The translations under genes and the position numbers were made by a program. A model generated the notes under the pieces. That model had not been told where the DNA came from, searched no databases, and saw only the letters and a program-made list of their open reading frames with translations. Shown piece after piece: positions 1 through 64,000 of a stretch of DNA of 64,000 nucleotides. The stretch is from Macrostomum hystrix (Eukaryota > Animalia > Platyhelminthes). Where the stretch lies: assembly GCA_950097015.1 (NCBI GenBank), contig CATNEN010000001.1, positions 16,182,001 to 16,246,000 on the forward strand, read 5' to 3'. How positions within the stretch are numbered: position 1 is the first letter of the stretch; each line of letters starts with the position of its first letter.

Positions 1-809
1 GGAATATTTTTACAAAAAAGAGTGTTATTTTAAAGCGCATAGTGTATATTTACTTTTATTTAGCAAAAAATCCATCTTTTTGCAACATTTTATAATGAAT
101 TGTACCATGTGAGGCTAAAATGCCTATATACTATATAGCTAGGTTACAATTCCTATTTTCTGCCCTAGATACTTCAAGTCTAACTTCTGTTTATTCTTGG
201 GCTTTCACAAGTGGCTATTTTATTGAAACAGTGAAAGAAAGAAACTGTTATATAGCTATGATATGAGAACTAATTGTCATGAAAAATGTTTTATTACTTA
301 TTAGCTGGTTTAGGTATGTGGCATGCAGTTTTGGTCATGCTTAGGCATTAAGAAGCAAAGATCTGTCAGTCAACAGTGAGCTATAGTCAATCATGCCTTT
401 CATAATCTTGGATGGCAGCAGCATTCAGGCTAGCTCTTGTTGGCCAAGCACCAGATACAGTAGAAGTTCCAGTAAGCTCTCGTACATGCAGATTGAGAAT
501 CTTGCCATTCCTTAACCTGTTTGAAAAGGATAAGGTGGTTAAGAGAGTTGTTGGTTAGCTTGTTGGTTTTAAATGTATTAAACAGAGCAGAAAAAAAAAC
601 ATAGCACATATTATGTATAGGCTAAGTAATTAATATAATTTATTATACCTATCCGGCCAATTGTGCAGTATGGTCAACAGCACAGCCACAGCTATTGTGC
701 AGCATACGCTCGTATCTAAAGGCTGCACATGGCTGTTCAGTCCATGGACTGAGGGATGCCAGACCCACCTTCAGTTCCCCTAGTTAATATTGGTACCCAT
801 TTTACAGCT

Positions 810-1145
810 GGGTTGTAGCCAGCAGTTAGAGCGTCGGACTCGCATCTTGAAGCTTGATGGTTCGATTCCTGACTCCTATTTCAATTTGTGTGTCTAAGAA
901 AGGCACTTAACTCTGAATTGCTTCAGTTCACCTAGCTAGCTATTAAATGGATGGGTACCAGTATTAGCTGTGGTAACTTATGGTGGGTGTAGCCTCCCCC
1001 CAGTCCATGGACTGTACTGGCTGTAGTCCATAGCCGTACGCAGTCTTCAGATGCGCTGCAAAATAGTTGCAGCTGTGGTTGTGCTGTCGGCTCCACATCT
1101 GGCGCAATAGTGACAGGTGTAATTAGTTATTGCATTATTATTACT
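810..1145 (+). mobile_element. tRNA-derived SINE with CORE-like central domain
   Basis: A/B-box-like head (tagccagcagttagagc...ggttcgattcct), CORE-like aaggcacttaactctgaattgcttcagttcac...gggtacc, (tta)n tail. Copies at ~7760-8100 and ~56686-57020. Confidence 0.75.
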
Positions 1146-1574
1146 TTTATAACTGGGTGAACTGAAGCAAATAAGTTAGGCGTCTTGCCAAAGGGCATAA
1201 ATTGTACTAGTAGAGTTGGGAATCAAACCCCCCACCCTAATTCCCGCTGCCTCATCTCTCCCATGTGTAATCCCTCTCCTTTCTCAGATTCCTACAGATA
1301 AAACGGCCGTCGTCTTTTAGGTTCTGTACGTCGCCCACAGGCTAATAAGTTTGCTGACCCCTAGCTGCTAAATACCATTGAACCAGACCAAATAACTCAT
1401 GTATACACTGGGATCACTGGCTATGGTAGGACCAAATACTAGATACCAGTACAAGTAACTTCACTTGCCTTAACTTGCTGCTGTTTCAAGATCTACTACA
1501 CCTCCATCTCTAAAGTTATCAGAGCTACTAATAAATGAACAAGTGTTTTTAAACCAACCTTGTACATGGATGCA

Positions 1575-1800
1575 AATAACTAATAATTGATTAAACCAAT
1601 TGGGCCAGATGTGCAGCCGACAGCACAGCCGGAGCTATTGCACGGCGCATCTGAAGACTGCGTACAGCTGTACAGTCCATGGTCTGGGGGGACGCCACAC
1701 CCACCTTCAAATATCCCAGCGAATGCTGGTACCATTTAACAGCTGGGAGAACTGAAGCAATGCAGAGTTCAATTAGTGTCTTGCTAAAGGACACAAATTG
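1575..1800 (-). mobile_element. 5'-truncated SINE of the same family
   Basis: Reverse complement matches the body and tail of the 810-1145 SINE. Copies at ~8365-8555 and ~57435-57660. Confidence 0.7.
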
Positions 1801-2542
1801 TCTCACATGAATGCAGCAGACCAAATAACCCTAGCTAGTACCAACAGCTGTCAATAGCTAATGAATGGCTATAATTTTTATGACACTTTAGGGTCTGACA
1901 TACAAATGTGGTCTATGTTTAGTAAGCCTTTTAGTTCAAAATGCATTCATAGCACCTTTTTAGACAAACTGAACCTGTACACATTTATAATCGAAACCAA
2001 TGGCTCAAAAAGCTAGTAGCTATCAATTTTGGGTTAGGTGCCAAGTACGTATTTCACAAAAGGATCATGATTAGTCAAGCACTTACAATGTGACCAGTTC
2101 TCAGATGCACTGATGTAAGGAAAGCAGTTGCTAGGTAGTACTGCCTTAAGCCAGTCAAAAATGCCACCATTCCAGCTAGTGTGATAAGTACCTGCTCAAT
2201 AATGTTGAATATGTTAATAGCTGAAAAACTTATTATTTTTAGCCATTTAAATTAGTCAGATAAAAAATATTCGAGCTACAATTGAAACAAGTAACTCACC
2301 AGTCAGCTGAATTTATTTATTTAATAGAACACTCTTGCCGAAACCTAGTCTTGTTTCGTCTGTCTTTCAATTTCTTTTATTTGTTTAATTTCTTCGAGAT
2401 TCTTTTGATTGCTTCTCATTTGATTCCTGAGATTTCAGTGCTGAGTGCTCTTAAAAATCGATAATCATGCAAAGATCTGTTCATACGATCTGGATTAAAA
2501 AGATACGAATATGATAAAAACCAATTAATTTCAGATATCTAG

Positions 2543-2634
2543 TTTCAAGTTTCTGCTGCGATTCCTAGCTATTTTCAAGTTTCTTGCTGCGATTCCTAGC
2601 TATTTTCAAGTTTCTTGCTGCGATTCTTAGTCAT
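2543..2634. repeat. 31-bp minisatellite, 3 copies
   Basis: tttcaagtttcttgctgcgattcctagctat repeated three times. Confidence 0.85.
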
Positions 2635-2647
2635 TTTTTAAAAGCTG

Positions 2648-2851
2648 ATGGATATTAAGCAGCAGCAGCACCAGCAGGCGCAGGCACAGGCGCAGCAGCA
2701 GGCGCAGGCGCAGCAGCAGGGCCCTGGCTCACCGTGGCTTATAGAGCCACACACGGTGGGCCAGGGCGGCACGTGGAAGGTGAAGGTAGGTGCCGGGGCA
2801 TCTACCAACTTTACCCCGCCCCGGCACCTACCTTCCGGTGGAAAAAAATAA
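2648..2851 (+). CDS. Putative 67-aa polyQ/A micropeptide (copy A)
   Basis: ATG ORF MDIKQQQ...GPGSPWLIEPHTVGQGG; frame preserved in all three element copies. Confidence 0.4.
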   Translation: MDIKQQQHQQAQAQAQQQAQAQQQGPGSPWLIEPHTVGQGGTWKVKVGAGASTNFTPPRHLPSGGKK

Positions 2852-5065
2852 AAAGGTTTGTTAAACCACTTTTTGCTATTTTATACCAATAGTTCTTCGC
2901 AATTCTTGATAGTTTTTTTACAATTCTTAAAATATGCTTTTAAACATCCTAAAAAAGATATACCCGGTTTTGCAGGTTTTACTTTCCTTAAAAAACTTCA
3001 TTTTGGTGCTAGGTGGTAAAACTAAATCTCTTTCTAGCGATTAGCTACACGTCGTTTAACATGCTGCAATTCACACAACAAATGCTAACACAAAATTACA
3101 ATAAAGCAAAATGCACTCACCTTTAATATGACAGTAATTAAATGCTATAACGTTAGTCTTTTTGTCGTACGTGCCGCACTTCGTGTTTAACCATGCAGCT
3201 CATTGCATAAGCCAACTTCAAGCATTCGCTTAGAGTTGGATGCATGCCCTTGTTGCCATTGGATAAAGCATTTATTAAAGTTGCATATTTTTACTAAATA
3301 ATGATATTTGCTTTGCATGCCAAATATTAATTACGCATTTAAGCTATAACATTTGAGCCTTAAAACTCATTTTCGCCTTTCAGAGCATATGATAGGCGGA
3401 TATAGCGCCAATGCGCCAACGATATGATATATAGCGCCAACGCGGCCATGCAATATTAATAAGCTGCATTTTTGGATATCTATGCCTTCGTGTCTTTATT
3501 TATTTCACACTTATTTATTTATTACATGCACTGCATGCATTAAGTATTTATAAAGTGCTGTAGCTTTGAACGACAACAAACATATTTATTGAGCTATTGC
3601 ACCTTGCTTTGTGTTTCTGCACTTAACATGCATGCATGCTTAGCTTCTCAGAATGACTTGATATAATAGCTGGCTATAATCGCATCTGTCCCTTAAAGGC
3701 TTGCTGAAATGTAGCTGAAATTCATAGTTGACAGGGATCAAATTTCAACCGAAAGCAAAAACTGTATACTGTCAAATTCCAATTTTAGTTTTCCCCGTTC
3801 CAGAAAATCCTGAGACGTGTGTTGCAAGGTGGTCGGCAGAAAATGTACCGACGATCGACATCGCTCTTAGCTCTTACCTCGGATGTACAGGTATGCAGTT
3901 ACTTTCTTCTTAAGCAGTTTGAGTTTAAATTCACATTAGGAATTCAAAATGAGATAAATGAATTGATCTAACCCTCTGCAGCATGGGAATTTCAGTCAGC
4001 GTCGAGCACAAGTTTGCCCAGCGTCCCGGCTAGCTGCATCTGGCCGAGTTTAGCAGGTTAGAGAACGACAGCGACCTTCACGAACTCCTTGTCATGTCAA
4101 TAGAGTTCCACGGCTGCACTCGCAACAACGTTAAATGTGCTTTTTTGTTTTTTAGTTTATGAAATAATGTGCAGCAACTATTAGTTTATTTATAGTATAG
4201 CACTTATAAGTACTCGTAGATCTCATACTTTTATAGGAAACAGTCGGTCTCAATTACATGTCTTCAAAATCAAGGCTTAATTACAGATGATAAGTCATGC
4301 ATGGACAATATGAGAAAACACAAGAAAACAGAACAAAACATGGCCGTAAGAAACAATAGTTTACATGAGTGAAGTAGCGCAACTGACAATCAGACAATCC
4401 GTGATGTAATTCTGAGTCATTGTCTGGATCATGTGATTTCTAGGGCAATGTAGGGATTTCTGATGTATTAATTAAATTATGGGATTTCTGATTTGGGTGT
4501 CATTTTGTCTCAGTCATGTTTCTAAAAAAAGTTTTACTTTCTCGTGGTCGAAGTGAAATTTGTAAAAGTGCTTGTCTCTTGGGTGGGTCTTGGTGATAAG
4601 CTTGTCCTCGTAGTAATGCCTCAGCGCTCGCTTCATCGTTTCAAAGCTTTCTCGATTTATAGTTTTACCTCTCGGGATTCAGTTACATTTCCGCGATCAA
4701 AGTTCATTGCCCCAGAATCTGTATGGCACGGCTTCAAGAGGAGAAAGAGGGAAGAGAAAACAATTATGGTAGGTGTCTCCGCTTTAGACAGCTAGCCAAG
4801 TTACAATACAAGTGAGCTATGCCACCCTAAAGAAACGCTTTGTTTGTCCAGTCTAGACTCTAGTGTACTTATCTCTGCTGCGTTTATTTCATGTTATTTT
4901 ACTTGTCTCTCAAAATTTAGTTGGGTTGGGCCATGGAATTCCCCAATCCTGGAAGTAACACAGTGTTTTCACAAATAACGGTGGTAGACAATAATCATTA
5001 TTTTTTTCTCATTGACATTGTCAATGACACTGATCCCTTTACAAAGTCGGTAATATACGTTTATA

Positions 5066-5094
5066 CCCGGTGTAAAAGTCATCGTCCGCCGGAC
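5066..5094 (+). repeat. Left TIR of copy B
   Basis: cccggtgtaaaagtcatcgtccgccggac, preceded by TA (5064-5065). Confidence 0.9.
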
Positions 5095-5630
5095 GTCTTT
5101 CGGACCCCTACGGTCCCATTTTGGCCTTCGTCAGCTCAGCTAAAAAATAATCGAGTTAGCTGCTGAAAACGTCTTAAGATGTCTTTATTTCAGTTATAAA
5201 TGCATTTAGAAGATGAAAAAATGTGTACTTCGTACAGTCCGATTATAGTCCGAAAATGGCCGACGCGTCGACCGGCTCCAAAATGGTCCGATTTGAGTCC
5301 GAAAAAGGCCGACGAGAAGGACGATGTTCCAAAAAAAATTACTCGTGAGTTAGCTGCTAAAAACGTCTTAAAAGGCCTTGATTTCAGTTCTAAATGCATT
5401 TAAAAGATGAAAAAATGTGTAATTCGTACAGTCCGAAATTAGTCCGCAAAAGGCCGACGCGTCCGCGGTCCGTTTTGAGTCCTCAATAGGGCGACGAGGA
5501 GGACGATGTTCCATAAAAAAATTCTTGAGTTAGCTGCTGAAAACGTCATAAAAGGCTTTATTTTCCGTTACTTATGCATTTAAAAGATGAAAAATTGTGT
5601 AATTCCAACAGTCCGATTCCAGTCCGCAAA
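5095..5630. repeat. Left subterminal repeats (~180-195 bp, 3 copies, rich in gtccg)
   Basis: gagttagctgct(g/a)aaaacgtc at 5153, 5347 and 5528; same array after 54497. Confidence 0.8.
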
Positions 5631-7342
5631 AAGGTCGTTTTTTGATCTACTGTACAGAACCTAACATGCTTGAAATACTACTCGTATTTAAACGTTAGTA
5701 GTGCAGCAAGTTAAATGTTTGGTTTGTATAATCGCAATATTTAGTTTTTAGATATAAATTATTTACTATACATATACTTACTGTTTTACTGATCAGTGAG
5801 AGCTAGGAAATAAAATTTGTGTGCATCAGTGAAACAATTTACGAGTATATAGTGGAATCATCAAAATATTCTGAGCGTGTATACAATTCGATCTTCTGGT
5901 CGGCCATGCATATTCCGGCCGTCTGCAGTAAACCGCTCAATAGCCGTATAAAATGATTGATACTGCGGCAACTGCTTTAATTGCATTACATCTCGAATAG
6001 CTATGTATTTAGGAGTGTATAGAATAGGTAGAAATCGCATAATTGTGATGGTCCGTTTTCCGTCCGATTTGAGTCCGTAAAAAGGCGACGTGAATGTAAA
6101 ATTTAACAAACACATGTATTTTGACCGCAGGCAATAAAAAGTTTTGTCTCAGAAGAAGCCAGTTGCACTAAACTTAATAAGAAGTCAGAATCAATTTTTT
6201 AGTTTCAAATTGCAGCTTAAAAACGAAATAATGGCCTGAGCAAAGTTTTTGAAAGCGCATGCACTGCAAACTTTCACTTTGACCTGACCGGATCCTCAAT
6301 TAATTAGCTATTATGTACGTGAGAATTCTCGATTCGATCAACGAATTCTCAAAAACTGTTCACAGTAAGACACTGAAATTCATTAGACAAGACAAAGTGA
6401 ATATAAACACCGATATCAAACTCGCCATCTACTTTGTGGATTATCTATATAAGTTAATTATTAAGTGAAAGTCTATTTGATCAGCAATGTCAGTGTAGCT
6501 TAGTTAGGATATATTATGAAGCTACAGGAATATTTTTACAAAAAAGAGTGTTATTTTAAAGCGCATAGTGTATATTTACTTTTATTTAGCAAAAAATCCA
6601 TCTTTTTGCAACATTTTATAATGAATTGTACCATGTGAGGCTTAAATGCCTATATACTATATAGCTAGGTTACAATTCCTATTTTCTGCTCTAGATACTT
6701 CAAGTCTAACTTCTGTTTATTCTTGGGCTTTCACAAGTGGCTATTTTATTGAAACAGTGAAAGAAAGAAACTGTTATATAGCTATATGATATGAGAACTA
6801 ATTGTCATGAAAAATGTTTTATTACTTATTAGCTGGTTTAGGTATGTGGCATGCAGTTTTGGTCATGCTTAGGCATTAAGAAGCAAAGATCTGTCAGTCA
6901 ACAGTGAGCTATAGTCAATCATGCCTTTCATAATCTTGGATGGCAGCAGCATTCAGGCTAGCTCTTGTTGGCCAAGCACCAGATACAGTAGAAGTTCCAG
7001 TAAGCTCTCGTACATGCAGATTGAGAATCTTGCCATTCCTTAACCTGTTTGAAAAGGATAAGGTGGTTAAGAGAGTTATTGGTTAGCTTGTTGGTTTTAA
7101 ATGTATTAAACAGAGCAGAAAAATAAATAACATAGCACATATATTATATATAGGCTAAGTAATTAATATAATTTATTATACCTATCCGGCCAATTGTGCA
7201 GTATGGTCAACAGCACAGCCACAGCTATTGTGCAGCATACGCTCGAATCTAAAGGCTGCACATGGCTGTTCAGTCCATGGACTGAGGGATGCCAGACCCA
7301 CCTTAAGTTCAAATAGCTAATATTGGTACCCATTTTACAGCT

Positions 7343-7750
7343 AGCTTGGATAAACAGAGGGGCGGATAGCTCGGTCTGTAAAGGTGTCGGACTCTGGATC
7401 AGATGGTCCTGGGTTCAACTCCCGACCTAGTCTAGAACTATTCGTGCAGCCTTTGGCAAGCTGCTTTGCCCTGATGTGCACACAGTCTACTCAGCTGCAA
7501 ATGAGTACCGATATTTCGTCGGGGAATAATAATTCCGGCTGGCGTGAAATTAAGCAGTTCTGTGCGGCAATTCAGTGGGTTTTGATGCTGCCGATATGTT
7601 TGGAAAAAATAAATTCCATTGCTGACACGCGGCTGTCAACCGGTGTCCGAGAGGGCCGGGGAGTACATTAGGTGTGCAGTCCCCACCTGCTAGTGTGCTT
7701 GACACACAACACCTGCACTGGCCCTTGTGTCTAGTGTCATTATTATTATT
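7343..7750 (+). mobile_element. Full-length tRNA-derived SINE (second family), present only in copy B
   Basis: 11-bp TSD attttacagct (7332-7342 and 7751-7761), A/B boxes (tagctcggtctgt, gggttcaactccc), (tat)n tail; empty site in copies A and C. Confidence 0.9.
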
Positions 7751-9366
7751 ATTTTACAGCTGGGTTGTAGCCCAGCAGTTAGAGCGTCAGACTCGCATCT
7801 TGAAGGTTGATGGTTCGATTCCTGACTCCTGTTTCTTTAAGAAACAATTTGAAATTTGTGTCTCTAAGATAGGCAATTAACTCTGAATTGCTTCAGTTCA
7901 GCTAGCTATTATATGGGTACCAGTATTAGCTGTGGTAACTTATAGTGGGTGTAGCCATCCCCAGTCGATGGACTGTACTGGCTGTAGTCCATAGCCGTAC
8001 ACAGTCTTCAGATGCGCCGCACAATAGTTGCAGCTGTGCTGTCGGCTACACATCTGGCCCATAGTGACAGTTGTAATTAGTTAATGGATTATTATTAATT
8101 TTATAACAGGGTGAACTGAAGCAAGCAAGTTAGGCCTCTTGCCAAAGGGCATAAGTTGTACCAGTAGAGTTAGGAATCAAACCCCCACCCTAATTCCCCC
8201 CTGCCTCATCTATCCTATGTCTAATCCCTGCCCTTTCTCAGATTCCTACATTTAATACAGCCGTCGTCTTTTAGGTTCTGTAAGTGGCCCACTGGCTCAT
8301 TGCCGACCCCTAGCTGCTAAATACCAGACCAAATAACTCAAGTATACACTGGGGTCACTGGCTAGATTTGCAGCCGACAGCACAGCGGAGCTATTGCGCG
8401 GCTCATCTGAAGACTGCGTACAGCTGTACAGTCCATGGACTGGGGGGACACCACACCCACCTTCAATTATCCCAGCGAATGCTGGTACCATTTAACAGCT
8501 GGGTGAACTAAAGCAATGCAGAGTAAATTAAGTGTCTTGCTAAAGGACACAAATTGTCTCACATGAATACAGCAGACCAAATAACCCTAGCTAGTACCAA
8601 CAGCTAGCAATAGCTAGTGAATGCTATAATTTTTATGACACTTTAGGGTCTGACATACAGAGGTAGTATATATGTTTAGTAAGCTTTTAAGTTAAAAAAT
8701 ACATGCATAGTACCTTTTTAGACAAACTGAACCTGTACACATGTATTATTTAAACCAATGGCTCAAAATTAATTTGAGTTACAATTGATAGTAGCTATCA
8801 ATTGTGGGTTAGGTGTTAAGTATTTCACAAAAGGATCATGATTAGTCAAGCCCTTACTATGTGACCAGCAGTTCTCAGATGCACTGATGTAAGGAAAGCA
8901 GTTGCTATAGGTAGTACTGCCTTAAGCCAGTCAAAAATGCCACCATTCCAGCTAGTGTGATAAGTACCTGTTCAATAATGTTGAATATTTTAATAGCTGA
9001 AAAACTTATTACTATTAGCCATTTAAATTAGTCTGATAAAAAATGTTCGAGCTACAATTAAAACTAGTAACTCACCAGTCAGCTGAATTTATTTAATAGA
9101 ACACTCTTGCCGAAACCTAGTCTTGTTTCGTCCGTCTTTGAATTTCTTTTATTTGTTTAATTCCTTCGAGATTCTTTTGATTGCTTCTCATTTGATTCCT
9201 GAGATTTCAGTGCTGAGTGCTCTTAAAAATCGATAATAATACAAAGATCTGTTCATACGATCTGGATTAAAAAGATACGAATTTGATAAAAACCACTTAA
9301 TTTCAGGTATCTAATTTCTAGTTTCAAGTGGATATTAAGGATATCAAGTGGATATATAGTCCCAAC

Positions 9367-9518
9367 ATAATCTACAGAATTAGAGATCATCTACAGAATC
9401 AGAGATAATCTACACAATCAGACATAATCTACAGAATCAGAGATAATCTACAGAATCAGAGATAATCTACAGAATCAGAGATAATCTACAGAATTAGAGA
9501 TCATCTACGGAATCAGAT
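9367..9518. repeat. 19-bp minisatellite, 8 copies
   Basis: ataatctacagaatcagag consensus. Confidence 0.9.
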
Positions 9519-9524
9519 ATATAA

Positions 9525-9731
9525 ATGGATATTAAGCAGCAGCAGCACCAGCAGCAGCAGGCACAGGCGCAGCAGGCCCCGCAGCAGGCGCAGCAGCAGG
9601 GCCCTGGCTCACCGTGGCTTATAGAGCCACACACGGTGGGCCAGGGCGGCACGTGGAAGGTGAAGGTAGGTGCCGGGGCATCTACCAACTTTACCCCGCC
9701 CCGGCACCTACCTTCCGGTGGAAAAAAATAA
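9525..9731 (+). CDS. Putative 68-aa polyQ micropeptide (copy B)
   Basis: Paralog of 2648-2851 with in-frame differences only. Confidence 0.4.
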   Translation: MDIKQQQHQQQQAQAQQAPQQAQQQGPGSPWLIEPHTVGQGGTWKVKVGAGASTNFTPPRHLPSGGKK

Positions 9732-12700
9732 TAAGGTTTGTTAAACCACGTACTTTTTGCTATTTTATACTAATGGTTCTTCGCAATTCTTGACAGTTTT
9801 TATAACAATTCTTTAAATATGCTTTTAAACATCCTGAAAAAGATATACCCGGTTTTGCAGGTTTTACTTTCCTTTAAAAGCTTCATATTGGTGCTAGGTG
9901 GTAAAACTAAATCTCTTTCTAGCCATTAGCTACACGTCGTTTAACATGCTGCAATTCACACAACAAATGCTAACACAATATTACAATAAAGCAAAATGCA
10001 CTCACCTTTAATATGACAGTAACTAAATGCTATAACGTTAGTCTTTTTGTCGCACTTCGTGTGCAACCATGCAGCTCATTCCATAAGCCAACCCCAAGCA
10101 TTTGCTTAGAGTTGGATGCATGCCCTTGTTGCCATTGGATAAAGCATTTATTAAAGGTGCATGTTTTTACTAAATAATGATATTTGCGCCTTAAAACTCC
10201 TTTTCGCCTTTCAGAGCACAAATATTTATGCAGCGCCACGATGCTCTACGATATATACGATACGATACGTATACGTATACGATACGAATACGATACATAC
10301 GATGCATGCAGCGCCATAACTATAGTTAAAGATTGCGCGGCTCATATAGGATATGCAGCGCCATAGGATTTTCGGATATCTATGCCTTCGTGTCTTTATT
10401 TATTTCACACTTGTTTATTTATTACATGCACTGCATGCATTAAGTATTTATAAATTGCTTTAGCTTTGCACGACAACAAACATATTTATTGAGCTATTGC
10501 ACCTTGCTTTGTGTTTAAGATGCACTTAAGATGCATGCATGCAATTAGCTTCTTAGAATGACTTGATATAATAGCTGGCTATAATCGCATCTGTCCCTTA
10601 AAGGCTTGCTGAAATGTAGCTGAAATTCATAGTTGACTAGGGATCAAATTTCAACCGAAAGCAAAAACTGTATACTGTCAAATTCCAATTTTTGTTTTCC
10701 CCGTTCCAGAAAATCCTGAGACGTGTGTTGCAAGGTGGTCGGCAGAAAATGTACCGACGAGACATCGCTCTTAGCTTTTACCTCGGATGTAAAGGTATGC
10801 AGTTACTTTCTTCTTAAGCAGTTTGAGTTTAAATTCACATTAGGAATTCAAAATGAGATAAATGAATTAATCTAACCCTCTGCAGCATGGGGAATTTCAG
10901 TCAGCGTCGAGCACAAGTTTGCCCAGCGTCCCGGCTAGCTGCATCTGGCCGAGTTTAGCAGGTTAGAGAACGACAGCGACATTCACGAACTCCTTGTCAT
11001 GTCAATAGAGTTCCACGGCTGCACTCGCAACAACGTTAAGTGTGCTTTTTTTTTAGTTTATGAAATAATGTGCAGCAACTATTAGTTTATTTATAGTATA
11101 GCATTTATAAGTACTCGTAGATATCATACTTTTATAGGAAACAGTCGGTCTCAATTACATGTCTTCAAAATCAAGGCTTAATTACAGATGATAAGTCATG
11201 CATGGACAATATGAGAAAACACAAGAAAACAGAACAAAACATGGCCGTAAGAAACAATAGTTTACATGAGTGAAGTAGCGCAACTGACAATCAGACAATC
11301 CGTGATGTAATTCTGAGTCATTGTCTGGATCATGTGATTTCTAGGGCAATGTAGGGATTTCTGAGGTATTAATTAAATTATGGGATTTCTGATTTGGGTG
11401 TCATTTTGTCTCAGTCATTTTTCTAAAAAAAGTTTTACTTTCTCGTGGTCGAAGTGAAATTTGTAAAAGTGCTTGTCTCTTGGGTGGGTCTTGGTGATAA
11501 GCTTGTCCTCATAGTAATGCCTCAGCGCTCGCTTCATCGTTTCAAAGCTCATGTCCCGCCGCTTGTAACTGCCCTACGCCTCTGCTAGGCCGGTTGGGTT
11601 TAGAATTTGGAAAATGCCCTCCAGCTTGTTCTCCCAGCGCAAGCAGGGTGGCGACAGGTCAGCGACAGGCGGAGTTTCGAGTAACTGGTACAGAAACTCC
11701 CACAGCCAAAAATTCCTGTCTGAGGTTGGGCAATGCTAAGTTTTGATAGCTAATTGTTGTTAAATACTAAAGATTCTCAAATCCCAAATTTTCGCAGCTC
11801 AAAAACACTAACCGATGCCAGCACGCTTCTTCCTTGTTCTTTTTATGACGCCTGGCGGCTGCACATGCGTTGGGAGATGCGAAGTGGGCGGATCAAGCGA
11901 ATGAACCCAGCAAAGGGAGCAATCAATCGCCGAAGCATTCAGTCGCTGCTGCGGATGCTGTTGCTGTCCGATGGACCAGATGGACTCCGATGCGCTCATG
12001 GCCCCAGTATCATCTTCGTTGGCAACCGGCTTGTACAAATCGAAGAGGGCAGCGCTTTCGTAAGACTGGAGGTCACTGAATTCGCAGCGCATCACGGCGA
12101 AGTCCAAATTGTCTAGACTGCCCAGGTCATCGACGGGCTGGTAAGAATAAATGGGTTTGCGATTAGCTTGTCTCCCGTGAACAATCAATCTAGACACCGT
12201 GTCCCATAGCTAGACAATCTAGCCACTCTCCGCAATCAAGTGTTGCTATAGTAACTGTCTTTCTAGCTATAAGCTAGCTACCTAGAAAATCTACGAGATT
12301 TTGATATACTCCTAGTAGATACCCACTGTCTCCCATAGAACAACCAGTCACTGTCTCGAATCATATAGATTTACCTTTAGGGATTCAGTTGTATTTCGGC
12401 TATCAAAATTCATTGTCCCAGTGTCTGGCACAGCCTCTAAGAGGAACCAGTTAATATTACTCTTGGCCGCTTCCGCTTTGTTGCTTATAGTTGTTGGAAA
12501 AAATATTGTGGCCGTGTCTCCGCTTTAGACAGCTAGCCAAATCAAGTTACAATGTAAGGTATCTATGCTACCCTAAAGCAAGGACCTCTGAATACAAGCA
12601 TCGATCTATTTATAGATGCTATTTATAGAAGTCCTTGCCCTAAAGAAACGCTTTGTTTGTCTAGTCTAGACTCTAGTGATTCTAGACTCTTATCTCTGCT

Positions 12701-13097
12701 GTGTATTTTACTTCCCCTCTGGATCTCTCAAAATTTAGTTGGGTTAGACCATGAAATTCCCCAGGCTATTGTATTGTCTACCATTACGGTTGTAGACAAT
12801 AATCAGTAAATATATTTCTAATTGCCATTGTCAAAGACAGTTGTTGTTGCTGTTTTGTTGTTGTATTGTCAATGACACTGATCCCTTTACAAATTTGGTA
12901 ATATACGTTTATAATTTTGATTAAGGGCAATCATTCTAGACAGATAAATACTCGTATGTAAATTGGATTTAAAACATTCCGAATTTCTTCCAGATATTCT
13001 CCATGAACACCTGACGCCCGGTACACGGTCAGGTGCGTCGAGAAATGGAAGCTGCGGATGACATTGATATTAGTGTCTATTCTAAGATTGCTCCTCA

Positions 13098-15421
13098 TGA
13101 TATAGCTGCGGGTTTGCAATCCGATGATCTGTCCTCGTGAAGGAAAGGAGTGTGGGGATGGCGATAGAGTCAGAAGTTGTACCGCAAAGTCTCGCGAGTT
13201 GCCGCGGAAAGAGGGATGAAGGGAGAGATGAAGGGAGAGACAGTGGATGCAGGGAGTGGTCCTCTCGGCCTCAGGCTGGCCAGTCACACTCAACCCATAG
13301 GCCACAGGCATGACTGCCGTGCCTACCCCAAGCAGTGCTCGAAACCGGCTAAAAGTCTAAATAGATGTCGGACTACCCGCAAGCGGATAGGACAGGGCTA
13401 GGTAGCCTACTGCCATCAGTAGCATGTTCGTAACTGACTCCTAAACTCGGTAGCAGTGGTCGACTCGGCCTAGGCTCTTGTCTTAGAAATGCGGAAAGGC
13501 TATCGGCAAAGCGGAAAATGATCTAGGGTAGCGCCACCACCCAATGCGCCTACGTTGCCACCGCAGACATTTGGGGACTTGGGTCCCCGGAGCTCGCAGC
13601 TCCTAGTTTGTCACACAGATCTTAGACAAGCCGAAAAATAGAGCCTTCTGTAACTTCCGTTTTAGACTAGGGTGAAAACCCCAGAATGGATCGAGACACG
13701 CCTCACCAGGGGATTCCTGAATTTGCGCTACAGTGGTCTAGAAAGGTGGTACTCAGAACCTGAAAGAGAAACCCATAGCCAGAATCCTACTCATGGGACA
13801 TCAGACACATTCTGTACATTAGGCTGCAGCCTACACATTAGATAACTAGCAATCCGAGTCTGTGTGAGTTGAGGAAAACAGAGGCAGGAGAGGTTAAGCT
13901 GAACACTGGCTGAGTGATTATGCAAGCGTGAGATTAATTGAACATCACTCTCGTTCCCGTGGCCGCAGGTGCGAAAGGGGGACAGCGGGAAAACTCCATT
14001 GGAAAGGGAGCTCGACACGTACCTTGAACCCACCCAAGAGGGAGAAGGAAAACCGGCCAAGGATTCCCCCAACCCCCTGGAAAGGAAAATGCACATGCTA
14101 CCCTCCGCATTTACTTACAAATCCCTAGCTCCATATAACTCTCATGCGCGCTCACAGTTGTCTTCCTGCCGCAGCTTTCAGCTCGGCATCACCAGAGCCC
14201 ACCCCCTAATGAGTTAGCCACTCATGGTAGAGGGCTGTCTAATGAGAAAATAAAGAGGAAATAACAGCATGGCGGAAAAGATTTAAATTGTTATTAAGTT
14301 TGGCCTAATGTTTTAATAATTGGCGAATGAATAGTCCGTATATTAAGCCTCGAATCCTAAGCCCGTGCCCACTAATAGCCGCCTAATTAACAGAAAGCCC
14401 CTTAGGAGCAATAATTGCAAAAACCACTGCGCGGGTTACTTAGCTGAAGTCGCTTCGGCTGCGTGCTGCAATCCCGTTGTTCTCGGGGAAGAGGATGGGG
14501 TAAGACAGCAAAGGCCGGGAAGGGAAAGGTGCGGCGAGTCGGCAGGGGCCAACACGCTTGGAGCTCAAGGCTCAATTTCAACGGCTCACCTAAAGAGGTG
14601 GCTCGCGCTCAGGGGGAATGGGGACAGGCAATGGGCCTGCGCTAACTGTGGAGCTATGAACTCTAGGGTCTATGCCCTAAGTGGGTCCGGAAAGGTGCTC
14701 TGGGTCCGGTGGGAGTCCGGCCCGGCAAAAGTAAGTCCGGCAGGGGAGAAGGGGAAGAGCCGGTGGGAGAAAAAGGTTGTAGAGGGAGCAGCGCCGCGCG
14801 CTTGCTTAAATAGGCCTTGCAGCACGCCAACCCCGACATCCATCAAAGCAACCCACATTCGCGCCCGCCTGTCAACGGGGAATCGAAGCGACGACAGGCC
14901 GCCCCAATTGCCCAATGAACCGGCGGCGGGAAACGACAGGTGCTCATCGAGAGCAGCCATCGGCAGACGGCCAACAATTGTTACTCCGCCGGGACAAAGG
15001 AAGCGCAGGCGCCGACCTGCCTACAGTGACATTTACAAGTATCTACAAGGGAGGAGGTCATAAAGTCGAGCTGGGCTCGAATACTGTAAAGAAGAGGGGA
15101 CATGAAGAATTTAATGATCACTCATAACGCGCGAGTGAGCCCCTATATCTGATCGCGGTTTGGAGGGGAATTATGACCTAAACTAGTTCATACAGTAACA
15201 TTATGGCCGCGATCAGTCATTCCTACGGGGAGTCTAGGCAACTCCGGAGAGAGAGGATTCGACAGCTACTTGATTCACCGCCGCCTCAAACCCGGCCCTA
15301 AGATTAATGATCTTGTTTTGTGGCCAGCTGCTATGTGGGTCGCAATTATTAGTTACTTAAAAATTTGAAAAATTATGCTGGCTCACATTCCCGCTCGATT
15401 CCCGCAGCACACTCCACATCA
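13098..15421 (-). repeat. 3' LTR (2324 bp)
   Basis: Near-identical to 21707-24034 (a few substitutions, one 3-bp and one 1-bp indel). Confidence 0.95.
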
Positions 15422-15440
15422 CTCCACCTTCGCTCACTTT
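15422..15440 (-). other. Polypurine tract
   Basis: Minus strand aaagtgagcgaaggtggag abuts the 3' LTR. Confidence 0.75.
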
Positions 15441-16169
15441 CACGTAAGACACTTACGTGCCTACTGACAGTAGTAGCGGGGTGTCTCGAGAATCGAGGGG
15501 ATAAATAAAAATTACCTACAACATACTGTAGAGAACCCTAGGAAGAATTCCGCTAGAGAAGAAATCCTAATGCGTACGTACGTACGGCTATAAATAGATT
15601 GGTGCGAGAGTATAAACGGTCGGCGCCCCTAGCGACTAAGGGATAGAGTCTTGAGGGGAGGTGGGTGCGCATTCCGGTCGCGGCGATGTTGTTCTCGTTG
15701 CCCAGGGGGTGCCTCGTCCCGGCTCGCCTTCTTCTCCAGGTGGCTGCAGCTCGTCCCAGTTCTCCCTGCCCGGCTTGGTCTCGGTTGCGCAATCCTGGGA
15801 GGCCCCGGCCGTCTTCTCCTTGAGTCCGAGGGGTCCGGCCGTGCTCTGCCCAGGTGGGTCCAGGTTGTTCAGCCCGTTTGCGCCCTTGCCGATCCTGCTG
15901 CCGGGCCTTGGTAGCCTCTGATTCGCCGCGCGCCCGGGTGTTTACAGCTGGCCGTGCCCGAAAATGTTCGCCGGGCTGGTTGCCGAGCCGTTGCGCGCGG
16001 TCCAATTGGCGCTGCAGCTGGTCGCAGCCGGAGAAACCCGCTGCTCAGGCCGCTCAGTTACTCTGTTGCCGGCCGCGGTATCTCCTCACCGAAAAGATCA
16101 AGGCCCCACTAACTAAACTACAACTATGGCCCCCTTACTCATGGAATTTCCCACAATCCTTCCCGAGCC

Positions 16170-16225
16170 TTCCTATTGGCTGGCGCCCCGGCCACCAAAA
16201 CCCCTAAACAAACTATTATAAAGAA
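16170..16225 (+). promoter_or_regulatory. Putative promoter of the antisense gene
   Basis: attgg (reverse CCAAT) near 16176 and tattataaag near 16214, about 80 bp upstream of ATG 16295. Confidence 0.5.
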
Positions 16226-16294
16226 CCACTTGATGCTCCATTAACTTCAGGCCTGTTATTTTTTGTAAAATCTCTGTTCATTTACTAATCGAAA

Positions 16295-17005
16295 ATGCGC
16301 CCAACTAACGCTGGCATTGTGCCTCTTTACGAAGCTGCTGACATGGCCCTGCCGCCGCCACCTGGAGAAGAGAGGTGAGTTACATTGCTTCCACTCGGCC
16401 TCCCAAGGCCGGTTATTGAGGGGCGATAATGAAATGGTTGGATAATAATTAGACTAGCTAGGATAATTATAGCAGTTCCCGGCACCCCCAACCCGATTCT
16501 TATCTATGACTGATCTTAACCCGAACCCAGATCCCTCAGCCCGCTAAGTTGAGAAATCCCAGTGAAACCCTAAATTAGCATTAGATCGAGTTTAATTTGT
16601 ATAAAAATTTCGTGAATTTGCTATCACCGTGATTGATTACCACCGTCCTGCCCTCCTACTTCCAGAGATGTCGTACCGCAGCCACCTACACGGCTTACCT
16701 TCGTCATTAGTAAGTCACCATGAATTGATATTTAACGCTTCATTCTATATTAGCCACCATTTGATCTGATTTCCGGGTCAAGCATCACCGAAATTCCACG
16801 CTAACCCTCAGCCGTAGTTGCTTAACTACTTCCTTCTTAATAAAAAAAATCCATCCCATCTCCCGCAGACTTTGACGTGGCGCCCAGCCGTCTCGCGGCT
16901 GGTGAGCTAAGCGAGGTCCTGGTGGGCCCCATGGGCTGGGCCGCGGCGGCCGGCCTGTTAATGGCCGCAGGAATGATCATAATGGCTCGCCTTCGCCGGC
17001 GCTAA
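16295..17005 (+). CDS. Predicted 3-exon 86-aa protein with C-terminal hydrophobic helix and polybasic tail; join(16295-16374,16666-16709,16869-17005)
   Basis: Donors GTGAGT and GTAAGT, pyrimidine-rich acceptors ttccag and ccgcag, phases 2 and 1 join in frame: MRPTNAGIVPLYEAADMALPPPPGEERDVVPQPPTRLTFVINFDVAPSRLAAGELSEVLVGPMGWAAAAGLLMAAGMIIMARLRRR. Confidence 0.75.
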
Positions 17006-18132
17006 CGAAAGGCACAGAGAAAAGAAGGTGCCACCGGTGGTTGGTACAATTTTTATAAAGACGACTGCCAGAGCCCCCTCCCCTCTGTTAATAACCCAAT
17101 TCTACCTGACACGCATTTCCCCACATTTATTCAGTGCCTAATCGTTAATTTTTTTCTTACCTTTCATTAAAATTTGCCTACTTATCATTGCTCACCACAA
17201 CCACCTCCTTTGCTTATTATAGAAATTGTACATAAATATATGCATTTATTCAGTGTGGAAATTGGTGTGTGCCGTTTACATGATTTCTCTGGCTGGGTTT
17301 CCTTGATTGAAAAGAACGGTGTTATTCATACTTAGAAAGCCCCAAAGGACAACGCGTCATTCCCAGTTTACATCTAAAGCGAGCTCCCTCAATAATAATA
17401 AGGTGGACATGGAACTAATTTGAAAATTTACAACAGAGAGGCTTGCTTAGGTGCCCGCAGTCTAGCTGGCTCATCCGCGTAAACAACCCTGTCCTTTTCG
17501 CTGTGCCCTCACATTCACTTCTCACCTCCCTTAGAAAAGGAGCCACCATTGAAATAGCTCGTTTCCTCCCGAACCAATAAGAAAGCTTCTCTCAACCTGA
17601 GCTAAAAGCCTGTCAGTTCCTTGTTCAGCCACCCACCTCATTCCAAACTTAGAGTGCCCATCATACCACCCCGCTCACTTTGGCGGGTTGGTATCCCTCC
17701 TAATATAGAAATTCGTCCCCAGATGAACCAACTCCACGGCCCACCCGAAACAAAGCGATATAGAGGGTGCCATTTACAATGTGGTGCGAGTAATATTAAA
17801 TGTCTAAGAAAAGAAGGGTGCACGCCCTAGTCTGCTGCAGTTAGAAATTATCTCAAGCGAAAAGTTTACTAGGGGAATTTCACCCCACTATGCATGTTTT
17901 TGGGTTTTTGACTAAAAATTATAAGAGTTTTTAGAATAAGATTTTTGTGCCAAGACGGCTTTAAAAGAGAGAAAGGAAAAGCATGCACAGTAGGAAGAAA
18001 AGCAAGAGGTGTGCGGTGCGAGCTGTTAATAAAGGGAAAAGGATGGAGAGAACAAGGGAAGGATTTGGTGGGTAGGGCTTTCCATAGATGCTTTTTCGCG
18101 CATTATCGTGCCCTTACTCGGATCCTGGGCCC

Positions 18133-18717
18133 CTATTCCTCGCCTCCATTCTTGATGGGAGTACTCCCTACCAGGCTCTCGCCATCATCTTCCCCTTCCA
18201 TCTGCCTTACCATTTGGCCGAGCGTGCTGTCGCCTGGTGGCAGCTCCTCGATGGTCGATGCTTCTACTGCCCAGCTTCTCCATGGCGTAGAGGCTAGTCC
18301 GGAAGATTGCCTCCAGACGGCTTCGCCAATCCGCGATGTTACCAGCTGGTGCTCGAGATCCCACCTGCCAGGGATCCGGGTAGCCTGTAGCCAGGACATA
18401 AGGGCTTCGGGCACTGCCATGCCCCAGTCTTCTGGCGGGCTGTATTCGGGCCACCGGAGATTCCAAGGCAGGGCCTCCTCGTCCTCACCTCTTGGCGGGC
18501 TCGGGTCTCGCTCTTCGACCCATGCCTGCGCCAACCACCGGGCTTCGGCTAGCCTGCATGCCAGGGCGAGATCTACTCCGGCCTGTGCCGCACGGCCCAA
18601 CGCAGGGAGTAGCCACAGGCGGACCATAATCCATGTCCTCCTGCCGGCCAGCTCTCGCCGATAGTCGGTGGCGACCGTCTCCAGCCACCAGGCCACAGTG
18701 ATGCTCAGGCCAGCCAT
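18133..18717 (-). CDS. Orphan 194-aa Trp-rich ORF3 of the gag-pro element
   Basis: ATG ORF downstream of protease, preceded by a long polypyrimidine tract and AG acceptor at 18790-18791. Confidence 0.65.
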   Translation of the reverse strand: MAGLSITVAWWLETVATDYRRELAGRRTWIMVRLWLLPALGRAAQAGVDLALACRLAEARWLAQAWVEERDPSPPRGEDEEALPWNLRWPEYSPPEDWGMAVPEALMSWLQATRIPGRWDLEHQLVTSRIGEAVWRQSSGLASTPWRSWAVEASTIEELPPGDSTLGQMVRQMEGEDDGESLVGSTPIKNGGEE

Positions 18718-18846
18718 GTCGACAATTTTTGTTAAAATGAACTGACTGCGTCCCTTCTAAACTTCCCGGCTCCTCCACTAACCTCCAGTCTAAATATCCA
18801 CAAGGGGGAGAGGGGGGGAAGAAAAGGGGAGGGGGGTTCCTCAGCC

Positions 18847-19392
18847 CTAAAAGGCAGGCTTCCGCCTGAGCGAGAAGGGAATAGACTGGTTGTAAATGAT
18901 TAATTGGCGCGAGTCAAAATCAAGGATGGCATGGTGATGAGCCAACCAGGAGGCGCCTAGAAGGGGAGAGCAGTCGCCCTCGACCACTAAGAATAGCGTG
19001 TCCAACGCTTCGGCGCCAACCTGCAATTTGACTTTGACTTGCGCCTGTGCAATTATAGGGGTGCCATTATATGCGAATAAAGAGAATTGAGGGGGTTCGA
19101 AATGATAATGGGAGATGATGGATGACATCGAGCCCGGGAGCACATTCACCATTGACCCAGTGTCGATCAGGAGGTCAAGGGGTGCTCCGTCCAACTCCAA
19201 GGCGACCCACACCTCACTGAGCTTCTCAGAGCGGTTGGGGCGGGTACGCACTCGGGTGGGGACTCGGCCGAGTGAATTCACTCGGACTTCGATGAGGGAG
19301 GCATCAACGGGGGGGCCTCGATCGCCCGAGCTGCGTGAGGCGCCTCCGGATAATCGGGCTGCCTCCAGTCGGCGGCCCCACTCCCGTTTCCC
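18847..19392 (-). CDS. pro: Retropepsin aspartic protease, read by -1 frameshift from gag
   Basis: LLIDTGS active site and LLGASWL motif; slippery G GGA AAC at 19386-19392 in the correct phase; stop follows the protease domain directly. Confidence 0.9.
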   Translation of the reverse strand, partial: GKREWGRRLEAARLSGGASRSSGDRGPPVDASLIEVRVNSLGRVPTRVRTRPNRSEKLSEVWVALELDGAPLDLLIDTGSMVNVLPGSMSSIISHYHFEPPQFSLFAYNGTPIIAQAQVKVKLQVGAEALDTLFLVVEGDCSPLLGASWLAHHHAILDFDSRQLIIYNQSIPFSLRRKPAF

Positions 19393-20351
19393 GCGGCATA
19401 GTTCCCACGGTACTTCTTCCGCGGCCCCATTGCTACCCTGGGGTACCACTGGTGCCCGGACAGGTGCGGATGAGGCGGGCGGGCCGGGGTTGGTTGTGAT
19501 TCGCGCAGCTGCCGCGTGACTTCCGCGAGCTGCTGGGAAACTTTGGCCAATTCCTGGGCCAAGTGCTGCTGCTCACGGCGGACGGCTTGAATCTCACCGG
19601 GGGGTTCTTGCTCCTCGGCTAGCCCGGCCCTGACCTGGCGCACTCGGCGACGGGGGTCGCGCTCAGCGGCCATCTCAAATGCCTGGGTGGCGGCGCGCAG
19701 CTCAGCGGCAGCCGCCTCTACCGTGGCGAATTCTATCCGCATCATGGGCGCCAACACCTCCGGAGGGGCCGTGATGCCTTCTAGGAAGGAGGCCAGGAGG
19801 GCTTGTTCAAAGGGTGGGCCGCGGCCATTGGGGTTGACCTGGGTGGCCACAGATCGCAGGCGGTCAGCGAACGAGGCGTATGACTCGCCTCTGTCCTGCT
19901 TAAGATTGCGCCCGCAAAGTAGCCGGGCATAGGGTGTGCAGGCGCCGCTGAGGGCCTCGGTCAGGTCTTGCACAAACCGCGGGTAGGTCACTCGGCGCGG
20001 TAGGCTCATGGCCTGGGTCAAGGGTTCGCCCCCTAAGTGAGCCAGGAGGGTGAGGATTTTCTCCTCCTCCGTCTCAAGACCCTCGGCCTCGACTTTCAAA
20101 TTAAACCGGCGCAGCCAGCCGGGAAATGAGTCCTTCGCCGACTCGAACGGCTCTAAAGCAATTTTTACTCGGTGGGTCCTAGCCCGTCGCGGCTCTAAGC
20201 GCTCCATCAGGGAGGCTAGGCGCTCCACTGGGTCTGCCGGCTGGACTGCCGCAGTTGCTGGGGGTTCGGCTCGCGCTGCTGCTGCAGCGCGGCCTCTCGG
20301 TGGGCGGGCACTGCCAACGGCCTCCACCACCTCATCCTCCTGGTCAGACAT
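19278..20351 (-). CDS. gag: Ty3/gypsy-type Gag (357 aa from MSDQEDE), no CCHC knuckle
   Basis: Capsid-like motifs PFESAKDSFPGWLRRF and LKQDRGESYASFADRL, followed by a coiled-coil-like stretch. Confidence 0.85.
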   Translation of the reverse strand: MSDQEDEVVEAVGSARPPRGRAAAAARAEPPATAAVQPADPVERLASLMERLEPRRARTHRVKIALEPFESAKDSFPGWLRRFNLKVEAEGLETEEEKILTLLAHLGGEPLTQAMSLPRRVTYPRFVQDLTEALSGACTPYARLLCGRNLKQDRGESYASFADRLRSVATQVNPNGRGPPFEQALLASFLEGITAPPEVLAPMMRIEFATVEAAAAELRAATQAFEMAAERDPRRRVRQVRAGLAEEQEPPGEIQAVRREQQHLAQELAKVSQQLAEVTRQLRESQPTPARPPHPHLSGHQWYPRVAMGPRKKYRGNYAAGNGSGAADWRQPDYPEAPHAARAIEAPPLMPPSSKSE

Positions 20352-20794
20352 GTTGACTACAGAGGAAATGAGGATTTTGCGAATTAAGAGGGGGGGTTTT
20401 GTCGCTAAAGCAACACTGGGGATGAGAAAAAGTGAGCTAAACGGGGTGCTGCACACGGCAGTGGCCGCGGAGAATGAGCAATTGAAAAACCGGCCCTCGC
20501 GAACAGAGACTGCGATGCAGCGGCCGAGAAAGCGATAAAGGAAAAACTGGTAGGAGAGAAAAAAAGGCCCGGGGCCCTGGCTAGCTCTACTTCCAGCCTT
20601 GGCTTCCGACAACTGCTTGCGCGCACTCGAACTTGGGACATAGGAGTCTAGGTTTTAACTTAGCACTCATTCAGCAACCCTATAGCGGACTGTTACACTA
20701 TAGGTACGGCGGGGCCAGTACTACTGCTGGCAGCGCCTGCAGCAGCCTATCGCCCTACCTTGGAAAGTACACGACTTCAATAAGTTACTCAAAG

Positions 20795-21331
20795 AAGGCT
20801 AATCCCCGATTCGCTCAGAGGGCCCTTCCCGGGGGGGTGGCCGGGGGCTTCGCCTCTGCGATTTACAAGGCTGGGAAGTCCAGGTATTTTACACCTGGAG
20901 CCTCGCTTCGGCTTAGGAGTCCGTAGGGCAAAAGCCCGGTTACTGCGTTTAGACTACCCTTCAGAGAGCTTCTTAGAAAAGGACGTGCCGACCGATTTCT
21001 AGCCTATCCCCAAGGTCGGCAGTTTCAGGGCGCGGGCACGGGTGTCGTTAGACTCCCTCAGGGTCCCGACCCTTAACTATTCCGCCCCTAAGTTAGACTT
21101 AGTCAAAGTTACGTGGCACCTTCAGAATCAGGTACCTGAAAGCGGGCCTTGCGCGACGCCCAAGGAAAGGCTAATCCCCGATTCGCTCAGAGGGCCCTTC
21201 CCGGGGGGGGTGGCCGGGGGCTTCGCCTCTGCGATTTACAAGGCTGGGAAGTCCAGGTATTTTACACCTGGAGCCTCGCTTCAGCTTAGGAGTCCGTAGC
21301 TTAAGCCCGGTAACTGCGTTTAGACTACCCT
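20795..21331. repeat. ~165-bp direct repeat pair in the 5' leader (20795-20960 and 21167-21331)
   Basis: aaggctaatccccgattcg...tagactaccct occurs twice. Confidence 0.9.
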
Positions 21332-21685
21332 CGCCTAGAACAATCACGCAGGAAAAACCCCGCAGACAGTCCCCGACTCCTGCAGTAGCCACATAACCCG
21401 AAGACACTCTAGCATGAAGTCTACTCACACAGCCTACTCATAGTAGAAAGTCACTAATCAGAATTTTTAGAAACTCTAACAAAACCTTACATTAAAGTCC
21501 GAATCAAATTGAAACTGTTCAAAGAAAATTAATTGACAGTTACTCGGAACTGAAGTCCAGTCTCCCGAGATAAGATTCCGGCATACGGATAATGAAATCT
21601 AGAAGGAGCCCTTACGGCTAGCTACTACAGAAATCTGCAGCGCTACTAACAATTGAAATTCAAGTTCGTTTCGCGCCCTTTCTAG

Positions 21686-21705
21686 ATCCCACCTCGATGC
21701 CACCA
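21686..21705 (-). other. Primer binding site, tRNA-Leu-like
   Basis: TGGTGGCATCGAGGTGGGAT, 1 nt after the 5' LTR. Confidence 0.75.
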
Positions 21706-21706
21706 T

Positions 21707-24034
21707 TGATATAGCTGCGGGTTTGCAATCCGATGATCTGTCCTCGTGAAGGAAAGGAGTGTGGGGATGGCGATAGAGTCAGAAGTCGTACCGCAAAGTC
21801 TCGCGAGTTGCCGCGGAAAGAGGGATGAAGGGAGAGATGAAGGGAGAGACAGTGGATGCAGGGAGTGGTCCTCTCGGCCTCAGGCTGGCCAGTCCCACTC
21901 AAACCATAGGCCACAGGCATGACTGCCGTGCCTACCCCAAGCAGTGCTCGAAACCGGCTAAAAGTCTAAATAGATGTCGGACTACCCGCAAGCGGATAGG
22001 ACAGGGCTAGGTAGCCTACTGCCATCAGTAGCATGTTCGTAACTGACTCCTAAACTCGGTAGCAGTGGTCGACTCGGCCTAGGCTCTTGTCTTAGAAATG
22101 CGGAAAGGCTATCGGCAAAGCGGAAAATGATCTAGGGTAGCGCCACCACCCAATGCGCCTACGTTGCCACCGCAGACATTTGGGGACTTGGGTCCCCGGA
22201 GCTCGCAGCTCCTAGTTTGTCACACAGATCTTAGACAAGCCGAAAAATAGAGCCTTCTGTAACTTCCGTTTTAGACTAGGGTGAAAACCCCAGAATGGAT
22301 CGAGACACGCCTCACCAGGGGATTCCTGAATTTGCGCTACAGTGGTCTAGAAAGGTGGTACTCAGAACCTGAAAGAGAAACCCATAGCCAGAATCCTACT
22401 CATGGGACATCAGACACATTCTGTACATTAGGCTGCAGCCTACACATTAGATAACTAGCAATCCGAGTCTGTGTGAGTTGAGGAAAACAGAGGCAGGAGA
22501 GGTTAAGCTGAACACTGGCTGAGTGATTATGCAAGCGTGAGATTAATTGAACATCACTCTCGTTCCCGTGGCCGCAGGTGCGAAAGGGGGACAGCGGGAA
22601 AACTCCATTGGAAAGGGAGCTCGACACGTACCTTGAACCCACCCAAGAGGGAGAAGGAAAACCGGCCAAGGATTCCCCCAACCCCCTGGAAAGGAAAATG
22701 CACATGCTACCCTCCGCATTTACTTACAAATCCCTAGCTCCATATCCATACTCTCATGCGCGCTCACAGTTGTCTTCCTGCCGCAGCTTTCAGCTCGGCA
22801 TCACCAGAGCCCACCCCCTAATGAGTTAGCCACTCATGGTAGAGGGCTGTCTAATGAGAAAATAAAGAGGAAATAACAGCATGGCGGAAAAGATTTAAAT
22901 TGTTATTAAGTTTGGCCTAATGTTTTAATAATTGGCGAATGAATAGTCCGTATATTAAGCCTCGAATCCTAAGCCCGTGCCCACTAATAGCCGCCTAATT
23001 AACAGAAAGCCCCTTAGGAGCAATAATTGCAAAAACCACTGCGCGGGTTACTTAGCTGAAGTCGCTTCGGCTGCGTGCTGCAATCCCGTTGTTCTCGGGG
23101 AAGAGGATGGGGTAAGACAGCAAAGGCCGGGAAGGGAAAGGTGCGGCGAGTCGGCAGGGGCCAACACGCTTGGAGCTCAAGGCTCAATTTCAACGGCTCA
23201 CCTAAAGAGGTGGATCGCGCTCAGGGGGAATGGGGACAGGCAATGGGCCTGCGCTAACTGTGGAGCTATGAACTCTAGGGTCTATGCCCTAAGTGGGTCC
23301 GGAAAGGTGCTCTGGGTCCGGTGGGAGTCCGGCCCGGCAAAAGTAAGTCCGGCAGGGGAGAAGGGGAAGAGCCGGTGGGAGAAAAAGGTTGTAGAGGGAG
23401 CAGCGCCGCGCGCTTGCTTAAATAGGCCTTGCAGCACGCCAACCCCGACATCCATCAAAGCAACCCACATTCGCGCCCGCCTGTCAACGGGGAATCGAAG
23501 CGACGACAGGCCGCCCCAATTGCCCAATGAACCGGCGGCGGGAAACGACAGGTGCTCATCGAGAGCAGCCATCGGCAGACGGCCAACAATTGTTACTCCG
23601 CCGGGACAAAGGAAGCGCAGGCGCCGACCTGCCTACAGTGACATTTACAAGTATCTACAAGGGAGGAGGTCATAAAGTCGAGCTGGGCTCGAATACTGTA
23701 AAGAAGAGGGGACATGAAGAATTTAATGATCACTCATAACGCGCGAGTGAGCCCCTATATCTGATCGCGGTTTGGAGGGGAATTATGACCTAAACTAGTT
23801 CATACAGTAACATTATGGCCGCGATCAGTCATTCCTACGGGGAGTCTAGGCAACTCCGGAGAGAGAGGATTCGACAGCTACTTGATTCACCGCCGCCTCA
23901 AAACCCGGCCCTAAGATTAATGATCTTGTTTTGTGGCCAGCTGCTATGTGGGTCGCAATTATTAGTTACTTAAAAATTTGAAAAATTATGCTGGCTCACA
24001 TTCCCGCTCGATTCCCGCAGCACACTCCACATCA
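21707..24034 (-). repeat. 5' LTR (2328 bp)
   Basis: Near-identical to 13098-15421; minus-strand TATTTAAG at 23417-23424 is also kept in the divergent LTR near 63490. Confidence 0.95.
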
Positions 24035-24914
24035 CTCAGAAGTTCGAGCGTCATTAAACTGTTGCCGTACTGTTTAGTTTAGCGGCATAATCACTGCAAT
24101 ATAACTGTTCGGCGTGAGAAATAAATTCGAAAATAAGTTTTTACTAATTAATAGTCACAACAGGCATTTTGTACGAAAGAAAAACTCAAAGTGCCTTTAT
24201 CAGGTAAAGGCGGGCTCTTTTATTATTGCTCTTTTTGCTTTCCCATTTTTATTTCTGTAATTTACTGTTGGTCTGTTCAATTTCACTCTTCTTCAGTTGC
24301 TTTGCATTTAGTACCCTGAAGATATTTAATTCTACAAAACATTCCGGTTTGAGTGCAATCCAAATCCTATCCCAGGCCTATCCCATATGTATACAGATAC
24401 TTGGTGTTTACTTTTTTTCTCCCGCTATGCATCCTTTTACTATTTATACAGAAAATTAAACGTTCTTTGTGCGGCAATTAAGCAGCCACAGTCAGACAAA
24501 TTCTTTATACTGAACTGCGTTAGAAATTTATATTTATTTTCGTTGACTCTTACTTCTTTAATTTCGAAATTTAAACGTTATGCAGCAAAACATAATGCTG
24601 ACACAGCTAGTGCTTTCACCTACGATCGAATCTTTTGGGATCGTTTTCCTGAAGGCGGCTCATCTATGTCTACAATACTTAATAAGTTAATAATACTGAG
24701 CTGGCACAACTGAGCCAAAAAATCTTGTCAACTTGCGCATCAGAGGCCGCACTAAGTGCGCAGTTGCTGTTAGAATTTAAGAAATGAATCAGCGCCAAAA
24801 TTCATAATGCCGGTCGCCCTCACAATTGAGCGACCTGCTTTACGAGCGTAAATCGACGACTCTCCAAATCACTCCGCCATTATGTAAACACATTACCATA
24901 GAATCACATACCAC

Positions 24915-25117
24915 CATAATAATAATAATAATTGATTACACCTGCCCCAATTGGGCCAGATGTGCAGCCGACAGCACAGCTGCAGCTATGGCGCGGCGCA
25001 TCTGAAGGTTGCGTACAGCTGTTCAGTCCATGGACTGGCGGGACGCCACACCCACCTTTCAAGTATCCCAGCTGATGCTGGTACCCATTTAACAGCTGGT
25101 TGAACTGAAGCAATTCA
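24915..25117 (-). mobile_element. SINE 3' half, cut off by the satellite
   Basis: (taa)n tail and body match the 1575-1800 family; homology stops at gcaattcag. Confidence 0.8.
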
Positions 25118-27937
25118 GGGATCATTGTTAACTGGGGGATCATGATCAACTGGGGGATCTTTGTTAACTGGGGGATCATTGTCAACAGGGGAGGTACATT
25201 GTCAACTGTGGGATCATTGTCAAATGGGGGATCATTGTCAACTGGGTGATCATAATCAACTGAGTGATCATTGTCAACTTGTGGATCATTGTCAACTGGG
25301 AATCATTGTCAACTTGGGGATCATGGTCAACTGGGGGATCATCATCAACTGGGGGATACTTGTCAACTGGCTGATCATAATCAACTCAGTGATCATTGTC
25401 AACTGTGGGATCATTGTCAACTGTGGGATCATTGTCAACTGGAAGATCATTGTCAACTGGGTGATAATTGTCAACTGGGGAATCATCATCAACTGGGGGA
25501 TCATCATCAACTGAGTGATCATAATCAACTGAGTGATCATTGTCAACTGGGAATCATTGTCAACTGGGGGATCATTGTCAACTGGGTGATAATTGTCAAC
25601 TGGGGAATCATCATCAACTGGGGGATCATAATCAAATGGGGGATCATTGTCAACTGGGGGATCATTGTCAACTGTGGGATCATTGTCAACTGGGGGATAA
25701 TTGTCAACTGAGTGATCATAATCAACTGAGTGATCATTTTCAACTTGTGGATCATTGTCAACTGGGAATCTTTGTCAACTTGGGGATCATGGTCAACTGG
25801 GGGATCATCATCAACTGGGGGATCATCATCAACTGGGGGATCATCATCAACTGGGGGATCATCATCAAATGGGGGATCATTGTCAACTGGGTGATCATAA
25901 TCAACTGAGTGATCATTGTCAACTTGTGGATCATTGTCAACTGTGGGATCATTGTCAACTGGGGGATCATCATCAACTGGGGGATACTTGTCAACTGGCT
26001 GATCATAATCAACTCAGTGATCATAATCAACTGAGTGATCATTGTTAACTTGTGGATCATTGTCAACTGGGAATATTTGTCAACTTGGGGATCATGGTCA
26101 ACTGGGGGATCATTATCAAGTGGGTGATCATTGTCAACTGGCGGATCATGGTCAACTGGGGGATAATTGTCGACTGGGGGATAATTGTCAACTGGGGGAT
26201 CATCATCAACTGGGGGATCATCATCAACTGGGGGATCATTGTCAACTGGGTGATCATAATCAGCTGAGTGATCATAATCAACTGAGTGATCATTATCAAG
26301 TGGGTGATCATTGTCAACTGGCGGATCATGGTCAAGTGGGGGATAATTGTCGACTGGGGGATAATTGTCAACTGGGGGATCATTGTCAACTGGGTGATCA
26401 TTGTCAACTGAGTGATCATAATCAACTGACTGATCATTGTCAACTTGTGGATCATTGTCAACTGTGGGATCATTGTCAACTAGGGGATCATCATCAACTG
26501 GGGGATACTTGTCAACTGGCTGATCATAATCAACTCAGTGATCATAATCAACTGAGTGATCATTGTTAACTTGTGGATCATTGTCAACTGGGAATCTTTG
26601 TCAACTTGTGCATCATTGTCAACTGGGAATCATTGTCATTGTCAACTGTGGGATCATTGTCAACTGTGGGATCGTTGTCAACTGGAAGATCATTGTCAAC
26701 TGGGTGATAATTGTCAACTGGGGAATCATCATCAACTGGGGGATCATCATCAACTGAGTGATCATAATCAACTGAGTGATCATTGTCAACTGGGAATCAT
26801 TGTCAACTGGGGGATCATTGTCAACTGGGTGATAATTGTCAACTGGGGAATCATCATCAACTGGGGGATCATAATCAAATGGGGGATCATTGTCAACTGG
26901 GGGATCATTGTCAACTGTGGGATCATTGTCAACTGGGGGATAATTGTCAACTGAGTGATCATAATCAACTGAGTGATCATTTTCAACTTGTGGATCATTG
27001 TCAACTGGGAATCTTTGTCAACTTGGGGATCATGGTCAACTGGGGGATCATCATCAACTGGGGGATCATCATCAACTGGGGGATCATCATCAACTGGGGG
27101 ATCATCCTCAAATGGGGGATCATTGTCAACTGGGTGATCATAATCAACTGAGTGATCATTGTCAACTTGTGGATCATTGTCAACTGTGGGATCATTGTCA
27201 ACTGGGGGATCATCATCAACTGGGGGATACTTGTCAAGTGGCTGATCATAATCAACTCAGTGATCATAATCAACTGAGTGATCATTGTTAACTTGTGGAT
27301 CATCATCAACTGGGGGATCATCATCAACTGGGGGATCATTGTCAACTGGGTGATCATAATCAGCTGAGTGATCATAATCAACTGAGTGATCATTATCAAG
27401 TGGGTGATCATTGTCAACTGGCGGATCATGGTCAACTGGGGGATAATTGTCGACTGGGGGATAATTGTCAACTGGGTGATCATTGTCAACTGAGTGATCA
27501 TAATCAACTGACTGATCATTGTCAACTTGTGGATCATTGTCAACTGTGGGATCATTGTCAACTGGGGGATCATCATCAACTGGGGGATACTTGTCAACTG
27601 GCTGATCATAATCAACTCAGAGATCATAATCAACTGAGTGATCATTGTCAACTTGTGGATCATTGTCAACTGGGAATCATTGTCAACTTGGGGATCATGG
27701 TCAACTGGGGGATCATTTTCGACTGGGGGATAATTGTCAACTGGGGTTCATTGGTAACTGGGGGATCATTGTCAACTGTGGGATCATTGTCAACTGGGGG
27801 ATCATCATCAACTGGGGGATCATCATCAACTGGGGGATCATCATCAACTGGGGGATCATCATCAACTGGGGGATCATCATCAACTGGGGGATCATCATCA
27901 ACTGGGGGATCATCATCAACTGGGGGATCATCATCAA
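25118..27937. repeat. 18-bp satellite (GGGGGATCATTGTCAACT consensus) with ~1243-bp higher-order duplication
   Basis: About 155 monomers by length, with occasional 17-bp variants; variant order repeats at offset 1243 (25540 vs 26783, 25755 vs 26998). Confidence 0.95.
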
Positions 27938-28316
27938 ATTTATTTGACTCGAACTTATTAACCTGGAAAGTCACCTAGAAAAGTTTATCTTAACTCTGAC
28001 TATGTCAGTACTATATGGCTGTCGTCGGTGTCCCAATAGATTTGAGCACAGTTTATCGAGTCGGGTTCAATTGAAAATCAACCTAGAAATGATTTCCTAC
28101 ACGACTGAGTTGGTTTCATGATTTCAAATGATTTCCTCATGATGAAGGAAAGTTCATCTTCAAGCTCATCATGAAGTTTTCAAGCTTTTTTAAAACAACT
28201 TTAAGTCTATCTAAGTAAAATAGTCCCTGTTCATAAATTCCCCATTGCCCTTCTCCGAAACTTCGAAAGCCATGCAGGAACGCCGTGGCACATCGGGTGG
28301 GACTGATCGGGTAAGA

Positions 28317-28710
28317 AGCACAGACCAAATTAATAAGATAAGGCTTTCCTTCCGTCTGTGGTGGGGAGACCCACATGCATTACGTTCTAAATATTCTTAT
28401 CAGTTTTTATTTGAGCTGCTCCCTCCTCTTTTGGCTGTTCAAGTTCTGTGACTCACTTCAATTGGTTTTAGATCCCTAAAAGACTGGGGGCGCGAGTCAG
28501 TTCCGAACTTCCGCAGAACTCTGCCGCTAAAAATACTCTTTTATTTGTCTCGAAAAATTAAAATATGTACAGATTTGTACAGATATGTACAGTCTGTTAG
28601 GAAAAGATATTTGCTGAGTTATAAAACTATTAAATTATATTTACTTGCTTGATGATTCTGGAGCATCCTGTTTGCTTTATTACTTTATTATGCCAATGAG
28701 TACGAGTACA
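28317..28710. repeat. Diverged direct repeat of 30518-30772, flanking the SET gene
   Basis: Shared agcacagaccaaat...ataagataaggc, tctgtggtggggagacc and caatgagtacg blocks. Confidence 0.75.
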
Positions 28711-28891
28711 TTAAGCGATTAAAAAAATTAAGACACAAATTCCAAGAATCTTTTCAGAAAAGTAACCATTTTCTCAATGCGCCATTGCTTTATTTGTAAT
28801 AAAGAATATACATAATTAAACATGATTGTTACATGATTAAAGATTTAGCAAAATAAACTAAGCGACGAGTCATAATAACATGCGTGTCTTT

Positions 28892-30346
28892 CTAGTCTCG
28901 AAGCCATGGGTTCTTCACAAGATCATCATTATCGATACCTCTACCAGTCGTATAGTCGAACGTCAGTTCTGTGCCCGTTGCAACATATTTATTTGTCACG
29001 AAATAAATGACGGGTCGCAGCCCCTGGTCGATAATAATGAGCTTTGCTTTACAGTTAGGAGCAGTAGAAGAATGGTTCAGGTACCTTCCCAATCCGTCAC
29101 TGTTGCTGGCGTCAATTACCCATAATTTGCCGTTAACTTTAAACTCAAATAGCATCCAGTCGGAGTTAGGTTCACATTCGCGTCTAATCGCTTCCTGTTC
29201 GTTCAGCAGGATTCCGGCGAATTGATCGACAAACGCCCCCGCAGCTAGGTTGATTCTCGCAAAGGCGCCCAGTCCCTTCTCGCCCGCAGGTGCAACAGCG
29301 ATCGCGGTGTCTGTCTTCCCGTTGATGCCCAGTATGCGCTCGGTTGTATCTCTAGTGGATGTCGGGGGACGATAATCGACACTAGATCGGCTGAGCCTCT
29401 GAGCCGGCCTCTTCTTAACGGTCGGGTCAGGCAAAGGCTGTGCGGGGGTGTAGTTAAACACGATTTAATTTGTTTTTTTTTCATGCTTCTAAATCGCCCT
29501 TTTCTCCATCGCCTCTCTCACATTTCACTTGCTTGCTGACATCTCGTTTGCATCTCATCTCACTTAATCGGCCTCTACTTTTTACTCCCTCTTAATCCTC
29601 TCCTCTCTCATTAAGTTACTCAAAGAAAAACGATTACAGAAAAGGAAACTTTGCCCCAAAATCAGCTTTATACAGCCACACCATCTAACCGCACTCAATT
29701 GATTGACGAACCTCTAATGGACATACTGCTAGGGCGATTCGTAAAGATTGATCCACGCGTGAGTTGCCTTCGCCCTCTTCCTCGCTGTCGGAGAAGGATA
29801 ATTCGACGTTGACCTCAGGGACAGCGCGTTTGTTAGTCTGAAAAATTAAACATTTTTAATATTTTCTCATGCAGAAACATGAGAATGTGCATAACAGAAA
29901 TTAAGACGCGGGGCCTACATGCAAAGATTATAGTGGGAGATTATAGTTGCAGAGGGGAGTAGGAGAATACTTAGAAGGACAAGTTATTGAACAGGCAGGT
30001 AACATACATTATCATTCACCTGAAGTTCAGCCGTTGATGGAATTGCGCAAGAATGTCGCTTGAATCGGACTATAAGTCCCGGGCCAGTTTCGCAGGTCAC
30101 CCTGACCTGATCAGCGCGTTGGGAAGTCTGGCAATGTATGCGTGCAATACGTGAGTGTACAATAGAAATATAACAAAAGAATAAAGGAAAAGTTGTAAAC
30201 TTTTTACAATCTCAAATAATTTGCTGCCTCTGAATTCTCACCTCATTGAGGGCGGTCGATACGCGCTTTAAACGAATTTTTAAACCGGGCACTGCTGTGT
30301 CTGCACTTCCGCAGTCAGATATTAGCCACTGATCACTTATATCCAT
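28892..30346 (-). CDS. SETD8/PR-Set7 (KMT5A)-like SET-domain protein, predicted 289 aa; join(30346-30242,30127-30020,29837-29727,29437-28892)
   Basis: GEKGLG, GRYLNHS, ELTFDY and C-terminal NPWL motifs; three upstream stop-free phase-0 exons with GT/AG; minus-strand AATAAA near 28790. Confidence 0.85.
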
Positions 30347-31163
30347 GAAATATTAAATACTTTTGTGATGAAAATAAATCGCAAAATAATTTCCTGTGTA
30401 GTGTGTAATGACTCTGAACGGGTTTGGGTGGGACCGATCAAGCGGGGTGGGGAGGGGAGCACACAGACTTTTTATTTCTAGAAGTTTCTAGAAGTTGTTA
30501 TTTCTAGAAGTCTCTGGGAGCACAGACCAAATGGATAAGATAAGGCCGGCTTTCCTTCTGTCTGTGGTGGGGAGACCAGTCATCAGTTTATCAGTTTTTT
30601 TTAGCTGCTCCTTCCTCTTTTGGCCGTGCAAGTCCTGTGACCATGCAGAAGAGCTCTACTAGCTAGATGTTTACCGTTTCTAGCAGTCACTTCAATTAAT
30701 GGGAATTAAGTGATTCTGGAAGCATGCTTGTTGCTAAAACACTAAGCTTCTAAGTCAATGAGTACGCGTACAATAAAAGCAATTACGAAGATAATGACAC
30801 GCTTTCGAATGCCTTATAAAATTAAATTCGATTTAAGAATTTCGTAAAAATGTGCGAAAGAACAAAGTTTTGGCATTAAAGTGTCAACGCGTTCTTCAGG
30901 CAACGGACGGCAAGAAAAATGGACTCCTGTTATCGGAGACCACACACCGCCTCAAATAAACCTTATCGCTTATCATTCCCGATTCCCGGTATTTATTTTG
31001 CTATTCGGACTTTGCTGCTCAATATCAGTATACAGTTTACAGGGATACAGGGAGTATACAGTTTTTTACATTTGTACATTTTTATGTCTGTAGTCAAATT
31101 GATGCAAAACATTAACAGTCAAAATTACATTTGCTGACAAGGGTGGAACAGAATGCGATTCCA

Positions 31164-33919
31164 CTAATCAACACCAGAGAGAGGAATCACCAGCCATGCC
31201 TTTCCGGTCTTGCGCGGGAACAGAAAGCACTTCCTGTGGGGAGTGCCAGTAACAAAAGATCGTGTTTTACAATAGACTCCGATACCCAGTTTTGAGGACG
31301 GATATGGATAGTCATACAAGTCCTTTTGCAGCGACAGAATATTGCCAGTTACTTGGTCACCAAGAACAGAAGTAATCCGAACAACTGAGCCATTCACGAT
31401 GCAACAGTTGTCGGGCATCTTAACAGAGTACTTAATGGGCTTAATTGGGTTGCTGACTAGTAAGTCGCGAAGTGAAAGCATTTGATTTAGCAAGTAAGAT
31501 GATACAAAGCGCGTTACTCGAAGGCGACCCTTTAAGTGAGAGAGGTAGTTCTCATATGGAAAGGCCGAAAAGTTGGACACATTTCCACGTTGCCTCGCGT
31601 ATTGAAACAAGTGCAAAAGAACGTGAGCATTGTGAGTCATGAAACTGTTGCCGTACAGTTGAGCTGCGTCATACACAAAAAGTTTCAAGGCAGATTCAGC
31701 GGCATCAAGAAGTTCAGGCTGTGGGCTATCAGAGCAAAGAACATAACAGGCAAAGTGAAATAGAAGAAAATGCCTGTACAACTCTGTTGGCAGAAATTTG
31801 CGAAAAAAATACGGGCCCACATACAGAGTCCACGTGCGGAACTCGCTGGCTTTGAAATGTCCGAGTTCTCGGTCGATTCTCCGAGGGCGTCTTTGGAAAT
31901 TTGTCGGTGTATATATAGCACGTGATTCGGCAAAATCAGAAAGTGCGGAAACTTGATCCGGCCTAATTTTGCGCCGCCGTCCGTCATCCACCGCAAAGAG
32001 GAAGGTGAAAAGACGCCTAGCGACGCCTAGAAAGAGCAGGTGCATTGGCTCCGGTGGGCAAGCATCAGGTAGTTGCAAGCCTGGCAGTGACAGGAGCGGA
32101 CTTGGTTCATGCCGCTGGTTGGATTCCCTGCAGTAGTTGTTGGCGATAAAGACTAGTAATAATAATAATTTATTACACCTGCCCCAATCGACAGCACAGC
32201 CGCAGCTAATGCGCGGCGCATCTGAAGGCTGCGTACGGCTGTTCAGTCCATGGACTGGGAGGACGCCATACACCCACCTTCAATTACCCCAGCTAATGCT
32301 GGTACCTATTTAACAGCTGGGTGAACCGAAGCACTGCAGAGTTAAGTGTCTTGCTAAAGGACACAAATTTTTTCAGTGGAGTCGGGAATCGAGCTATTGT
32401 ATATTATTGTATATTGAATATTGTATATTTTATATTGTATATAGCAAGTATGTGAATAATTTTTTAGATTTAAAAGGACAGCCATTATATAGACAGTCTG
32501 AATCGGAATCACATTTCTTTAGTTGCCATATCCCGATACAGCCATTTGCATATTTATATGATTAACTGATTCACGTATTAAGACAACGTCAGGTCAGGTT
32601 CGTAGACATGTATAAAACATGTCAGATATCCTGCCATGTAGGCATATACAGATGTATAAGCTGGTATACAAAATTCGCAAAAGCACACACACATACACAC
32701 AACCCCATGCACACACACGCACCTATTAAACCGGTAATCCTCAGCTGTGCGACACTCTCCGACTTCGACAGGGTAGACTATTCGCCGGTCGACCGTCTGG
32801 GCTACCACTCTGCAGTAGGGGCAGCCGTGATGTGCGTTGTGGCCCAAAGTTGCGGTAATGAAGGTCCGCGCTGGCGTGTCGCAAATGAACGTGATGTTCC
32901 TGATGTGGATTAGCACCCCATCAACTTCGACAAAGTCGGTCATGAAGGACTGCAGCTCATTGATGAAGTCGGCCAGGTACTCGGTAAGAGGTGGTTTACC
33001 CAACCCAGCATACACAGCAACAGGAAGTGGGCGACAGAATCTCGAAAACTTAACGATAATAGGCCATGCCGCGTAGCTTGACGAATTGTAAATCGGCATT
33101 CCGTCAATGCCAACATCAATGTCCAGTTCCAACCTTGCTCTGTCATTCTGGGTGGCTTCCGGATTTCCAAGATCCAACATGCCGCCGCGAATCAGGAACG
33201 CCAGGTTCGAAGCAATACCGATGTAGGAAAAGTGTCCACTACCCATGGTGTACTTTTGTATTTGTACTGCTTCAGCCGAAGGTTCTTTGCGCAGACGGTG
33301 CACTGTTCTTGCGACCGGCAGGCCTCGGCAGACTAGAGCATTGAGCAGGAACTGCATCGCTCGATGTGAGATGTTGTAACGAACGAAGAATATTAGAAGC
33401 TCCTCATTCAGGCTCTCCAATGATGGCTTTGCTGTTTGGCCTGGGTCCCCATCTTCCGCATCTGTTGACAAGTGATCGGCGTAGTCGAACTCATCAGCCT
33501 CACTTTCGTCGAAAGCCTCGTTAATAGCTGATAAATGCATGGGGTCACAGGCATTGACACCGGCACTGGTAGAATCAGGCCGCGAATCCTCAGGTGGAAT
33601 GAGGCTTGCGCCATCTGCATGGGAAGATGCAACCTCCTGATTGAAAATAAAGAGGAAAAAAAGAAGACGATGAAACTGTGCATAAAATTCGAGGCAATCA
33701 ATCAAACCTATCACCCTGTCAATCCTGCCTCTGTCTGCCCCACACTCGTCAAATTTCTTTACAAAATTGCATGAAACTTAAATAGAATCTCAATAAGAAT
33801 TGAAAACTCACTTGGTCCATTACTACATCACTGTCCGCAAAGTCAAGTAGGTTCTTTGTGAACCAATTTTGAAACTTTCATCGTGGGTTCGTGTCACCTT
33901 TAGTCCGTCTTTTAGACAT
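31164..33919 (-). CDS. EnSpm/CACTA-type transposase, ~661 codons; join(33919-33812,33636-32723,32127-31164); in-frame TGA at codon 14
   Basis: GIDGMP...WPI, ICDTPAR...GHN...GCPYC, EPMHLLFLGV, FKASEFRTW, HNAHVLLHL and SAFPYENY motifs; intron phases 0 and 2 are consistent. Confidence 0.88.
32157..32395 (-). mobile_element. SINE in transposase intron 2
   Basis: Same family as 1575-1800, with B-box remnant and (taa)n tail. Confidence 0.8.
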
Positions 33920-34054
33920 TTTGTGAGTAAGTGATGGATATGAAAGGCTAATAGATGGGATATATTGAAAAAATTGCTGTAAATTAACCCGGGAAAATAA
34001 TATTACTAGAGCCTAGAGGTCTGTAAATTACAATTCATTAGTTTACTAAAATTG

Positions 34055-34285
34055 CTAGTTTACTTGCCTTTGTCGAGACTCGAGTCGAGTTGGCTCTCAG
34101 CTCGGCTCGGCTCGGCTCGCTCTTGGCTCGGATTGGCTCTGTCGGATTCCGCGCGGCGCGGGCAAGTTTTCATTGGCTTGTGTCCAATAAAGCTTTGAGA
34201 AGGCGGGGACCCACCTGTGGCATATCTGCACGTATGGCTCATATATAAATAGATGATCAATCGTTGTTGAGCAATTTTATAGTTG
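34055..34285 (+). promoter_or_regulatory. Promoter cassette, copy 1 (between divergent transposase and ORF 34353)
   Basis: attgg boxes, aggcgggg GC box, tatataaa at 34242; duplicated at 39939-40145. Confidence 0.65.
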
Positions 34286-34352
34286 CAACTTCTCCCACCA
34301 GATCACTAAAATTCCCTCAACTAACTTCCTTCAACCTTCCTTCAACAAAAAA

Positions 34353-34805
34353 ATGAATAGCAACAGCAGCGACAGCAACAGCATCAACAGCAGCCAATGC
34401 CATGTCCATGGCCTGGATGTTCATGACGATGTCAATGAGTTCAAATTTCATTTGTTCCCGGCACAGTTCCGGGCGAACTTTCTGGCCAATGCCACCACCA
34501 AACTGGATGAGGCCATCCAGTCATGCCTCGTCGCTGCGGAAGAGATGGCGGCGACAGTGGCCTGGACGCCCGCACGGCGCCGGGCACAGGACGCGCTGAA
34601 TGAAGCGACGCGTCTTATGAAGCTGGCCATGATTCGGATGGCCAGAGCTCGCCGCATAGCGGCGGGCCTGGACCCATATGTGAGTAGTCGCTTTTGAATA
34701 TTATTATTATTAGAATATTTATTAACGCATCTGATCTGATAACCGAGCTAATAAGCTAAATGAAACTGAAACCCATCTTTTATATCGCAGCCGGGCGTCC
34801 TGTGA
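34353..34805 (+). CDS. Orphan ~113-aa helical protein; join(34353-34679,34791-34805)
   Basis: aaaaATG context after a TATA box, GC-rich ORF, donor GTGAGT at 34680 and acceptor tcgcag at 34790. The unspliced ORF ends at 34697. Confidence 0.6.
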
Positions 34806-34891
34806 ATCGCTGCAGGGCAGCAGATCGGCCGGCTGACCGGGACCGGCTGACCAATTTAAGTGGCGATAATTGCACTTATTGACAATAATAA

Positions 34892-37800
34892 TGTCAAGAC
34901 TCAAAGGAAGCTTCTTATAGCGAATATAACGAGTGTATTTGGGTTAAAGCCGCGCGTGCGAATAAGCCGTGTAGTCACTCTTACGTTTAGCTTGGGGGGG
35001 GTAAAAGGGGTGCAACAGTTGAGGCGAAGCTTAGCTTAACGGGACCATAGACAGAAGAAGAAGAGAGAAAGCCGTTAGGGCCGGGCTGCTTTGACACTGC
35101 ACAACATGTCTCCCTCCAGTCAAATGAAACAAAACAACGAGCGCATGTGGCTATTTTTTGTGGCTATGTTAGTCTTATCGGGAGGGCAACATATCAACCG
35201 TCACAGTGTCAGGGTGTGTATCGGTCTGGCTGTCGCCGATTTCGGTCACCCCTGCGCGGAACTTGATCTGCCACCGGAGCCGGTGGTGTCGGGGTTTCAT
35301 TGGGAGGCATGTCTGCCGGCGGCTCGACTTTCGTCCTCGTCGTCCTCAGAAGTGCGTGAGAGCATCGGGGCAATCTGATTGTTGCTTGCCAGACGCAGTT
35401 TGTCGTCCGTCAGCAACCAGGATGTGTTGCGCCCTTGGGTCATGAGGAACTCTGCGCCTCGGGACGGGGTGTGGTCGGTGGCCTTGTATACGACCTGGTC
35501 ACCTTGTTGGAAAGCCGAGACAACAGGTACGCGAAGTCGTCGACCGAACACGAGCTCAGCCGGTGTCTTTGACCTTGCACCTGACGAGTTGCGGTGGTGA
35601 AGCAGAACCTTCTGCAAAAACGCAATGAAGTCAGAGTGGGTCAGTCTCTGTGTCCAGGCCTGCAGGGCCCTCTTGACAGTTTGGACTGCTCGCTCGGCCG
35701 CACCATTAGATTGTGGCGAGTAGGGAGGGGTTTCCATCTTTCGGGCGCCGTTGGCATGCAGCCAGGACAGCAGGGCATCAGACGTGAATTCCGGTCCGTT
35801 GTCGGAGACCACCACCTCTGGGACTCCAAATCTCGTGAATACAGTACGTAACGAGCAAATAACCCTGTCTGCCGTCCTGTCGCGGGATGGAAAGGCTTCA
35901 ATCCATCCGGAATAGGAATCCACTACAATGAGAATGTTGCCCACCTCGGGCACGAAGGCCCAGTCCATGTGGATGCGCTGAAATGGAGCATCAGCAGGTG
36001 GCCAAGCATCTCGGGACTTCTGCAGTCGGGGCCGCATGCAGCACACTGCCGCACGAATCGTTCCACGTCGCGCTGCATGCCGGGCCACCAGCAGGACAGC
36101 TCCAGGAGGTGGTAGCTGGCAGAAGTACCGCTATGAGTGTCGTGAATCGCATCGAAGGCCTCTTTCCGGAGACGCGGAGGTATGAATGCGCGCCGGTGCA
36201 TGTAGAGGAGGCCGTTCTCGATTGTTAGAGCTGCTGCGTTTCTCTTGAAAGCGGCCTCTGCTTGTGTGCAGTTATGCCAGTCGCCATTGCGTACGCGACG
36301 TATGATGCGCTGTAGCAGTGGATCAGAATCAAGTTCGCTAGCGATCCGTCGAGGATTGATAGTAGGGGATTCAAAGGCAACTGAGTTGATTGCCTCGAAT
36401 GCGTCGGCCGGGTCTTGACTGTCATTATCAAACGGCAGACGAGAAAGCGCATCGGCATGCGGAATGCGCGATCCGGGAACGTAGACCACGCTAAAGTCAA
36501 ATTGCATCAGGTAAAGGGCCCAGCGACTGATTCTTGCCGATGAACTCATTGGTATGCTGCCACCGAAAAGCCGTAGAAGAGGCTGATGATCCGTCTGTAC
36601 CGTAAATCGTCGGCCTTGGAGGTAGTGTTTCAGGCGACAGACGGCCCAGAAGATGGCGAGTGCTTCCCGTTCAATGTTGGAATAGTTAGTCTCGGCCTTG
36701 GACAGTGTCCTAGAGATAAAGATTACAGGGCGTCCTTCCTGGGTAACAACGCCTGCCAACGCTCCTTTAGAGGCATCTGTTGTGAGGGTCACCTCCTTCT
36801 CCAGGCTGTACGGTTGTACTATTGGTCGTGATGAGATCTCCTTCTTGAGATTCTCGAAAGCGCGAGCACATGCTTCAGACCAGACAAACGGCGTGGATGC
36901 CTTGCGCAGTTCGTTCAATGGGGCGACCTTGGCGGAATAGTCAGGAATCAAGCGGCCGAAGAAATTCACCAGACCGAGAAATTGCTCGATCTCCTTCTTG
37001 GTCTTCGGTGTCGAGATGTGGCGAACTTTGTCCACGAGCTTATCATCGGGCCGAATTCCAGCGGCAGAAATTTCGAATCCAAGGAATGAAATCGAATCGC
37101 AAATGCCTGTACATTTGTCTTCATTGACCGTTACCTTTTTTTCGGCCAGGCGCGTTTTGACTGCTTTCAGACGCTTCTGGAGTGCTTCAACGTTCTCAGC
37201 ATAGACCATGATGTCGTCTTGATAGATCAGTAGTCCCTTCAAGTCGGAGAGGATGCTCTCCATTGTGCGTTGAAAAATGAATGAAGCGTTTTTCATGCCC
37301 ATCTGAAGGCGTTTGACGCGGTATAGGCCTCGCGAGGTATTGATGATAGAGATGCCTTGGGCGGATTCGTCCAGCTCGATCTGCCAGTAAGCCGACCTCA
37401 GATCAATCTTGGCAAACTTCTTGGCATTCTTTAACTTGCCAAAGAGGTGCTCGATGCTTGGAATAGGGTATGACTCTGGCTTTATTTTGTCGTTCACATG
37501 GACCTTGTAATCGGCGCACATGCGCAACGTCCCGTCCTTCTTCTTGATCCAGACGACCGGAGAAGCGTTGCTCACAGGACCCTCCACAGGCTCGATGATG
37601 CCAAGCTGCTGCAGCCGGTCCAACTCTGCGTTGACTTGCTTCTCTAGTGCGATTGGAACCGGACGAGCACGGCAGAACTGGGATCGAGCGCCTTCAACCA
37701 GCTCCATCTGTGCCTTGATGCCCTTGATGGTGGGCAGCGTTGTAGCTGCAACTGTGGGGCTCGGAGCTTGAGAGTTGGTGTGAAAGAGAGAGTCGGAATC

Positions 37801-39193
37801 TAAAAGATCACGGCCAAGGAGGCCGAACGGCTTCAAAGACGAAACCACGACGAATTCGGCGGGGTGTAACCTACCCCGCATCTCGACGGTAGAGCACAGC
37901 TTGCCGAGAGTCTTTAGGGTGTGGCCGTCGTAGGCCTCGAGGCGTCGGTGACTCTTTTGCAGTGGGGGCCTGCCCAGAGACTCCCAGATTGTGCTAGAAA
38001 GCACGGAGACGGATGCACCGGTATCCACTTGCATTGGTACCTTGGCGCCGTCTACAAGAAGTGTCTCAGATGCAACTTCGATTGCGTTGACCAGATCAAC
38101 GTCCATAAGATGCAGGATCTTCGAGGGCTCGGGCGTCATCGATGCATCGGATGGAACATCCGCGTGATGTACGGATTTGCTAGTCAGAGCAGAGCGGCAT
38201 ACGGCAGCAAAGTGGTTGCGCTTGGAGCACTTGGAACAGGTCTTGCCATATGCCGGGCACTTGCCTGCGTGATGGGATCCGCCACAGTACTTGCAGCCCT
38301 CGATGCGCTGACCATTGGAAGTTGGCCGTCCACCTTTGGAGTAGTGCACCGATTCGTCAGTGGCCGCATTATGTTGGGCTGGCGGCGACAATGGGCCAGC
38401 CGGGCCTACCGGGGGCAACGAGTTACAGGTTTGAACAAACGTGTTGATCTGTTCACAACTTCGAATGAGGTCAACAATCTCCGAGATTGTCTGATCCTTG
38501 GTTTGCATTGCACCGAGAATGCGCCGTTGATGCTCAGGGTTGTACAGTCCAGAAATGAGAGTAAGCCGCACCAGCTCCTCTGCGGGACTGGCGCAGTCCT
38601 TCAGAGAGTCAAAGGCGCAGTGCGTTGCTGCTTTCCTCAGGCGAGCTAAATAGTCTGCTATCGGCTCAGCAGCTTTCTGACGAATTGAGAAAAAGTCGGT
38701 TCTTTCGGCGACAATGAGGCGCTTCTGAGGTTGTAAGTAGGACACCAGGGCTGTCTCGATCTCTTGGAAGGTCAGCTTGTCGATCTCCTTCGGAGCGACG
38801 AGATGAGTCAGCTTCTCCAAAGCAGGCAGTCCGCAGGATGCCAAAAAATTGTCTGCGACTTGTCGGGATTCGGTCGAGTCGGTCCACTTCTTGGCGCGGG
38901 CCAGAGCATTGAAGGCCTTGAGCCACATCAGTGCACGGTCGGCATCGCCGAGAAAAAGGTCACCAAGCCGCGACGCCATTGTCAAGACTCAAAGGAAGCT
39001 TCTTATAGCGAATATAACGAGTGTATTTGAGTTAAAGCCGCGCGTGCGAATAAGCCGTGTAGTCACTCTTACGTTTAGCTTGGGGGGGTAAAAGGGGTGC
39101 AACAGTTGAGGCGAAGCTTAGCTTAACGGGACCATAGACAGAAGAAGAAGAGAGAAAGCCGTTAGGGCCGGGCTGCTTTGACACTGCACAACA
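34892..39193 (-). mobile_element. Compact Ty3/gypsy LTR retrotransposon, Mag-like
   Basis: LTRs 34892-35106 and 38980-39193 (2 differences seen), imperfect 5-bp TSD aataa/attaa, PPT ggagggag, PBS TGGCGTCGCG. Confidence 0.92.
35297..38979 (-). pseudogene. gag-pol: Single-ORF gag-pol, frameshifted near 36030 in the integrase zinc-binding region
   Basis: Two CCHC knuckles, VDTGA protease, YQDD RT, TDAS RNaseH; integrase core (HMDW, SDNG, AER) continues in another frame. Confidence 0.9.
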
Positions 39194-39938
39194 ATTAATT
39201 TATAAATAACTGTATTAATGTTGTGTTCAATATTTATGCACAAATACGCACGCGCACATTTTTAAATAAATAAATGTTTAAAAAATACACATTTACACAA
39301 AAAATACACAAGCCATAATTTTTCATCGCCGTCTTCAATTTTTTGTGTGCCACTGGCACTGGTTGGTTGGATTTCCGTATAGTTGTTGACTTGACAATAA
39401 GGAATAATATTGTATATATACAATACATAGTATTAGTATGTATGTGAAACCTTATTGAGAAATCAAAGGACATCAGGACAATTAAATAGTCTGAATCAGG
39501 ACAGTCTGAATCGGAATCATAGTTCTTAATCATAGTCGTACAAATCGTGTATATGAGAGACGGTTACAAGACAGCATACATTGTTGATAACGCATTCCTA
39601 ATTATTTAGCTATTTAGTTAAAAAAAACACATGAAAGAAATTAATTCTGTTGTCAGCCGCTGTAGGCTCAGCATATACATAGTAGGCGTGTCTAGCAATT
39701 CTAGTAATCATGAGTTCTGAGTTCTGACCGGCAGATTGTAATGATATCATTGCAACGATTGCTAGATAAGCTAGACTATCATGCATATTGTAATATTTGC
39801 ATCGCAACGGAAAAAAAGAATCACCATCAACGCTAGTAGATGGTGATCAACGATATTAAACGCAAACTACAGTAAATACCCGGTAAATTACAGATACTTA
39901 AGGTAAGTAAATTACAATAAATTCAATTACTACAAAAG

Positions 39939-40145
39939 CTAGTTTGCCTTTGTCGAGTCAGCCGTTCGAGCCGTTCGCTATTGGCTCAGCTCGCTCTAAC
40001 CGGATTGGCTCTGTCGGATTCCGCGCTTTTGCATTGGCTCTTGTCCAGTAAAGCTTTGAGAAGGCGGGGTCCCAACGGAGCATATCTGCACGTACGTAGC
40101 TCGTATATGAATAGTTGATCAATCTTTGTTGAGCAACTTTATAGT
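39939..40145 (+). promoter_or_regulatory. Promoter cassette, copy 2
   Basis: Homologous to 34055-34285; ends about 70 bp upstream of ATG 40212. Confidence 0.65.
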
Positions 40146-40211
40146 CTCTAGAAAATTTCTAGCTACTTAGTCACTCAAATTCTTATATTGAAGCTATTAT
40201 AAAAGCTTAAA

Positions 40212-41816
40212 ATGCAGTCCAATCGCTATATTGTATTTTTCTCTAATGATGGTGAAATTTTAGAAGTAGATGAGACAGAGATTATGCTTGGTGAATACCA
40301 GGATTTTGACTGGGCCAGCATGGAGCCTTCGGAACTGTACTCAGCTACGAGAATTGAGGTGAGGGCAGAGTACAGTGGCGAATGGTATGACGCCGTTCTC
40401 CTCCAGGTGGTCACTGACCCAGAAGTGGACAGCACGCCAACCGTCCTTCACCTGCGGAGAATGCGCACCATCAAGAAGAAAAGTGTGGACTCGCTTCTGA
40501 AGGCCGTTTGTCGGGTGAATGCCGGGCGCCACCGAAGCCGATTGGGAGCCATTCAGGTAGGACACTACAACTTTTACTATAACAGATAGTCTGTTAATAA
40601 ACAGCAGACATTTTTATTAATTATCCAAGTAGACTCACTGCTTAAACCATTCACAGATCAAAGCCGCACTCATTCATTTGCTCACAGACTCACTGATTTC
40701 TGTGATTCATTTACAGACGCTCTCATTTATTCATTTACTGACTCTGGTTCATTCTCGAACAGACTTTATCCACACAAATTGAGTTTTTCAATAAGCAGAA
40801 TAGCTGCCTGTGATGGCCTGGGCTGCAGACCCTCAGTCTGCACGCCTGGCCGGGAACTTTGACTGCACAAAACTAACTGTGTCCTGTCTGCTTGCACTCA
40901 GCGTGGGGGCCACTGACTCATGGGCGCTGTACGCTTCACAACTCACTGCGCACCGAGTTTCCCGTTGTACTTTCACATGCCTTCCCCTGCGCTTGTTGTA
41001 GCCTGCTTTGTCATGGGCCCAGAGCCCTCAAATATAATGTTGAGCCTGACTGGTTGGGCTCCACACACTCTTCTGTTCCTCCTTTTCTGGATCTGCTCCC
41101 AGTGAGAGCCGAGACACTTGAAATTGGAGCTCGTTTTGACTTCTAACACAAGTCATTACACTGCCTATCATCACATTTCCTTCTAAAATTAAAACAGAAC
41201 ATTACTACCTCGGAGAGCGAGAGGGAAGCTTCCGAGGCCATAAATCAGAGGAATGTGGGCTCCAAAGCAGCTCCTCTGCCTGATCGACCGCAGCTACAGA
41301 GATTAAGCAGCACCGCGACACTGATCCCATCCCCATCCACACCTCAAAGACTGATGGAGGACCAGGAGAACCACCTGCATTCAACCAGCGCCATGGAATC
41401 TCCGATTGTTGATGGTAAGAGTTTATTAGACTATACACTAAATTGTTTCACTCATCCAATCCATCCATGCATACACGTATTCAAAAACTCACGGATTCAT
41501 ATAAATTCGCAGACTCACTGATCCATTCGCGAAAACTCATTGATTTATTGATTCACAGACTCACTGGTTCATTCATTCACAATTCAATGTTCAATTCACT
41601 CACAGACTCACTGTTCAATTCATTCACAGACTTACTCAATCAATTACTAGCAGATTTACAAACAGTGATTCAAAGTCTAATTTATTTTCCCCACTACTCT
41701 GCTTACAGGTCATGACAATGCCACTACTGTGCCAAAATTGTCGGGGCCATCGGCATCAGACATTCAGCGTTCACCGAGCAGGCTGAGCAGCTCGGTCCAT
41801 CAGGAAGTAGCTGATG
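40212..41816 (+). pseudogene. Multi-exon accessory gene, 3' part missing; join(40212-40556,41198-41414,41709-41816...)
   Basis: Three open exons with matching phases (0,1,1); N-terminal YIVFF...VRAEYSGEWYDAVLLQV beta-rich, Tudor/SH3-like pattern, then Ser/Pro-rich linker; next intron holds the mariner and no later exon was found. Confidence 0.65.
41440..41665. repeat. Degenerate intronic repeat (attcacagactcactg-like)
   Basis: Recurrent cagactcactg and cattca units, also at 40630-40770. Confidence 0.6.
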
Positions 41817-41904
41817 GTAAGGTTTCGAAATAATATTTCTGCATTCGCTCATTTGTAGACTCGCTATTGGATCATTGAGACTCACTGATCCATTCACAAT
41901 ATTA

Positions 41905-43350
41905 CGTAGGGTGTCCCAGAAATAGCGGGAAAAATCGATGTACAGGCAAACTGGTGAAACATAGTTTATTGAAACTCACGTCACTGATAAATAAACATTC
42001 AGCAGTTCTAACGCTTTTTAAATTAAGTAAATATGTCAATTCATTAAAAAGTTATGGCTAAAATTAAAACAAGGGGTAAGGGGTAGAGTTACACCAAGTC
42101 AAGGCCAGCGGAATCGGTCACGCAGCATCGCCATCGCCGTCGACTGACGACTTTTCGACGAAGTCCCCCTTAGCTCGCAGCACTTAGTCCATCGCGTGAG
42201 AAGCGCATTGATGGCATCTGCATAAGCTCGACGCGGAATTTCGTGCAGCAGAACCAGCCTGACTTCACCTTCCAAGTTGTCGCGATGGTCAAAGATGCGC
42301 CCCCGCAGGTGCTTCTTTAACTGAGGGAAAATTGCGTAGTCGCAAGGAGCCAAGTCTGGTGAGTAGGGCGGGTGCGCAAGCAGATCAAAATTGAGTTCGT
42401 TGATACGATCAAGCGTTTTCTTGGCCGTGTGAGGTCGAGCGTTGTCGTGCAACAGGAGGTGAGGCTTCATCGCAGTCCTGCGCTTGTTGCGGATGTCCGA
42501 TTTCAGCTTAGTCAGCGTCTCCGTGTACCGGTCCGAGTTAACCGTGCTGTTAGGCTCAAGGAAGTCGATGGTCAGGGGACCTTCTTGATCGAAGAAAAGG
42601 GTCAGCATGATCTTCTTGCAGTGCTGGTCTCGCTTCGCCTTCACAGGTGGATATGAACCCTTCAACGCCCACACCTTGCTTTCCTGCTTGGTCTCAGGGT
42701 CAAAGTGCGGTATCCAGGTTTCATCGCCGGTCACCAGATAGGGTGGAAACTCTCCCATCCACCAGCATCACGCACCAGCTCAAGATTCTCCCTGCAGGAC
42801 TTCATTCTTACAGTTTTCATTTCTTCTGTCAACAAACGGGGCACCCATCTCGCCGTCAGTTTCACCATACCAAGATCCACAGACAAGATCCGATGAATTG
42901 AAGTTTTTGGACTTCCCAGTCGATCCGCCAACTCTCTTGCAGTCAAACGGGGATTTGCCTGTACGATTTCCTTCACCATTTGAATCAGTGCCTTTGTTGA
43001 TGGAGAGATCGGACGGCCACGGTTGGCTGTGTCATCGGCAACGTCTGTTCGCCCATGACTGAACTCTTCAAGCCAGCGATAGACAGCACTCTTCGAGATG
43101 GCACTCACTCCGTAGATTTCAGTCAGCTGGCTTACAATTTCACTGCCTCGCTTGCCCAATTTCCATTGGGAGTACACGAACTGGCGCTGACCTTCTTTGG
43201 ACGAAACGTTAAACATTGAACGATTGAACAAGGGAAAATGAAAAAAATCCAAACTCAACAGCGGCGTCTTGTCGAGCACAAAATGTCGATATTCGCGATG
43301 TCGATCGTGCTTGCTGTCGTTAGTGCCACGGGTATTTCTTGCGTCAGCTT
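41905..43350 (-). mobile_element. mariner (DD34D) element with one TIR only
   Basis: TA followed by cgtagggtgtcccagaaa at 41903; no matching inverted end found; right boundary approximate. Confidence 0.8.
42099..43216 (-). pseudogene. mariner transposase, frameshifted near 42740 and probably near 42165
   Basis: WVPRLL, VTGDETW, HDNARPH and YSPDLAPCD motifs; 34 residues between the second and third Asp. Confidence 0.93.
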
Positions 43351-44384
43351 CTGCATATTTTGATTCTGGTGCTCACGCTTCTCTGCTCGTCTGTTGCCTT
43401 TTTCTGCTTCTGTTCACTGATGCTTCTGCTCATTTTCTTCTGTCGCAAAAATTTTGTCTAAGGACAAAATTTTGTAGTTTTTGTGAGGTATAAAAATTAT
43501 TCGTCTTCCTTTCTATTATTTTCCTACATGCTTTAGAAACGCGCTTCGTTATTTACGTAGAGTATAGTAAGTATAGTACACAATGATATTTCTTGCTATG
43601 TATTCAAATTAGTATTTTTTACCCCATGTCTATGCTGCCTGTTGTGCGTTGTGTTACTGCAAAGGCATTTTATACTTTTGATGTGCTGTAGACTGCTGAG
43701 CAGCCTCCAGGCAATCTGAGAGTCAGGCTGTTCTAGGTCTGTGGGAGGGCTAGGGTTGGTAGTTAGTGTTCCCCGTGCACTGTCACTTCCGCTCGCCACC
43801 CCCCCTTCCGCTGTCTCTCTCTTTCCAGCTCTGTCTGCGCACTGAGTCATATTGCACACCATGGTGCAATCGCTTAAGTTCGGAAGAAGACTGGCATAAC
43901 ATCGCTCAAATGCTCCTACTATGAGTAGAGCACAGTCCGACGAATCCTTGAGAGGGTGTTAGTGCCATGGTAAACACAACTTCTGTACGAATATGCACGT
44001 TTCTTGTCTCCAGTCTTCATGCCGTTTAGCGACACTTCAGCTTTGCTTCGGTTCGCTTTCTTCTTGCATCTTATTGGCAAACAAACCGTATACTGCGTTT
44101 AGAAGCAGAGTATACCGGGTGTTTCAGAGCAAGGTCAGATAAGTTAATTATAGGCTAACTTAGAGCAATCCGAGGAAACTAGGTAATCTAGCCTGACTAC
44201 CGGATTGTTCCTCTGCCAGGAAGCATCTGCGTTGAGGCCGGTATAAAAATCTCTCTCGGAATCTAGTTCCTGTCTTGGTTATTTTACCAATTGTGTGTGC
44301 CACGCTACCACAGGTACAACATTGGTGGCAAAGCGGTGTGATTCGAGTTAGCCTTTTTACTCATTCACTGCGGAAACGAACGCC

Positions 44385-45674
44385 ATGTCCCAAGAGGAAT
44401 TAGATTCAGAGAGAGAAGAGAGGCAGCAGGTAGCCCGGAGCAAGGAGTCTCGCGGTGGCTGTGCGCTGCAGGAAGCTGCTGGCAGGAGTCGGTGGAACGG
44501 CCGCGGCAACGGCTGTGTCGGCGACGGCGAGGACGGCGAGAGCGACTTCGGCGACGACGACCAGTCTGGCGGCGAGGACGACGACCGGGGCGCAGCGGCA
44601 GCGGCAGCAAGGCGACGACGACCGAGGCTGGACGACAGGGCGACGGCTGACCTGGTGTACCGGATGCTCAACCTGATGGAGAAGCAGGTGGAACAACAAC
44701 AAGGTAGGACGGCGAAGATTGCCAAGTTTTCTCGGGGTCAGGACGTGCATCTGTGGGTGGACGCGTTTGAAGCGTATTGCGCCCGGGCTGCGATTCGCAG
44801 TTCGGAGACACGCAAGGCCCTTCTACTCGACCACCTCGATGTACAGTGCCTGAATGCCGTCCTCAGGATGAAGCTGCCCGAAGAGCTCACGTATGCCCAG
44901 TTCAAGGAGCGTATTGTGGAGCGATTCGCGCCGCTGAGTAGCCCTGAGGAGTACCGAGACGAGTTCCGCAATCGCTATCAGAAGAAAGCGGAAACGCTTG
45001 ATGACTATGCTGATGCGTTGCAGGGACTCGGTGAGCAGGCCTACACCAACCTTCGCCAGAGAGACCTGGACTATGAGTTGGTCGACCAGTTTATTAAGGG
45101 AGTTCGGACTTCGGTTGAGAACCGCAAGCACCTGCTGCGGACTCGCCCTAGAACACTCCTGGAAGCTAGGCGAGAGTTGAAGCGCCTAGAGGTGGTCGAC
45201 GAGGCAGTCCAGAGGGCGAAGGATGGGCCGGCTCGGATGGTGCACGGCGAGGATGGGGACCTGAATGCGCGGCCGCCACCGCAAGGTGTTACCGCTGCGC
45301 TGAAGGGACTCGAATCGCTGATGACCAAGATGGTCGAGGTCCAGGGTCAGCAGCTGCAGCATCAGCAGAAGATGCAGGAGATGCTGGTCCAGGCGCTCAG
45401 CCGACCACAAGGAGCCGTGCAGCAGGAAGGACCGGCGCCGCCAAGAGGGGCATGCTTTGGTTGCGGGAAGTTCGGACACCTGAGGCGTGATTGCCCGACG
45501 AGGCCACCCAAGCCGCGTTACGAGCACCACACTCGGGGGTACCCGAGAGAGCAACGGCAAGAGCCCAGGCAGCAGTCCGAGCTGCAGGCCCAAGGCACTC
45601 AGACGTCGGGAAACGAGACGGCGAGGAGCACGGACGGCAGTGCCCCTCGCAGTCCAGTTCCTGGACGGGCCTGA
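44385..45674 (+). CDS. gag: Gag, 429 aa
   Basis: YQKKAETLDDYADAL major-homology-like region and CFGCGKFGHLRRDC knuckle. Confidence 0.93.
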   Translation: MSQEELDSEREERQQVARSKESRGGCALQEAAGRSRWNGRGNGCVGDGEDGESDFGDDDQSGGEDDDRGAAAAAARRRRPRLDDRATADLVYRMLNLMEKQVEQQQGRTAKIAKFSRGQDVHLWVDAFEAYCARAAIRSSETRKALLLDHLDVQCLNAVLRMKLPEELTYAQFKERIVERFAPLSSPEEYRDEFRNRYQKKAETLDDYADALQGLGEQAYTNLRQRDLDYELVDQFIKGVRTSVENRKHLLRTRPRTLLEARRELKRLEVVDEAVQRAKDGPARMVHGEDGDLNARPPPQGVTAALKGLESLMTKMVEVQGQQLQHQQKMQEMLVQALSRPQGAVQQEGPAPPRGACFGCGKFGHLRRDCPTRPPKPRYEHHTRGYPREQRQEPRQQSELQAQGTQTSGNETARSTDGSAPRSPVPGRA

Positions 45675-48600
45675 GGGAGACTGAGGAGTCAGCTGGAGGA
45701 GAGGGTAGGGGCTCTCCTAGCACCAGCTTCCTCGAGCGTTGGTATGCCTCCAGCGCTGACCCCTATGTGACGGCGATGGTTTCCAAGAAGACGGTGCCTT
45801 TTCTCCTAGACTCAGGGAGCAGGCGCTGTCTGATTGGAAGTGAGACGTGGGCATCTCTGCGGCATGTAGTGCCGCACGCTGTGCTGACAGGAGAGAGTGC
45901 CCTGTGCAACTTTGATGGTTCTCGATTGCCGGTTTTAGGGCGAGTCGCCTTTGAGGTCAGGCTCGGCGACTACGCTGTAGACGTCGAGTTCTGCGTGACG
46001 AAGGGCGAGCACGAGAACATCCTAGGAATTGATTTCATGCGCCAGCACACCCAGAAGATTGACTTTCCGAAGGGAATGCTGACCATGAAGTCAGGAACCA
46101 GAGTGCCGCTGAGGTTCACGAGGCGAGAGGCGAGGGCCAGTCGGGTTTACTCACTCGAGCAGACCACTGTGCCAGCGCGCTCTTCGATGCTCGTAGCGGT
46201 GAAGCTAGCGGGTGGCCGGACTGACTGTCATGGCACGCCGCTGCTTGTCGAGTCCTTGAGGTCAGGACTGAAGCCAGGGGCGTCTCAGGTCGAGATGGCC
46301 CCGACATTGCTGACGATGGCTGACGGGACAGGGTGTGTTGAAGTCATCAATACCTCTTGCTTCCCGGCGGTCATTCGAAGCAATGGTCTTGTAGGGCTAG
46401 CGAGGCCACTGAAGGCCGACGAACTCGAATATCTACCAGAGCTAGAGGAGACGCCGGTCAGGCAGGTTCAGGCAGAAGGGCTGGAGAGCGATGAGGCATG
46501 GCTAGAGGAGGTGGAGATTTGTGAGAGGTTGACCGAGGAGCAGAGGCATCGGGTTAAGATGTTGAGAGAGTGCCGCGAGGCATTCGCAATGCATCCCCTG
46601 GACCATGGTGTCACTGACTTAGTCACTCATGAGATCATTGTGACAGATCCCACTCCAGTTCGCATTCCACCGAGGAGGATCCCGCCTCACTTGATGGAAC
46701 AGTTGGACAAGATGCTGGATGAGATGTTGGCGAAAGGCATCATCAAGCCGACATTCTCCAGTTACAACACGCCTCTCCTGATTGTCCCTAAGAAAGACAA
46801 GACTATCAGGATTGTCTTAGACTATCGCGAGTTGAATAGCCGCTGCCTGAAGCACGTCTATCCGCTGCCAGACATACAGCAGACCTTTGAGCATTTGAGA
46901 GGGGCGCAGTACTATTCCGCCCTCGATCTTGCACAAGGTTTCTGGCAGATCCCGCTGAGAGAGCAGGATAGACACCTGACCGCGTTCTCGGTTCACCACA
47001 GAGGTCAGTTTGAGTTTACTGTGTTGCCGATGGGCATGACGGATTCGGCAGGGTCCTTTCAGCGCTGTATCAACAAGCTGCTGGAGGGGCTGACGCCAAA
47101 GGTAGCGTTGGGGTATATCGATGATATACTCGTCCACTCGCCTACCTTTGACGACCATTTGGAGCATCTGAGGATGATGCTGACTCGAATCCGTGAAGCC
47201 CAGTTCAAGCTGAAGCCGAAGAAGTGCCAGCTGTTCAAGAGGGAGCTGCACTACTTAGGCCATGTGGTGACACCAGAAGGCATCCTGACGAACGAGGATA
47301 AGATCGCCGAGCTCAGAGGCTGGCCGACACCTCGAAGCGCCAAAGAATTGCGCAGCTTCTTGGGGTTGGCACAGTACTACAAGAAGTTCGTCCGCAATTA
47401 CTCAGGGATTGCAGCACCATTGCACGAGCTCACTAAGCGGGACGTTACCAGCTTGAAGGGTCTGTGGAAGACAGAGCATGAGAGAGCCTTTCAGGGATTG
47501 AAGGATGCGTTGTGCTCAACGGAGGTACTGGCGTACCCGGAGTACACCTCTGACCCGAAGGTGACTTTCGTCCTGGACACAGATGCCTCTGATGACCGCA
47601 TAGGGGCTTGTTTGAATCAGCTGCAGTCTGATGGAGTAGAAAGGCCTGTTGGCTACTACAGCCGGAAGCTGCGAGGGCCGGAGACCCGCTACACTACGAC
47701 CCGCAAAGAATTGCTGGCAGTCGTAGATGCGATGCGGTATTTCCGGTACTTCCTGGTTGGCAAGAAGTTTGTTGTCCGGTCCGATCACAAGGCCCTGTTG
47801 TGGCTCATGCATCAGACCGAGGCGACAGGCATCCTAGGCCGTTGGGTTGAGAGAATGAGTGAGTTTGACTTCACCATTGTTCATCGTCCTGGAAAGTCTC
47901 ACCAAAATGCTGACTCGATGTCGAGAAAGCCGGATAACCCGGTGAATTGTTCCTTTGGGGTGGTGACACCCCACAACCAGTTCGGTGCGAGTGCTTGCAC
48001 CCGCCAAGTTTCGAGTCAGCTGGAGGAGGGACAGGAAAGGGACAATAAACAGGTTGAAGTCAACGAAGCCGCAGAGCCACTGCGAGCTGTGAAACCCAAA
48101 GCTCAAGATGTCGTTGACGGCCGACCAGGATGGGAAGCAGCTGTGTCTGAAGGACTGGTGGAAGAGCCGGTCCTGGAGCCTGTCGAGGTGCGCCAAGAAA
48201 AGGCGGTGCTGCAAGGGTGTCAGGAAGACACGACCGCAGGCCAGCCTGTGAGGCGGGAAGCACCTGTCAACGGGGCCCCGCAGTCAGCTCGTTGCAGCCA
48301 GTTCTGCCTGCAGACTGTGGATGCCGCCGTGCAGACGGTAGCTACTGAAGGTAGCTGGAGCCAGGGAGCCACAAGGGAGGAGCACTGGGTGCGGGGCTGT
48401 GATGCCAAGGCACAGGTGCAAACTCAGGTGGTGGCGGAAGGCTCAGAGGTGAAGGAGAAGGTGCCCGCTCGTTGCAGCCAGTCCTGCCTGCAGGCGCCAG
48501 ATCCGGAACCTCTGGTGTGTCCGGAGACAGAGGAGGAAGTGTCCGCTCGTTGCAGCCAGTCCTGCCTGCAGACACCGAATCCTGCTGTTGAGGAGTTCTC

Positions 48601-50722
48601 GGAAACAGGGGAGAAGTCGCTGGCTCGTTGCAGCCAGTCCTGCCTGCGAGCGACTGATCCCGCTGTGTCAAGGTCCTCGGGTCAGGAGGATCAGCAGTTA
48701 GCTCGTTGCAGCCAGTCCTGCCTGCCGACTGTTGGTCTCTCCGTGGGACAGGGAGCAGAGGTGGAGGGGAGTTGTCAGACTCGTTGCGACCAGTCTCGCC
48801 TGTCAAGGACACCCCCTGCTGCCAGGGCTCCTGGGTCCAAGGACAAGGAGGACAAGGACAATGGAGAGCTGCCTCAGGTAAGAGCAGTGGTGACAGAGTT
48901 CCTGAGGGTGCCGGTTAGCCAGGTCGAGTTGCTAGAAGCTCAGCACCAAGACCCGGCAATCCGATACCTGACGGAACTGAAACTGTCAGGAAGGCAAAAG
49001 CCCAGGTTCGATCAGCGACTCCAGATGCCGAAAGAGGTCAGAGACCTCCTGGGTGCATTTGAGGAGCTGGAGGTGCGCGACGGGTTGCTCGTCATAGACT
49101 TTGATGACAACCGGCCGCCGCGACCAGTGCTACCGAAAGCGTTAGACTCGCGTGTCTTTGAGGCCTTGCATGACTCACCCCTGGCGGGTCATCTCGGCCA
49201 GTCCAAGACGGTGCAGAGAGTGAGAGACAGGTTCTGGAGACCCGGTCTCTGGTCGGAGGCGACGGGGTACGTGGCACGTTGCAGGACATGCCTGGAGAGC
49301 AAGTCAAGGCGGAAGGAGATAGTCCCACCGCAGAGCTTTCCAGTGTGTGAGGTTTTGGGAAGGGTGCACGCCGACGTAATCGGGCCTTTGTCTCAACCAA
49401 GTGCCCGAGGACATCGGTACATCCTCACCCTGTGTGATGCAACATCGAAGTACCCGTTTGCCTATCCGATGCGAAACCAGAAAACGAAGACCGTGATCAA
49501 ACTGCTGCTGGATAGGTTCATTCCCGAGTACGGTGCACCAGCCTGGTTGCACACGGACCAGGGGACGAACTTTATGAGTGCAGAGTTTGAGGACTTTTGT
49601 AAGCTGTATGGCATCCGTCATACGCACACGTGTCCCTATAACCCGGCCAGCAATGGACAGGTCGAAAATCTGAATCGCCAGATCAAGTCAGTGCTCACGT
49701 GTTTGTTGGAGAAAGAGCATAGGGATTGGGACCTGATGCTGCCCGCGTGCTTAATCGCGTTGCGCACCAGTGTCCACCCTGTGACCGGGTACACGCCGTA
49801 CTTCCTGGTCTTCGGACGGGAGTACCGGCTGCCCGTCGACAACACGTTGACAGCACTGGCTGAGTACGCAGACCTGCCGGATTATCTCCGACATTTCCAG
49901 GAGCGCATAGACCAGGCGGTCAATTGTGCCCGGGACAAGCTCGAGAGGTATCAGGTGCTGCGAGAGGAGCACTACCAAGAGAGACCGCAGGCGAGACCAC
50001 TCCGCCCGGGCCAGCTGGTCTTACTTAACAACCCGGTGATCGAATCCGGAGAAATCAGCAAGTTCCATCGGCCTAGACAATCGGTCTACGTGGTGCTCGA
50101 GTGCAAGGGCGAGACGGTATACAAGATCAGGCGACACGGCAACACCAGGAAGGCCAGGAAGCAGGTGCTGGTAGTCCACCGGCGCAACCTGCTCCCGGTA
50201 CCGGCCTCAATGTGCGACAGGACAGAGGAGGCGAGCCCGGCACGGTGGAAGCTCGGAAGGCCACCCAAGGGTGGCACTCCAGCAGCTGACGCGGCCGGTG
50301 AGCCTACCGACAGCGATGACGACGACGACGACGACGACGAGATCGGCCTGTGGAGCGCTCGAAGGTGGCACCTGCGACCACGAGCTGTCTCCAGGTCGAA
50401 TCTCCACGACCCGGCCGGCACGGAGATCTGCAACGGAGAAGAGGCGGGGGAAGCGTGCGGTGATGTGGTTGTCCTGCCGTCGGACAGTCCGTTGCCCTCT
50501 CCAACCCTGCCCCCCATCCCATCCTCTATGCACGGGGAGATTGCAGAAGGTGCTAGGGCCAGAGAAGAAGGTGAGGCTGCTCAGATAGGTGACGCTAGGG
50601 ATCAGGAGCCGCAGCAAAGGCCGCAAAGAGTTAGGCGAGAGCCGGAAAGGCTGCAGGTCGATCCTAGGAGAAAATCCTATTTCATCAGAATGATGCGCCG
50701 CATACCTAAAATGTTTCAGTGA
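45608..50722 (+). CDS. pol: Pol (PR-RT-RNaseH-repeat linker-IN), read by -1 frameshift
   Basis: G GGA AAC at 45608-45614 in phase; LDSGS, YIDD, DTDAS, HHCC and DDE motifs; no stops. Confidence 0.95.
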   Translation, partial: GKRDGEEHGRQCPSQSSSWTGLRETEESAGGEGRGSPSTSFLERWYASSADPYVTAMVSKKTVPFLLDSGSRRCLIGSETWASLRHVVPHAVLTGESALCNFDGSRLPVLGRVAFEVRLGDYAVDVEFCVTKGEHENILGIDFMRQHTQKIDFPKGMLTMKSGTRVPLRFTRREARASRVYSLEQTTVPARSSMLVAVKLAGGRTDCHGTPLLVESLRSGLKPGASQVEMAPTLLTMADGTGCVEVINTSCFPAVIRSNGLVGLARPLKADELEYLPELEETPVRQVQAEGLESDEAWLEEVEICERLTEEQRHRVKMLRECREAFAMHPLDHGVTDLVTHEIIVTDPTPVRIPPRRIPPHLMEQLDKMLDEMLAKGIIKPTFSSYNTPLLIVPKKDKTIRIVLDYRELNSRCLKHVYPLPDIQQTFEHLRGAQYYSALDLAQGFWQIPLREQDRHLTAFSVHHRGQFEFTVLPMGMTDSAGSFQRCINKLLEGLTPKVALGYIDDILVHSPTFDDHLEHLRMMLTRIREAQFKLKPKKCQLFKRELHYLGHVVTPEGILTNEDKIAELRGWPTPRSAKELRSFLGLAQYYKKFVRNYSGIAAPLHELTKRDVTSLKGLWKTEHERAFQGLKDALCSTEVLAYPEYTSDPKVTFVLDTDASDDRIGACLNQLQSDGVERPVGYYSRKLRGPETRYTTTRKELLAVVDAMRYFRYFLVGKKFVVRSDHKALLWLMHQTEATGILGRWVERMSEFDFTIVHRPGKSHQNADSMSRKPDNPVNCSFGVVTPHNQFGASACTRQVSSQLEEGQERDNKQVEVNEAAEPLRAVKPKAQDVVDGRPGWEAAVSEGLVEEPVLEPVEVRQEKAVLQGCQEDTTAGQPVRREAPVNGAPQSARCSQFCLQTVDAAVQTVATEGSWSQGATREEHWVRGCDAKAQVQTQVVAEGSEVKEKVPARCSQSCLQAPDPEPLVCPETEEEVSARCSQSCLQTPNPAVEEFSETGEKSLARCSQSCLRATDPAVSRSSGQEDQQLARCSQSCLPTVGLSVGQGAEVEGSCQTRCDQSRLSRTPPAARAPGSKDKEDKDNGELPQVRAVVTEFLRVPVSQVELLEAQHQDPAIRYLTELKLSGRQKPRFDQRLQMPKEVRDLLGAFEELEVRDGLLVIDFDDNRPPRPVLPKALDSRVFEALHDSPLAGHLGQSKTVQRVRDRFWRPGLWSEATGYVARCRTCLESKSRRKEIVPPQSFPVCEVLGRVHADVIGPLSQPSARGHRYILTLCDATSKYPFAYPMRNQKTKTVIKLLLDRFIPEYGAPAWLHTDQGTNFMSAEFEDFCKLYGIRHTHTCPYNPASNGQVENLNRQIKSVLTCLLEKEHRDWDLMLPACLIALRTSVHPVTGYTPYFLVFGREYRLPVDNTLTALAEYADLPDYLRHFQERIDQAVNCARDKLERYQVLREEHYQERPQARPLRPGQLVLLNNPVIESGEISKFHRPRQSVYVVLECKGETVYKIRRHGNTRKARKQVLVVHRRNLLPVPASMCDRTEEASPARWKLGRPPKGGTPAADAAGEPTDSDDDDDDDDEIGLWSARRWHLRPRAVSRSNLHDPAGTEICNGEEAGEACGDVVVLPSDSPLPSPTLPPIPSSMHGEIAEGARAREEGEAAQIGDARDQEPQQRPQRVRREPERLQVDPRRKSYFIRMMRRIPKMFQ
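48287..48805 (+). repeat. 78-bp (26-aa) in-frame repeat, ARCSQSCL core, between RNaseH and integrase
   Basis: Cores at 48287, 48467, 48545, 48623, 48701 and a degenerate one at 48779. Confidence 0.9.
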
Positions 50723-50796
50723 TTCCTATCCTCCGAATCAGGCCGAGGAAGATCCCTTGGAGAACAAGAAAAATAAAATAAAATAAAGGAAAAGGA

Positions 50797-51738
50797 ATGG
50801 AGAATAATGAAAATCTCGGACCGGAAGGAAGAGTGGTCACGAGGCCAAAGTTGCCGGCTCCCACACGTCGGGTGCAGGAAGCATCCAAGAGCCCCCTGAA
50901 GGAGCGTCAGGAGCCAGTGAGTAAACGACTAGCACTTTTAAGGTGTCAGTTTGGGAACAGCGCGCCCTTTCCCTTGGGTCAGCGCTCACCGAACTGGCAT
51001 CAGCATCTTATGCCCGCCCTCCCTCGATGTTCACAGAGGAAGCGAATTGCGTCAGAGGCCCCCCAATCGGTCCCTAGGGCCAAGAGGGATCAGGCCAGCA
51101 TGGCGATCGCCGAGGCTCAGGACGCAGCCTGTCAGGCGGCGCGTCCACGGCTGAGTTCTAGCAGCAGCGGGTCGTTGGACGTGCAGGTGGATATTAATGA
51201 GGATCTGTGGGCCCAACTGCAATTTGGGATGCCCTCATCGGAGGATGAAGGCATGCTAGATGATGAGGAGAGCGAGCATGAAGACGTGCCGGAAGGACCA
51301 GCAGCACCACCTGTGTTCCATCCTCCTGCACCGTCGAGGTCATCCTCGGATGACAGCGTCGAGGAGTTGGAAGGGGCTGCTGCGAGGCCCAGAAGACGCA
51401 GAGGCGGTGCCCAGCGACGCCGGCAGCGCCGAGCCCAATGGGGCCACAGAGCGCCAGCACGTGAAATGGCCATTGCGCAGGTGGCCGAGTCGCTAGCACG
51501 CGCTGCCCGGATGGAGAGGGAAGAAGGCTGGCCTATAGAAGTACACCAGGCGTTCGCCGCAGAAGATCGGGCCACCCGACGTGAAATGGCCCAGGAAGCT
51601 GCGGCGCGGGCCGAGATAATGGTGGGCGGCCTAGCTCCAGCGCCATACCAGATCAGAGCCAGGTACGGCCAGGTGGTCGTGGAGCTTGTTGAAGAGTGGT
51701 GGCTGCCGGAGGCATTGGCACGTATGGCTCCCAGGTGA
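50797..51738 (+). CDS. ORF3 of unknown function (313 aa; acidic and Arg-rich; not env-like)
   Basis: Open ATG ORF between pol and the 3' LTR; no signal peptide or transmembrane stretch visible. Confidence 0.7.
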   Translation: MENNENLGPEGRVVTRPKLPAPTRRVQEASKSPLKERQEPVSKRLALLRCQFGNSAPFPLGQRSPNWHQHLMPALPRCSQRKRIASEAPQSVPRAKRDQASMAIAEAQDAACQAARPRLSSSSSGSLDVQVDINEDLWAQLQFGMPSSEDEGMLDDEESEHEDVPEGPAAPPVFHPPAPSRSSSDDSVEELEGAAARPRRRRGGAQRRRQRRAQWGHRAPAREMAIAQVAESLARAARMEREEGWPIEVHQAFAAEDRATRREMAQEAAARAEIMVGGLAPAPYQIRARYGQVVVELVEEWWLPEALARMAPR

Positions 51739-53145
51739 AGAAAGAGACAGTTGGTGCGCCACACTCCGCTATCGTGTTTTTATTCAGAGAGGTCGTGTGA
51801 CCCGGAAGGGAGTTTTCCCTGTTTATCGACCCCTGTAATTCTCTTTTTGTACTGTCTGCTCGTATGTGTTCGTACTGTTTTTATTCAGTTTGTTAATCCT
51901 AGCGAGTACGGATGATTTTTGTATTCTTTGTAGTCGATTGTAACGTGAAATTTTATTGATGATGGATTCAAGGAAATAAAAGGTGCTTACCTGAGTTTTG
52001 TTTTAAGTGCGGCTGACGGCCAGCCGGTGTTGACCGTCATCCTTTAGCTGGAGGAGAATGATGTGCTGTAGACTGCTGAGCAGCCTCCAGGCAATCTGAG
52101 AGTCAGGCTGTTCTAGGTCTGTGGGAGGGCTAGGGTTGGTAGTTAGTGTTCCCCGTGCACTGTCACTTCCGCTCGCCACCCCCCTTCCGCTGTCTCTCTC
52201 TTTCCAGCTCTGTCTGCGCACTGAGTCATATTGCACACCATGGTGCAATCGCTTAAGTTCGGAAGAAGACTGGCATAACATCGCTCAAATGCTCCTACTA
52301 TGAGTAGAGCACAGTCCGACGAATCCTTGAGAGGGTGTTAGTGCCATGGTAAACACAACTTCTGTACGAATATGCACGTTTCTTGTCTCCAGTCTTCATG
52401 CCGTTTAGCGACACTTCAGCTTTGCTTCGGTTCGCTTTCTTCTTGCATCTTATTGGCAAACAAACCGTATACTGCGTTTAGAAGCAGAGTATACCGGGTG
52501 TTTCAGAGCAAGGTCAGATAAGTTAATTATAGGCTAACTTAGAGCAATCCGAGGAAACTAGGTAATCTAGCCTGACTACCGGATTGTTCCTCTGCCAGGA
52601 AGCATCTGCGTTGAGGCCGGTATAAAAATCTCTCTCGGAATCTAGTTCCTGTCTTGGTTATTTTACCAATTGTGTGTGCCACGCTACCACAGGTACAACA
52701 CTTTGCTTTCTGTATTTTGTATGTAATTTTTTAATAATCCTAATTTTTAGCAAGTTCTGTCTTGCTTACTTCTATTCCAAGTTGTTCTTCTTTTATAACT
52801 TGCAAATGCTTGTTTAATTGTCTCTTTCTGTTATATTGTATCTGTGAAATAAAGAAATGAGTAACGTATTTGCAAATTAAAATTAATAAGAATATACGAT
52901 AACATTCATTTTTTCAATAAGAAAATTAAAATATTTTTGTTCATGTTTAATAAGTTATTTAAAGGAATACGAGAGAATAATTAATACGATTTTTCATTCA
53001 GAGCTACACTACTAATAGTAGTATTCACAACATTTTACAATGGTCCGAAATTGGTCCTCCGTCGGCCGACGGCGGACGTCCGCCGGACTAAATTTCTGCG
53101 TACAATAGACCAAAAGTCAAAGTCCGGCGGACCCAAAAAATCATT

Positions 53146-53174
53146 GTCCGCCGGACGATGTTTTTTACACCGGG
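53146..53174 (-). repeat. Right TIR of copy B, with gtccg/cggac subterminal motifs from ~53040
   Basis: Reverse complement cccggtgtaaaaaacatcgtccggcggac; followed by TA. Confidence 0.9.
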
Positions 53175-54467
53175 TAACTTTGATTATAGGCAATCGTTAT
53201 AGACAAAGATAAATATGTAAATTGGGTCTGAAAATTCCATTTTTTCAGATGTTCTCCATGAACACCTGACGCCCGGTACACGGTCAGGTGCGTCAAGAAA
53301 TGGAAGCTGCGGATGACATTACTATTAGTGTCCATTCTAAGATTGCTCCCCAGAAGTTCGAGCGTCATGAAACTGTTGCTGTACAGTTCAGCGGCATAAT
53401 CACTGCAATATAACTGTTCGTCGAGAGAAATAAATTCGAATATAATTTTTTATTAATTAATAGACGAAGCAGTCAAACAGGCATTTTGTACGAGAGAAGA
53501 GCTTAAAGTGCATTTATCAGGAAACCTGTGTGCTCTTTTATATTGGCTCCTTGAGCTTTCCCATTTTTAGTTCCGTAATATACTGTTGGTCTGTTCAATC
53601 TCACTCTTCTTCACTTGCTTTGCATTTAGTACCCTGCAACTATTCAATTGTACAAAAACATTTTCGGTTTGGATGCAATATGGCAGCATGGCTTACTTCT
53701 GACATGTATATATACAGATACTTAGTCTTTATTTTTTTCTCCCGCTATGCATCCTTTTAATATTTTTACAGAAAATTCAACGTTCTTTTTTGCGGGCAAT
53801 TAAGCAGCCACACACAGTCAGACTTATTCATTATACTAACCTGCGCTACAAAAAATCAATATTCATTTTCGTTGACTCTTACTTCTTTGTTGTCGAAATT
53901 GGAAAGGCAACGCAGCGAAACAAAATGCTGACATAGCTAGTACTTTCACTTTTGATCGAATATTTTTCGAGTCGCAGAGTCACTGCGAACAATAGAACAA
54001 CGAACCCATAGAACAACCAGCCACTTTCTTGATTTATAGTTTCACATATCCGGATTCAGTTGCATTTCCGCGATCAAAATTCATGGCCCGATTATCTGGC
54101 ACGGCTTTTAAGAGCAGGAGGAAAGAGGAAACAGAGAAAAAGAGGAAACAATTATGGTGGGTGTCGCAGTTTTAGACAACTAGCCAAGTTACAATAAGCT
54201 AGCTATGCTACCCTAAGAAACGCTTTGTTTGTCTAGTCTGGACTCAAGTTTTTCTTATCTCTGCTGTGTTTATTTCATGTTATTTTACTTCCCCTCTGGA
54301 TCTCTCACTTTAGTTGGGTTAGGCCATGGAATTCCCCAATTAAAATTGTCAATGACACCTATCGCTTTACAAATTTGATAATATACGTTTATAAATTTTG
54401 GTCTGAAACATTCCATACTTTTCCAGACGTTCTTTATGAACACCTGACGCCTGGTATACGGTCAGGT
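53175..54467 (+). repeat. Continuation of copy A: ~1.3-kb sub-repeat and start of its next unit
   Basis: Homologous to 12912-13097 plus 24039-~24650; from ~54050 it repeats the 4673-5065 / 12379-13034 block. Confidence 0.8.
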
Positions 54468-57400
54468 CCTGGTGTAAAAGTCATCGTCCGCCGGACGTCT
54501 TTCGGACCCCTACGGTCCCATTTTGGCCTTCGTCAGCTCAGCTAAAAAATAATCGAGTTAGCTGCTGAAAACGTCTTAAGAGGTCTTGATTTCAGTTATA
54601 AATGCATTTAAAAGATGAAAAAAGGTGTACTTCGTACAGTCCGATTTGAGTCCGAAAAAGGCCGACGAGAAGGACGATGTTCCAAAAAAAATTACTCGTG
54701 AGTTAGCTGCTAAAAACGTCTTAAAAGGCCTTGATTTCAGTTCTAAATGCATTTAAAAGATGAAAAAATGTGTAATTCGCACAGTCCGAAATTAGTCCGC
54801 AAAAGGCCGACGCGTCCGCGGTCCGTTTTGAGTCCTCAATAGGGCGACGAGGAGGACGATATTCCATAAAAAAATTCTTGAGTTAGCTGCTGAAAACGTC
54901 ATAAAAGGCTTTATTTTCCGTTACTTATGCATTTAAAAGATGAAAAATTGTGTAATTCCAACAGTCCGATTCCAGTCCGCAAAAGGACATTTTTTGATCT
55001 ACTGTACAGAACCTAACATGCTTGAAATACTACTCGTATTTAAACGTTAGTAGTGCAGCAAGTTAAATGTTTGGTTTGTATAATCGTAATATTTAGTTTT
55101 TAGACATAAATTATTTACTATACATATACTTACTGTTTTACTGATCAGTGAGAGCTAGGAAATAAAATTTGTGTGCATCAGTGAAACAATTTACGAGTAT
55201 ATAGTGGAATCATCAAAATATTCTGAGCGTGTATACAATTCGATCTTCTGGTCGGCCATGCATATTCCGGCTGTCTGCAGTAAACCGCTCAATAGCCGTA
55301 TAAAATGATTGATAATGCGGCAACTGCTTTAATTGCATTACATCTCGAATAGCTATGTATTTAGGAGTATATAGAATAGGTAGAAATCGCATAATTGAGA
55401 TAGTCCGTTTTCCGTCCGATTTGAGTCCGTAAAAAGGCGACGTGAATGTAAAATTTAACAAACACATGCATTTTGACCGCAGGCAATAAAAAGTTTTGTC
55501 GCAGAAGAAGCCAGTTGCACTAAACTTAATAAGAAGTCAGAATCAATTTTTTAGTTTCAAATTGCAGCTTAAAAACGAAAGAATGGCCTGAGCAAAGTTT
55601 TTGAAAGCGCATGCACTGCAAACTTTCACTTTGACCTGACCGGATCCTCAATTAATTAGCTATTATGTACGTGAGAATTCTCGATTCGATCAACGAATTC
55701 TCAAAAACTATTCACAGTAAGACACTACAATTCATTAGACAAGACAAAGTGAATACAAACACCGATATCAAACGATCGCCATCACTTTGTGGTTTATATA
55801 TAAGTTAATTATTAAGTGAAAGTCTATTTGATCAGCAATGTCAGTGTAGCTTAGTTAGGATATATTATGAAGCTACAGGAATATTTTTTACAAAAAAGAG
55901 TGTTATTTTAAAGCGCATAGTGTATATTTACTTTTATTTAGCAAAAAATACATATTTTTGCAACATATTATAATGAATTGTACCATGTCAGGCTTAAATG
56001 CCTATATACTATATAGCTAGGTTACAATTCCTATTTTCTGCCCTAGATACTTCAAGTCTAACTTCTGTTTATTCTTGGGCTTTCACAAGTGGCTATTTTA
56101 TTGAAACAGTGAAAGAAACTGTTATATAGCTATGATATGAGAACTAATTGTCATGAAAAATGTATTATTACTTATTAGCTGGTTTAGGTATGTGGCATGC
56201 AGTTTTGGTCATGCTTAGGCATTAAGAAGCAAAGATCTGTCAGTCAACAGTGAGCTATAGCCAATCATGCCTTTCATAATCTTGGATGGCAGCAGCATTC
56301 AGGCTAGCTCTTGTTGGCCAAGCACCAGATACAGTAGAAGTTCCAGTAAGCTCTCGTACATGCAGATTGAGAATCTTGCCATTCCTTAACCTGTTTGAAA
56401 AGGATAAGGTGGTTAAGAGAGTTGTTGGTTAGCTTGTTGGTTTTAAATGTATTAAACAGAGCAGAAAAATAAAAAACATAGCACATATTTTGTATAGGCT
56501 AAGTAATTAATATAATTTATTATACCTATCCGGCCAATTGTGCAGTATGGTCAACAGCACAGCCACAGCTATTGTGCAGCATACGCTCGTATCTAAAGGC
56601 TGCACATGGCTGTTCAGTCCATGGACTGAGGGATGCCAGACCCACCTTCAGTTCCCCTAGTTAATATTGGTACCCATTTTACAGCTGGGTTGTAGCCAGC
56701 AGTTAGAGCGTTGGACTCGCATCTTAAAGCTTGATGGTTCGATTCCTGACTCGTATTTCAATTTGTGTCTCTAAGAAAGGCACTTAACTCTGAATTGCTT
56801 CAGTTCACCTAGCTAGCTATTAAATGGATGGGTACCGGTATTAGCTGTGGTAACTTATGGTGGGTGTAGCCTCACCCCAGTCAGTGGACTGTACTGGCTG
56901 TAGTCCACAGCCATACACAGTCTTCAGATGCGCTGCAAAATAGTTGCAGCTGTGGTTGTGCTGTCGGCTACACATCTGGCCCAATAGTGACAGGTGTAAT
57001 TAGTTATTGCATTATTATTAAATTTTTAACTGGGTGAACTGAAGCAAATAAGTTAGGCGTCTTGCCAAAGGGCATAAATTGTACTAGTAGAGTTGGGAAC
57101 CAAACCCCCACCCTAATTCCCGCTGCCTCATCTCTCCCATGTCTAATCCCTCCCCTTTCTCAGATTCCTACAGATAAAACGGCCGTCGTCTTTTAGGTTC
57201 TGTACGTGGCCCACAGGCTAATAAGTTTGACGACACTTAGCTGCTAAATACCATTGAACCAGACCAAATAACTCATGTATACACTGGGATACACTGAGAT
57301 ACCAGTACAAGTAATTTATCTTGCCTTAACTTGCTGCTGTTTCAAGATCTACTACACACCCATCTCTAAAGTTATCAGAGCTACTAATAAATGAACAAAA

Positions 57401-58477
57401 GTGTTTTTAAACCAACCTTGTACATGGATGCAAATAACTAATAATTGATTACACCAATTGGGCCAGATGTGCAGCCGACAGCACAGCCGGAGCTATTGCA
57501 CGGCGCATCTGAAGACTGCGTACAGCTGTACAGTCCATGGTCTGGGGGGACGCCACACCCACCTTCAAATATCCCAGCGAATGCTGGTACCATTTAACAG
57601 CTGGGTGAACTGAAGCAATGCAGTAGTTACATAAGTGTCTTGCTAAAGGACACAAATTGTCTCACATGAATGCAGCAGACCAAATAACCCTAGCTAGTAC
57701 CAACAGCTGTCAATAGCTAACGAATGGCTATAAGTTTTATGACACTTTAGGGTCTGACATACAAATGTGGTCTATGTTTAGTAAGCCTTTTAGTTCAAAA
57801 ATGCATGCATAGCACCTTTTTAGACAAACTGAACCTGTACACATTTATAATCGAAACCAATGGCTCAAAAAGCTAGTAGCTATCAATTGTGGGTTAGATG
57901 CCAAGTATTTCACAAAAGGATCATGATTAGTCAAGCACTTACAATGTGACTAGTTCTCAGATGCACTGATGTAAGGAAAGCAGTTGCTAGGTAGTACTGC
58001 CTTAAGCCAGTCAACAACGCCACCATTCCAGCTAGTGTGATAAGTACCTGTTCAATATTGTTGAATATTTTAATAGCTGAAAAATTTATTACTATTAGCC
58101 ATTTAAATTAGTCTGATAAAAAATGTTCGAGCTACAATTAAAACTAGTAACTCACCAGTCAGCTGAATTTATTTAATAGAACACTCTTGCCGAAACCTAG
58201 TCTTGTTTCGTCTGTCTTTGAATTTCTTTTATTTGTTTAATTCCTTCGAGATTCTTTTGATTGCTTCTCATTTGATTCCTCTGAGATTTCAGTGCTGAGT
58301 GCTCTTAAAAATCGATAATCATACAAAGATCTGTTCATACGATTTTGATTAAAAAGATACGAATTTGATTGAAACCACTTAATTTCAGATAGATTGCCAG
58401 TTATCTACTGTCGGATATCGAAAATCTATTGTCGGATCTACTGTCTACTGTCTACGATCTACTGTCGGAGATCTAAT

Positions 58478-58678
58478 ATGGAAAATCAGCAGAAGCAGCA
58501 GCAGCAGAAGCAGCAGCCCCAGAAGCAGCAGCAGGGCCCTGGCTCACCGTGGCTTCTTGAGCCACACACGGTGGGCCAGGGCCGAATTAAAGTGTGGAAA
58601 GTGAAGGTAGGTGCCGGGGCATCTGCCAACTTCACCCCGCCCCGGCACCTAGCTTCGGGCTCGGGCGGTGATAAATAA
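58478..58678 (+). CDS. Putative 66-aa polyQ micropeptide (copy C, MENQQKQ...)
   Basis: Diverged paralog with an in-frame 6-nt gain and synonymous changes. Confidence 0.4.
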   Translation: MENQQKQQQQKQQPQKQQQGPGSPWLLEPHTVGQGRIKVWKVKVGAGASANFTPPRHLASGSGGDK

Positions 58679-61600
58679 AAGGTTTGTTAAACCACGTACT
58701 TTTTGCTATTTTATACCATGGTTCTTCGCAATTCTTGGGTTTTTTAAATAATTCCTAAAATATGCTTTTAAACGTCCTAAAAAACTATACCCGGTTTTGC
58801 AGGTTTTACTTTCCTTAAAAAGTTCATATTGGTGCTAGGTGGTAAAACTAAATATCTTTCTAGCCATTAGCTACACGTCGTTTAACATGCTGCAATTCAC
58901 ACCACAAATGCTAACACAATATTACAATAAAGCAAAATGCATGCACTCACATTTAATGACATTAGAGTTGGATGCATGCCCTTGTTGCCATTGGATAAAG
59001 CATTTATTAAAGGTGCATGTTTTTAACTAAATAATGATATTTGCGTTGCATGCAAATACCAATTACGTATTTAAATTATCGCATTTGCGCCATAAAACTC
59101 CTTTTCGCCTTTCAGAGCACATATTCAGATGAGCAGAAGCTATAGTTGTGCGCCATGATAGAAGCTAGAAGCTAGAGCTGCAGATGGATTTTTGGATATC
59201 TATGCCTTCGTGTCTTTATATTTATTTCACGCTTATTTATTTATTACATGCACTGCATGCATTAAGTATTTATAAATTGCTTTAGCTTTGCACGACAACA
59301 AACATATTTATTGAGCTATTGCACCTTGCTTTGTGTTTAAGATGCACTTAAGATGCATGCATGCAATTAGCTTCTTAGAATGACTTGATATAATAGCTGG
59401 CATCTGTCCCTTAAAGGCTTGCTAAAATGTAGCTGAAATTCATAGTTGACCAGGGATCAAATTTCAACCGATAGCAAAAACTGTATACTGTCGAATTCCA
59501 ATTTTAGTTTTCCCCGTTCCAGAAAATCCTGAGACGTGTGTTGCAAGGTGGTCGGCAGAAAATGTACCGACGATCGACATCGCTCTTAGCTTTTACCTCG
59601 GATGTACAGGTATGCAGTTACTTTCTTCTTAAGCAGTTTGAGTTTAAATTCACATTAGGAATTCAAAATGAGATAAATGAATTGATCTAACCCTCTGCAG
59701 CATGGGGAATTTCAGTCAGCGTCGAGCACAAGTTGGCCCAGCGTCCCGGCTAGCTGCATCTGGCCGAGTTTAGCAGGTTAGAGAACGACAGCGACCTTCA
59801 CGAACTCCTTGTCATGTCAATAGAGTTCCACGGCTGCACTCGAACAACGTTAAGTGTGCTTTTTGTTTTTTAGTTTATGAAATAATGTGCAGCAACTATT
59901 AGTTTATTTATAGTATAGCATTTATAAGTACTCGTAGATATCATACTTTTATAGGAAACAGTCGGTCTCAATTACATGTCTTCAAAATCAAGGCTTAATT
60001 ACAGATGATAAGTCATGCATGGACAATATGAGAAAACACAAGAAAACAGAACAAAACATGGCCGTAAGAAACAATAGTTTACATGAGTGAAGTAGCGCAA
60101 CTGACAATCAGACAATCCGTGATGTAATTCTGAGTCATTGTCTGGATCATGTGATTTCTAGGGCAATGTAGGGATTTCTGAGGTATTAATTAAATTATGG
60201 GATTTCTGATTTGGGTGTCATTTTGTCTCAGTCATTTTTCTAAAAAAGTTTTAATTTCTCGTGGTCGAAGTGAAATTTGTAAAAGTGCTTGTCTCTTGGG
60301 TGGGTCTTGGTGATAAGCTTGTCCTCATAGTAATGCCTCAGCGCTCGCTTCATCGTTTCAAAGCTCATGTCCCGCCGCTTGTAACTGCCCTACGCCTCTG
60401 CTAGGCCGGTTGGGTTTAGAATTTGGAAAATGCCCTCCAGCTTGTTCTCCCAGCGCAAGCAGGGTGGCGACAGGTCAGCGACAGGCGGAGTTTCGAGTAA
60501 CTGGTACAGAAACTCCCACAGCCAAAAATTCCTGTCTGAGGTTGGGCAATGCTAAGTTTTGATAGCTAATTGTTGTTAAATACTAAAGATTCTCAAATCC
60601 CAAATTTTCGCAGCTCAAAAACACTAACCGATGCCAGCACGCTTCTTCCTTGTTCTTTTTATGACGCCTGGCGGCTGCACATGCGTTGGGAGATGCGAAG
60701 TGGGCGGATCAAGCGAATGAACCCAGCAAAGGGAGCAATCAATCGCCGAAGCATTCAGTCGCTGCTGCGGATGCTGTTGCTGTCCGATGGACCAGATGGA
60801 CTCCGATGCGCTCATGGCCCCAGTGTCATCTTCGTTGGCAACCGGCTTGTACAAATCGAAGAGGGCAGCGCTTTCGTAAGACTGGAGGTCACTGAATTCG
60901 CAGCGCATCACGGCGAAGTCCAAATTGTCTAGACTGCCCAGGTCATCGACGGGCTGGTAAGAATAAATGGGTTTGCGATTAGCTTGTCTCCCGTGAACAA
61001 TCAATCTAGACACAGTGTCCCATAGCTAGACAATCTAGCCACTCTCCGCAATCAAGTGTTGCTATAGTAACTGTCTTTCTAGCTATAAGCTAGCTACCTA
61101 GAAAATCTACGAGATTTTGATATACTCCTAATAGATACCCACTGTCTCCCATAGAACAACCAGTCACTGTCTCGAATCATATAGATTTACCTTTAGGGAT
61201 TCAGTTGTATTTCGGCTATCAAAATTCATTGTCCCAGTGTCTGGCACAGCCTCTAAGAGGAACCAGTTAATATTACTCTTGGCCGCTTCCGCTTTGTTGC
61301 TTATAGTTGTTGGAAAAAATATTGTGGCCGTGTCTCCGCTTTAGACAGCTAGCCAAATCAAGTTACAATGTAAGGTATCTATGCTACCCTAAAGCAAGGA
61401 CCTCTGAATACAAGCATCGATCTATTTATAGATGCTATTTATAGAAGTCCTTGCCCTAAAGAAACGCTTTGTTTGTCTAGTCTAGACTCTAGTGACTCTA
61501 GACTCTTATCTCTGCTGTGTATTTTACTTCCCCTCTGGATCTCTCAAAATTTAGTTGGGTTAGACCATGAAATTCCCCAGGCTATTGTATTGTCTACCAT

Positions 61601-61793
61601 TACGGTTGTAGACAATAATCAGTAAATATATTTCTAATTGGCATTGTCAAAGACAGTTGTTGTTGCTGTTTTGTTGTTGTATTGTCAATGACACTGATCC
61701 CTTTACAAATTTGGTAATATACGTTTATAATTTTAATTAAGGGCAATCATTCTAGACAGATAAATACTCGTATGTAAATTGGGTTTAAAACAT

Positions 61794-64000
61794 TGAAGTG
61801 GGTGGGCGTTGCAAGCGCTGACCTGCACTCATGAAAATAGATTCAGGGCGGGCGACATAGTCGACTTAATGACCGCTTAGCTACACGCGAGATTTCGCGG
61901 AAGGAGATGAGATGAAGGGGGGTTCAGCGGATGCAGGGAATGGTCCTATCGGCCTCAGGCTGGCCAGTCCCACTCGTCCCATAGGCCACAGGCATGACTG
62001 CCGTGCCTACCCCAAGCAGTGCTCGAAACCGGCTAAAAGTCTAAGAAGAGGGTCGGACTGCCCGGAATCGGACAGGGCAGGGCTAACTAGTCTACTGCCG
62101 TCAGTAGCGTGTAAGTAACTGACTCCTAACCGTGGTAGCGGTGGTCGAAACGGCCCAGGCTCTTGTCACAGAAATGCGGAAAGGCTATTGGCAAAGCGGA
62201 AAATGATCTCAGGTAGCGCCACCACCCAATGCGCCTACGTTGCCACCGCAGACATTTGGGAACTTGGGTCCCCCGAGTACACAGCTCCTAGTTTATCACG
62301 CAGATCTAGACAAGCCGAAAAATAGGGCATTCTGCAACTTCCGTTTTAGACTGGGGTGAGAACCCCAGAATGGATCGAGACACGCCTCAAAAGGGGATTC
62401 CTGAATTTGCGCTACAGGGGTCTAGAAAGGTGGTACTAAGAACTCGAATGAGAATCCATAGCCGGAATCCTACCCATGAAACATCAGGCACATTCTTTAC
62501 ATTAGACTGCAGCCTACACATTAAGTAACTAGCAAATCCGAATCTGTGTGAGATGAGGAAATCAGAGGCTGGAGAGATTAAGCAGAACCTGGCTGAGTGA
62601 TTATGCAAGCGAAGGATTAATTGGTCATCGCCCTCGCTTCCGTGGCGGCAGTCGCGAAAGGCGGGGAGCAGAGAGGAAACTAGATTGACAGGGGAGTTTG
62701 ACACGTACTCCTTGATCCGCCAGGGAGAGAGGAAAAACCCGCCAAGGAATTCCCCACCCCTAGCAGAGAAACACATGCTACGCTCCGCATTTTGCCTGCA
62801 AATCCCTAGCTCCTTATTACTCTTATGCGCGCTTACAATTGCCTTCCTGCCGCGGCCTTCAGCTCGGCATCACCAGAACCCGCCCCCCCTAAGCGATTAG
62901 CCACTCATGATAGAGGGCTGTCTAACGATAAAATAAGGGCGAAAGGGAGACATAGTAAAAGGTTTAAGTTGGTTATAAAAATAGCCCAATAAGTTAAATG
63001 ATGGCTGTAAATTAGATAGTTTATTAGGCTAAACAATTCCTAGCTCCCCTCCCACTAAGTGCCGCCTAACTTAAGGTAAATTGTCCCTTAGGATTAACAA
63101 TAATAAGCCGCTGCGCGGATTACTTAGCTGAACCTCGCTTGGCCGCGTGCTGCAGTCCCGTTGTTCTCGGGGAGAAAGGATGGGCAAAATTAGCAAGGCC
63201 GAGAAAGGAACTTCTGCGAGTTGGCAGGGGCCAACGCACTGGGAGCTCAGAGGCTCAATTTAGAGCTCACCTAAAGAGGTGGCTTGCGCTCAAGGAATGG
63301 AAACAGGCAATTGGCCTGTGCTATCTGCTCGGAGCTCAAGGCTCGAGGGTCTAAGCCCTACGTGGGTCCGGAATAGTGCTCTGGGTCCGGTGGGAGTCCG
63401 GCCCGGCAAGGAAGTAGGTCCGGGGAAGGAGAGGTAGGTCTCCCGGAAGGATAGGTAGGTTGTCCTAGGGGCAGCGCAGCGCGCTTTCTTAAATAGTCCT
63501 GCAGCACGCCAACCCCGACATCCATCAAAGCAACCCACATTCGCGCCAGCCTGTCAACGGGGAATCGAAGCGGCGATGGCCGCTCCGATTACCCAATGAA
63601 CCGACGGCGGGAAACGACAGATGTTCTGCTCGAACAGCCGTCGGCAGTCGGCCAATGATTGTTACTCCGCCAGGACAATGGGAAGCGCAGGCGCCGACCT
63701 GCCAACAGTGACATTTACATGTATCTAAAGGAGGGAGGTCATAAAGTCGAGCTGGGCTCGAATACTGTAAAGAAGTGGGGACATGAAGAATTAATGATCA
63801 CTCATAATGCCCGAGTGATTCCCAATATCTGATCGCGGTTTGGAGGAGAATTATGACCTAAACTACTCATACAATAAAAGCTGTGGCCGCGATCAGTCAT
63901 TCCTACAGGGGTCTAGACAGATCCAGGGAGAGGGGATTCGACGGCTACTTAATTCACCGCCGCCCCAAACCCGGCCCTAAGATTAATGATCGTGTTTGCG
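61794..64000 (-). mobile_element. LTR of a divergent subfamily of the 2.3-kb-LTR element (cut by the window end)
   Basis: Starts TG where homology to 12977 stops; colinear with 13098-~15315 but with many substitutions. Confidence 0.9.

Follow-up and report, generated by a model that had tools for sequence, protein, structure and literature searches.

Animal members of the CACTA/EnSpm superfamily, among them SmTRC1, the Tribolium and Aedes TRCs and Spongebob/EnSpm-4N1_HM, have CCC terminal inverted repeats (TIRs), 2-bp target site duplications (TSDs) and a spliced transposase, and three SmTRC1 copies lay in repeats; in the excerpts of the two accounts at hand, such elements measure ~4.7–9.2 kb, with no cargo described (PMC1636069, PMC4298943). 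Enlarged EnSpm families of 16–20 kb with 4–5 ORFs have been reported from Chondrus crispus, in a citation carried by PMC6431247. Phytophthora HarbingerS and MuDR bear SET, and fungal EnSpm, ESTA and Plavaka bear TET/JBP, according to the extract of PMC12730594. Pack-CACTA elements of Arabidopsis, in the portion of PMC6379663 at hand, show closely spaced direct-orientation insertions, one-ended deletions and captured gene fragments.

The element described here, copy E2 in a 64,000-nucleotide stretch of DNA (the window), shares with the animal TRCs the CCC TIRs, the 2-bp TSD, the spliced transposase and insertion into other repeats, but is ~22 kb long and carries SET, ETS and two orphan ORFs. 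In size and gene number it is comparable to the C. crispus families of the same superfamily, although their host is a red alga and that of E2 an animal. Like the elements of PMC12730594, it encloses within its TIRs both a DDE transposase and a gene for a chromatin-modifying enzyme, and it shares the TA TSDs of ESTA, a likeness drawn from features rather than from a transposase tree; SET cargo in that extract is limited to oomycete Harbinger and MuDR, whereas E2 is an animal CMC element with a SETD8-like gene. Its nest resembles Pack-CACTA in close direct-orientation insertions, one-ended deletions and captured gene fragments, yet those elements are non-autonomous, from a plant and with 3-bp TSDs, while E2 is large and has a nearly intact transposase. 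No animal CACTA carrying SET was found in the literature searched; supplements and Repbase Reports may describe similar animal elements.

Ends, copies and size of the element

1..4647, + strand: young copy E1, 1.6–7.4% substitutions relative to E2
5064..5065, no strand: left TSD (TA), flanking the left TIR
5066..5094, + strand: left TIR of E2, beginning CCC, 26/29 against the right TIR
5142..5631, + strand: left subterminal repeats, ~180-bp period, GTCCG-rich
53020..53160, no strand: right subterminal palindromes, fold z −4.56
53146..53174, − strand: right TIR of E2, 26/29 against the left TIR
53175..53176, no strand: right TSD (TA), flanking the right TIR
54468..61793, + strand: copy E3, left part, 0.8–8.1% substitutions relative to E2

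The first-pass annotation had proposed a large transposon with TIRs at 5066 and 53174, matching at 26 of 29 positions with TA on both sides, and our analysis bears this out: the runner-up match to the TIR reverse complement within the window reaches 19/29, and a scan of the window found no internal TIR inside E2. When E2 and one TA are taken out, the host aligns gap-free to intact sites at 12913 (E2), 61729 (E3) and 54393, so the 2-bp duplication is real, and so are the junctions of E2. The TSD was measured at this one insertion (TA, with its empty site), the far end of E3 lying beyond the window, which likewise contains the right end and the gene block just once. GTCCG is found 11 times in 5066–5700 and 11 times in 18.1 kb of core, and none of 200 shuffles folded as stably as the right palindromes. 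A third copy, announced as starting at 54468, does begin there, with 28/29 identity to the left TIR, but is preceded by GT instead of TA. All three copies have identical orientation, and E2 and E3 are collinear over their left 7.3 kb. E1 ends abruptly inside the ETS exon, where it is fused to an old copy of segment U (see below), and the left part of E3 is directly followed from 61794 by an LTR with 83% identity to LTR element 1.

13098..24034, no strand: LTR element 1, LTRs 99.7% identical, 4-bp TSD
34892..39193, − strand: LTR element 2, Ty3/gypsy-type, LTRs 99.1% identical
42102..43222, − strand: mariner transposase, frameshifted
43679..52700, + strand: LTR element 3, Ty3/gypsy-type, LTRs 99.8% identical, 4-bp TSD

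E2 spans 48,109 bp, or 23,848 bp without the three LTR elements; subtraction of the mariner, whose termini three scans failed to locate, leaves ~22 kb, including a 2.8-kb minisatellite. The 4-bp TSDs of LTR elements 1 and 3 are exact. By its CCC TIRs and 2-bp TSD, as far as sequence features assign it, E2 is of the animal TRC/CACTA (EnSpm) type; the earlier placement as a large CMC/CACTA element holds for its C-initial TIRs, subterminal repeats, 2-bp TSD, several genes and nested arrangement. A plant CACTA in the strict sense needs CACTA/G ends and a 3-bp TSD, which sets it apart from E2. As the outer element, piggyBac and Tc1/mariner were rejected, given flanks that are not TTAA and a CMC-type transposase.

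Genes of the core

11418..11735, − strand: ETS-domain exon, Pfam Ets 8.8e-18 (stop translated as X)
12141..12993, + strand: GT-AG intron with canonical donor and acceptor, of a putative transcript antisense to ETS
25118..27931, no strand: 18-bp minisatellite, 156 copies
28892..29837, − strand: SETD8/PR-Set7-like gene, exons 29837–29727 and 29437–28892, open frame
31165..33919, − strand: CMC/EnSpm-type transposase, exons 33919 (or 33820)–33812, 33636–32723 and 32127–31165
33944..34283, no strand: block between transposase and ORF-A, duplicated at 39829–40145 (72%) upstream of ORF-B
34317..34694, + strand: ORF-A, 125 aa, no homologue found
40212..41816, + strand: ORF-B, exons 40212–40556, 41198–41414 and 41709–41816, phases compatible

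The transposase comprises 628 aa counted from its second ATG, the first running into a stop at codon 14, and its second intron carries a SINE-like insertion. Homologues of 609–707 aa were recovered at E values down to 3e-60. D178, D253, C272xxC275 (C2C), H168xxxH172 (H3H) and E192 are invariant in 9/9 aligned transposases, and these residues probably supply the catalytic triad. Where related loci have DYMH in 72 of 76 motif matches and EYMH in 3 of 76, this transposase reads EPMH. In structure comparison the top six matches were RAG1, RAGL and Transib, with 138–176 residues aligned at an rmsd of 3.6–6.0 and Z of 7.5–8.6, a middling range by the tool's own scale; Foldseek against the PDB returned nothing at E≤0.001. 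A RAG1/Transib-like fold is thus proposed with moderate confidence. Pfam Transposase_21 is a mark of animal TRC/EnSpm transposases; neither exon here nor any of 4 homologues matched it at E≤0.1; the weak Pfam matches were DUF4218, the only one in this transposase (exon 3, 2e-4), and DUF1258 in two homologues. No relatives were found among viral contigs. At 80 related loci, which are short (median ~4.7 kb) and distant (26–39% identity), a relaxed TIR scan gave a CCC pair in 1/80 against 0 in shuffled sequence and CAC and TGT counts close to the shuffled level, and 0/80 held homologues of SET, ETS, ORF-A or ORF-B. The internal transposase is presumably the cognate one, which fits the published TRC end type in the excerpts consulted.

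The SET gene matches Pfam SET at 9.8e-13 and retains the core motifs GxG, NHS and ELxxDY together with the C-terminal PWL tail; its start was not found. KMT2D scores slightly above SETD8 (50.3 vs 45.1 bits), but the protein aligns to SETD8 over 14–141 and to KMT2 just up to 125, and SETD8 is its sole named close match. An active-site Y, kept in 6/6 close matches fetched, is F here, and Y-to-F at this position can lower activity.

The earlier count of at least four spliced genes in ~22 kb stands for the size and, by homology and splice sites, for the transposase and SET; it is weaker for the remainder. The ETS exon, whose best solved-structure match is ETV6 (3.3e-14), has a nonsense codon at 11576–11574 in both E2 and E3, and E1 is truncated inside it; the ORF at 12137–11811 upstream has no in-frame splice at obvious sites. 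As read from its codons, the ETS gene is broken, with the domain still recognisable. This pseudogene had gone unnamed in the first-pass annotation. In one contig of run X3 (450 nt, depth 56), the positions equivalent to 12140 and 12994 are adjacent, suggesting a spliced + strand transcript antisense to ETS. ORF-A has a single exon and no Pfam or NCBIfam match. ORF-B has three exons, its last exon not being found, and no homologue among longer proteins or significant Pfam/NCBIfam match; its best Atlas score of 0.88 is a lead only, and its single-sequence model has a pLDDT of 54. The block at 33944..34283 and its duplicate may serve as promoters. A further 73 short ORFs gave no credible Pfam match.

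Segment U as target

4647..5065, + strand: left half of the old U copy into which E2 inserted
12332..24636, + strand: U inside E2 (12332–13097 and 24039–24636), split by LTR element 1
53177..53966, + strand: old U copy, right half
54005..54467, + strand: another old copy of U, in tandem with the first, into which E3 inserted

The flanks of E2 had been taken for the element's own internal sequence. They are indeed homologous to it, over a 1.3-kb segment that we call U, but not a same-age copy: host U and the element's own U are 82.2% identical (585/712), whereas element DNA directly upstream of U is 98% identical, and the target is an old, diverged paralogue. The old U copies and the element's U share 78–82% mutual identity, the two host copies being ~80% alike. 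E3 lies in a different old U, at a point 120 bp beyond that of E2 in U coordinates. A one-base artefact in the U alignment at the LTR element 1 site arises because the LTR ends at 24034. The right half of the old U also contains a 29/32-nt match to transposase DNA (31636–31667). U might be regarded as a mobile element in its own right, with discrete ends; a tandem duplication yields the same local pattern.

U in E2 contains an insertion hotspot at 12913–13097 as well as a part 93–94% conserved with the host copy. Four insertions fall at E2-equivalent positions 12913, 12977, 13034 and 13097, within 185 bp; if 7 points are spread uniformly over 22 kb, some 4 of them lie this close together with P ~9e-5, a value that ignores the selection of the window, the SINEs and the fact that E1 and E3 show just their left parts. 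Because two LTR elements, related to each other and not to the outer element, inserted in the same 185 bp, U looks like a shared hotspot. An RNA-gene target for it was not found: ARAGORN gave no tRNA, Rfam gave 0 matches at the gathering threshold over the whole window, and three sub-threshold matches in 53170–54470 (E 0.058–2.4) were taken as chance. The fold z of conserved U is −2.5 in E2 and −0.7 in the host copy, and we therefore claim no conserved structure.

How the nest arose and what it means

Our preferred account, which we hold to be probable, is that E2 is a ~22-kb TIR-bounded animal CACTA/EnSpm (TRC) transposon that carries, besides a transposase, SETD8-like and broken ETS genes, and that the nest likely arose by repeated local hops into a hotspot that the element itself carries rather than by strict self-targeting. 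It is supported by the CCC ends with 2-bp TSD, the homologues, motifs and fold, the hotspot clustering, the left junction contigs and X1 contigs of much the same depth (873–1133, against 77 for a host-only contig) over the left 6 kb. Against it count the EPMH motif and the stop behind the first ATG of the transposase, the middling Z-scores and the thin contig coverage of the right end. The encoded transposase would bind the GTCCG-rich subterminal repeats and move the whole ~22-kb unit by cut-and-paste, and young copies would on two occasions have inserted into an old pair of tandem U segments; U itself may descend from an earlier subfamily or be sequence once captured by the element. The right part of E1 was perhaps lost by one-sided deletion or recombination, and young LTR elements would afterwards have inflated E2 to 48 kb. 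The putative SET enzyme, if active, would alter chromatin at the element.

The earlier proposal that nested arrays are built by self-insertion is upheld as to the nesting; array-building through self-targeting fares less well, the target being an old paralogue of one 1.3-kb segment. Dedicated self-targeting, in which the transposase prefers the U of its own family and habitually builds nested arrays, could explain why both left ends in the window (2/2) lie in old U copies, in direct orientation and 120 bp apart in U. A U-to-TIR joint is also present in two samples, at depths of 6.7 and 7.4 in runs X2 and X4, ~1/3 of body depth, though contig depth is not copy number. In X1, however, the single U-to-TIR joint has a depth of 155 against ~1000 for the element body; joints into the left TIR number 1 among the 8 joints listed. 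In three X3 contigs, one of them 89% identical to the right end of E2, the DNA beyond the right TIR is not U, and one X3 left-end contig, with 57 extra letters, has no joint to U among the loose ends listed. The E2 and E3 sites differ, moreover, in position and flanking dinucleotide (TA vs GT), and the LTR elements share the same 185 bp. We consider such targeting quite improbable, and more doubtful still its fullest form: a 22-kb gene platform with a working SETD8-like methyltransferase, a spliced antisense RNA across ETS with short complement to the transposase mRNA, and a ~200-bp conserved landing pad attracting copies of the element and a single LTR family, with arrays by design.

It is unlikely, though somewhat less so, that the 22 kb is a hybrid or macro-transposon, a patchwork enclosed by a left end and a right end that come from different copies, with SET, ETS and U as passengers of one lineage and a gene block not constant in the family. 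Patchy divergence among E1, E2 and E3 (0.8–8%) would suit this, as would old internal duplications (71–77%) upstream and downstream of the genes, the lack of cargo at the related loci, and a capture mechanism described for Pack-CACTA (PMC6379663, in the portion at hand). Contigs of X2 and X4 (depth 19) also contain the U core 53181–53340 next to flanking sequence that the window lacks, and the right end is thinner in contigs than the left: neither X2 nor X4 covers 52860–53159, and its summed depth in X1 is lower. The TSD with its empty site nevertheless shows that the whole span came in as a single unit, unless rearrangement followed later; the left 7.3 kb is collinear between copies, no internal TIR was found, and the comparison loci are short and distant. 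Words of the SET-transposase block are present in the small contig sets of X2 (76%) and X4 (55%), which have no cover over 53640–54119, a hint that the block is multi-copy. An assembly artefact in this repeat-rich region might be suspected from three near-identical copies in one window, with the right and E3 junctions unbridged, and E2 unspanned, by any contig among those listed. We regard it as highly improbable, in view of the exact 2-bp TSD with its matching empty site, the exact 4-bp TSDs of LTR elements 1 and 3, and the left junction of E2, present in contigs of 3 of 4 runs (X1, X2 and X4) from two samples; host U copies just 80% alike argue against a collapsed or duplicated read path.

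In conclusion, E2 is a large cargo-bearing form of an already known superfamily. In the partial sources cited above, a red alga already has large multi-gene CACTA elements, and oomycetes have DNA transposons with SET. The locus represents ordinary nesting within a repeat cluster if the gene block came along as a passenger just once; if the SETD8-like gene lies constantly between these ends and is active, this would be an animal cut-and-paste element with its own histone-modifying enzyme. The 185-bp hotspot common to a DDE transposase and LTR integrases provides a compact, well-delimited target on which insertion-site choice can be studied.

Element ends, contents and host sequence

The first-pass annotation placed the ends of the main TIR-bounded element (E2) at 5066 and 53174, and both positions were borne out: 5066–5094 matches the reverse complement of 53146–53174 at 26 of 29 positions, the next-best TIR match anywhere in the window reaching at most 19/29. 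TA borders both termini, and because the host sequence, minus the element and one TA, can be aligned gap-free with the unoccupied sites at 12913, 61729 and 54393, the target site duplication (TSD) is 2 bp. GTCCG-rich repeats with a period of ~180 bp come after the left end, and strong palindromes mark the right end. Within E2 lie three LTR elements (LTR pairs 99.1–99.8% identical) and a frameshifted mariner; E2 measures 23,848 bp without the LTR elements and ~22 kb with the mariner also removed. LTR element 1 has 2.3-kb LTRs, and its scanned internal ORFs (15556–20654) gave a weak protease match only, with no RT or integrase; it is possibly non-autonomous. LTR element 3 is very young: its pol frame of 1743 codons (45491–50719, plus strand) is uninterrupted, and a single gap separates its LTRs. 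A SINE-like repeat of ~200–230 bp, very deep in all four sequencing runs considered below, had no tRNA or Rfam match; one copy within the element is directly followed by a 2.8-kb minisatellite with an 18-bp unit (25118–27931).

SINE-like repeat copies
7168–7342
7853–8061
8360–8561
24921–25118
32158–32375
57433–57664

A truncated young copy (E1), with 1.6% substitutions relative to E2 beside the junction, occupies the opening 4.6 kb of the window and stops at 4647 within the ETS exon, where an old copy of a 1.3-kb segment, U, begins. The element carries its own U (12332–13097 and 24039–24636). The old host U resumes past E2 and extends to 53966; a second old U, 78–80% identical to the other U copies, starts 38 bp further and contains a third copy (E3), inserted 120 bp further along U than E2. 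The annotated start of E3 at 54468, preceded by GT, was also confirmed. E2 had been described as inserted into a copy of itself: nesting in a paralogue of an internal segment stands, but a same-age copy does not, since host U and the element's U share just 82.2% identity. Judged from these alignments, E2 landed in an old paralogue of a single segment of its interior; that paralogue may be an older-subfamily remnant or a sequence once captured by the element.

Transposase and accompanying genes

Coding features
33636–32723 and 32127–31165, minus strand: transposase exons, in-frame GT–AG join
11735–11418 (E2), minus strand: ETS domain (score 8.8e-18), also at 60234–60551 (E3)

In the short first exon of the transposase, a stop lies 14 codons past the first ATG; the second ATG would yield 628 aa, and eight homologues span 609–707 aa. 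In all nine aligned transposases the C(2)C and H(3)H motifs are invariant, as are the acidic residues, in keeping with the description of the CMCT clade (PMC12730594). A structure model of the last exon best matched RAG1, RAGL and Transib (Z 7.5–8.6); Foldseek alone gave no significant match. The motif EPMH is unusual, DYMH occurring in 72 of 76 motif matches from related loci. CCC ends and 2-bp duplications are of the animal TRC/CACTA type (PMC1636069 and PMC4298943), and the encoded transposase is therefore likely cognate to the E2 ends; the first-pass annotation called this parsimony rather than proof, and it remains short of proof. At one related locus (L002:126–8769) the transposase sits in an element of 8.6 kb whose TIR starts with CCC (17/18) and whose 2-bp flanks do not match.

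Downstream of the transposase, an open SET exon (Pfam 9.8e-13) aligns to SETD8, its sole named close match, up to and including the C-terminal tail; the nearest protein in the library searched shares 43% identity. As Phe replaces the Tyr of all six relatives compared, methyltransferase activity of the putative product is uncertain. The ETS domain, which has ETV6 as its nearest relative among solved structures, is interrupted by one nonsense codon that E2 and E3 share; this ETV6-like captured transcription-factor cargo was unnamed in the annotation. An animal host is indicated by the ETS domain together with the introns and the SINE-like repeats. Searches for homologues of ORF-A and the three-exon ORF-B found none, and SET, ETS, ORF-A and ORF-B were found in none of 80 related metagenome transposase loci, on contigs that are short and distant. 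Old duplicated blocks (71–77%; 33944–34283 with 39829–40145, and 28317–28736 with 30519–30800) lie up- and downstream of element genes, possibly as reused promoter and 3' modules.

A probable insertion hotspot and a possible antisense transcript

Numbered as in E2, the positions of four insertions are 12913 (E2), 12977 (an LTR in E3), 13034 (E3) and 13097 (LTR element 1); the two LTRs are 83% identical. If seven points were spread uniformly over 22 kb, any four would lie this close with P ~9e-5, a value that ignores window selection. The spacings of 64, 57 and 63 bp could be due to chance. Between E2 and the host copy, 12994–13097 and 100 bp past the LTR are 93–94% conserved, against 66–88% for the rest of U. 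Searched as an RNA gene, the hotspot gave no RNA family and no tRNA.

Contigs were compared from the best four of eight listed runs (X1–X4), all belonging to a single study with no more than three samples; X1 may be the sample from which the window derives. In X3 a contig of 450 nt at depth 56, taken as single because its length and depth agreed in two comparisons, links the equivalents of 12140 and 12994 with a canonical plus-strand donor and acceptor. The acceptor of this intron (12141–12993) is conserved in all three U copies covering it, and X3 cover falls close to an AATAAA at ~53440. These features hint at a spliced RNA that runs antisense to ETS and has the hotspot as its last exon; a retrocopy is possible, because the X3 library type was guessed to be DNA. 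U also carries a transposase coding piece of 30–40 nt (29/32; 53364–53395 and 24050–24089 versus 31636–31673), which would be part of that last exon and is antisense to the mRNA of the transposase. The U core occurs in X2 and X4 contigs (depth 19) with flanks that are not in the window. X1 depth was 873–1133 for contigs of the left 6 kb, 714 at the LTR-free U site and 77 for a host-only contig, roughly suggesting a dozen haploid copies, although depth is not copy number.

Mobility, rival explanations and classification

The ends, duplication, contents and nesting are observed. We regard the following mechanism as moderately probable: the encoded transposase would mobilise the entire unit, and young copies would have jumped locally onto a conserved and accessible stretch into which LTR integrases insert as well. 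For Pack-CACTA, direct insertions at close spacing are on record, as are deletions of one end (PMC6379663), and such a deletion would explain the missing right part of E1.

One rival, a hybrid element that carries the gene block as a passenger, seems unlikely. Dedicated self-targeting is somewhat less likely again: the nested cluster is real, but the habitual self-insertion proposed to build it is not established, as the target is an old paralogue and three X3 contigs lead beyond the right TIR into DNA other than U, one of these contigs being 89% identical to the E2 right end. Only one of eight listed joints enters the left TIR. Misassembly is very improbable. The U-to-left-TIR junction is present in X1 (depth 155), X2 (6.7) and X4 (7.4). 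X2 and X4 have zero cover on the right end, and no contig among those listed bridges the right or E3 junctions.

By its ends, TSD and transposase motifs, E2 appears to behave like the animal TRC/EnSpm elements and to belong with them; it is not a strict plant CACTA. Chondrus EnSpm families are reported to reach 16–20 kb with 4–5 ORFs (PMC6431247), and SET cargo is reported for oomycete Harbinger and MuDR elements (PMC12730594). In the literature searched, mostly titles and abstract openings with Repbase Reports outside it, no CACTA element of an animal was listed as carrying SET or ETS. E2 is real, and it represents a variant of a known superfamily that is unusually large and bears cargo, lying in a nested cluster.

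Follow-up and report, generated by a model that had tools for sequence, protein, structure and literature searches.

The Ty3/gypsy element at 13098-24034 of the window (the whole 64,000-nucleotide stretch of DNA analysed here) very probably carries a separate two-intron gene on the strand opposite to gag, a judgement that we draw from its letters. A sequence-only reading had proposed this gene for an in-frame product of 86 aa, and its exons and introns were confirmed, with no strict model of this kind arising in 6000 shuffles. The slot is a known one for antisense genes of LTR elements; the cargo, of what is probably a real gene, is unusual. The account that we prefer, tentatively, is that of a separately promoted antisense gene whose product would be tail-anchored and cytosol-facing on mitochondria or peroxisomes, and would serve as an accessory adaptor rather than as a fusogen.

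Self-comparison of the window shows 2.3-kb direct repeats at both ends of the element, which differ in nine columns (5 substitutions and 4 gap columns) and are accompanied by a 4-nt target duplication, CTCA; the paralogous empty site is close to 53350. Minus-strand orientation follows from the positions of the polypurine tract and of the primer-binding site, which we take to be tRNA-Leu-like (Table 1). With its near-identical LTRs, the element is a young insertion. Six-frame translation of the interior gave no reverse transcriptase (RT), RNase H or integrase (IN), and the neighbouring gypsy element matched in gag only and not in pol, so that the element, a Ty3/gypsy LTR retrotransposon by its LTRs, target duplication, primer-binding site, polypurine tract and gypsy-type Gag and protease, is non-autonomous.

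Table 1. Positions of the features of the LTR element and of its antisense gene in the window.
Feature	Positions	Strand	Details
3' LTR	13098..15421	-	2324 nt, TG...CA ends
Polypurine tract	15422..15434	-	purine-rich run adjoining 3' LTR
GC-rich block (65%)	15636..16129	.	between 3' LTR and antisense promoter; common to divergent copy
Predicted promoter	16175..16222	+	reverse CCAAT box (ATTGG 16175), TATAAA 16217; motif match only
Exon 1, coding part	16295..16374	+	80 nt, GC 60%; in-frame second ATG 16343
Intron 1	16375..16665	+	291 nt, GC 44%, GTGAGT...CAG; branch-like TTGAT 16633, pyrimidine tract
Exon 2	16666..16709	+	44 nt, GC 52%
Intron 2	16710..16868	+	159 nt, GC 41%, GTAAGT...CAG; branch-like TTAAC/TTAAT
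Exon 3, coding part	16869..17005	+	GC 67%; hydrophobic helix, RLRRR tail, TAA
AT-rich convergent 3'-end zone	17126..17250	.	ATTAAA + at 17166; AATAAA - at 17126, 17245
ORF3	18133..18717	-	194 aa, same sense as gag
Aspartic protease frame (DTGS)	18847..19290	-	-1 to gag; stop at end, no RT behind
gag	19278..20351	-	357 aa
Primer-binding site	21688..21705	-	TGGTGGCA...
5' LTR	21707..24034	-	2328 nt

The protease frame matches Pfam PF13975 at E 0.00075, under the curated cut-off. For Gag, 11 relatives at E<=0.001 were found among 1.84 billion representatives; the three named clusters among the ten looked up come from Macrostomum lignano (two) and a barnacle (one), with 24-29% identity, and point to an invertebrate as the probable host. 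A protein search of 7994 candidates gave no relative of Gag, 402 metagenome pattern matches and 23 viral contigs gave no confirmed Gag-related locus, and an exact-sequence look-up in the protein collection found none of seven window proteins. ORF3 is tryptophan-rich and has coding-like codon use. It has no relative among 737 candidates of a protein search, no Pfam match at E<=1 and no usable match in the Atlas, and its single-sequence structure prediction (pLDDT 43.5) is unusable. This sense ORF comes first after the enzyme genes and fills the usual env slot, in an element that has no RT, RNase H or integrase, and the earlier assignment of the antisense gene to the env position is thereby lost. 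The antisense ORF instead sits in the stretch from the enzyme genes to the 3' LTR, as additional ORFs of Ty3/gypsy elements do.

Two further regions of the element deserve description. The 5' leader contains a 167-nt duplication (20795-20960 versus 21167-21331, 96%). The GC-rich block next to the 3' LTR contains two overlapping minus-strand frames of 163 and 101 aa, neither with a usable ATG; in the divergent copy, 15933-16119 could be aligned with 26 differences and 2 gaps. The block could be a decayed sense ORF or a piece of a two-way promoter, but related contigs have single-base indels at 15614-15704, a sign that coding is not maintained in that part. A 21-nt inverted repeat (90%) pairs 15730-15750 with 16351-16371 in exon 1.

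When spliced, the three coding parts give 261 nt, i.e., 86 codons and TAA, and the gene overlaps no sense ORF. Both acceptors combine a pyrimidine tract, CAG and a branch-like motif, and the other intron-bearing genes of the window have donors and acceptors of the same type. Skipping of exon 2 leads to an immediate stop in frame, so this exon is needed. GC content moves in steps along the gene (60/44/52/41/67%) and falls to 38% past the stop codon. From the element's edge to the predicted promoter is a distance of about 800 nt. TATAAA at 16217 and ATTAAA at 17166 are present as the sequence-only reading had listed them, while its CCAAT box is reversed, reading ATTGG at 16175. The two minus-strand AATAAA copies of the AT-rich zone sit within a perfect 13-nt direct repeat. 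Two details count against the gene model, namely an AATAAA within intron 2 at 16839 and a short upstream ATG at 16233. A hairpin at the start of intron 1 was not above shuffles (z -0.94).

In the 6285-nt interior, the plus strand has the motif GTRAGT twice, and both occurrences are the predicted donors. A strict gene finder, which demanded an ATG, two GTRAGT introns and a product of 80 aa or more, gave precisely the 86-aa model. It found none in dinucleotide shuffles, whether of the whole region (0/3000) or in blocks (0/3000), and a single one, this gene, in 226 real 1.1-kb windows read on both strands; its thresholds were set with the gene already known, so the shuffle counts overstate the rarity somewhat. 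Relaxed models appeared in 2/600 and 4/600 shuffles, none of them with a hydrophobic segment, and in 7 of the 226 real windows. Codon use was compared with stop-free base shuffles by means of a codon table trained on other elements in the window. Of the six frames, the predicted one scores best, and 21 of 5000 shuffles reach its score. By exon, the score was reached by 15/3000 shuffles for exon 1, 806/3000 for exon 2 and 109/3000 for exon 3; taken alone, exon 2 thus has no significant codon signal and exon 3 a weak one.

A search of public sequencing runs listed no RNA run with this sequence and one run of contigs (share 0.06). These contigs were matched at an 85% threshold; 16670-17046 is uncovered, which is no evidence against the exons there, since diverged exons would drop below the threshold. 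None of the 22 contigs matched to 12900-24200 contains a spliced joint, and as a set they are uninformative on splicing. One contig, from a divergent copy, matched 16384-16423, extends 25 letters upstream of this match, and diverges past 16423. By-eye comparison shows donor 1 unchanged and two letters missing just inside intron 1. The last 18 letters of exon 1 differ at five positions, four of which are third codon positions (chance 0.022); this exon end (13/18 identical) is less similar than the first 40 intron letters, which are at least 85% identical by the matching threshold. This comparison with a divergent copy, of the kind proposed earlier, has the retained donor, the third-position differences and the missing intron letters in favour of the gene and the less similar exon end against it, all at the exon 1/intron 1 border of this single contig. 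Its depth is about 8 (bin mean), like that of the contig following the divergent LTR at 61909-63997, and by this depth it may belong to the same subfamily. That LTR is 83% identical, and the window ends before its gene region. Judged by the exon 1/intron 1 border, the gene is present in at least two clearly different subfamilies, which suggests retention.

Homology searches bear on the exons separately. Pfam at E<=1 gave no family for exon 1, and exon 3 had no homologue among 276 candidates in a search against longer proteins. The look-alikes of exon 3 are generic helix-plus-basic-tail anchors only (Pfam PF00746, E 0.48; Atlas score 0.85), which indicates shared architecture and not kinship. 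A 24-letter exon 3 pattern found in two metagenome contigs was dismissed as chance (63-70% GC, with only 24-29 letters in common).

The 86-aa product has the PPPP run, the Ala/Gly-rich helix and the terminal RLRRR that the sequence-only reading had listed. Residues 1-57 are acidic (net -4) and contain 10 prolines. The helix spans residues 58/63-81, and 58-81 are 24 uncharged residues in a row. Its hydropathy is moderate (GRAVY 1.68-1.87; best 19-residue Kyte-Doolittle mean 1.83), and its summed biological-scale value, +0.59 without position terms, is borderline for insertion. The tail that follows residue 81 has five residues, four of them Arg, and a charge of +4. There is no cysteine, and N-terminal hydropathy stays below 0.8, with no hydrophobic signal. 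A single C-terminal helix, a short tail and no N-terminal signal are the marks of a tail-anchored protein, and the earlier reading as this type is supported. A helix that ends so close to the C-terminus stays in the ribosome until translation terminates, and tail anchors are therefore inserted post-translationally; a helix five residues from the C-terminus presents the textbook condition for this. Among mammalian tail-anchored proteins, the mean tail charge is 0.21 for the ER, 1.12 for mitochondria, 2.5 for proteins shared by mitochondria and peroxisomes and 6.03 for peroxisomes (PMC5450235). By these mammalian rules, the +4 tail lies between the shared and the peroxisomal means and far from that of the ER, and the product resembles tail-anchored proteins of mitochondria and peroxisomes in its moderate single C-terminal helix and short, strongly basic tail (PMC5450235). 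Tail-anchored proteins are a host targeting class and not a family, and the product differs from those described there in having no evident folded cytosolic domain (PMC5450235). A by-eye check for BH3-like and LIR motifs gave no fit.

Plant gypsy elements and Botrytis Boty are known to carry antisense ORFs in the stretch from pol to the 3' LTR (PMC7264820, PMC11963269, PMC8365987), the named cases being maize Grande gene23, rice RIRE2, the Retand TRP28 ORFs and Botrytis Boty brtn (PMC7264820, PMC11963269). Like them, the 86-aa gene is antisense to gag in the 3' interior, and the internal promoter shown for Grande gene23 is predicted here (PMC7264820). The plant and fungal ORFs are mostly larger and encode nuclear or predicted DNA-binding proteins, with no membrane anchor reported in the text available (PMC7264820, PMC11963269), whereas the present gene has two introns, a C-terminal helix and a host element that lacks RT and integrase and has invertebrate Gag relatives. 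The word "intron" is absent from the available text of the two plant papers (PMC7264820, PMC11963269), and a review among these sources calls for a search for antisense and spliced transcripts (PMC7264820/PMC11963269/PMC8365987). Among vertebrate retroviruses, HTLV-1 HBZ is a spliced antisense product and HIV-1 ASP a transmembrane one with a proline motif (PMC10186651). Compared by features and not by sequence, the gene thus shares a spliced antisense message with HBZ, and a membrane product and proline motif with ASP, but these have their start within the 3' LTR and overlap with genes of the sense strand, while its predicted promoter is some 800 nt into the element and it has no sense overlap (PMC10186651). 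Rotifer LTR elements have small sense ORF3s with membrane segments (PMC5408684). In the literature searched, from which subscription papers were largely absent, no gene of an animal-type LTR retrotransposon is at once antisense, spliced and membrane-anchored, and "antisense" does not occur in PMC13524379.

Elsewhere in the window, 43679-52700 is an autonomous gypsy element, whose Gag is 25% identical to that of the element at 13098-24034. The two share the first 8 letters of the primer-binding site and the first 7 of the LTR, and the autonomous one has an orphan ORF3 of its own (318 aa); it is possibly a kind of helper, and is too distant for a parent. It contains no convincing antisense spliced gene (one 51-aa model). 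Two plus-strand genes with introns, at 34353-34805 and from 40212 onward, are preceded by related promoters (33944-34283 and 39829-40145, 72%). They stand head-to-head with ORFs of CACTA-like type at 31164-33777, which match DUF4218 weakly, and a gypsy element with 215-nt LTRs (34892-39193) is inserted between the two genes. We considered the gene at 34353 as a second antisense LTR gene and ruled it out, since it lies outside these LTRs. A SET-domain ORF at 28892-29464 (PF00856, E 9.8e-13) adjoins the CACTA-like ORFs and is possibly transposon-borne. Finally, the insertions at 13097 and, for the divergent relative, at 61794 each lie in a copy of one tandem repeat unit of 6.5-6.9 kb, about 120 nt apart in unit coordinates, and may reflect a target preference.

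How far the product should be read as a membrane protein, or as a protein at all, depends on several competing explanations. That the motifs fell into place by chance, with no gene at all, is the least probable of them: the product is short and has no homologue, no transcript was seen and the null thresholds were chosen afterwards, but the unique donors, the strict shuffles, the codon use and the donor kept in the divergent contig all speak against it. It is very improbable that the gene came in by a single capture of a host or DNA-transposon gene, promoter and introns included, and merely rides along without use to the element. The non-autonomous element has a long interior, gene capture by LTR elements is documented (PMC7264820), and intron genes with similar promoters occur in DNA-transposon-like sequence of the window; against this stand the presence in at least two clearly differing subfamilies and the want of a matching source gene among the 276 candidates for exon 3 and in the window comparison. 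The spliced antisense RNA might instead act as RNA, in self-regulation via double-stranded RNA, with an incidental or decaying frame of 86 codons, as suits the non-coding antisense RNAs made from internal promoters of micropia (PMC7264820) and the part of intron 1 that is better kept than the exon 1 end in one divergent contig. Since three exons share one open frame with favourable codon use and a third-position bias, we find this improbable. A small regulator, real and translated, whose last helix is a weakly hydrophobic interaction helix and whose Arg tail serves nuclear or nucleic-acid binding, is unlikely but remains a real rival because the hydrophobicity of the helix is borderline. Most antisense products known from retroelements are nuclear, e.g., Grande GENE23 (PMC7264820) and HBZ (PMC10186651), and the helix weakly resembles (9/14 identities) the clearly non-membrane helix of the intron gene at 34353, outside the LTR elements. 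Of 20000 whole shuffles, however, 144-482 reach that likeness, as do 682-1679 of 20000 local ones, and its E value for the window is 2.9; moreover, 24 uncharged residues followed at once by four arginines fit a regulator poorly.

The sequence-only reading had also raised cell-to-cell spread and a likeness to FAST fusogens. On this view the product would be a FAST/sORF2-like cell-cell fusogen with its N-terminus outside, which would let particles move from cell to cell although the element has no envelope gene. The sORF2/FAST-like proteins of insect MDG1-group retrotransposons and the reovirus FAST proteins are, like the 86-aa product, small, with one helix and a basic patch, and sORF2 likewise occurs in env-less LTR elements (PMC11952523, PMC2646142), in 7 of 22 lepidopteran cases downstream of pol (PMC11952523). 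The element retains gag and protease, and a spliced gene would escape a six-frame screen. Set beside the screening criteria of PMC11952523 and bioRxiv 2025.03.14.642691, as far as given there, the length falls within 60-210 aa (86 aa, or 70 when the second ATG is used), and four of the five tail residues, directly behind the helix, are basic where at least three K/R within 15 residues are asked for. The screen expects a single helix, N out/C in, by TMHMM and Phobius; the hydropathy profile of the product has one of moderate strength. The longer, acidic and proline-rich N-terminal part has 57-62 residues before the helix from the first ATG (41-46 from the second), against an ectodomain of 10-50, and from the first ATG exceeds the typical length. 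The first ATG puts Arg at position 2 and the second ATG puts Ala there, so neither start gives Gly2 or the N-myristoylation motif MGxxxS/T, which is absent also from 2 of 6 Drosophila sORF2s (PMC11952523). There is no cysteine, and the protein ends with its basic patch, with no cytosolic endodomain bearing an amphipathic motif; reovirus FAST endodomains have 36-97 residues, and deletion of that of p14 progressively abolishes fusion (PMC2646142). All 105 insect candidates are in forward orientation (PMC11952523), where sense, unspliced coding on the genomic RNA is expected and the present gene is antisense with two introns. By myristoylation motif, endodomain and orientation, the product is not an sORF2/FAST member. 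The suggestion of FAST-like spread is accordingly not supported, a fusogen of any such kind is quite improbable, and the caveat voiced at the time, that the Gly2 site and a long endodomain are missing, was correct.

The tail-anchored adaptor, which we continue to prefer, would work as follows. The 5' LTR would drive transcription of the minus-strand genomic RNA; the introns lie backwards on this RNA and would not be removed, and their intactness in a young insertion is explained by this logic if the RNA is transcribed as we infer. The TATA box of the separate promoter would give a spliced message of roughly 0.5 kb ending in the AT-rich zone, which also bears poly-A signals for the sense strand. 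The protein would enter an organelle membrane tail-first and post-translationally, likely in mitochondria or peroxisomes, with its proline-rich N-terminal part turned to the cytosol as an adaptor. Most speculatively, the N-terminal 57 residues might tether a host factor or the element's own Gag particles to the membrane, which would let the element act on the host cell when genomic RNA is not made; a role in particle trafficking is possible. It is rather unlikely, though conceivable, that an invertebrate retrotransposon lineage which has lost RT and IN retains, as a membrane device serving its particles, a tail-anchored microprotein from a spliced antisense gene, which would dock them at germline organelles or pass them from cell to cell. 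If true, this would be a class of env-independent accessory genes that escapes six-frame screens for small fusogens.

Screens of LTR retrotransposons for small membrane genes translate six frames and therefore cannot find spliced genes; the antisense gene exemplifies what they may miss, being compact, with introns of host type and a membrane tail. Until expression and conservation of all exons are demonstrated, it is one well-formed gene model, and as such a small, testable case for the role of antisense accessory genes in retrotransposons. If it is expressed and conserved, the antisense slot, so far known for nuclear and enzymatic proteins, would gain microproteins with a membrane anchor as cargo, and an animal-type element would have kept such a gene while losing its polymerase.

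Follow-up and report, generated by a model that had tools for sequence, protein, structure and literature searches.

Tethering of mobile elements through BET proteins is known for MLV and reportedly also occurs with piggyBac. In the available portions of the literature cited here, peptides that bind the ET domain fall into two classes, namely NSD3-like motifs, which follow the order hydrophobic-basic-hydrophobic-basic, and BRD9-like motifs, of the form (hydrophobic/basic)-hydrophobic-hydrophobic-basic-(hydrophobic/basic) (PMC6375729). Residues 399–403 of the MLV integrase (IN), LKIRL, form a strand that pairs with the acidic strand of ET (10.1101/2020.09.21.306696). Of 135 similar motifs tried on peptide arrays, only 29 bound, so that the prior for any new match is modest, and merely charged motifs bound ET non-specifically (PMC6375729).

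SETD8 (KMT5A, PR-Set7), an H4K20 monomethylase, has a C-terminal SET domain that lacks pre- and post-SET cysteine clusters and ends in PWL. KMT5A-like expansions with many divergent paralogues have been described in Hydractinia, Hydra and sea urchin (PMC10368294), with no transposon attribution in the available part of that source. SET domains are also found as cargo of DNA transposons, in HarbingerS and MuDR elements of Phytophthora (PMC12730594, citing Repbase Reports), in the Phytophthora proto-Helentron-Pi, where the domain was likened to Clr4 (PMC4067079), and in PAG2 of a red-algal Plavaka element of the EnSpm lineage, together with a DNA methylase domain (10.1101/2025.02.11.637652). For these oomycete and red-algal cases, the accessible text of the sources gives no targeting mechanism and describes no animal element, SETD8-type domain or ET motif. 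Neither an animal transposon-borne SETD8 nor a transposon accessory enzyme with an ET motif appeared in the titles and abstract openings covered, a set without Repbase Reports and subscription journals; further comparison literature is PMC7442819 and PMC3529403. EnSpm/CACTA elements usually end in 5'-CA..TG-3', which is not universal, and target duplications in the CMCT clade measure 2–5 bp (PMC12730594).

We have analyzed a window of 64,000 nucleotides from Macrostomum hystrix (contig CATNEN010000001.1 of GCA_950097015.1, positions 16,182,001 to 16,246,000), and all coordinates below are positions in this window. A preliminary description had assigned to a SET gene in it three hidden N-terminal exons with two tandem motifs resembling ET ligands. 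The results place this gene inside a giant transposon and favor the first of the two motifs as a candidate ET ligand.

A SET gene between the ends of an EnSpm/CACTA-like element

The window contains a unit of 48,109 bp (5066–53174) bounded by 31-bp TIRs that match each other at 26 of 31 bases. The left TIR (5066–5096, forward strand) is preceded by a TA at 5064–5065, and the right TIR (53144–53174, reverse strand) is followed by a TA at 53175–53176. The insertion point is an internal TA of a previously resident, older copy of the element. Two copies of the empty site are found in the window, one at 12852–13005 on the forward strand (near 12913), where left flank, TA and right flank run unbroken, and one at about 61668–61794 (near 61729), to which the joined flanks also align unbroken. 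At least three copies of this giant family are thus nested at the locus. A further left end was noticed at 54468, 1.3 kb downstream of the element. When two Gypsy elements, an element with long LTRs and a mariner are subtracted, about 22 kb are left, including a 2.8-kb minisatellite.

An EnSpm/CACTA-type DDE transposase gene lies on the reverse strand at 31164–33919 and comprises 661 codons in three predicted exons (33919–33812, 33636–32723 and 32127–31164). Its product is 35–36% identical to P0167–P0169 over about 600 aa, aligns with its relatives at the DDE-type residues and at the C(2)C and H(3)H motifs, and gives a weak DUF4218 match. Look-alikes in the Atlas were mostly arthropod clusters, some of them with Transposase_21 (47% and 17% of members), followed by Plavaka and RAG1. 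The transposase has an in-frame stop at codon 14 (33880) and a later Met at the end of its exon 1; the SET frame is uninterrupted. The DDE transposase, the C(2)C and H(3)H motifs, the TIRs and the 2-bp target duplication are shared with the CMCT clade of EnSpm/CACTA, whereas the termini (CCC..GGG) begin with CCC and not with the usual CA. The element is of EnSpm/CACTA type (CMCT clade), and its 2-bp TA duplication is like that of ESTA. Short transposase-like remnants occur at 24037–24100 and 53351–53400 (11-aa and 32-nt matches); they suggest that the element once had another EnSpm-like gene, now decayed.

The TIRs enclose the SET gene, which is 820 bp away from the transposase and is the only SET copy in the 64-kb window. 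No separate TIR/TSD pair bracketing it was found, so that the simplest reading is that the gene is cargo of the 48-kb element. A fused transposase-SET protein was absent from the eight longer transposase relatives. The preliminary description had spoken of a transposable-element enzyme, and the TIRs, the TA duplication, the empty sites and the adjoining EnSpm-type transposase bear this out.

Exon structure and splicing of the SET gene

The gene is read on the reverse strand. Exon 1 (30242–30346; 105 nt, 35 aa) runs from an ATG at 30346 to a GT donor and is followed by exon 2 (30020–30127; 108 nt, 36 aa), exon 3 (29712–29837; 126 nt, 42 aa), which contains an SDSEEEGE patch, and exon 4 (28892–29437; 181 aa and a stop), which encodes a SETD8-like SET domain. 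The introns are GT-AG and phase 0, and measure 114 nt (predicted intron 1, 30128–30241), 182 nt (intron 2, 29838–30019) and 274 nt (intron 3, 29438–29711). When joined by these coordinates, the four exons give a stop-free frame of 294 aa, and the introns are lower in GC (0.32–0.41) than the exons (0.47–0.54). The three phase-0 exons first proposed upstream of the SET exon are upheld by this frame and its GT-AG introns, and their peptides and the acidic patch read as originally written. Exons 1–3 gave no Pfam match.

Splicing was assessed on Logan contigs from two public runs, X1 and X2, neither of which is recorded as RNA. The intron 3 joint (29437/29712) is present in contigs of both runs and the intron 2 joint (29837/30020) in an X2 contig, which confirms the donor of exon 2, the acceptor side being predicted. 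Removal of intron 1 was seen in none of the X1 and X2 contigs; the sole contig covering exon 2, from X2, runs unspliced from 30020 to 30187 and keeps 60 nt of intron 1 (30128–30187). X2 also has a contig with intron 3 unspliced, a sign of DNA or partly processed RNA in the run, so that the retained stretch of intron 1 is indecisive. In a deeper X2 contig derived from a paralogue, the exon 1 donor (30242) is joined straight to an exon-3-like stretch, which is in frame and four codons longer, and exon 2 is absent. Exon 1 belongs to the transcript family, and the exon 2 donor works. Neither an exon 1–exon 2 joint nor any transcript with both motifs was observed among the contigs of the two runs. 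Of the three junctions predicted at the outset, the second and third were found and the first was not.

In exon 3, a Ser/acidic patch that includes CK2-type sites comes after VNVEL, an arrangement which we take to resemble a phospho-SUMO-interacting motif. The X2 paralogue contig retains the NVELS part. Upstream of the start codon, a repeat at 30519–30800 is duplicated 3' of the gene at 28317–28736 (pieces of 77% and 71% identity), and is promoter-like by position only.

The SET domain and its relatives

Exon 4 encodes a SET domain (Pfam PF00856, E 9.8e-13) with intact RxxNH and FDY motifs. In the structure model, which was predicted from a 10-sequence alignment (mean pLDDT 76), the linker part of exon 4 falls below a pLDDT of 50. 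A fold search of 48,161 chains returned human SET8 (1zkk) as the best match (Z 18.0, rmsd 2.7, 142 aligned), the next non-SET8 row having a Z of 14.9. On this model the fold is closest to SETD8, and the C-terminal PWL end is present, as are the C-terminal position of the SET domain and the lack of pre- and post-SET cysteine clusters. Unlike SETD8, to which it is about 29% identical, the protein is multi-copy, is encoded inside a transposon, has Phe at both specificity tyrosines and stands on a separate branch of a poorly resolved tree.

The two Phe residues were identified in an alignment with PDB sequences, at sites which we take to be Y245 and Y334 in SETD8 numbering. At the first site Phe is rare, with 1 of 154 other SET rows sharing it; at the second it is common (20 of 70 SETD8-like rows). 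EZH2 Y641F offers a parallel for multi-methylation or for a preference for pre-methylated substrates. Two active-site tyrosines restrict SET enzymes to monomethylation, according to the available text of PMC3874154. The double Phe thus predicts multi-methylation, a preference for pre-methylated substrates, or reduced activity.

Among the best 150 of 2,271 matches in 1.84 billion representatives, the closest single-domain relative was P0004 (43% identity in SET), and a Macrostomum lignano fragment, P0047, was 51% identical over 66 residues. A quick tree of 155 rows and 147 columns, with class labels set by regex and 68 of 151 forks open, grouped the three proteins (SH-aLRT 97) outside the main SETD8 group, so that the substrate is not fixed as H4K20. 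Another 80 metagenome and 6 viral loci matched the SET protein at 44% identity or less and were left out of the comparison. Ulp1, FLYWCH, zf-FCS/TRASH and zinc-finger-like domains are frequent in transposon proteins. Such N-termini (Ulp1 protease, FLYWCH, zf-FCS/TRASH or zinc-finger-like) are fused to the SETD8-like proteins P0064, P0087, P0005 and P0008. There is a hint in these sequences that transposon-borne SETD8 may be widespread.

Paralogue contigs are 85–87% identical to the SET gene, and in X2 divergent paralogues occur together with near-identical contigs. The changes listed cover 40 of 104 difference sites, and the 32 in exon 4 were used. Of these 32, the third codon position accounts for 22 (p 4.5e-5); 28 codons are changed, 18 of them synonymously. 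In this comparison of codons, the SET exon is shown to be under purifying selection. One listed change would convert the His of the NH motif to Gln in a paralogue, so that catalysis may be impaired in some copies.

Candidate ET-binding motifs in exons 1 and 2

The motif of exon 1, PGLKIRLKR (30263–30289, reverse strand), contains LKIRL, which is identical to the ET-binding strand of MLV IN at 399–403. It matches the NSD3-like four-residue core (LKIR/IRLK), and its LKIRLK stretches the hydrophobic/basic alternation to six residues. This six-residue alternation had a shuffle p of 0.0036 within the 153-aa arm, for a motif chosen post hoc. Other transposon ORFs (5,322 aa) did not contain it, nor did 48 SETD8-like arms (7,314 aa, from the 48 of 151 proteins that passed the filter), and it turns up at four more places when the window is translated in all six frames. 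The motif of exon 2, PGLIVRFKR (30056–30082, reverse strand), fits the BRD9-like (LIVRF) and the minimal NSD3-like (VRFK) consensus. Shuffling of the arm shows the former fit to be weak (p 0.13), and a four-residue match of the latter kind occurs in 9 of the 48 SETD8-like arms. Of the two tandem motifs originally proposed, that of exon 1 fits the consensus and contains the MLV string; the exon 2 match is weak and common.

The peptides of exons 1 and 2 are alike beyond shuffles (local p 0.0006, global p 0.00025), and the positions common to both motifs include hydrophobic ones (L, I/V, L/F). The likeness is limited to the core around PGL..R.KR, the N-flanks (p 0.65) and the DNA (p 0.28) being unlike. 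The duplication first assumed for these exons is therefore no more than plausible.

The closest full-length relative, P0004, has a different N-terminus in which the motif is absent; hence not all of the family shares it. Three sets of homologue matches, of one, of five and of the best 150 of 2,271 representatives, contained no close relative with an N-terminus. In the X2 paralogue contig, the exon 1 changes listed comprise five substitutions and two compensating indels, all upstream of LKIRLKR, and one of them replaces the Gly before LKIRLKR with Ser. An unchanged LKIRLKR core in the paralogue is compatible with the changes listed, and P0004 does not share it.

Other patterns were searched for in the 294-aa protein. 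The preliminary description had allowed for a nuclear localisation signal, and here it fails in the classical sense: four patterns, presumably representative of the mono- and bipartite NLS consensus, matched nowhere in the protein and none covers the exon 1 motif. The seven-residue Taf14/YEATS consensus, with its four hydrophobic positions, gave no match, nor did PP1 RVxF and PIP-box patterns in what we take to be their consensus form. No match was returned for the exon 1 and exon 2 peptides among PDB sequences at E 10 or for the exon 1 peptide in the Atlas, blanks that are uninformative. Bromo or ET domains were absent from 79 retrieved proteins scanned, as was PF17035 from three viral records, and 26 loci matching the ET-motif pattern in viral contigs included none that was ET-like by eye.

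Proposed mechanism and alternative explanations

We tentatively propose, with a probability of about 0.4, that the one candidate motif of exon 1 docks on an ET domain. The LKIRLK strand would be added as a β-strand in the acidic groove of the ET domain of a host BET or other ET-fold protein, the N-terminal arm serving as a flexible linker. The enzyme would be tethered in this way to BET-bound, acetylated chromatin, as for NSD3, and would methylate a lysine there, most likely H4K20 by descent from SETD8 and probably past the mono state, since Phe replaces the two specificity tyrosines. The module was likely duplicated some time ago to give exon 2, which is optional and would contribute at most a second, weaker strand. 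The element might gain by having its copies kept transcribed, or by having repair or insertion shaped at active chromatin, and an anti-silencing role can be envisaged. Docking through two tandem motifs is distinctly unlikely, because the exon 2 match is common and weak and no transcript with both motifs was seen; one candidate ET motif is the stronger statement. The most far-reaching version, which we hold to be rather unlikely as a whole, is that an animal transposon captured SETD8, rewired its active site to higher methylation, convergently evolved the ET strand of a gammaretroviral integrase, doubled by exon duplication and splice-switchable, and hijacks BET to mark active chromatin.

The resemblance between exons 1 and 2 (p 0.0006) argues for selection on the strand and for no particular partner. 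The strands could be functional and bind something other than ET, such as nucleosomal DNA or the acidic patch, importin through a non-classical NLS, or another β-augmentation pocket, a reading that is somewhat unlikely and that draws on the Lys/Arg richness of both motifs. SETD8 itself uses basic N-terminal residues on the nucleosome. The non-specific binding of merely charged motifs to ET (PMC6375729, available text) points the same way; however, no classical NLS pattern matches the protein, the conserved positions include hydrophobic residues, a trait of ET ligands, and LKIRL is identical to part of an ET ligand whose structure is solved. It is unlikely that the motifs arose by chance in a linker that evolves fast, exon 2 decaying and mostly skipped or retained in unproductive RNA, and the enzyme being cargo without an ET tether. 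In favor of this are the lack of the motif in P0004 and of exon 2 in the paralogue and the missing exon 1–exon 2 joint; also, four-residue matches are common and six-residue ones arise by chance in non-coding frames. Yet only the motif core is alike between the exons, flanks and DNA having diverged, which is the pattern that selection leaves, and no listed paralogue change falls inside LKIRLKR.

The strands might also act in cis, by pairing with EVNVELSF of exon 3 or by sitting in the enzyme's own substrate groove as an autoinhibitory pseudo-substrate. We find this improbable, although exon 3 has an alternating acidic/hydrophobic strand resembling the ET strand and both motifs end in a Lys-Arg pair. 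For the whole gene to be a stray host gene or part of a smaller nested element is very unlikely, even though the window has a single SET copy and the element several nested insertions. Its position between the TIRs and 820 bp from the transposase, with no TIR/TSD pair of its own, speaks against this, as do the branching of the protein apart from canonical SETD8 and the divergent paralogues alongside near-identical contigs in X2.

Comparison with described systems

Exon 1 shares with the MLV integrase tail and NSD3 an alternating hydrophobic/basic strand. NSD3, as far as the available sources describe it, is likewise a SET enzyme whose flexible arm bears a motif of this kind. In exon 2, a V-R-V about ten residues before the motif recalls the spacing of the first hairpin strand (W-R-V) of MLV, a likeness noticed post hoc; exon 1, in contrast to MLV, has no Trp at that spacing. 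Unlike MLV and NSD3, the carrier here is neither an integrase nor a host gene but the accessory enzyme of a DNA transposon, with ET binding as a candidate property only. If true, the BET hook would be convergent with both, and would give a direct and testable example of a histone mark written by a DNA transposon by way of a host reader.

With HarbingerS, MuDR, proto-Helentron-Pi and Plavaka PAG2, the element shares the condition of a DNA transposon with a SET accessory gene. SET-carrying transposons are already known, and one with a SETD8-type domain and an ET-like motif would be a new form. Even without the ET link, a spliced and selected SETD8-like gene lies inside a bounded, animal-type EnSpm element. 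As in the KMT5A-like expansions, divergent SETD8-like paralogues are present, and here one such gene is placed inside a TIR-bounded element. This location is a possible explanation of the multi-copy KMT5A-like genes of hydrozoans and sea urchin as presented in the accessible part of PMC10368294. If SETD8 was indeed captured, such elements could explain SETD8-like expansions in invertebrate genomes.

Other features of the element

A pair of duplicated upstream regions, 33944–34283 and 39829–40145, is 72% alike and contains CCAAT- and TATA-like words. The pair precedes two unrelated ORFs (34257–34697 and 40203 onward) with no Pfam match, and a second duplicated upstream pair, 28317–28736 and 30519–30800, flanks the SET gene. 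Accessory genes may have been added behind copied promoters. No Rfam match was obtained between 24 and 44 kb. At 25118–27931, directly behind a SINE-like repeat and within the element, 156 copies of an 18-bp unit form an array.

An element with 2.3-kb LTRs, 99.6% alike, occupies 13098–24037 and appears again from 61909 onward. Its internal ORFs are gag-like and protease, with no match to reverse transcriptase, and it is possibly non-autonomous. A young Gypsy element lies at 43679–52700, with LTRs of 643 bp that are 99.8% alike. It has a third ORF of 318 aa (50782–51738), for which no Pfam match was obtained, and its RNase H and integrase are separated by a long repetitive insert.

What the first reader, a model, noticed from the sequence alone, without database searches (positions are those of the whole stretch)
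28892..29437. Transposon-borne SETD8-like methyltransferase with Phe at both product-specificity tyrosines
Seen: the last exon aligns by eye to human SETD8 (GEKGLG vs DGKGRG, IRRE vs KKRE, GRYLNHS vs GRLINHS, NPWLRD vs HPWLKH). FVDQFAG puts Phe at the Y245 position (FVVEYHG), and ELTFDY puts Phe at the Y334 position (ELLYDY). Known: Y334 is the Phe/Tyr switch and Y334F turns SETD8 from a mono- into a dimethyltransferase; Y245 hydrogen-bonds the substrate lysine. Inference: the element carries a retuned enzyme that may write higher methyl states or target another substrate. The Y245 change could instead make it weak or inactive.
Basis: partly seen in the sequence, partly recalled or inferred. 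Interest (0 to 1): 0.85.

Follow-up and report, generated by a model that had tools for sequence, protein, structure and literature searches.

The report
Transposon-carried SET8-like enzyme, double-Phe site
A large cut-and-paste transposon of a Macrostomum-like flatworm carries an expressed, conserved gene for a SET8-like lysine methyltransferase in which both tyrosines lining the lysine pocket are phenylalanine, a rare natural state that in engineered enzymes favours trimethylation.

Summary
Window 28892-29437 (minus strand) is the last exon of a four-exon gene of about 294 aa. It encodes a SET domain (Pfam E 1e-12) whose predicted fold is closest to human SET8/KMT5A (TM 0.81-0.85). HMMER places FVDQF on FVVEY(245) and ELTF on ELLY(334).

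Both Phe are kept in all 13 intact copies of two subfamilies. Their dN/dS is 0.18-0.25 at dS of about 0.5. Spliced contigs in two public runs confirm introns 2 and 3.

The gene is transposon cargo. It lies 1.7 kb behind a DUF4218/Transposase_21-type transposase in 8 of 9 copies, inside an element with about 30-nt inverted ends at 5066 and 53174. The element is about 24 kb without three nested retroelements.

- Phe at the switch is common, seen in 64 of about 170 related domains.
- The rare feature is Phe at the 245 site, seen in 1 of about 160 related domains and derived in this lineage.

The double-Phe state equals G9a Y1067F, GLP Y1124F and EZH2 Y641F, which favour trimethylation. An active higher-order methylase is therefore the likeliest reading, but it is untested and the substrate is unknown.

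This scan had already reported the same transposon family with SET and ETS cargo on another copy (s1-849027).

The parts
28892..29437 (-). Exon 4 (last exon, 181 codons plus TAG stop): nSET helix, SET domain, C-flank PWL helix
   Evidence: ORF; Pfam SET; SETD8 alignment; acceptor confirmed by spliced contigs; fold match
29219..29221 (-). TTC codon, Phe73 of the exon-4 peptide, at the SET8 Tyr245 site (FVDQF)
   Evidence: TTC in all 13 intact copies
28958..28960 (-). TTC codon, Phe160 of the exon-4 peptide, at the SET8 Tyr334 Phe/Tyr-switch site (ELTFDY)
29712..29837 (-). Exon 3 (42 codons, acidic SDSEEEGE stretch)
   Evidence: Both borders confirmed by spliced contigs; 72-77% conserved in subfamily B
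30020..30127 (-). Exon 2 (36 codons, GLIVRFKR motif)
   Evidence: Donor side confirmed by the joint 29837|30020; acceptor read by eye; not found in subfamily B
30242..30346 (-). Exon 1 with ATG (35 codons, LKIRLKR motif)
   Evidence: Read by eye with a GT donor; 71% conserved, with ATG and motif, in subfamily B; no read support
28789..28794 (-). AATAAA signal about 100 nt after the stop codon
   Evidence: Read from the sequence; inference
32578..33714 (-). Transposase, N-terminal/catalytic open frame (coding part probably ends at 32723)
   Evidence: ORF; language-model neighbours Transposase_21/Plavaka; 38% identical to the intact 646-aa transposase of subfamily B, which has more than 300 relatives
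31164..32273 (-). Transposase, C-terminal open frame (coding part probably starts at 32127; the intron 32722..32128 holds a SINE-like insert)
   Evidence: ORF; DUF4218 E 3e-4, below the cut-off; tblastn; splice sites read by eye against the family consensus
25118..27931 (.). 18-bp tandem array, 156 copies, inside the element downstream of the SET gene; present in all A copies
11457..11705 (-). ETS DNA-binding domain, a second cargo gene (one in-frame TAG in this copy)
   Evidence: PF00178 match at C1:16193457-16193705, 64.6 bits; open ETS frames lie downstream of SET in other A and B copies
5066..5095 (+). Left terminal inverted repeat, CCCGGTGTAAAAGTCATCGTCCGCCGGACG
   Evidence: 0.00 matches expected by chance
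53145..53174 (-). Right terminal inverted repeat (the 5' end of the element as transcribed), CCCGGTGTAAAAAACATCGTCCGGCGGACA
   Evidence: the copy in L032 begins at the same CCCGGTG with a different flank; subterminal GTCCGCCGGAC motifs
5066..53174 (-). The whole transposon copy: 48.1 kb, about 24 kb without the nested insertions 13098-24034, 34873-39187 and 43679-52700. A 1.56-kb foreign segment at 41905-43463 replaces 1.9 kb of the element

Best explanation
The stretch is the catalytic last exon of a small, separately transcribed accessory gene of four exons and about 294 aa. The gene belongs to a roughly 23-24-kb CACTA-like DNA transposon of a Macrostomum-type flatworm. It lies 1.7 kb downstream of the transposase on the same strand and upstream of an 18-bp repeat array and an ETS gene. 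The protein has the SET8/KMT5A architecture: an N-flank helix, the SET knot and a C-flank PWL helix, with no zinc-cluster pre- or post-SET domains. Its cofactor and catalytic motifs are intact (GxG, NHS, ELxFDY with the catalytic Tyr). Neither of the two tyrosines that hydrogen-bond the substrate lysine amine in SET8 is present; both are Phe. Shown here: gene structure, expression as spliced RNA-like contigs, transposon linkage, purifying selection, and the rarity and derived state of Phe at the 245 site. Inferred: the enzyme is active, and its lysine channel, lacking both hydroxyls and the water they hold, lets the methylated amine rotate. It would then proceed to di- or trimethyl-lysine and might be comparatively slow on the unmethylated lysine. 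That is how the double-Phe mutants G9a Y1067F, GLP Y1124F and EZH2 Y641F behave. The substrate is unknown. H4K20 is only the default guess from the fold, and the substrate-binding strand differs from true KMT5A. The benefit to the element is speculative; it may mark its own or host chromatin.
For: Domain and register. Fold: AlphaFold model with pLDDT 79.7; the 15 best Foldseek matches are nearly all SET8 chains, with target TM 0.81-0.85 among the top ten and rmsd 2.0 A over 159 columns for the best match. Gene model: spliced joints 29437|29712 and 29837|30020 with GT..AG in two runs from two studies; exons 1 and 3 conserved in subfamily B. Selection: 13 intact copies; dN/dS of A against B is 0.18-0.25 at dS 0.42-0.55. 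Both Phe codons are TTC in all copies while neighbouring codons carry synonymous changes. Rarity: at the 245 site, 157 of about 160 aligned domains from the top 150 hits of 1.84 billion representatives have Tyr and 1 has Phe; at the switch, 89 have Tyr and 64 Phe. Derived state: the nearest relatives (own_L021 and P0003; clade support 97) are Tyr/Phe. Transposon: SET lies behind the A-type transposase in 8 of 9 copies and behind three B-type copies; inverted termini; copies on contigs C1, C5 and C14. Precedent: G9a Y1067F and GLP Y1124F become trimethyltransferases (PMC3356298); EZH2 Y641F gains efficiency on me2 (PMC3914023). That G9a Y1067 and EZH2 Y641 sit in the same EY motif as SET8 Y245 is established knowledge, not tested here.
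Against: No enzymatic or structural test of this protein exists. Yeast Set1 Y967F, the same site but with Tyr at the switch, keeps about 50% me1 yet loses me2 and me3 (PMC3585878), so the effect depends on context. As I recall, SET8 Y245F itself is a poor enzyme; I could not read that paper. The substrate-binding I-SET strand (DWMLFEF against GCYMYYF) and Gln for the near-invariant Glu before the Phe in subfamily A differ from KMT5A. One run is only guessed to be RNA and the other is of unknown kind. The window's copy of the element is itself damaged by three nested insertions, a replaced 5' segment and a stop in ETS. Some B-type transposase copies have no SET gene nearby.
Confidence: 0.6

Rival explanations
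1. Pseudo-enzyme: loss of the Tyr245-type hydroxyl cripples catalysis, and the conserved protein works as a SAM- or histone-tail-binding module, for instance a decoy or an adaptor brought to chromatin by its basic N-terminal motifs.
For: Tyr at this site is almost universal, 157 of about 160 domains. Set1 Y967F loses most me2 and me3. dN/dS below 1 does not separate binding from catalysis. Conserved LKIRLKR-type motifs in the N-terminal exons would suit a tethering role.
Against: All other catalytic and cofactor motifs are intact and conserved (GxG, NHS, catalytic Tyr). Set1 Y967F and Y1054F still methylate. With Phe at the switch, the same change makes G9a/GLP trimethylases and speeds EZH2 on me2.
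Confidence: 0.2
2. An ordinary SET8-type enzyme: the two Phe make no practical difference, and it mono- or dimethylates H4K20 like its Tyr/Phe paralogues.
For: The best structural matches are SET8. The C-flank PWL helix is kept. Phe at the switch is common in this group.
Against: The 245-site change is rare and derived. Every published mutant at this site changes rate or product state. The I-SET strand differs from KMT5A orthologues. The genome has a much better KMT5A candidate elsewhere, 43% against 36% identity to a trematode KMT5A.
Confidence: 0.12
3. Not functional cargo: a captured host gene fragment, or a host gene lying next to a transposase by chance and copied by segmental duplication, drifting neutrally.
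For: The A copies sit in a repeat-rich part of one contig and share long flanks. A target-site duplication is not firmly shown: only TA/TA in this copy. About 8 of 20 copies are broken.
Against: The gene lies inside inverted termini. Gene order is the same behind two transposase lineages only 38-40% identical. Copies lie on three contigs. dN/dS is about 0.2 over dS about 0.5. It is a complete four-exon gene with its own ATG and spliced products.
Confidence: 0.04

Closest known systems
Human KMT5A (SETD8 / PR-Set7), H4K20 monomethyltransferase
   Same: Same domain layout (nSET helix, SET, C-flank helix ending in PWL, no zinc clusters). Best structural match, with target TM 0.81-0.85 among the top ten and rmsd 2.0 A for the best match. 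25-28% identity, with GxG, NHS and ELxxDY motifs aligned.
   Different: KMT5A has Tyr at 245 and 334 and stops at monomethyl; this protein has Phe at both. The I-SET substrate strand differs. It is not the orthologue, since the genome has a closer KMT5A candidate at C1:7.77 Mb. It is multi-copy and transposon-borne.
Double-Phe active sites made by mutation: G9a Y1067F, GLP Y1124F, EZH2 Y641F
   Same: The same pair of positions is occupied by Phe/Phe: the EY-motif Tyr is lost and Phe sits at the switch.
   Different: Those are laboratory or tumour mutants of H3K9 and H3K27 enzymes with other flanking domains and partners. Here the state is natural, fixed and conserved in a SET8-type scaffold. 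The equivalence of positions rests on known motif alignment, not on a test made here.
SET genes carried by other transposons: HarbingerS, oomycete MuDR, Helitron captures, red-alga Plavaka accessory gene PAG2
   Same: A DNA transposon carries a SET-domain gene as an accessory gene (PMC12730594; bioRxiv 10.1101/2025.02.11.637652). Plavaka belongs to the same broad CACTA-like group.
   Different: Those have different hosts (oomycetes, algae and others), different transposases (PIF/Harbinger, MuDR, Helitron) or a different cargo design (PAG2 joins a DNA methylase to SET). None is reported with a SET8-type fold or a double-Phe site. No SET gene was found on any of 80 metagenome contigs carrying related transposases, 25 of which have at least 3 kb of downstream sequence.
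KDZ-transposon zinc-finger-SET genes of the same genome (scan notes s1-840479, s1-253534, s1-408106)
   Same: SET8-like, with Phe at the switch and a C-terminal PWL; multi-copy. L027-L030 are identical on four contigs and preceded by a zinc-finger open frame.
   Different: Only 34% identical. Tyr is kept at the 245 site (FVCFYGG). They have a zinc-finger N-terminus and, according to those notes, a different transposase group.
SETMAR (primate SET-mariner fusion)
   Same: A SET domain and a transposase are linked in one locus.
   Different: SETMAR is a host SET gene that captured a transposase and is fixed as a single copy. Here a mobile element carries the SET gene as a separate gene.

Membership tests
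SET-domain lysine methyltransferases (PF00856) | Profile match above the curated cut-off | tested here: met
   48.9 bits against a cut-off of 22.4, E 9.8e-13
SET-domain lysine methyltransferases (PF00856) | Cofactor and catalytic motifs: GxG, (R)xxNHS, ELxxDY with the catalytic Tyr | tested here: met
   EKGLG, RYLNHS, ELTFDY; N121 and Y162 invariant, H122 nearly so, in a 71-sequence alignment
SET-domain lysine methyltransferases (PF00856) | Methyl transfer from SAM to lysine | not testable with these tools
   Needs a biochemical assay
KMT5A / SET8 / PR-Set7 subfamily | nSET helix plus SET plus C-flank helix ending in PWL, without pre- or post-SET zinc clusters | tested here: met
   Alignment to residue 180 including NPWLR; model helices 28-39 and 170-180; the top Foldseek hits are SET8
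KMT5A / SET8 / PR-Set7 subfamily | Tyr at both lysine-channel positions (245 and 334), the basis of monomethylase behaviour | tested here: not met
   Phe at both; KMT5A orthologues from flatworms, a mite and a copepod, and a set-1-like wasp protein, have Tyr/Tyr
KMT5A / SET8 / PR-Set7 subfamily | Orthology to KMT5A | tested here: not met
   The genome holds a closer candidate (C1:7767641-7768375, 43% identity, E 6e-52, against 36% and E 8e-13 for this gene). The tree puts this gene in its own clade with own_L021 and P0003, and deeper nodes are unresolved
KMT5A / SET8 / PR-Set7 subfamily | Specificity for histone H4 Lys20 | not testable with these tools
   The I-SET strand differs.
Transposon accessory (cargo) gene | Lies between the element's terminal inverted repeats | tested here: met
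   TIRs at 5066-5095 and 53145-53174, 26 of 30 matching, 0.00 expected by chance; the gene is at 28892-30346
Transposon accessory (cargo) gene | Constant linkage to the transposase across copies | tested here: met
   8 of 9 A-type copies with a gap of 1.74-1.77 kb on the same strand; 3 B-type copies with gaps of 2.2-3.5 kb
Transposon accessory (cargo) gene | Target-site duplication or empty sites proving insertion | tested here: inconclusive
   Only TA/TA flanks this copy. The other end of other copies could not be fetched
CACTA / EnSpm / Plavaka-type transposons (Transposase_21, DUF4218) | Transposase of that family | tested here: inconclusive
   DUF4218 scores 21 bits, below the cut-off of 27. 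There is no Pfam hit for the intact B-type protein. Language-model neighbours carry Transposase_21 or Plavaka, and many relatives carry PF13960 or PF16064
CACTA / EnSpm / Plavaka-type transposons (Transposase_21, DUF4218) | Termini beginning CACTA with a 3-bp duplication | tested here: not met
   The termini begin CCCGGTG, and a 3-bp duplication is absent in this copy. Subterminal repeated motifs, typical of the group, are present
HarbingerS | PIF/Harbinger transposase alongside the SET gene | tested here: not met
   The transposase relatives are DUF4218/DUF4806 proteins, not PIF/Harbinger

The most novel reading that the evidence does not exclude
A metazoan DNA transposon encodes a natural counterpart of the oncogenic EZH2 Y641F active site on a SET8 scaffold. 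This would be a dedicated higher-order (me2 to me3) lysine methyltransferase that builds on marks first laid by host enzymes. Basic LKIRLKR-type N-terminal motifs and the co-carried ETS factor would bring it to chromatin, letting the element write a chromatin state on itself or on host loci. The cargo module would also move between transposase lineages.
Probability: 0.18. Interest if true: 0.8.

Novelty: new variant of a known kind. Interest (0 to 1): 0.55.

Why it matters
Transposon-carried chromatin writers are known only from a handful of mostly non-animal cases, and none has been characterised biochemically. This case is an expressed, selectively maintained gene in an animal from a genus that includes a laboratory model flatworm. 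Nature has fixed in it the double-Phe lysine channel that is otherwise known from engineered G9a/GLP and tumour EZH2 mutants. It offers a direct test of the Phe/Tyr rules in a natural enzyme. It also offers a way to ask whether a mobile element manipulates histone methylation for its own benefit. The mismatch between transposase divergence (38-40% identity) and cargo divergence (81% for SET, about 99% DNA identity in the ETS-bearing region) shows that cargo modules are exchanged between transposon lineages.

Tried and rejected
- The word-indexed protein search with exon 4 found nothing at E<=1e-5. The index-free search then showed the nearest outside protein is only 43% identical.
- I first took window 41904 as the element's 5' end, because four copies stop matching the window there. 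That was wrong: the window copy has a 1.56-kb foreign segment there, and the other copies run on.
- I first took the long repeats on both sides to be a 6.5-kb host macro-satellite. They are the 3' regions (ETS part) of this and neighbouring element copies.
- No inverted repeat was found between L032 1-4200 and the 1.8 kb after the 3' segment in L043, because the true 3' end lies 8 kb further on.
- Related transposases on 80 metagenome contigs carry no SET gene.
- Reading SET8 Y245F kinetics in Couture et al. 2005 and 2008 failed because the papers are not held.
- The bacterial promoter scan is irrelevant to a eukaryote, and a self-comparison added nothing.
As a result the far ends of other copies, the host KMT5A candidate and a histone H4 gene could not be read, and no complex prediction was sent.
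- Only exon-by-exon references were used.
Full report
**What is at the coordinates.**
On the minus strand, 28892..29461 is an open frame of 189 aa. It matches Pfam SET well above the curated cut-off, with E 9.8e-13 and 48.9 against 22.4 bits. Against all PDB sequences the best matches are the KMT2D SET domain (E 3e-12) and human SETD8/KMT5A (E 9e-11). Only the SETD8 alignments run on through the C-terminal helix to NPWLR/HPWLK.

HMMER places fvdqFag on fvveYhg and eltFdy on ellYdy. PDB happens to hold both single mutants of SETD8. Their sequences differ at exactly these two columns: 3f9z reads fvveFhg and 3f9w reads ellFdy. Their entry titles name them SET8-Y245F and SET8-Y334F. This fixes the register without relying on memory.

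**Gene structure and expression.**
Just upstream of 29437 the minus strand reads cacag|CCT. Further upstream I read three short exons by eye, all phase 0 with GT..AG borders: 30346..30242 (starting with ATG), 30127..30020 and 29837..29712.

Laying Logan contigs of two public runs from two studies on 28700-30500 gave contigs that join 29437 to 29712 and 29837 to 30020. Both joints skip stretches bounded by GT..AG on the minus strand. Introns 2 and 3 are therefore confirmed, and the gene gives spliced products. One caveat applies: one run is only guessed to be RNA and the other is of unknown kind.

Exon 1 rests on its conservation in a diverged subfamily, at 71% identity with the ATG and the LKIRLKR motif kept. 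The total is about 294 aa. An AATAAA lies about 100 nt after the stop.

**Fold.**
I built a 71-row alignment from in-genome copies plus hits of the index-free search. From it AlphaFold2 gave a model with mean pLDDT 79.7, above 90 over most of the SET core. Foldseek against PDB returned almost only SET8 chains among its first 15 matches. The top ten have target TM 0.78-0.85, and the best match has rmsd 2.0 A over 159 columns, the whole SET8 catalytic domain. MLL, SETD2 and EZH2 come lower.

**Copies, selection and the two Phe.**
The genome is 220 Mb in 42 contigs, and the window is C1:16182001-16246000. It holds 43 six-frame matches to exon 4.
- Seven copies are 98-100% identical (subfamily A).
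- About eight copies are about 81% identical (subfamily B).
- More distant SET8-like paralogues are 44%, 42% and 34% identical.

Thirteen A and B copies have an intact exon 4; the others carry stops, frameshifts or deletions. Nei-Gojobori dN/dS between A and B is 0.18-0.25 at dS 0.42-0.55, and 0.18-0.41 within B. Both Phe are TTC in every intact copy, while neighbouring codons show synonymous differences. Neutral decay is therefore excluded.

The distant paralogues all have Phe at the switch but Tyr at the 245 site: FVAEYQR, YVCEYAG and FVCFYGG.

**How unusual this is.**
An index-free HMMER search of 1.84 billion representatives gave 2271 hits. The closest single-domain protein is only 43% identical. 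I scored about 170 SET domains from the best 150 hits in the query's register.

| Site | Tyr | Phe | Cys |
|---|---|---|---|
| 245 site | 157 | 1 | 1 |
| Switch (334 site) | 89 | 64 | 5 |

The single Phe at the 245 site belongs to a fish protein with Tyr at the switch. At the switch, 11 further domains carry Trp, Ile, Val or Leu. No other domain in the sample is Phe/Phe.

A maximum-likelihood tree places A and B together (support 99). They group next with paralogue own_L021 (84) and then with P0003 (97), and both of those are Tyr/Phe. Deeper nodes are unresolved. The switch Phe is thus ordinary and ancestral in this group. The derived, rare event is Tyr to Phe at the 245 site in the ancestor of A and B.

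**The gene is not the host KMT5A.**
A trematode KMT5A (P0089, named by its source) finds a far better candidate at C1:7767641-7768375, with 43% identity and E 6e-52. This gene reaches only 36% and E 8e-13.

Compared with KMT5A orthologues, the clade also differs in the substrate-binding I-SET strand, PW(L/M)LF(E/N)F against G(C/S)YM(Y/F)YF.

**Is it transposon-borne?**
The evidence is as follows.
- **Transposase.** Two open frames upstream on the same strand (32578-33714 and 31164-32273) encode a transposase. The evidence is a weak DUF4218 match and language-model neighbours carrying Transposase_21 or Plavaka. They are also 38% identical to an intact 646-aa frame next to a subfamily-B copy (L040 7867-9807). 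That protein has more than 300 relatives annotated as transposase-domain, DUF4218 or DUF4806 proteins across animals. The best is 73% identical and comes from Macrostomum lignano, which indicates the kind of organism.
- **Transposase intron.** The two A-type frames are separated by what reads as a 595-bp phase-2 intron (32722..32128) containing a SINE-like insert. I read this by eye against the family consensus.
- **Linkage.** Genome-wide, 8 of 9 A-type transposase copies have the SET exon 1.74-1.77 kb downstream on the same strand. Three B-type copies have it 2.2-3.5 kb downstream. Other B-type copies have none nearby.
- **Termini.** My first attempts to find the ends failed (see Tried and rejected). 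Its start coincides with the point where my copy L032 stops matching other copies.
- **Test of that lead.** The 20 nt at that end (window 53175-53156, minus strand) recur once in the window, inverted, at 5065-5084. That is where a 23-kb element should end once nested insertions are subtracted, and 0.00 matches are expected by chance. The aligned termini read CCCGGTGTAAAA..CATCGTCCG.CGGAC and match at 26 of 30 positions. L032 starts at the same CCCGGTG with a different flank. A subterminal motif, GTCCGCCGGAC, is enriched, with 10 hits against 0.47 expected.
- **Second cargo gene.** An ETS domain lies at window 11457-11705 on the same strand, with one TAG in this copy. Open ETS frames follow the SET gene in other A and B copies.

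The element in the window is therefore 5066-53174, or 48.1 kb. It is inflated by three nested insertions:
- an LTR element at 13098-24034;
- a gypsy-type fragment at 34873-39187, with RT, RNase H and integrase domains;
- an LTR retrotransposon at 43679-52700, with LTRs 99.8% identical.

A 1.56-kb replacement lies at 41905-43463. Without the nested insertions the element is about 24 kb. A target-site duplication is not established: only TA flanks both ends here. The termini do not begin with CACTA, so assignment to the CACTA group rests on the transposase only.

**Mosaic history.**
A and B transposases share 38-40% identity at the protein level. The SET proteins share 81%, with dS about 0.5 and introns no longer alignable. 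The ETS-bearing 3' region next to a B copy (L039) is 98.8% identical at the DNA level to the window. These three levels cannot reflect one divergence time. Cargo modules must have been exchanged between transposon lineages.

On 80 metagenome contigs with related transposases, 25 of which have at least 3 kb downstream, no SET domain was found. The cargo is therefore lineage-specific.

**What the double Phe probably does.**
From the literature read here:
- The switch Tyr of SET8 (Y334) and SET7/9 (Y305) limits them to monomethylation, and Y to F makes them dimethylases (PMC3356298).
- The other tyrosine hydrogen-bonds the methyl-accepting nitrogen. In G9a and GLP, which already have Phe at the switch, Y1067F and Y1124F create trimethyltransferases (PMC3356298).
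- In EZH2, also Phe at the switch, Y641F and other Y641 changes raise efficiency on H3K27me2 at the expense of the first steps (PMC3914023).
- In yeast Set1, with Tyr at the switch, Y967F keeps about half of me1 but loses me2 and me3 (PMC3585878).

G9a Y1067 and EZH2 Y641 occupy the EY motif equivalent to SET8 Y245. This is established knowledge of the motif (FICEY-VGE, FISEY-CGE), and I checked it only for consistency of numbering from memory.

The natural Phe/Phe state here equals the G9a, GLP and EZH2 mutant state. With all other catalytic motifs intact and under purifying selection, the likeliest reading is an active enzyme biased to higher methyl states. I put this at about 0.6. A catalytically weak binding protein gets about 0.2, and an enzyme of unchanged behaviour about 0.1. 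The substrate is open.

**Comparison with what is known, and novelty.**
SET genes on transposons are already described: HarbingerS and oomycete MuDR (cited in PMC12730594), and Helitron captures and a Plavaka accessory gene in a red alga (bioRxiv 10.1101/2025.02.11.637652). This scan has also already reported SET8-like cargo on CACTA-like and KDZ elements of this same genome. The kind is therefore known.

What is new here:
- the natural, conserved double-Phe lysine channel on a SET8 scaffold;
- its derived origin within the transposon lineage;
- read-level support for the gene model;
- the evidence for module exchange between transposon lineages.

I rate it a new variant of a known kind, of moderate interest.

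**Limits.**
- No histone sequence was available for a complex prediction, so none was sent.
- The joined protein was not used.

Noticed in passing
window 30242-30346 and 30020-30127 (minus strand): The two N-terminal exons each carry a basic alternating motif (PGLKIRLKR, PGLIVRFKR). The first is conserved in subfamily B (SLKIRLKR). Another first-stage note (s1-848227) reads them as BET ET-domain-binding-like motifs. I only checked conservation.
   Followed up: partly
window 11457-11705 and 60273-60521 (minus strand): ETS DNA-binding domains (PF00178, 64.6 bits), each with one in-frame TAG in the window. Open ETS frames of about 106 aa lie downstream of the SET gene in many A and B copies, so ETS is a second cargo gene of the family.
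   Followed up: partly
A-type against B-type element copies (L040, L039, L037 against the window): The parts show three levels of divergence: transposase 38-40% aa identity, SET 81% aa, and the ETS-bearing 3' region of one B copy (L039) 98.8% DNA identity to the window. The elements are mosaics that exchange cargo and 3' modules.
   Followed up: partly
window 25118-27931: An 18-bp minisatellite (GGGATCATTGTCAACTGG, 156 copies, 82% matches) lies inside the element between the SET and ETS genes. It is present in all A copies with variable length and produces long spurious open frames on both strands.
   Followed up: partly
window 32154-32375 and 24917-25118: A SINE-like element of about 200 bp sits inside the putative transposase intron and again next to the minisatellite. 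It is present in all A copies, so it was in the founder.
   Followed up: no
window 43679-52700: An LTR retrotransposon with 643-bp LTRs 99.8% identical and long open frames (1743 aa) is inserted in the 5' region of the element. A short overlap in the copy L032 (1679-1683) suggests a 5-bp duplication.
   Followed up: partly
window 41905-43463: A 1.56-kb segment found nowhere else among the loci, with two minus-strand open frames (42099-42758 and 42731-43279), replaces about 1.9 kb of the element's 5' region in this copy.
   Followed up: no
window 4647-5065 and 54024-54469: The 420 bp just outside the left inverted repeat are 91% alike at two neighbouring element copies. This points to a shared preferred target, a duplicated block, or a true end lying further out.
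   Followed up: no
L027-L030 (C1:3466462, C7:10984254, C25:9646083, C26:1257810): A different SET8-like gene (34% identical, Tyr/Phe, PWLQ end) is 100% identical on four contigs and is preceded by a C2H2-like zinc-finger open frame. It fits the KDZ zinc-finger-SET family of earlier scan notes. P0003, the nearest outside relative of my gene, also begins with such a zinc finger.
   Followed up: partly
G000 C39, C1, C3, C5, C7, C9, C11, C14, C38: Ten copies of a 29%-related transposase frame (open frame of 685 aa) give identical scores and lie on nine contigs. This looks like a very recently active sister family without a SET gene nearby.
   Followed up: no
P0027 and cluster members (Metynnis hypsauchen, fish): This is the only other domain in the sample with Phe at the 245 site (FVLEFRG, Tyr at the switch). 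It belongs to a five-member cluster of multi-copy hypothetical proteins in one fish genome.
   Followed up: no
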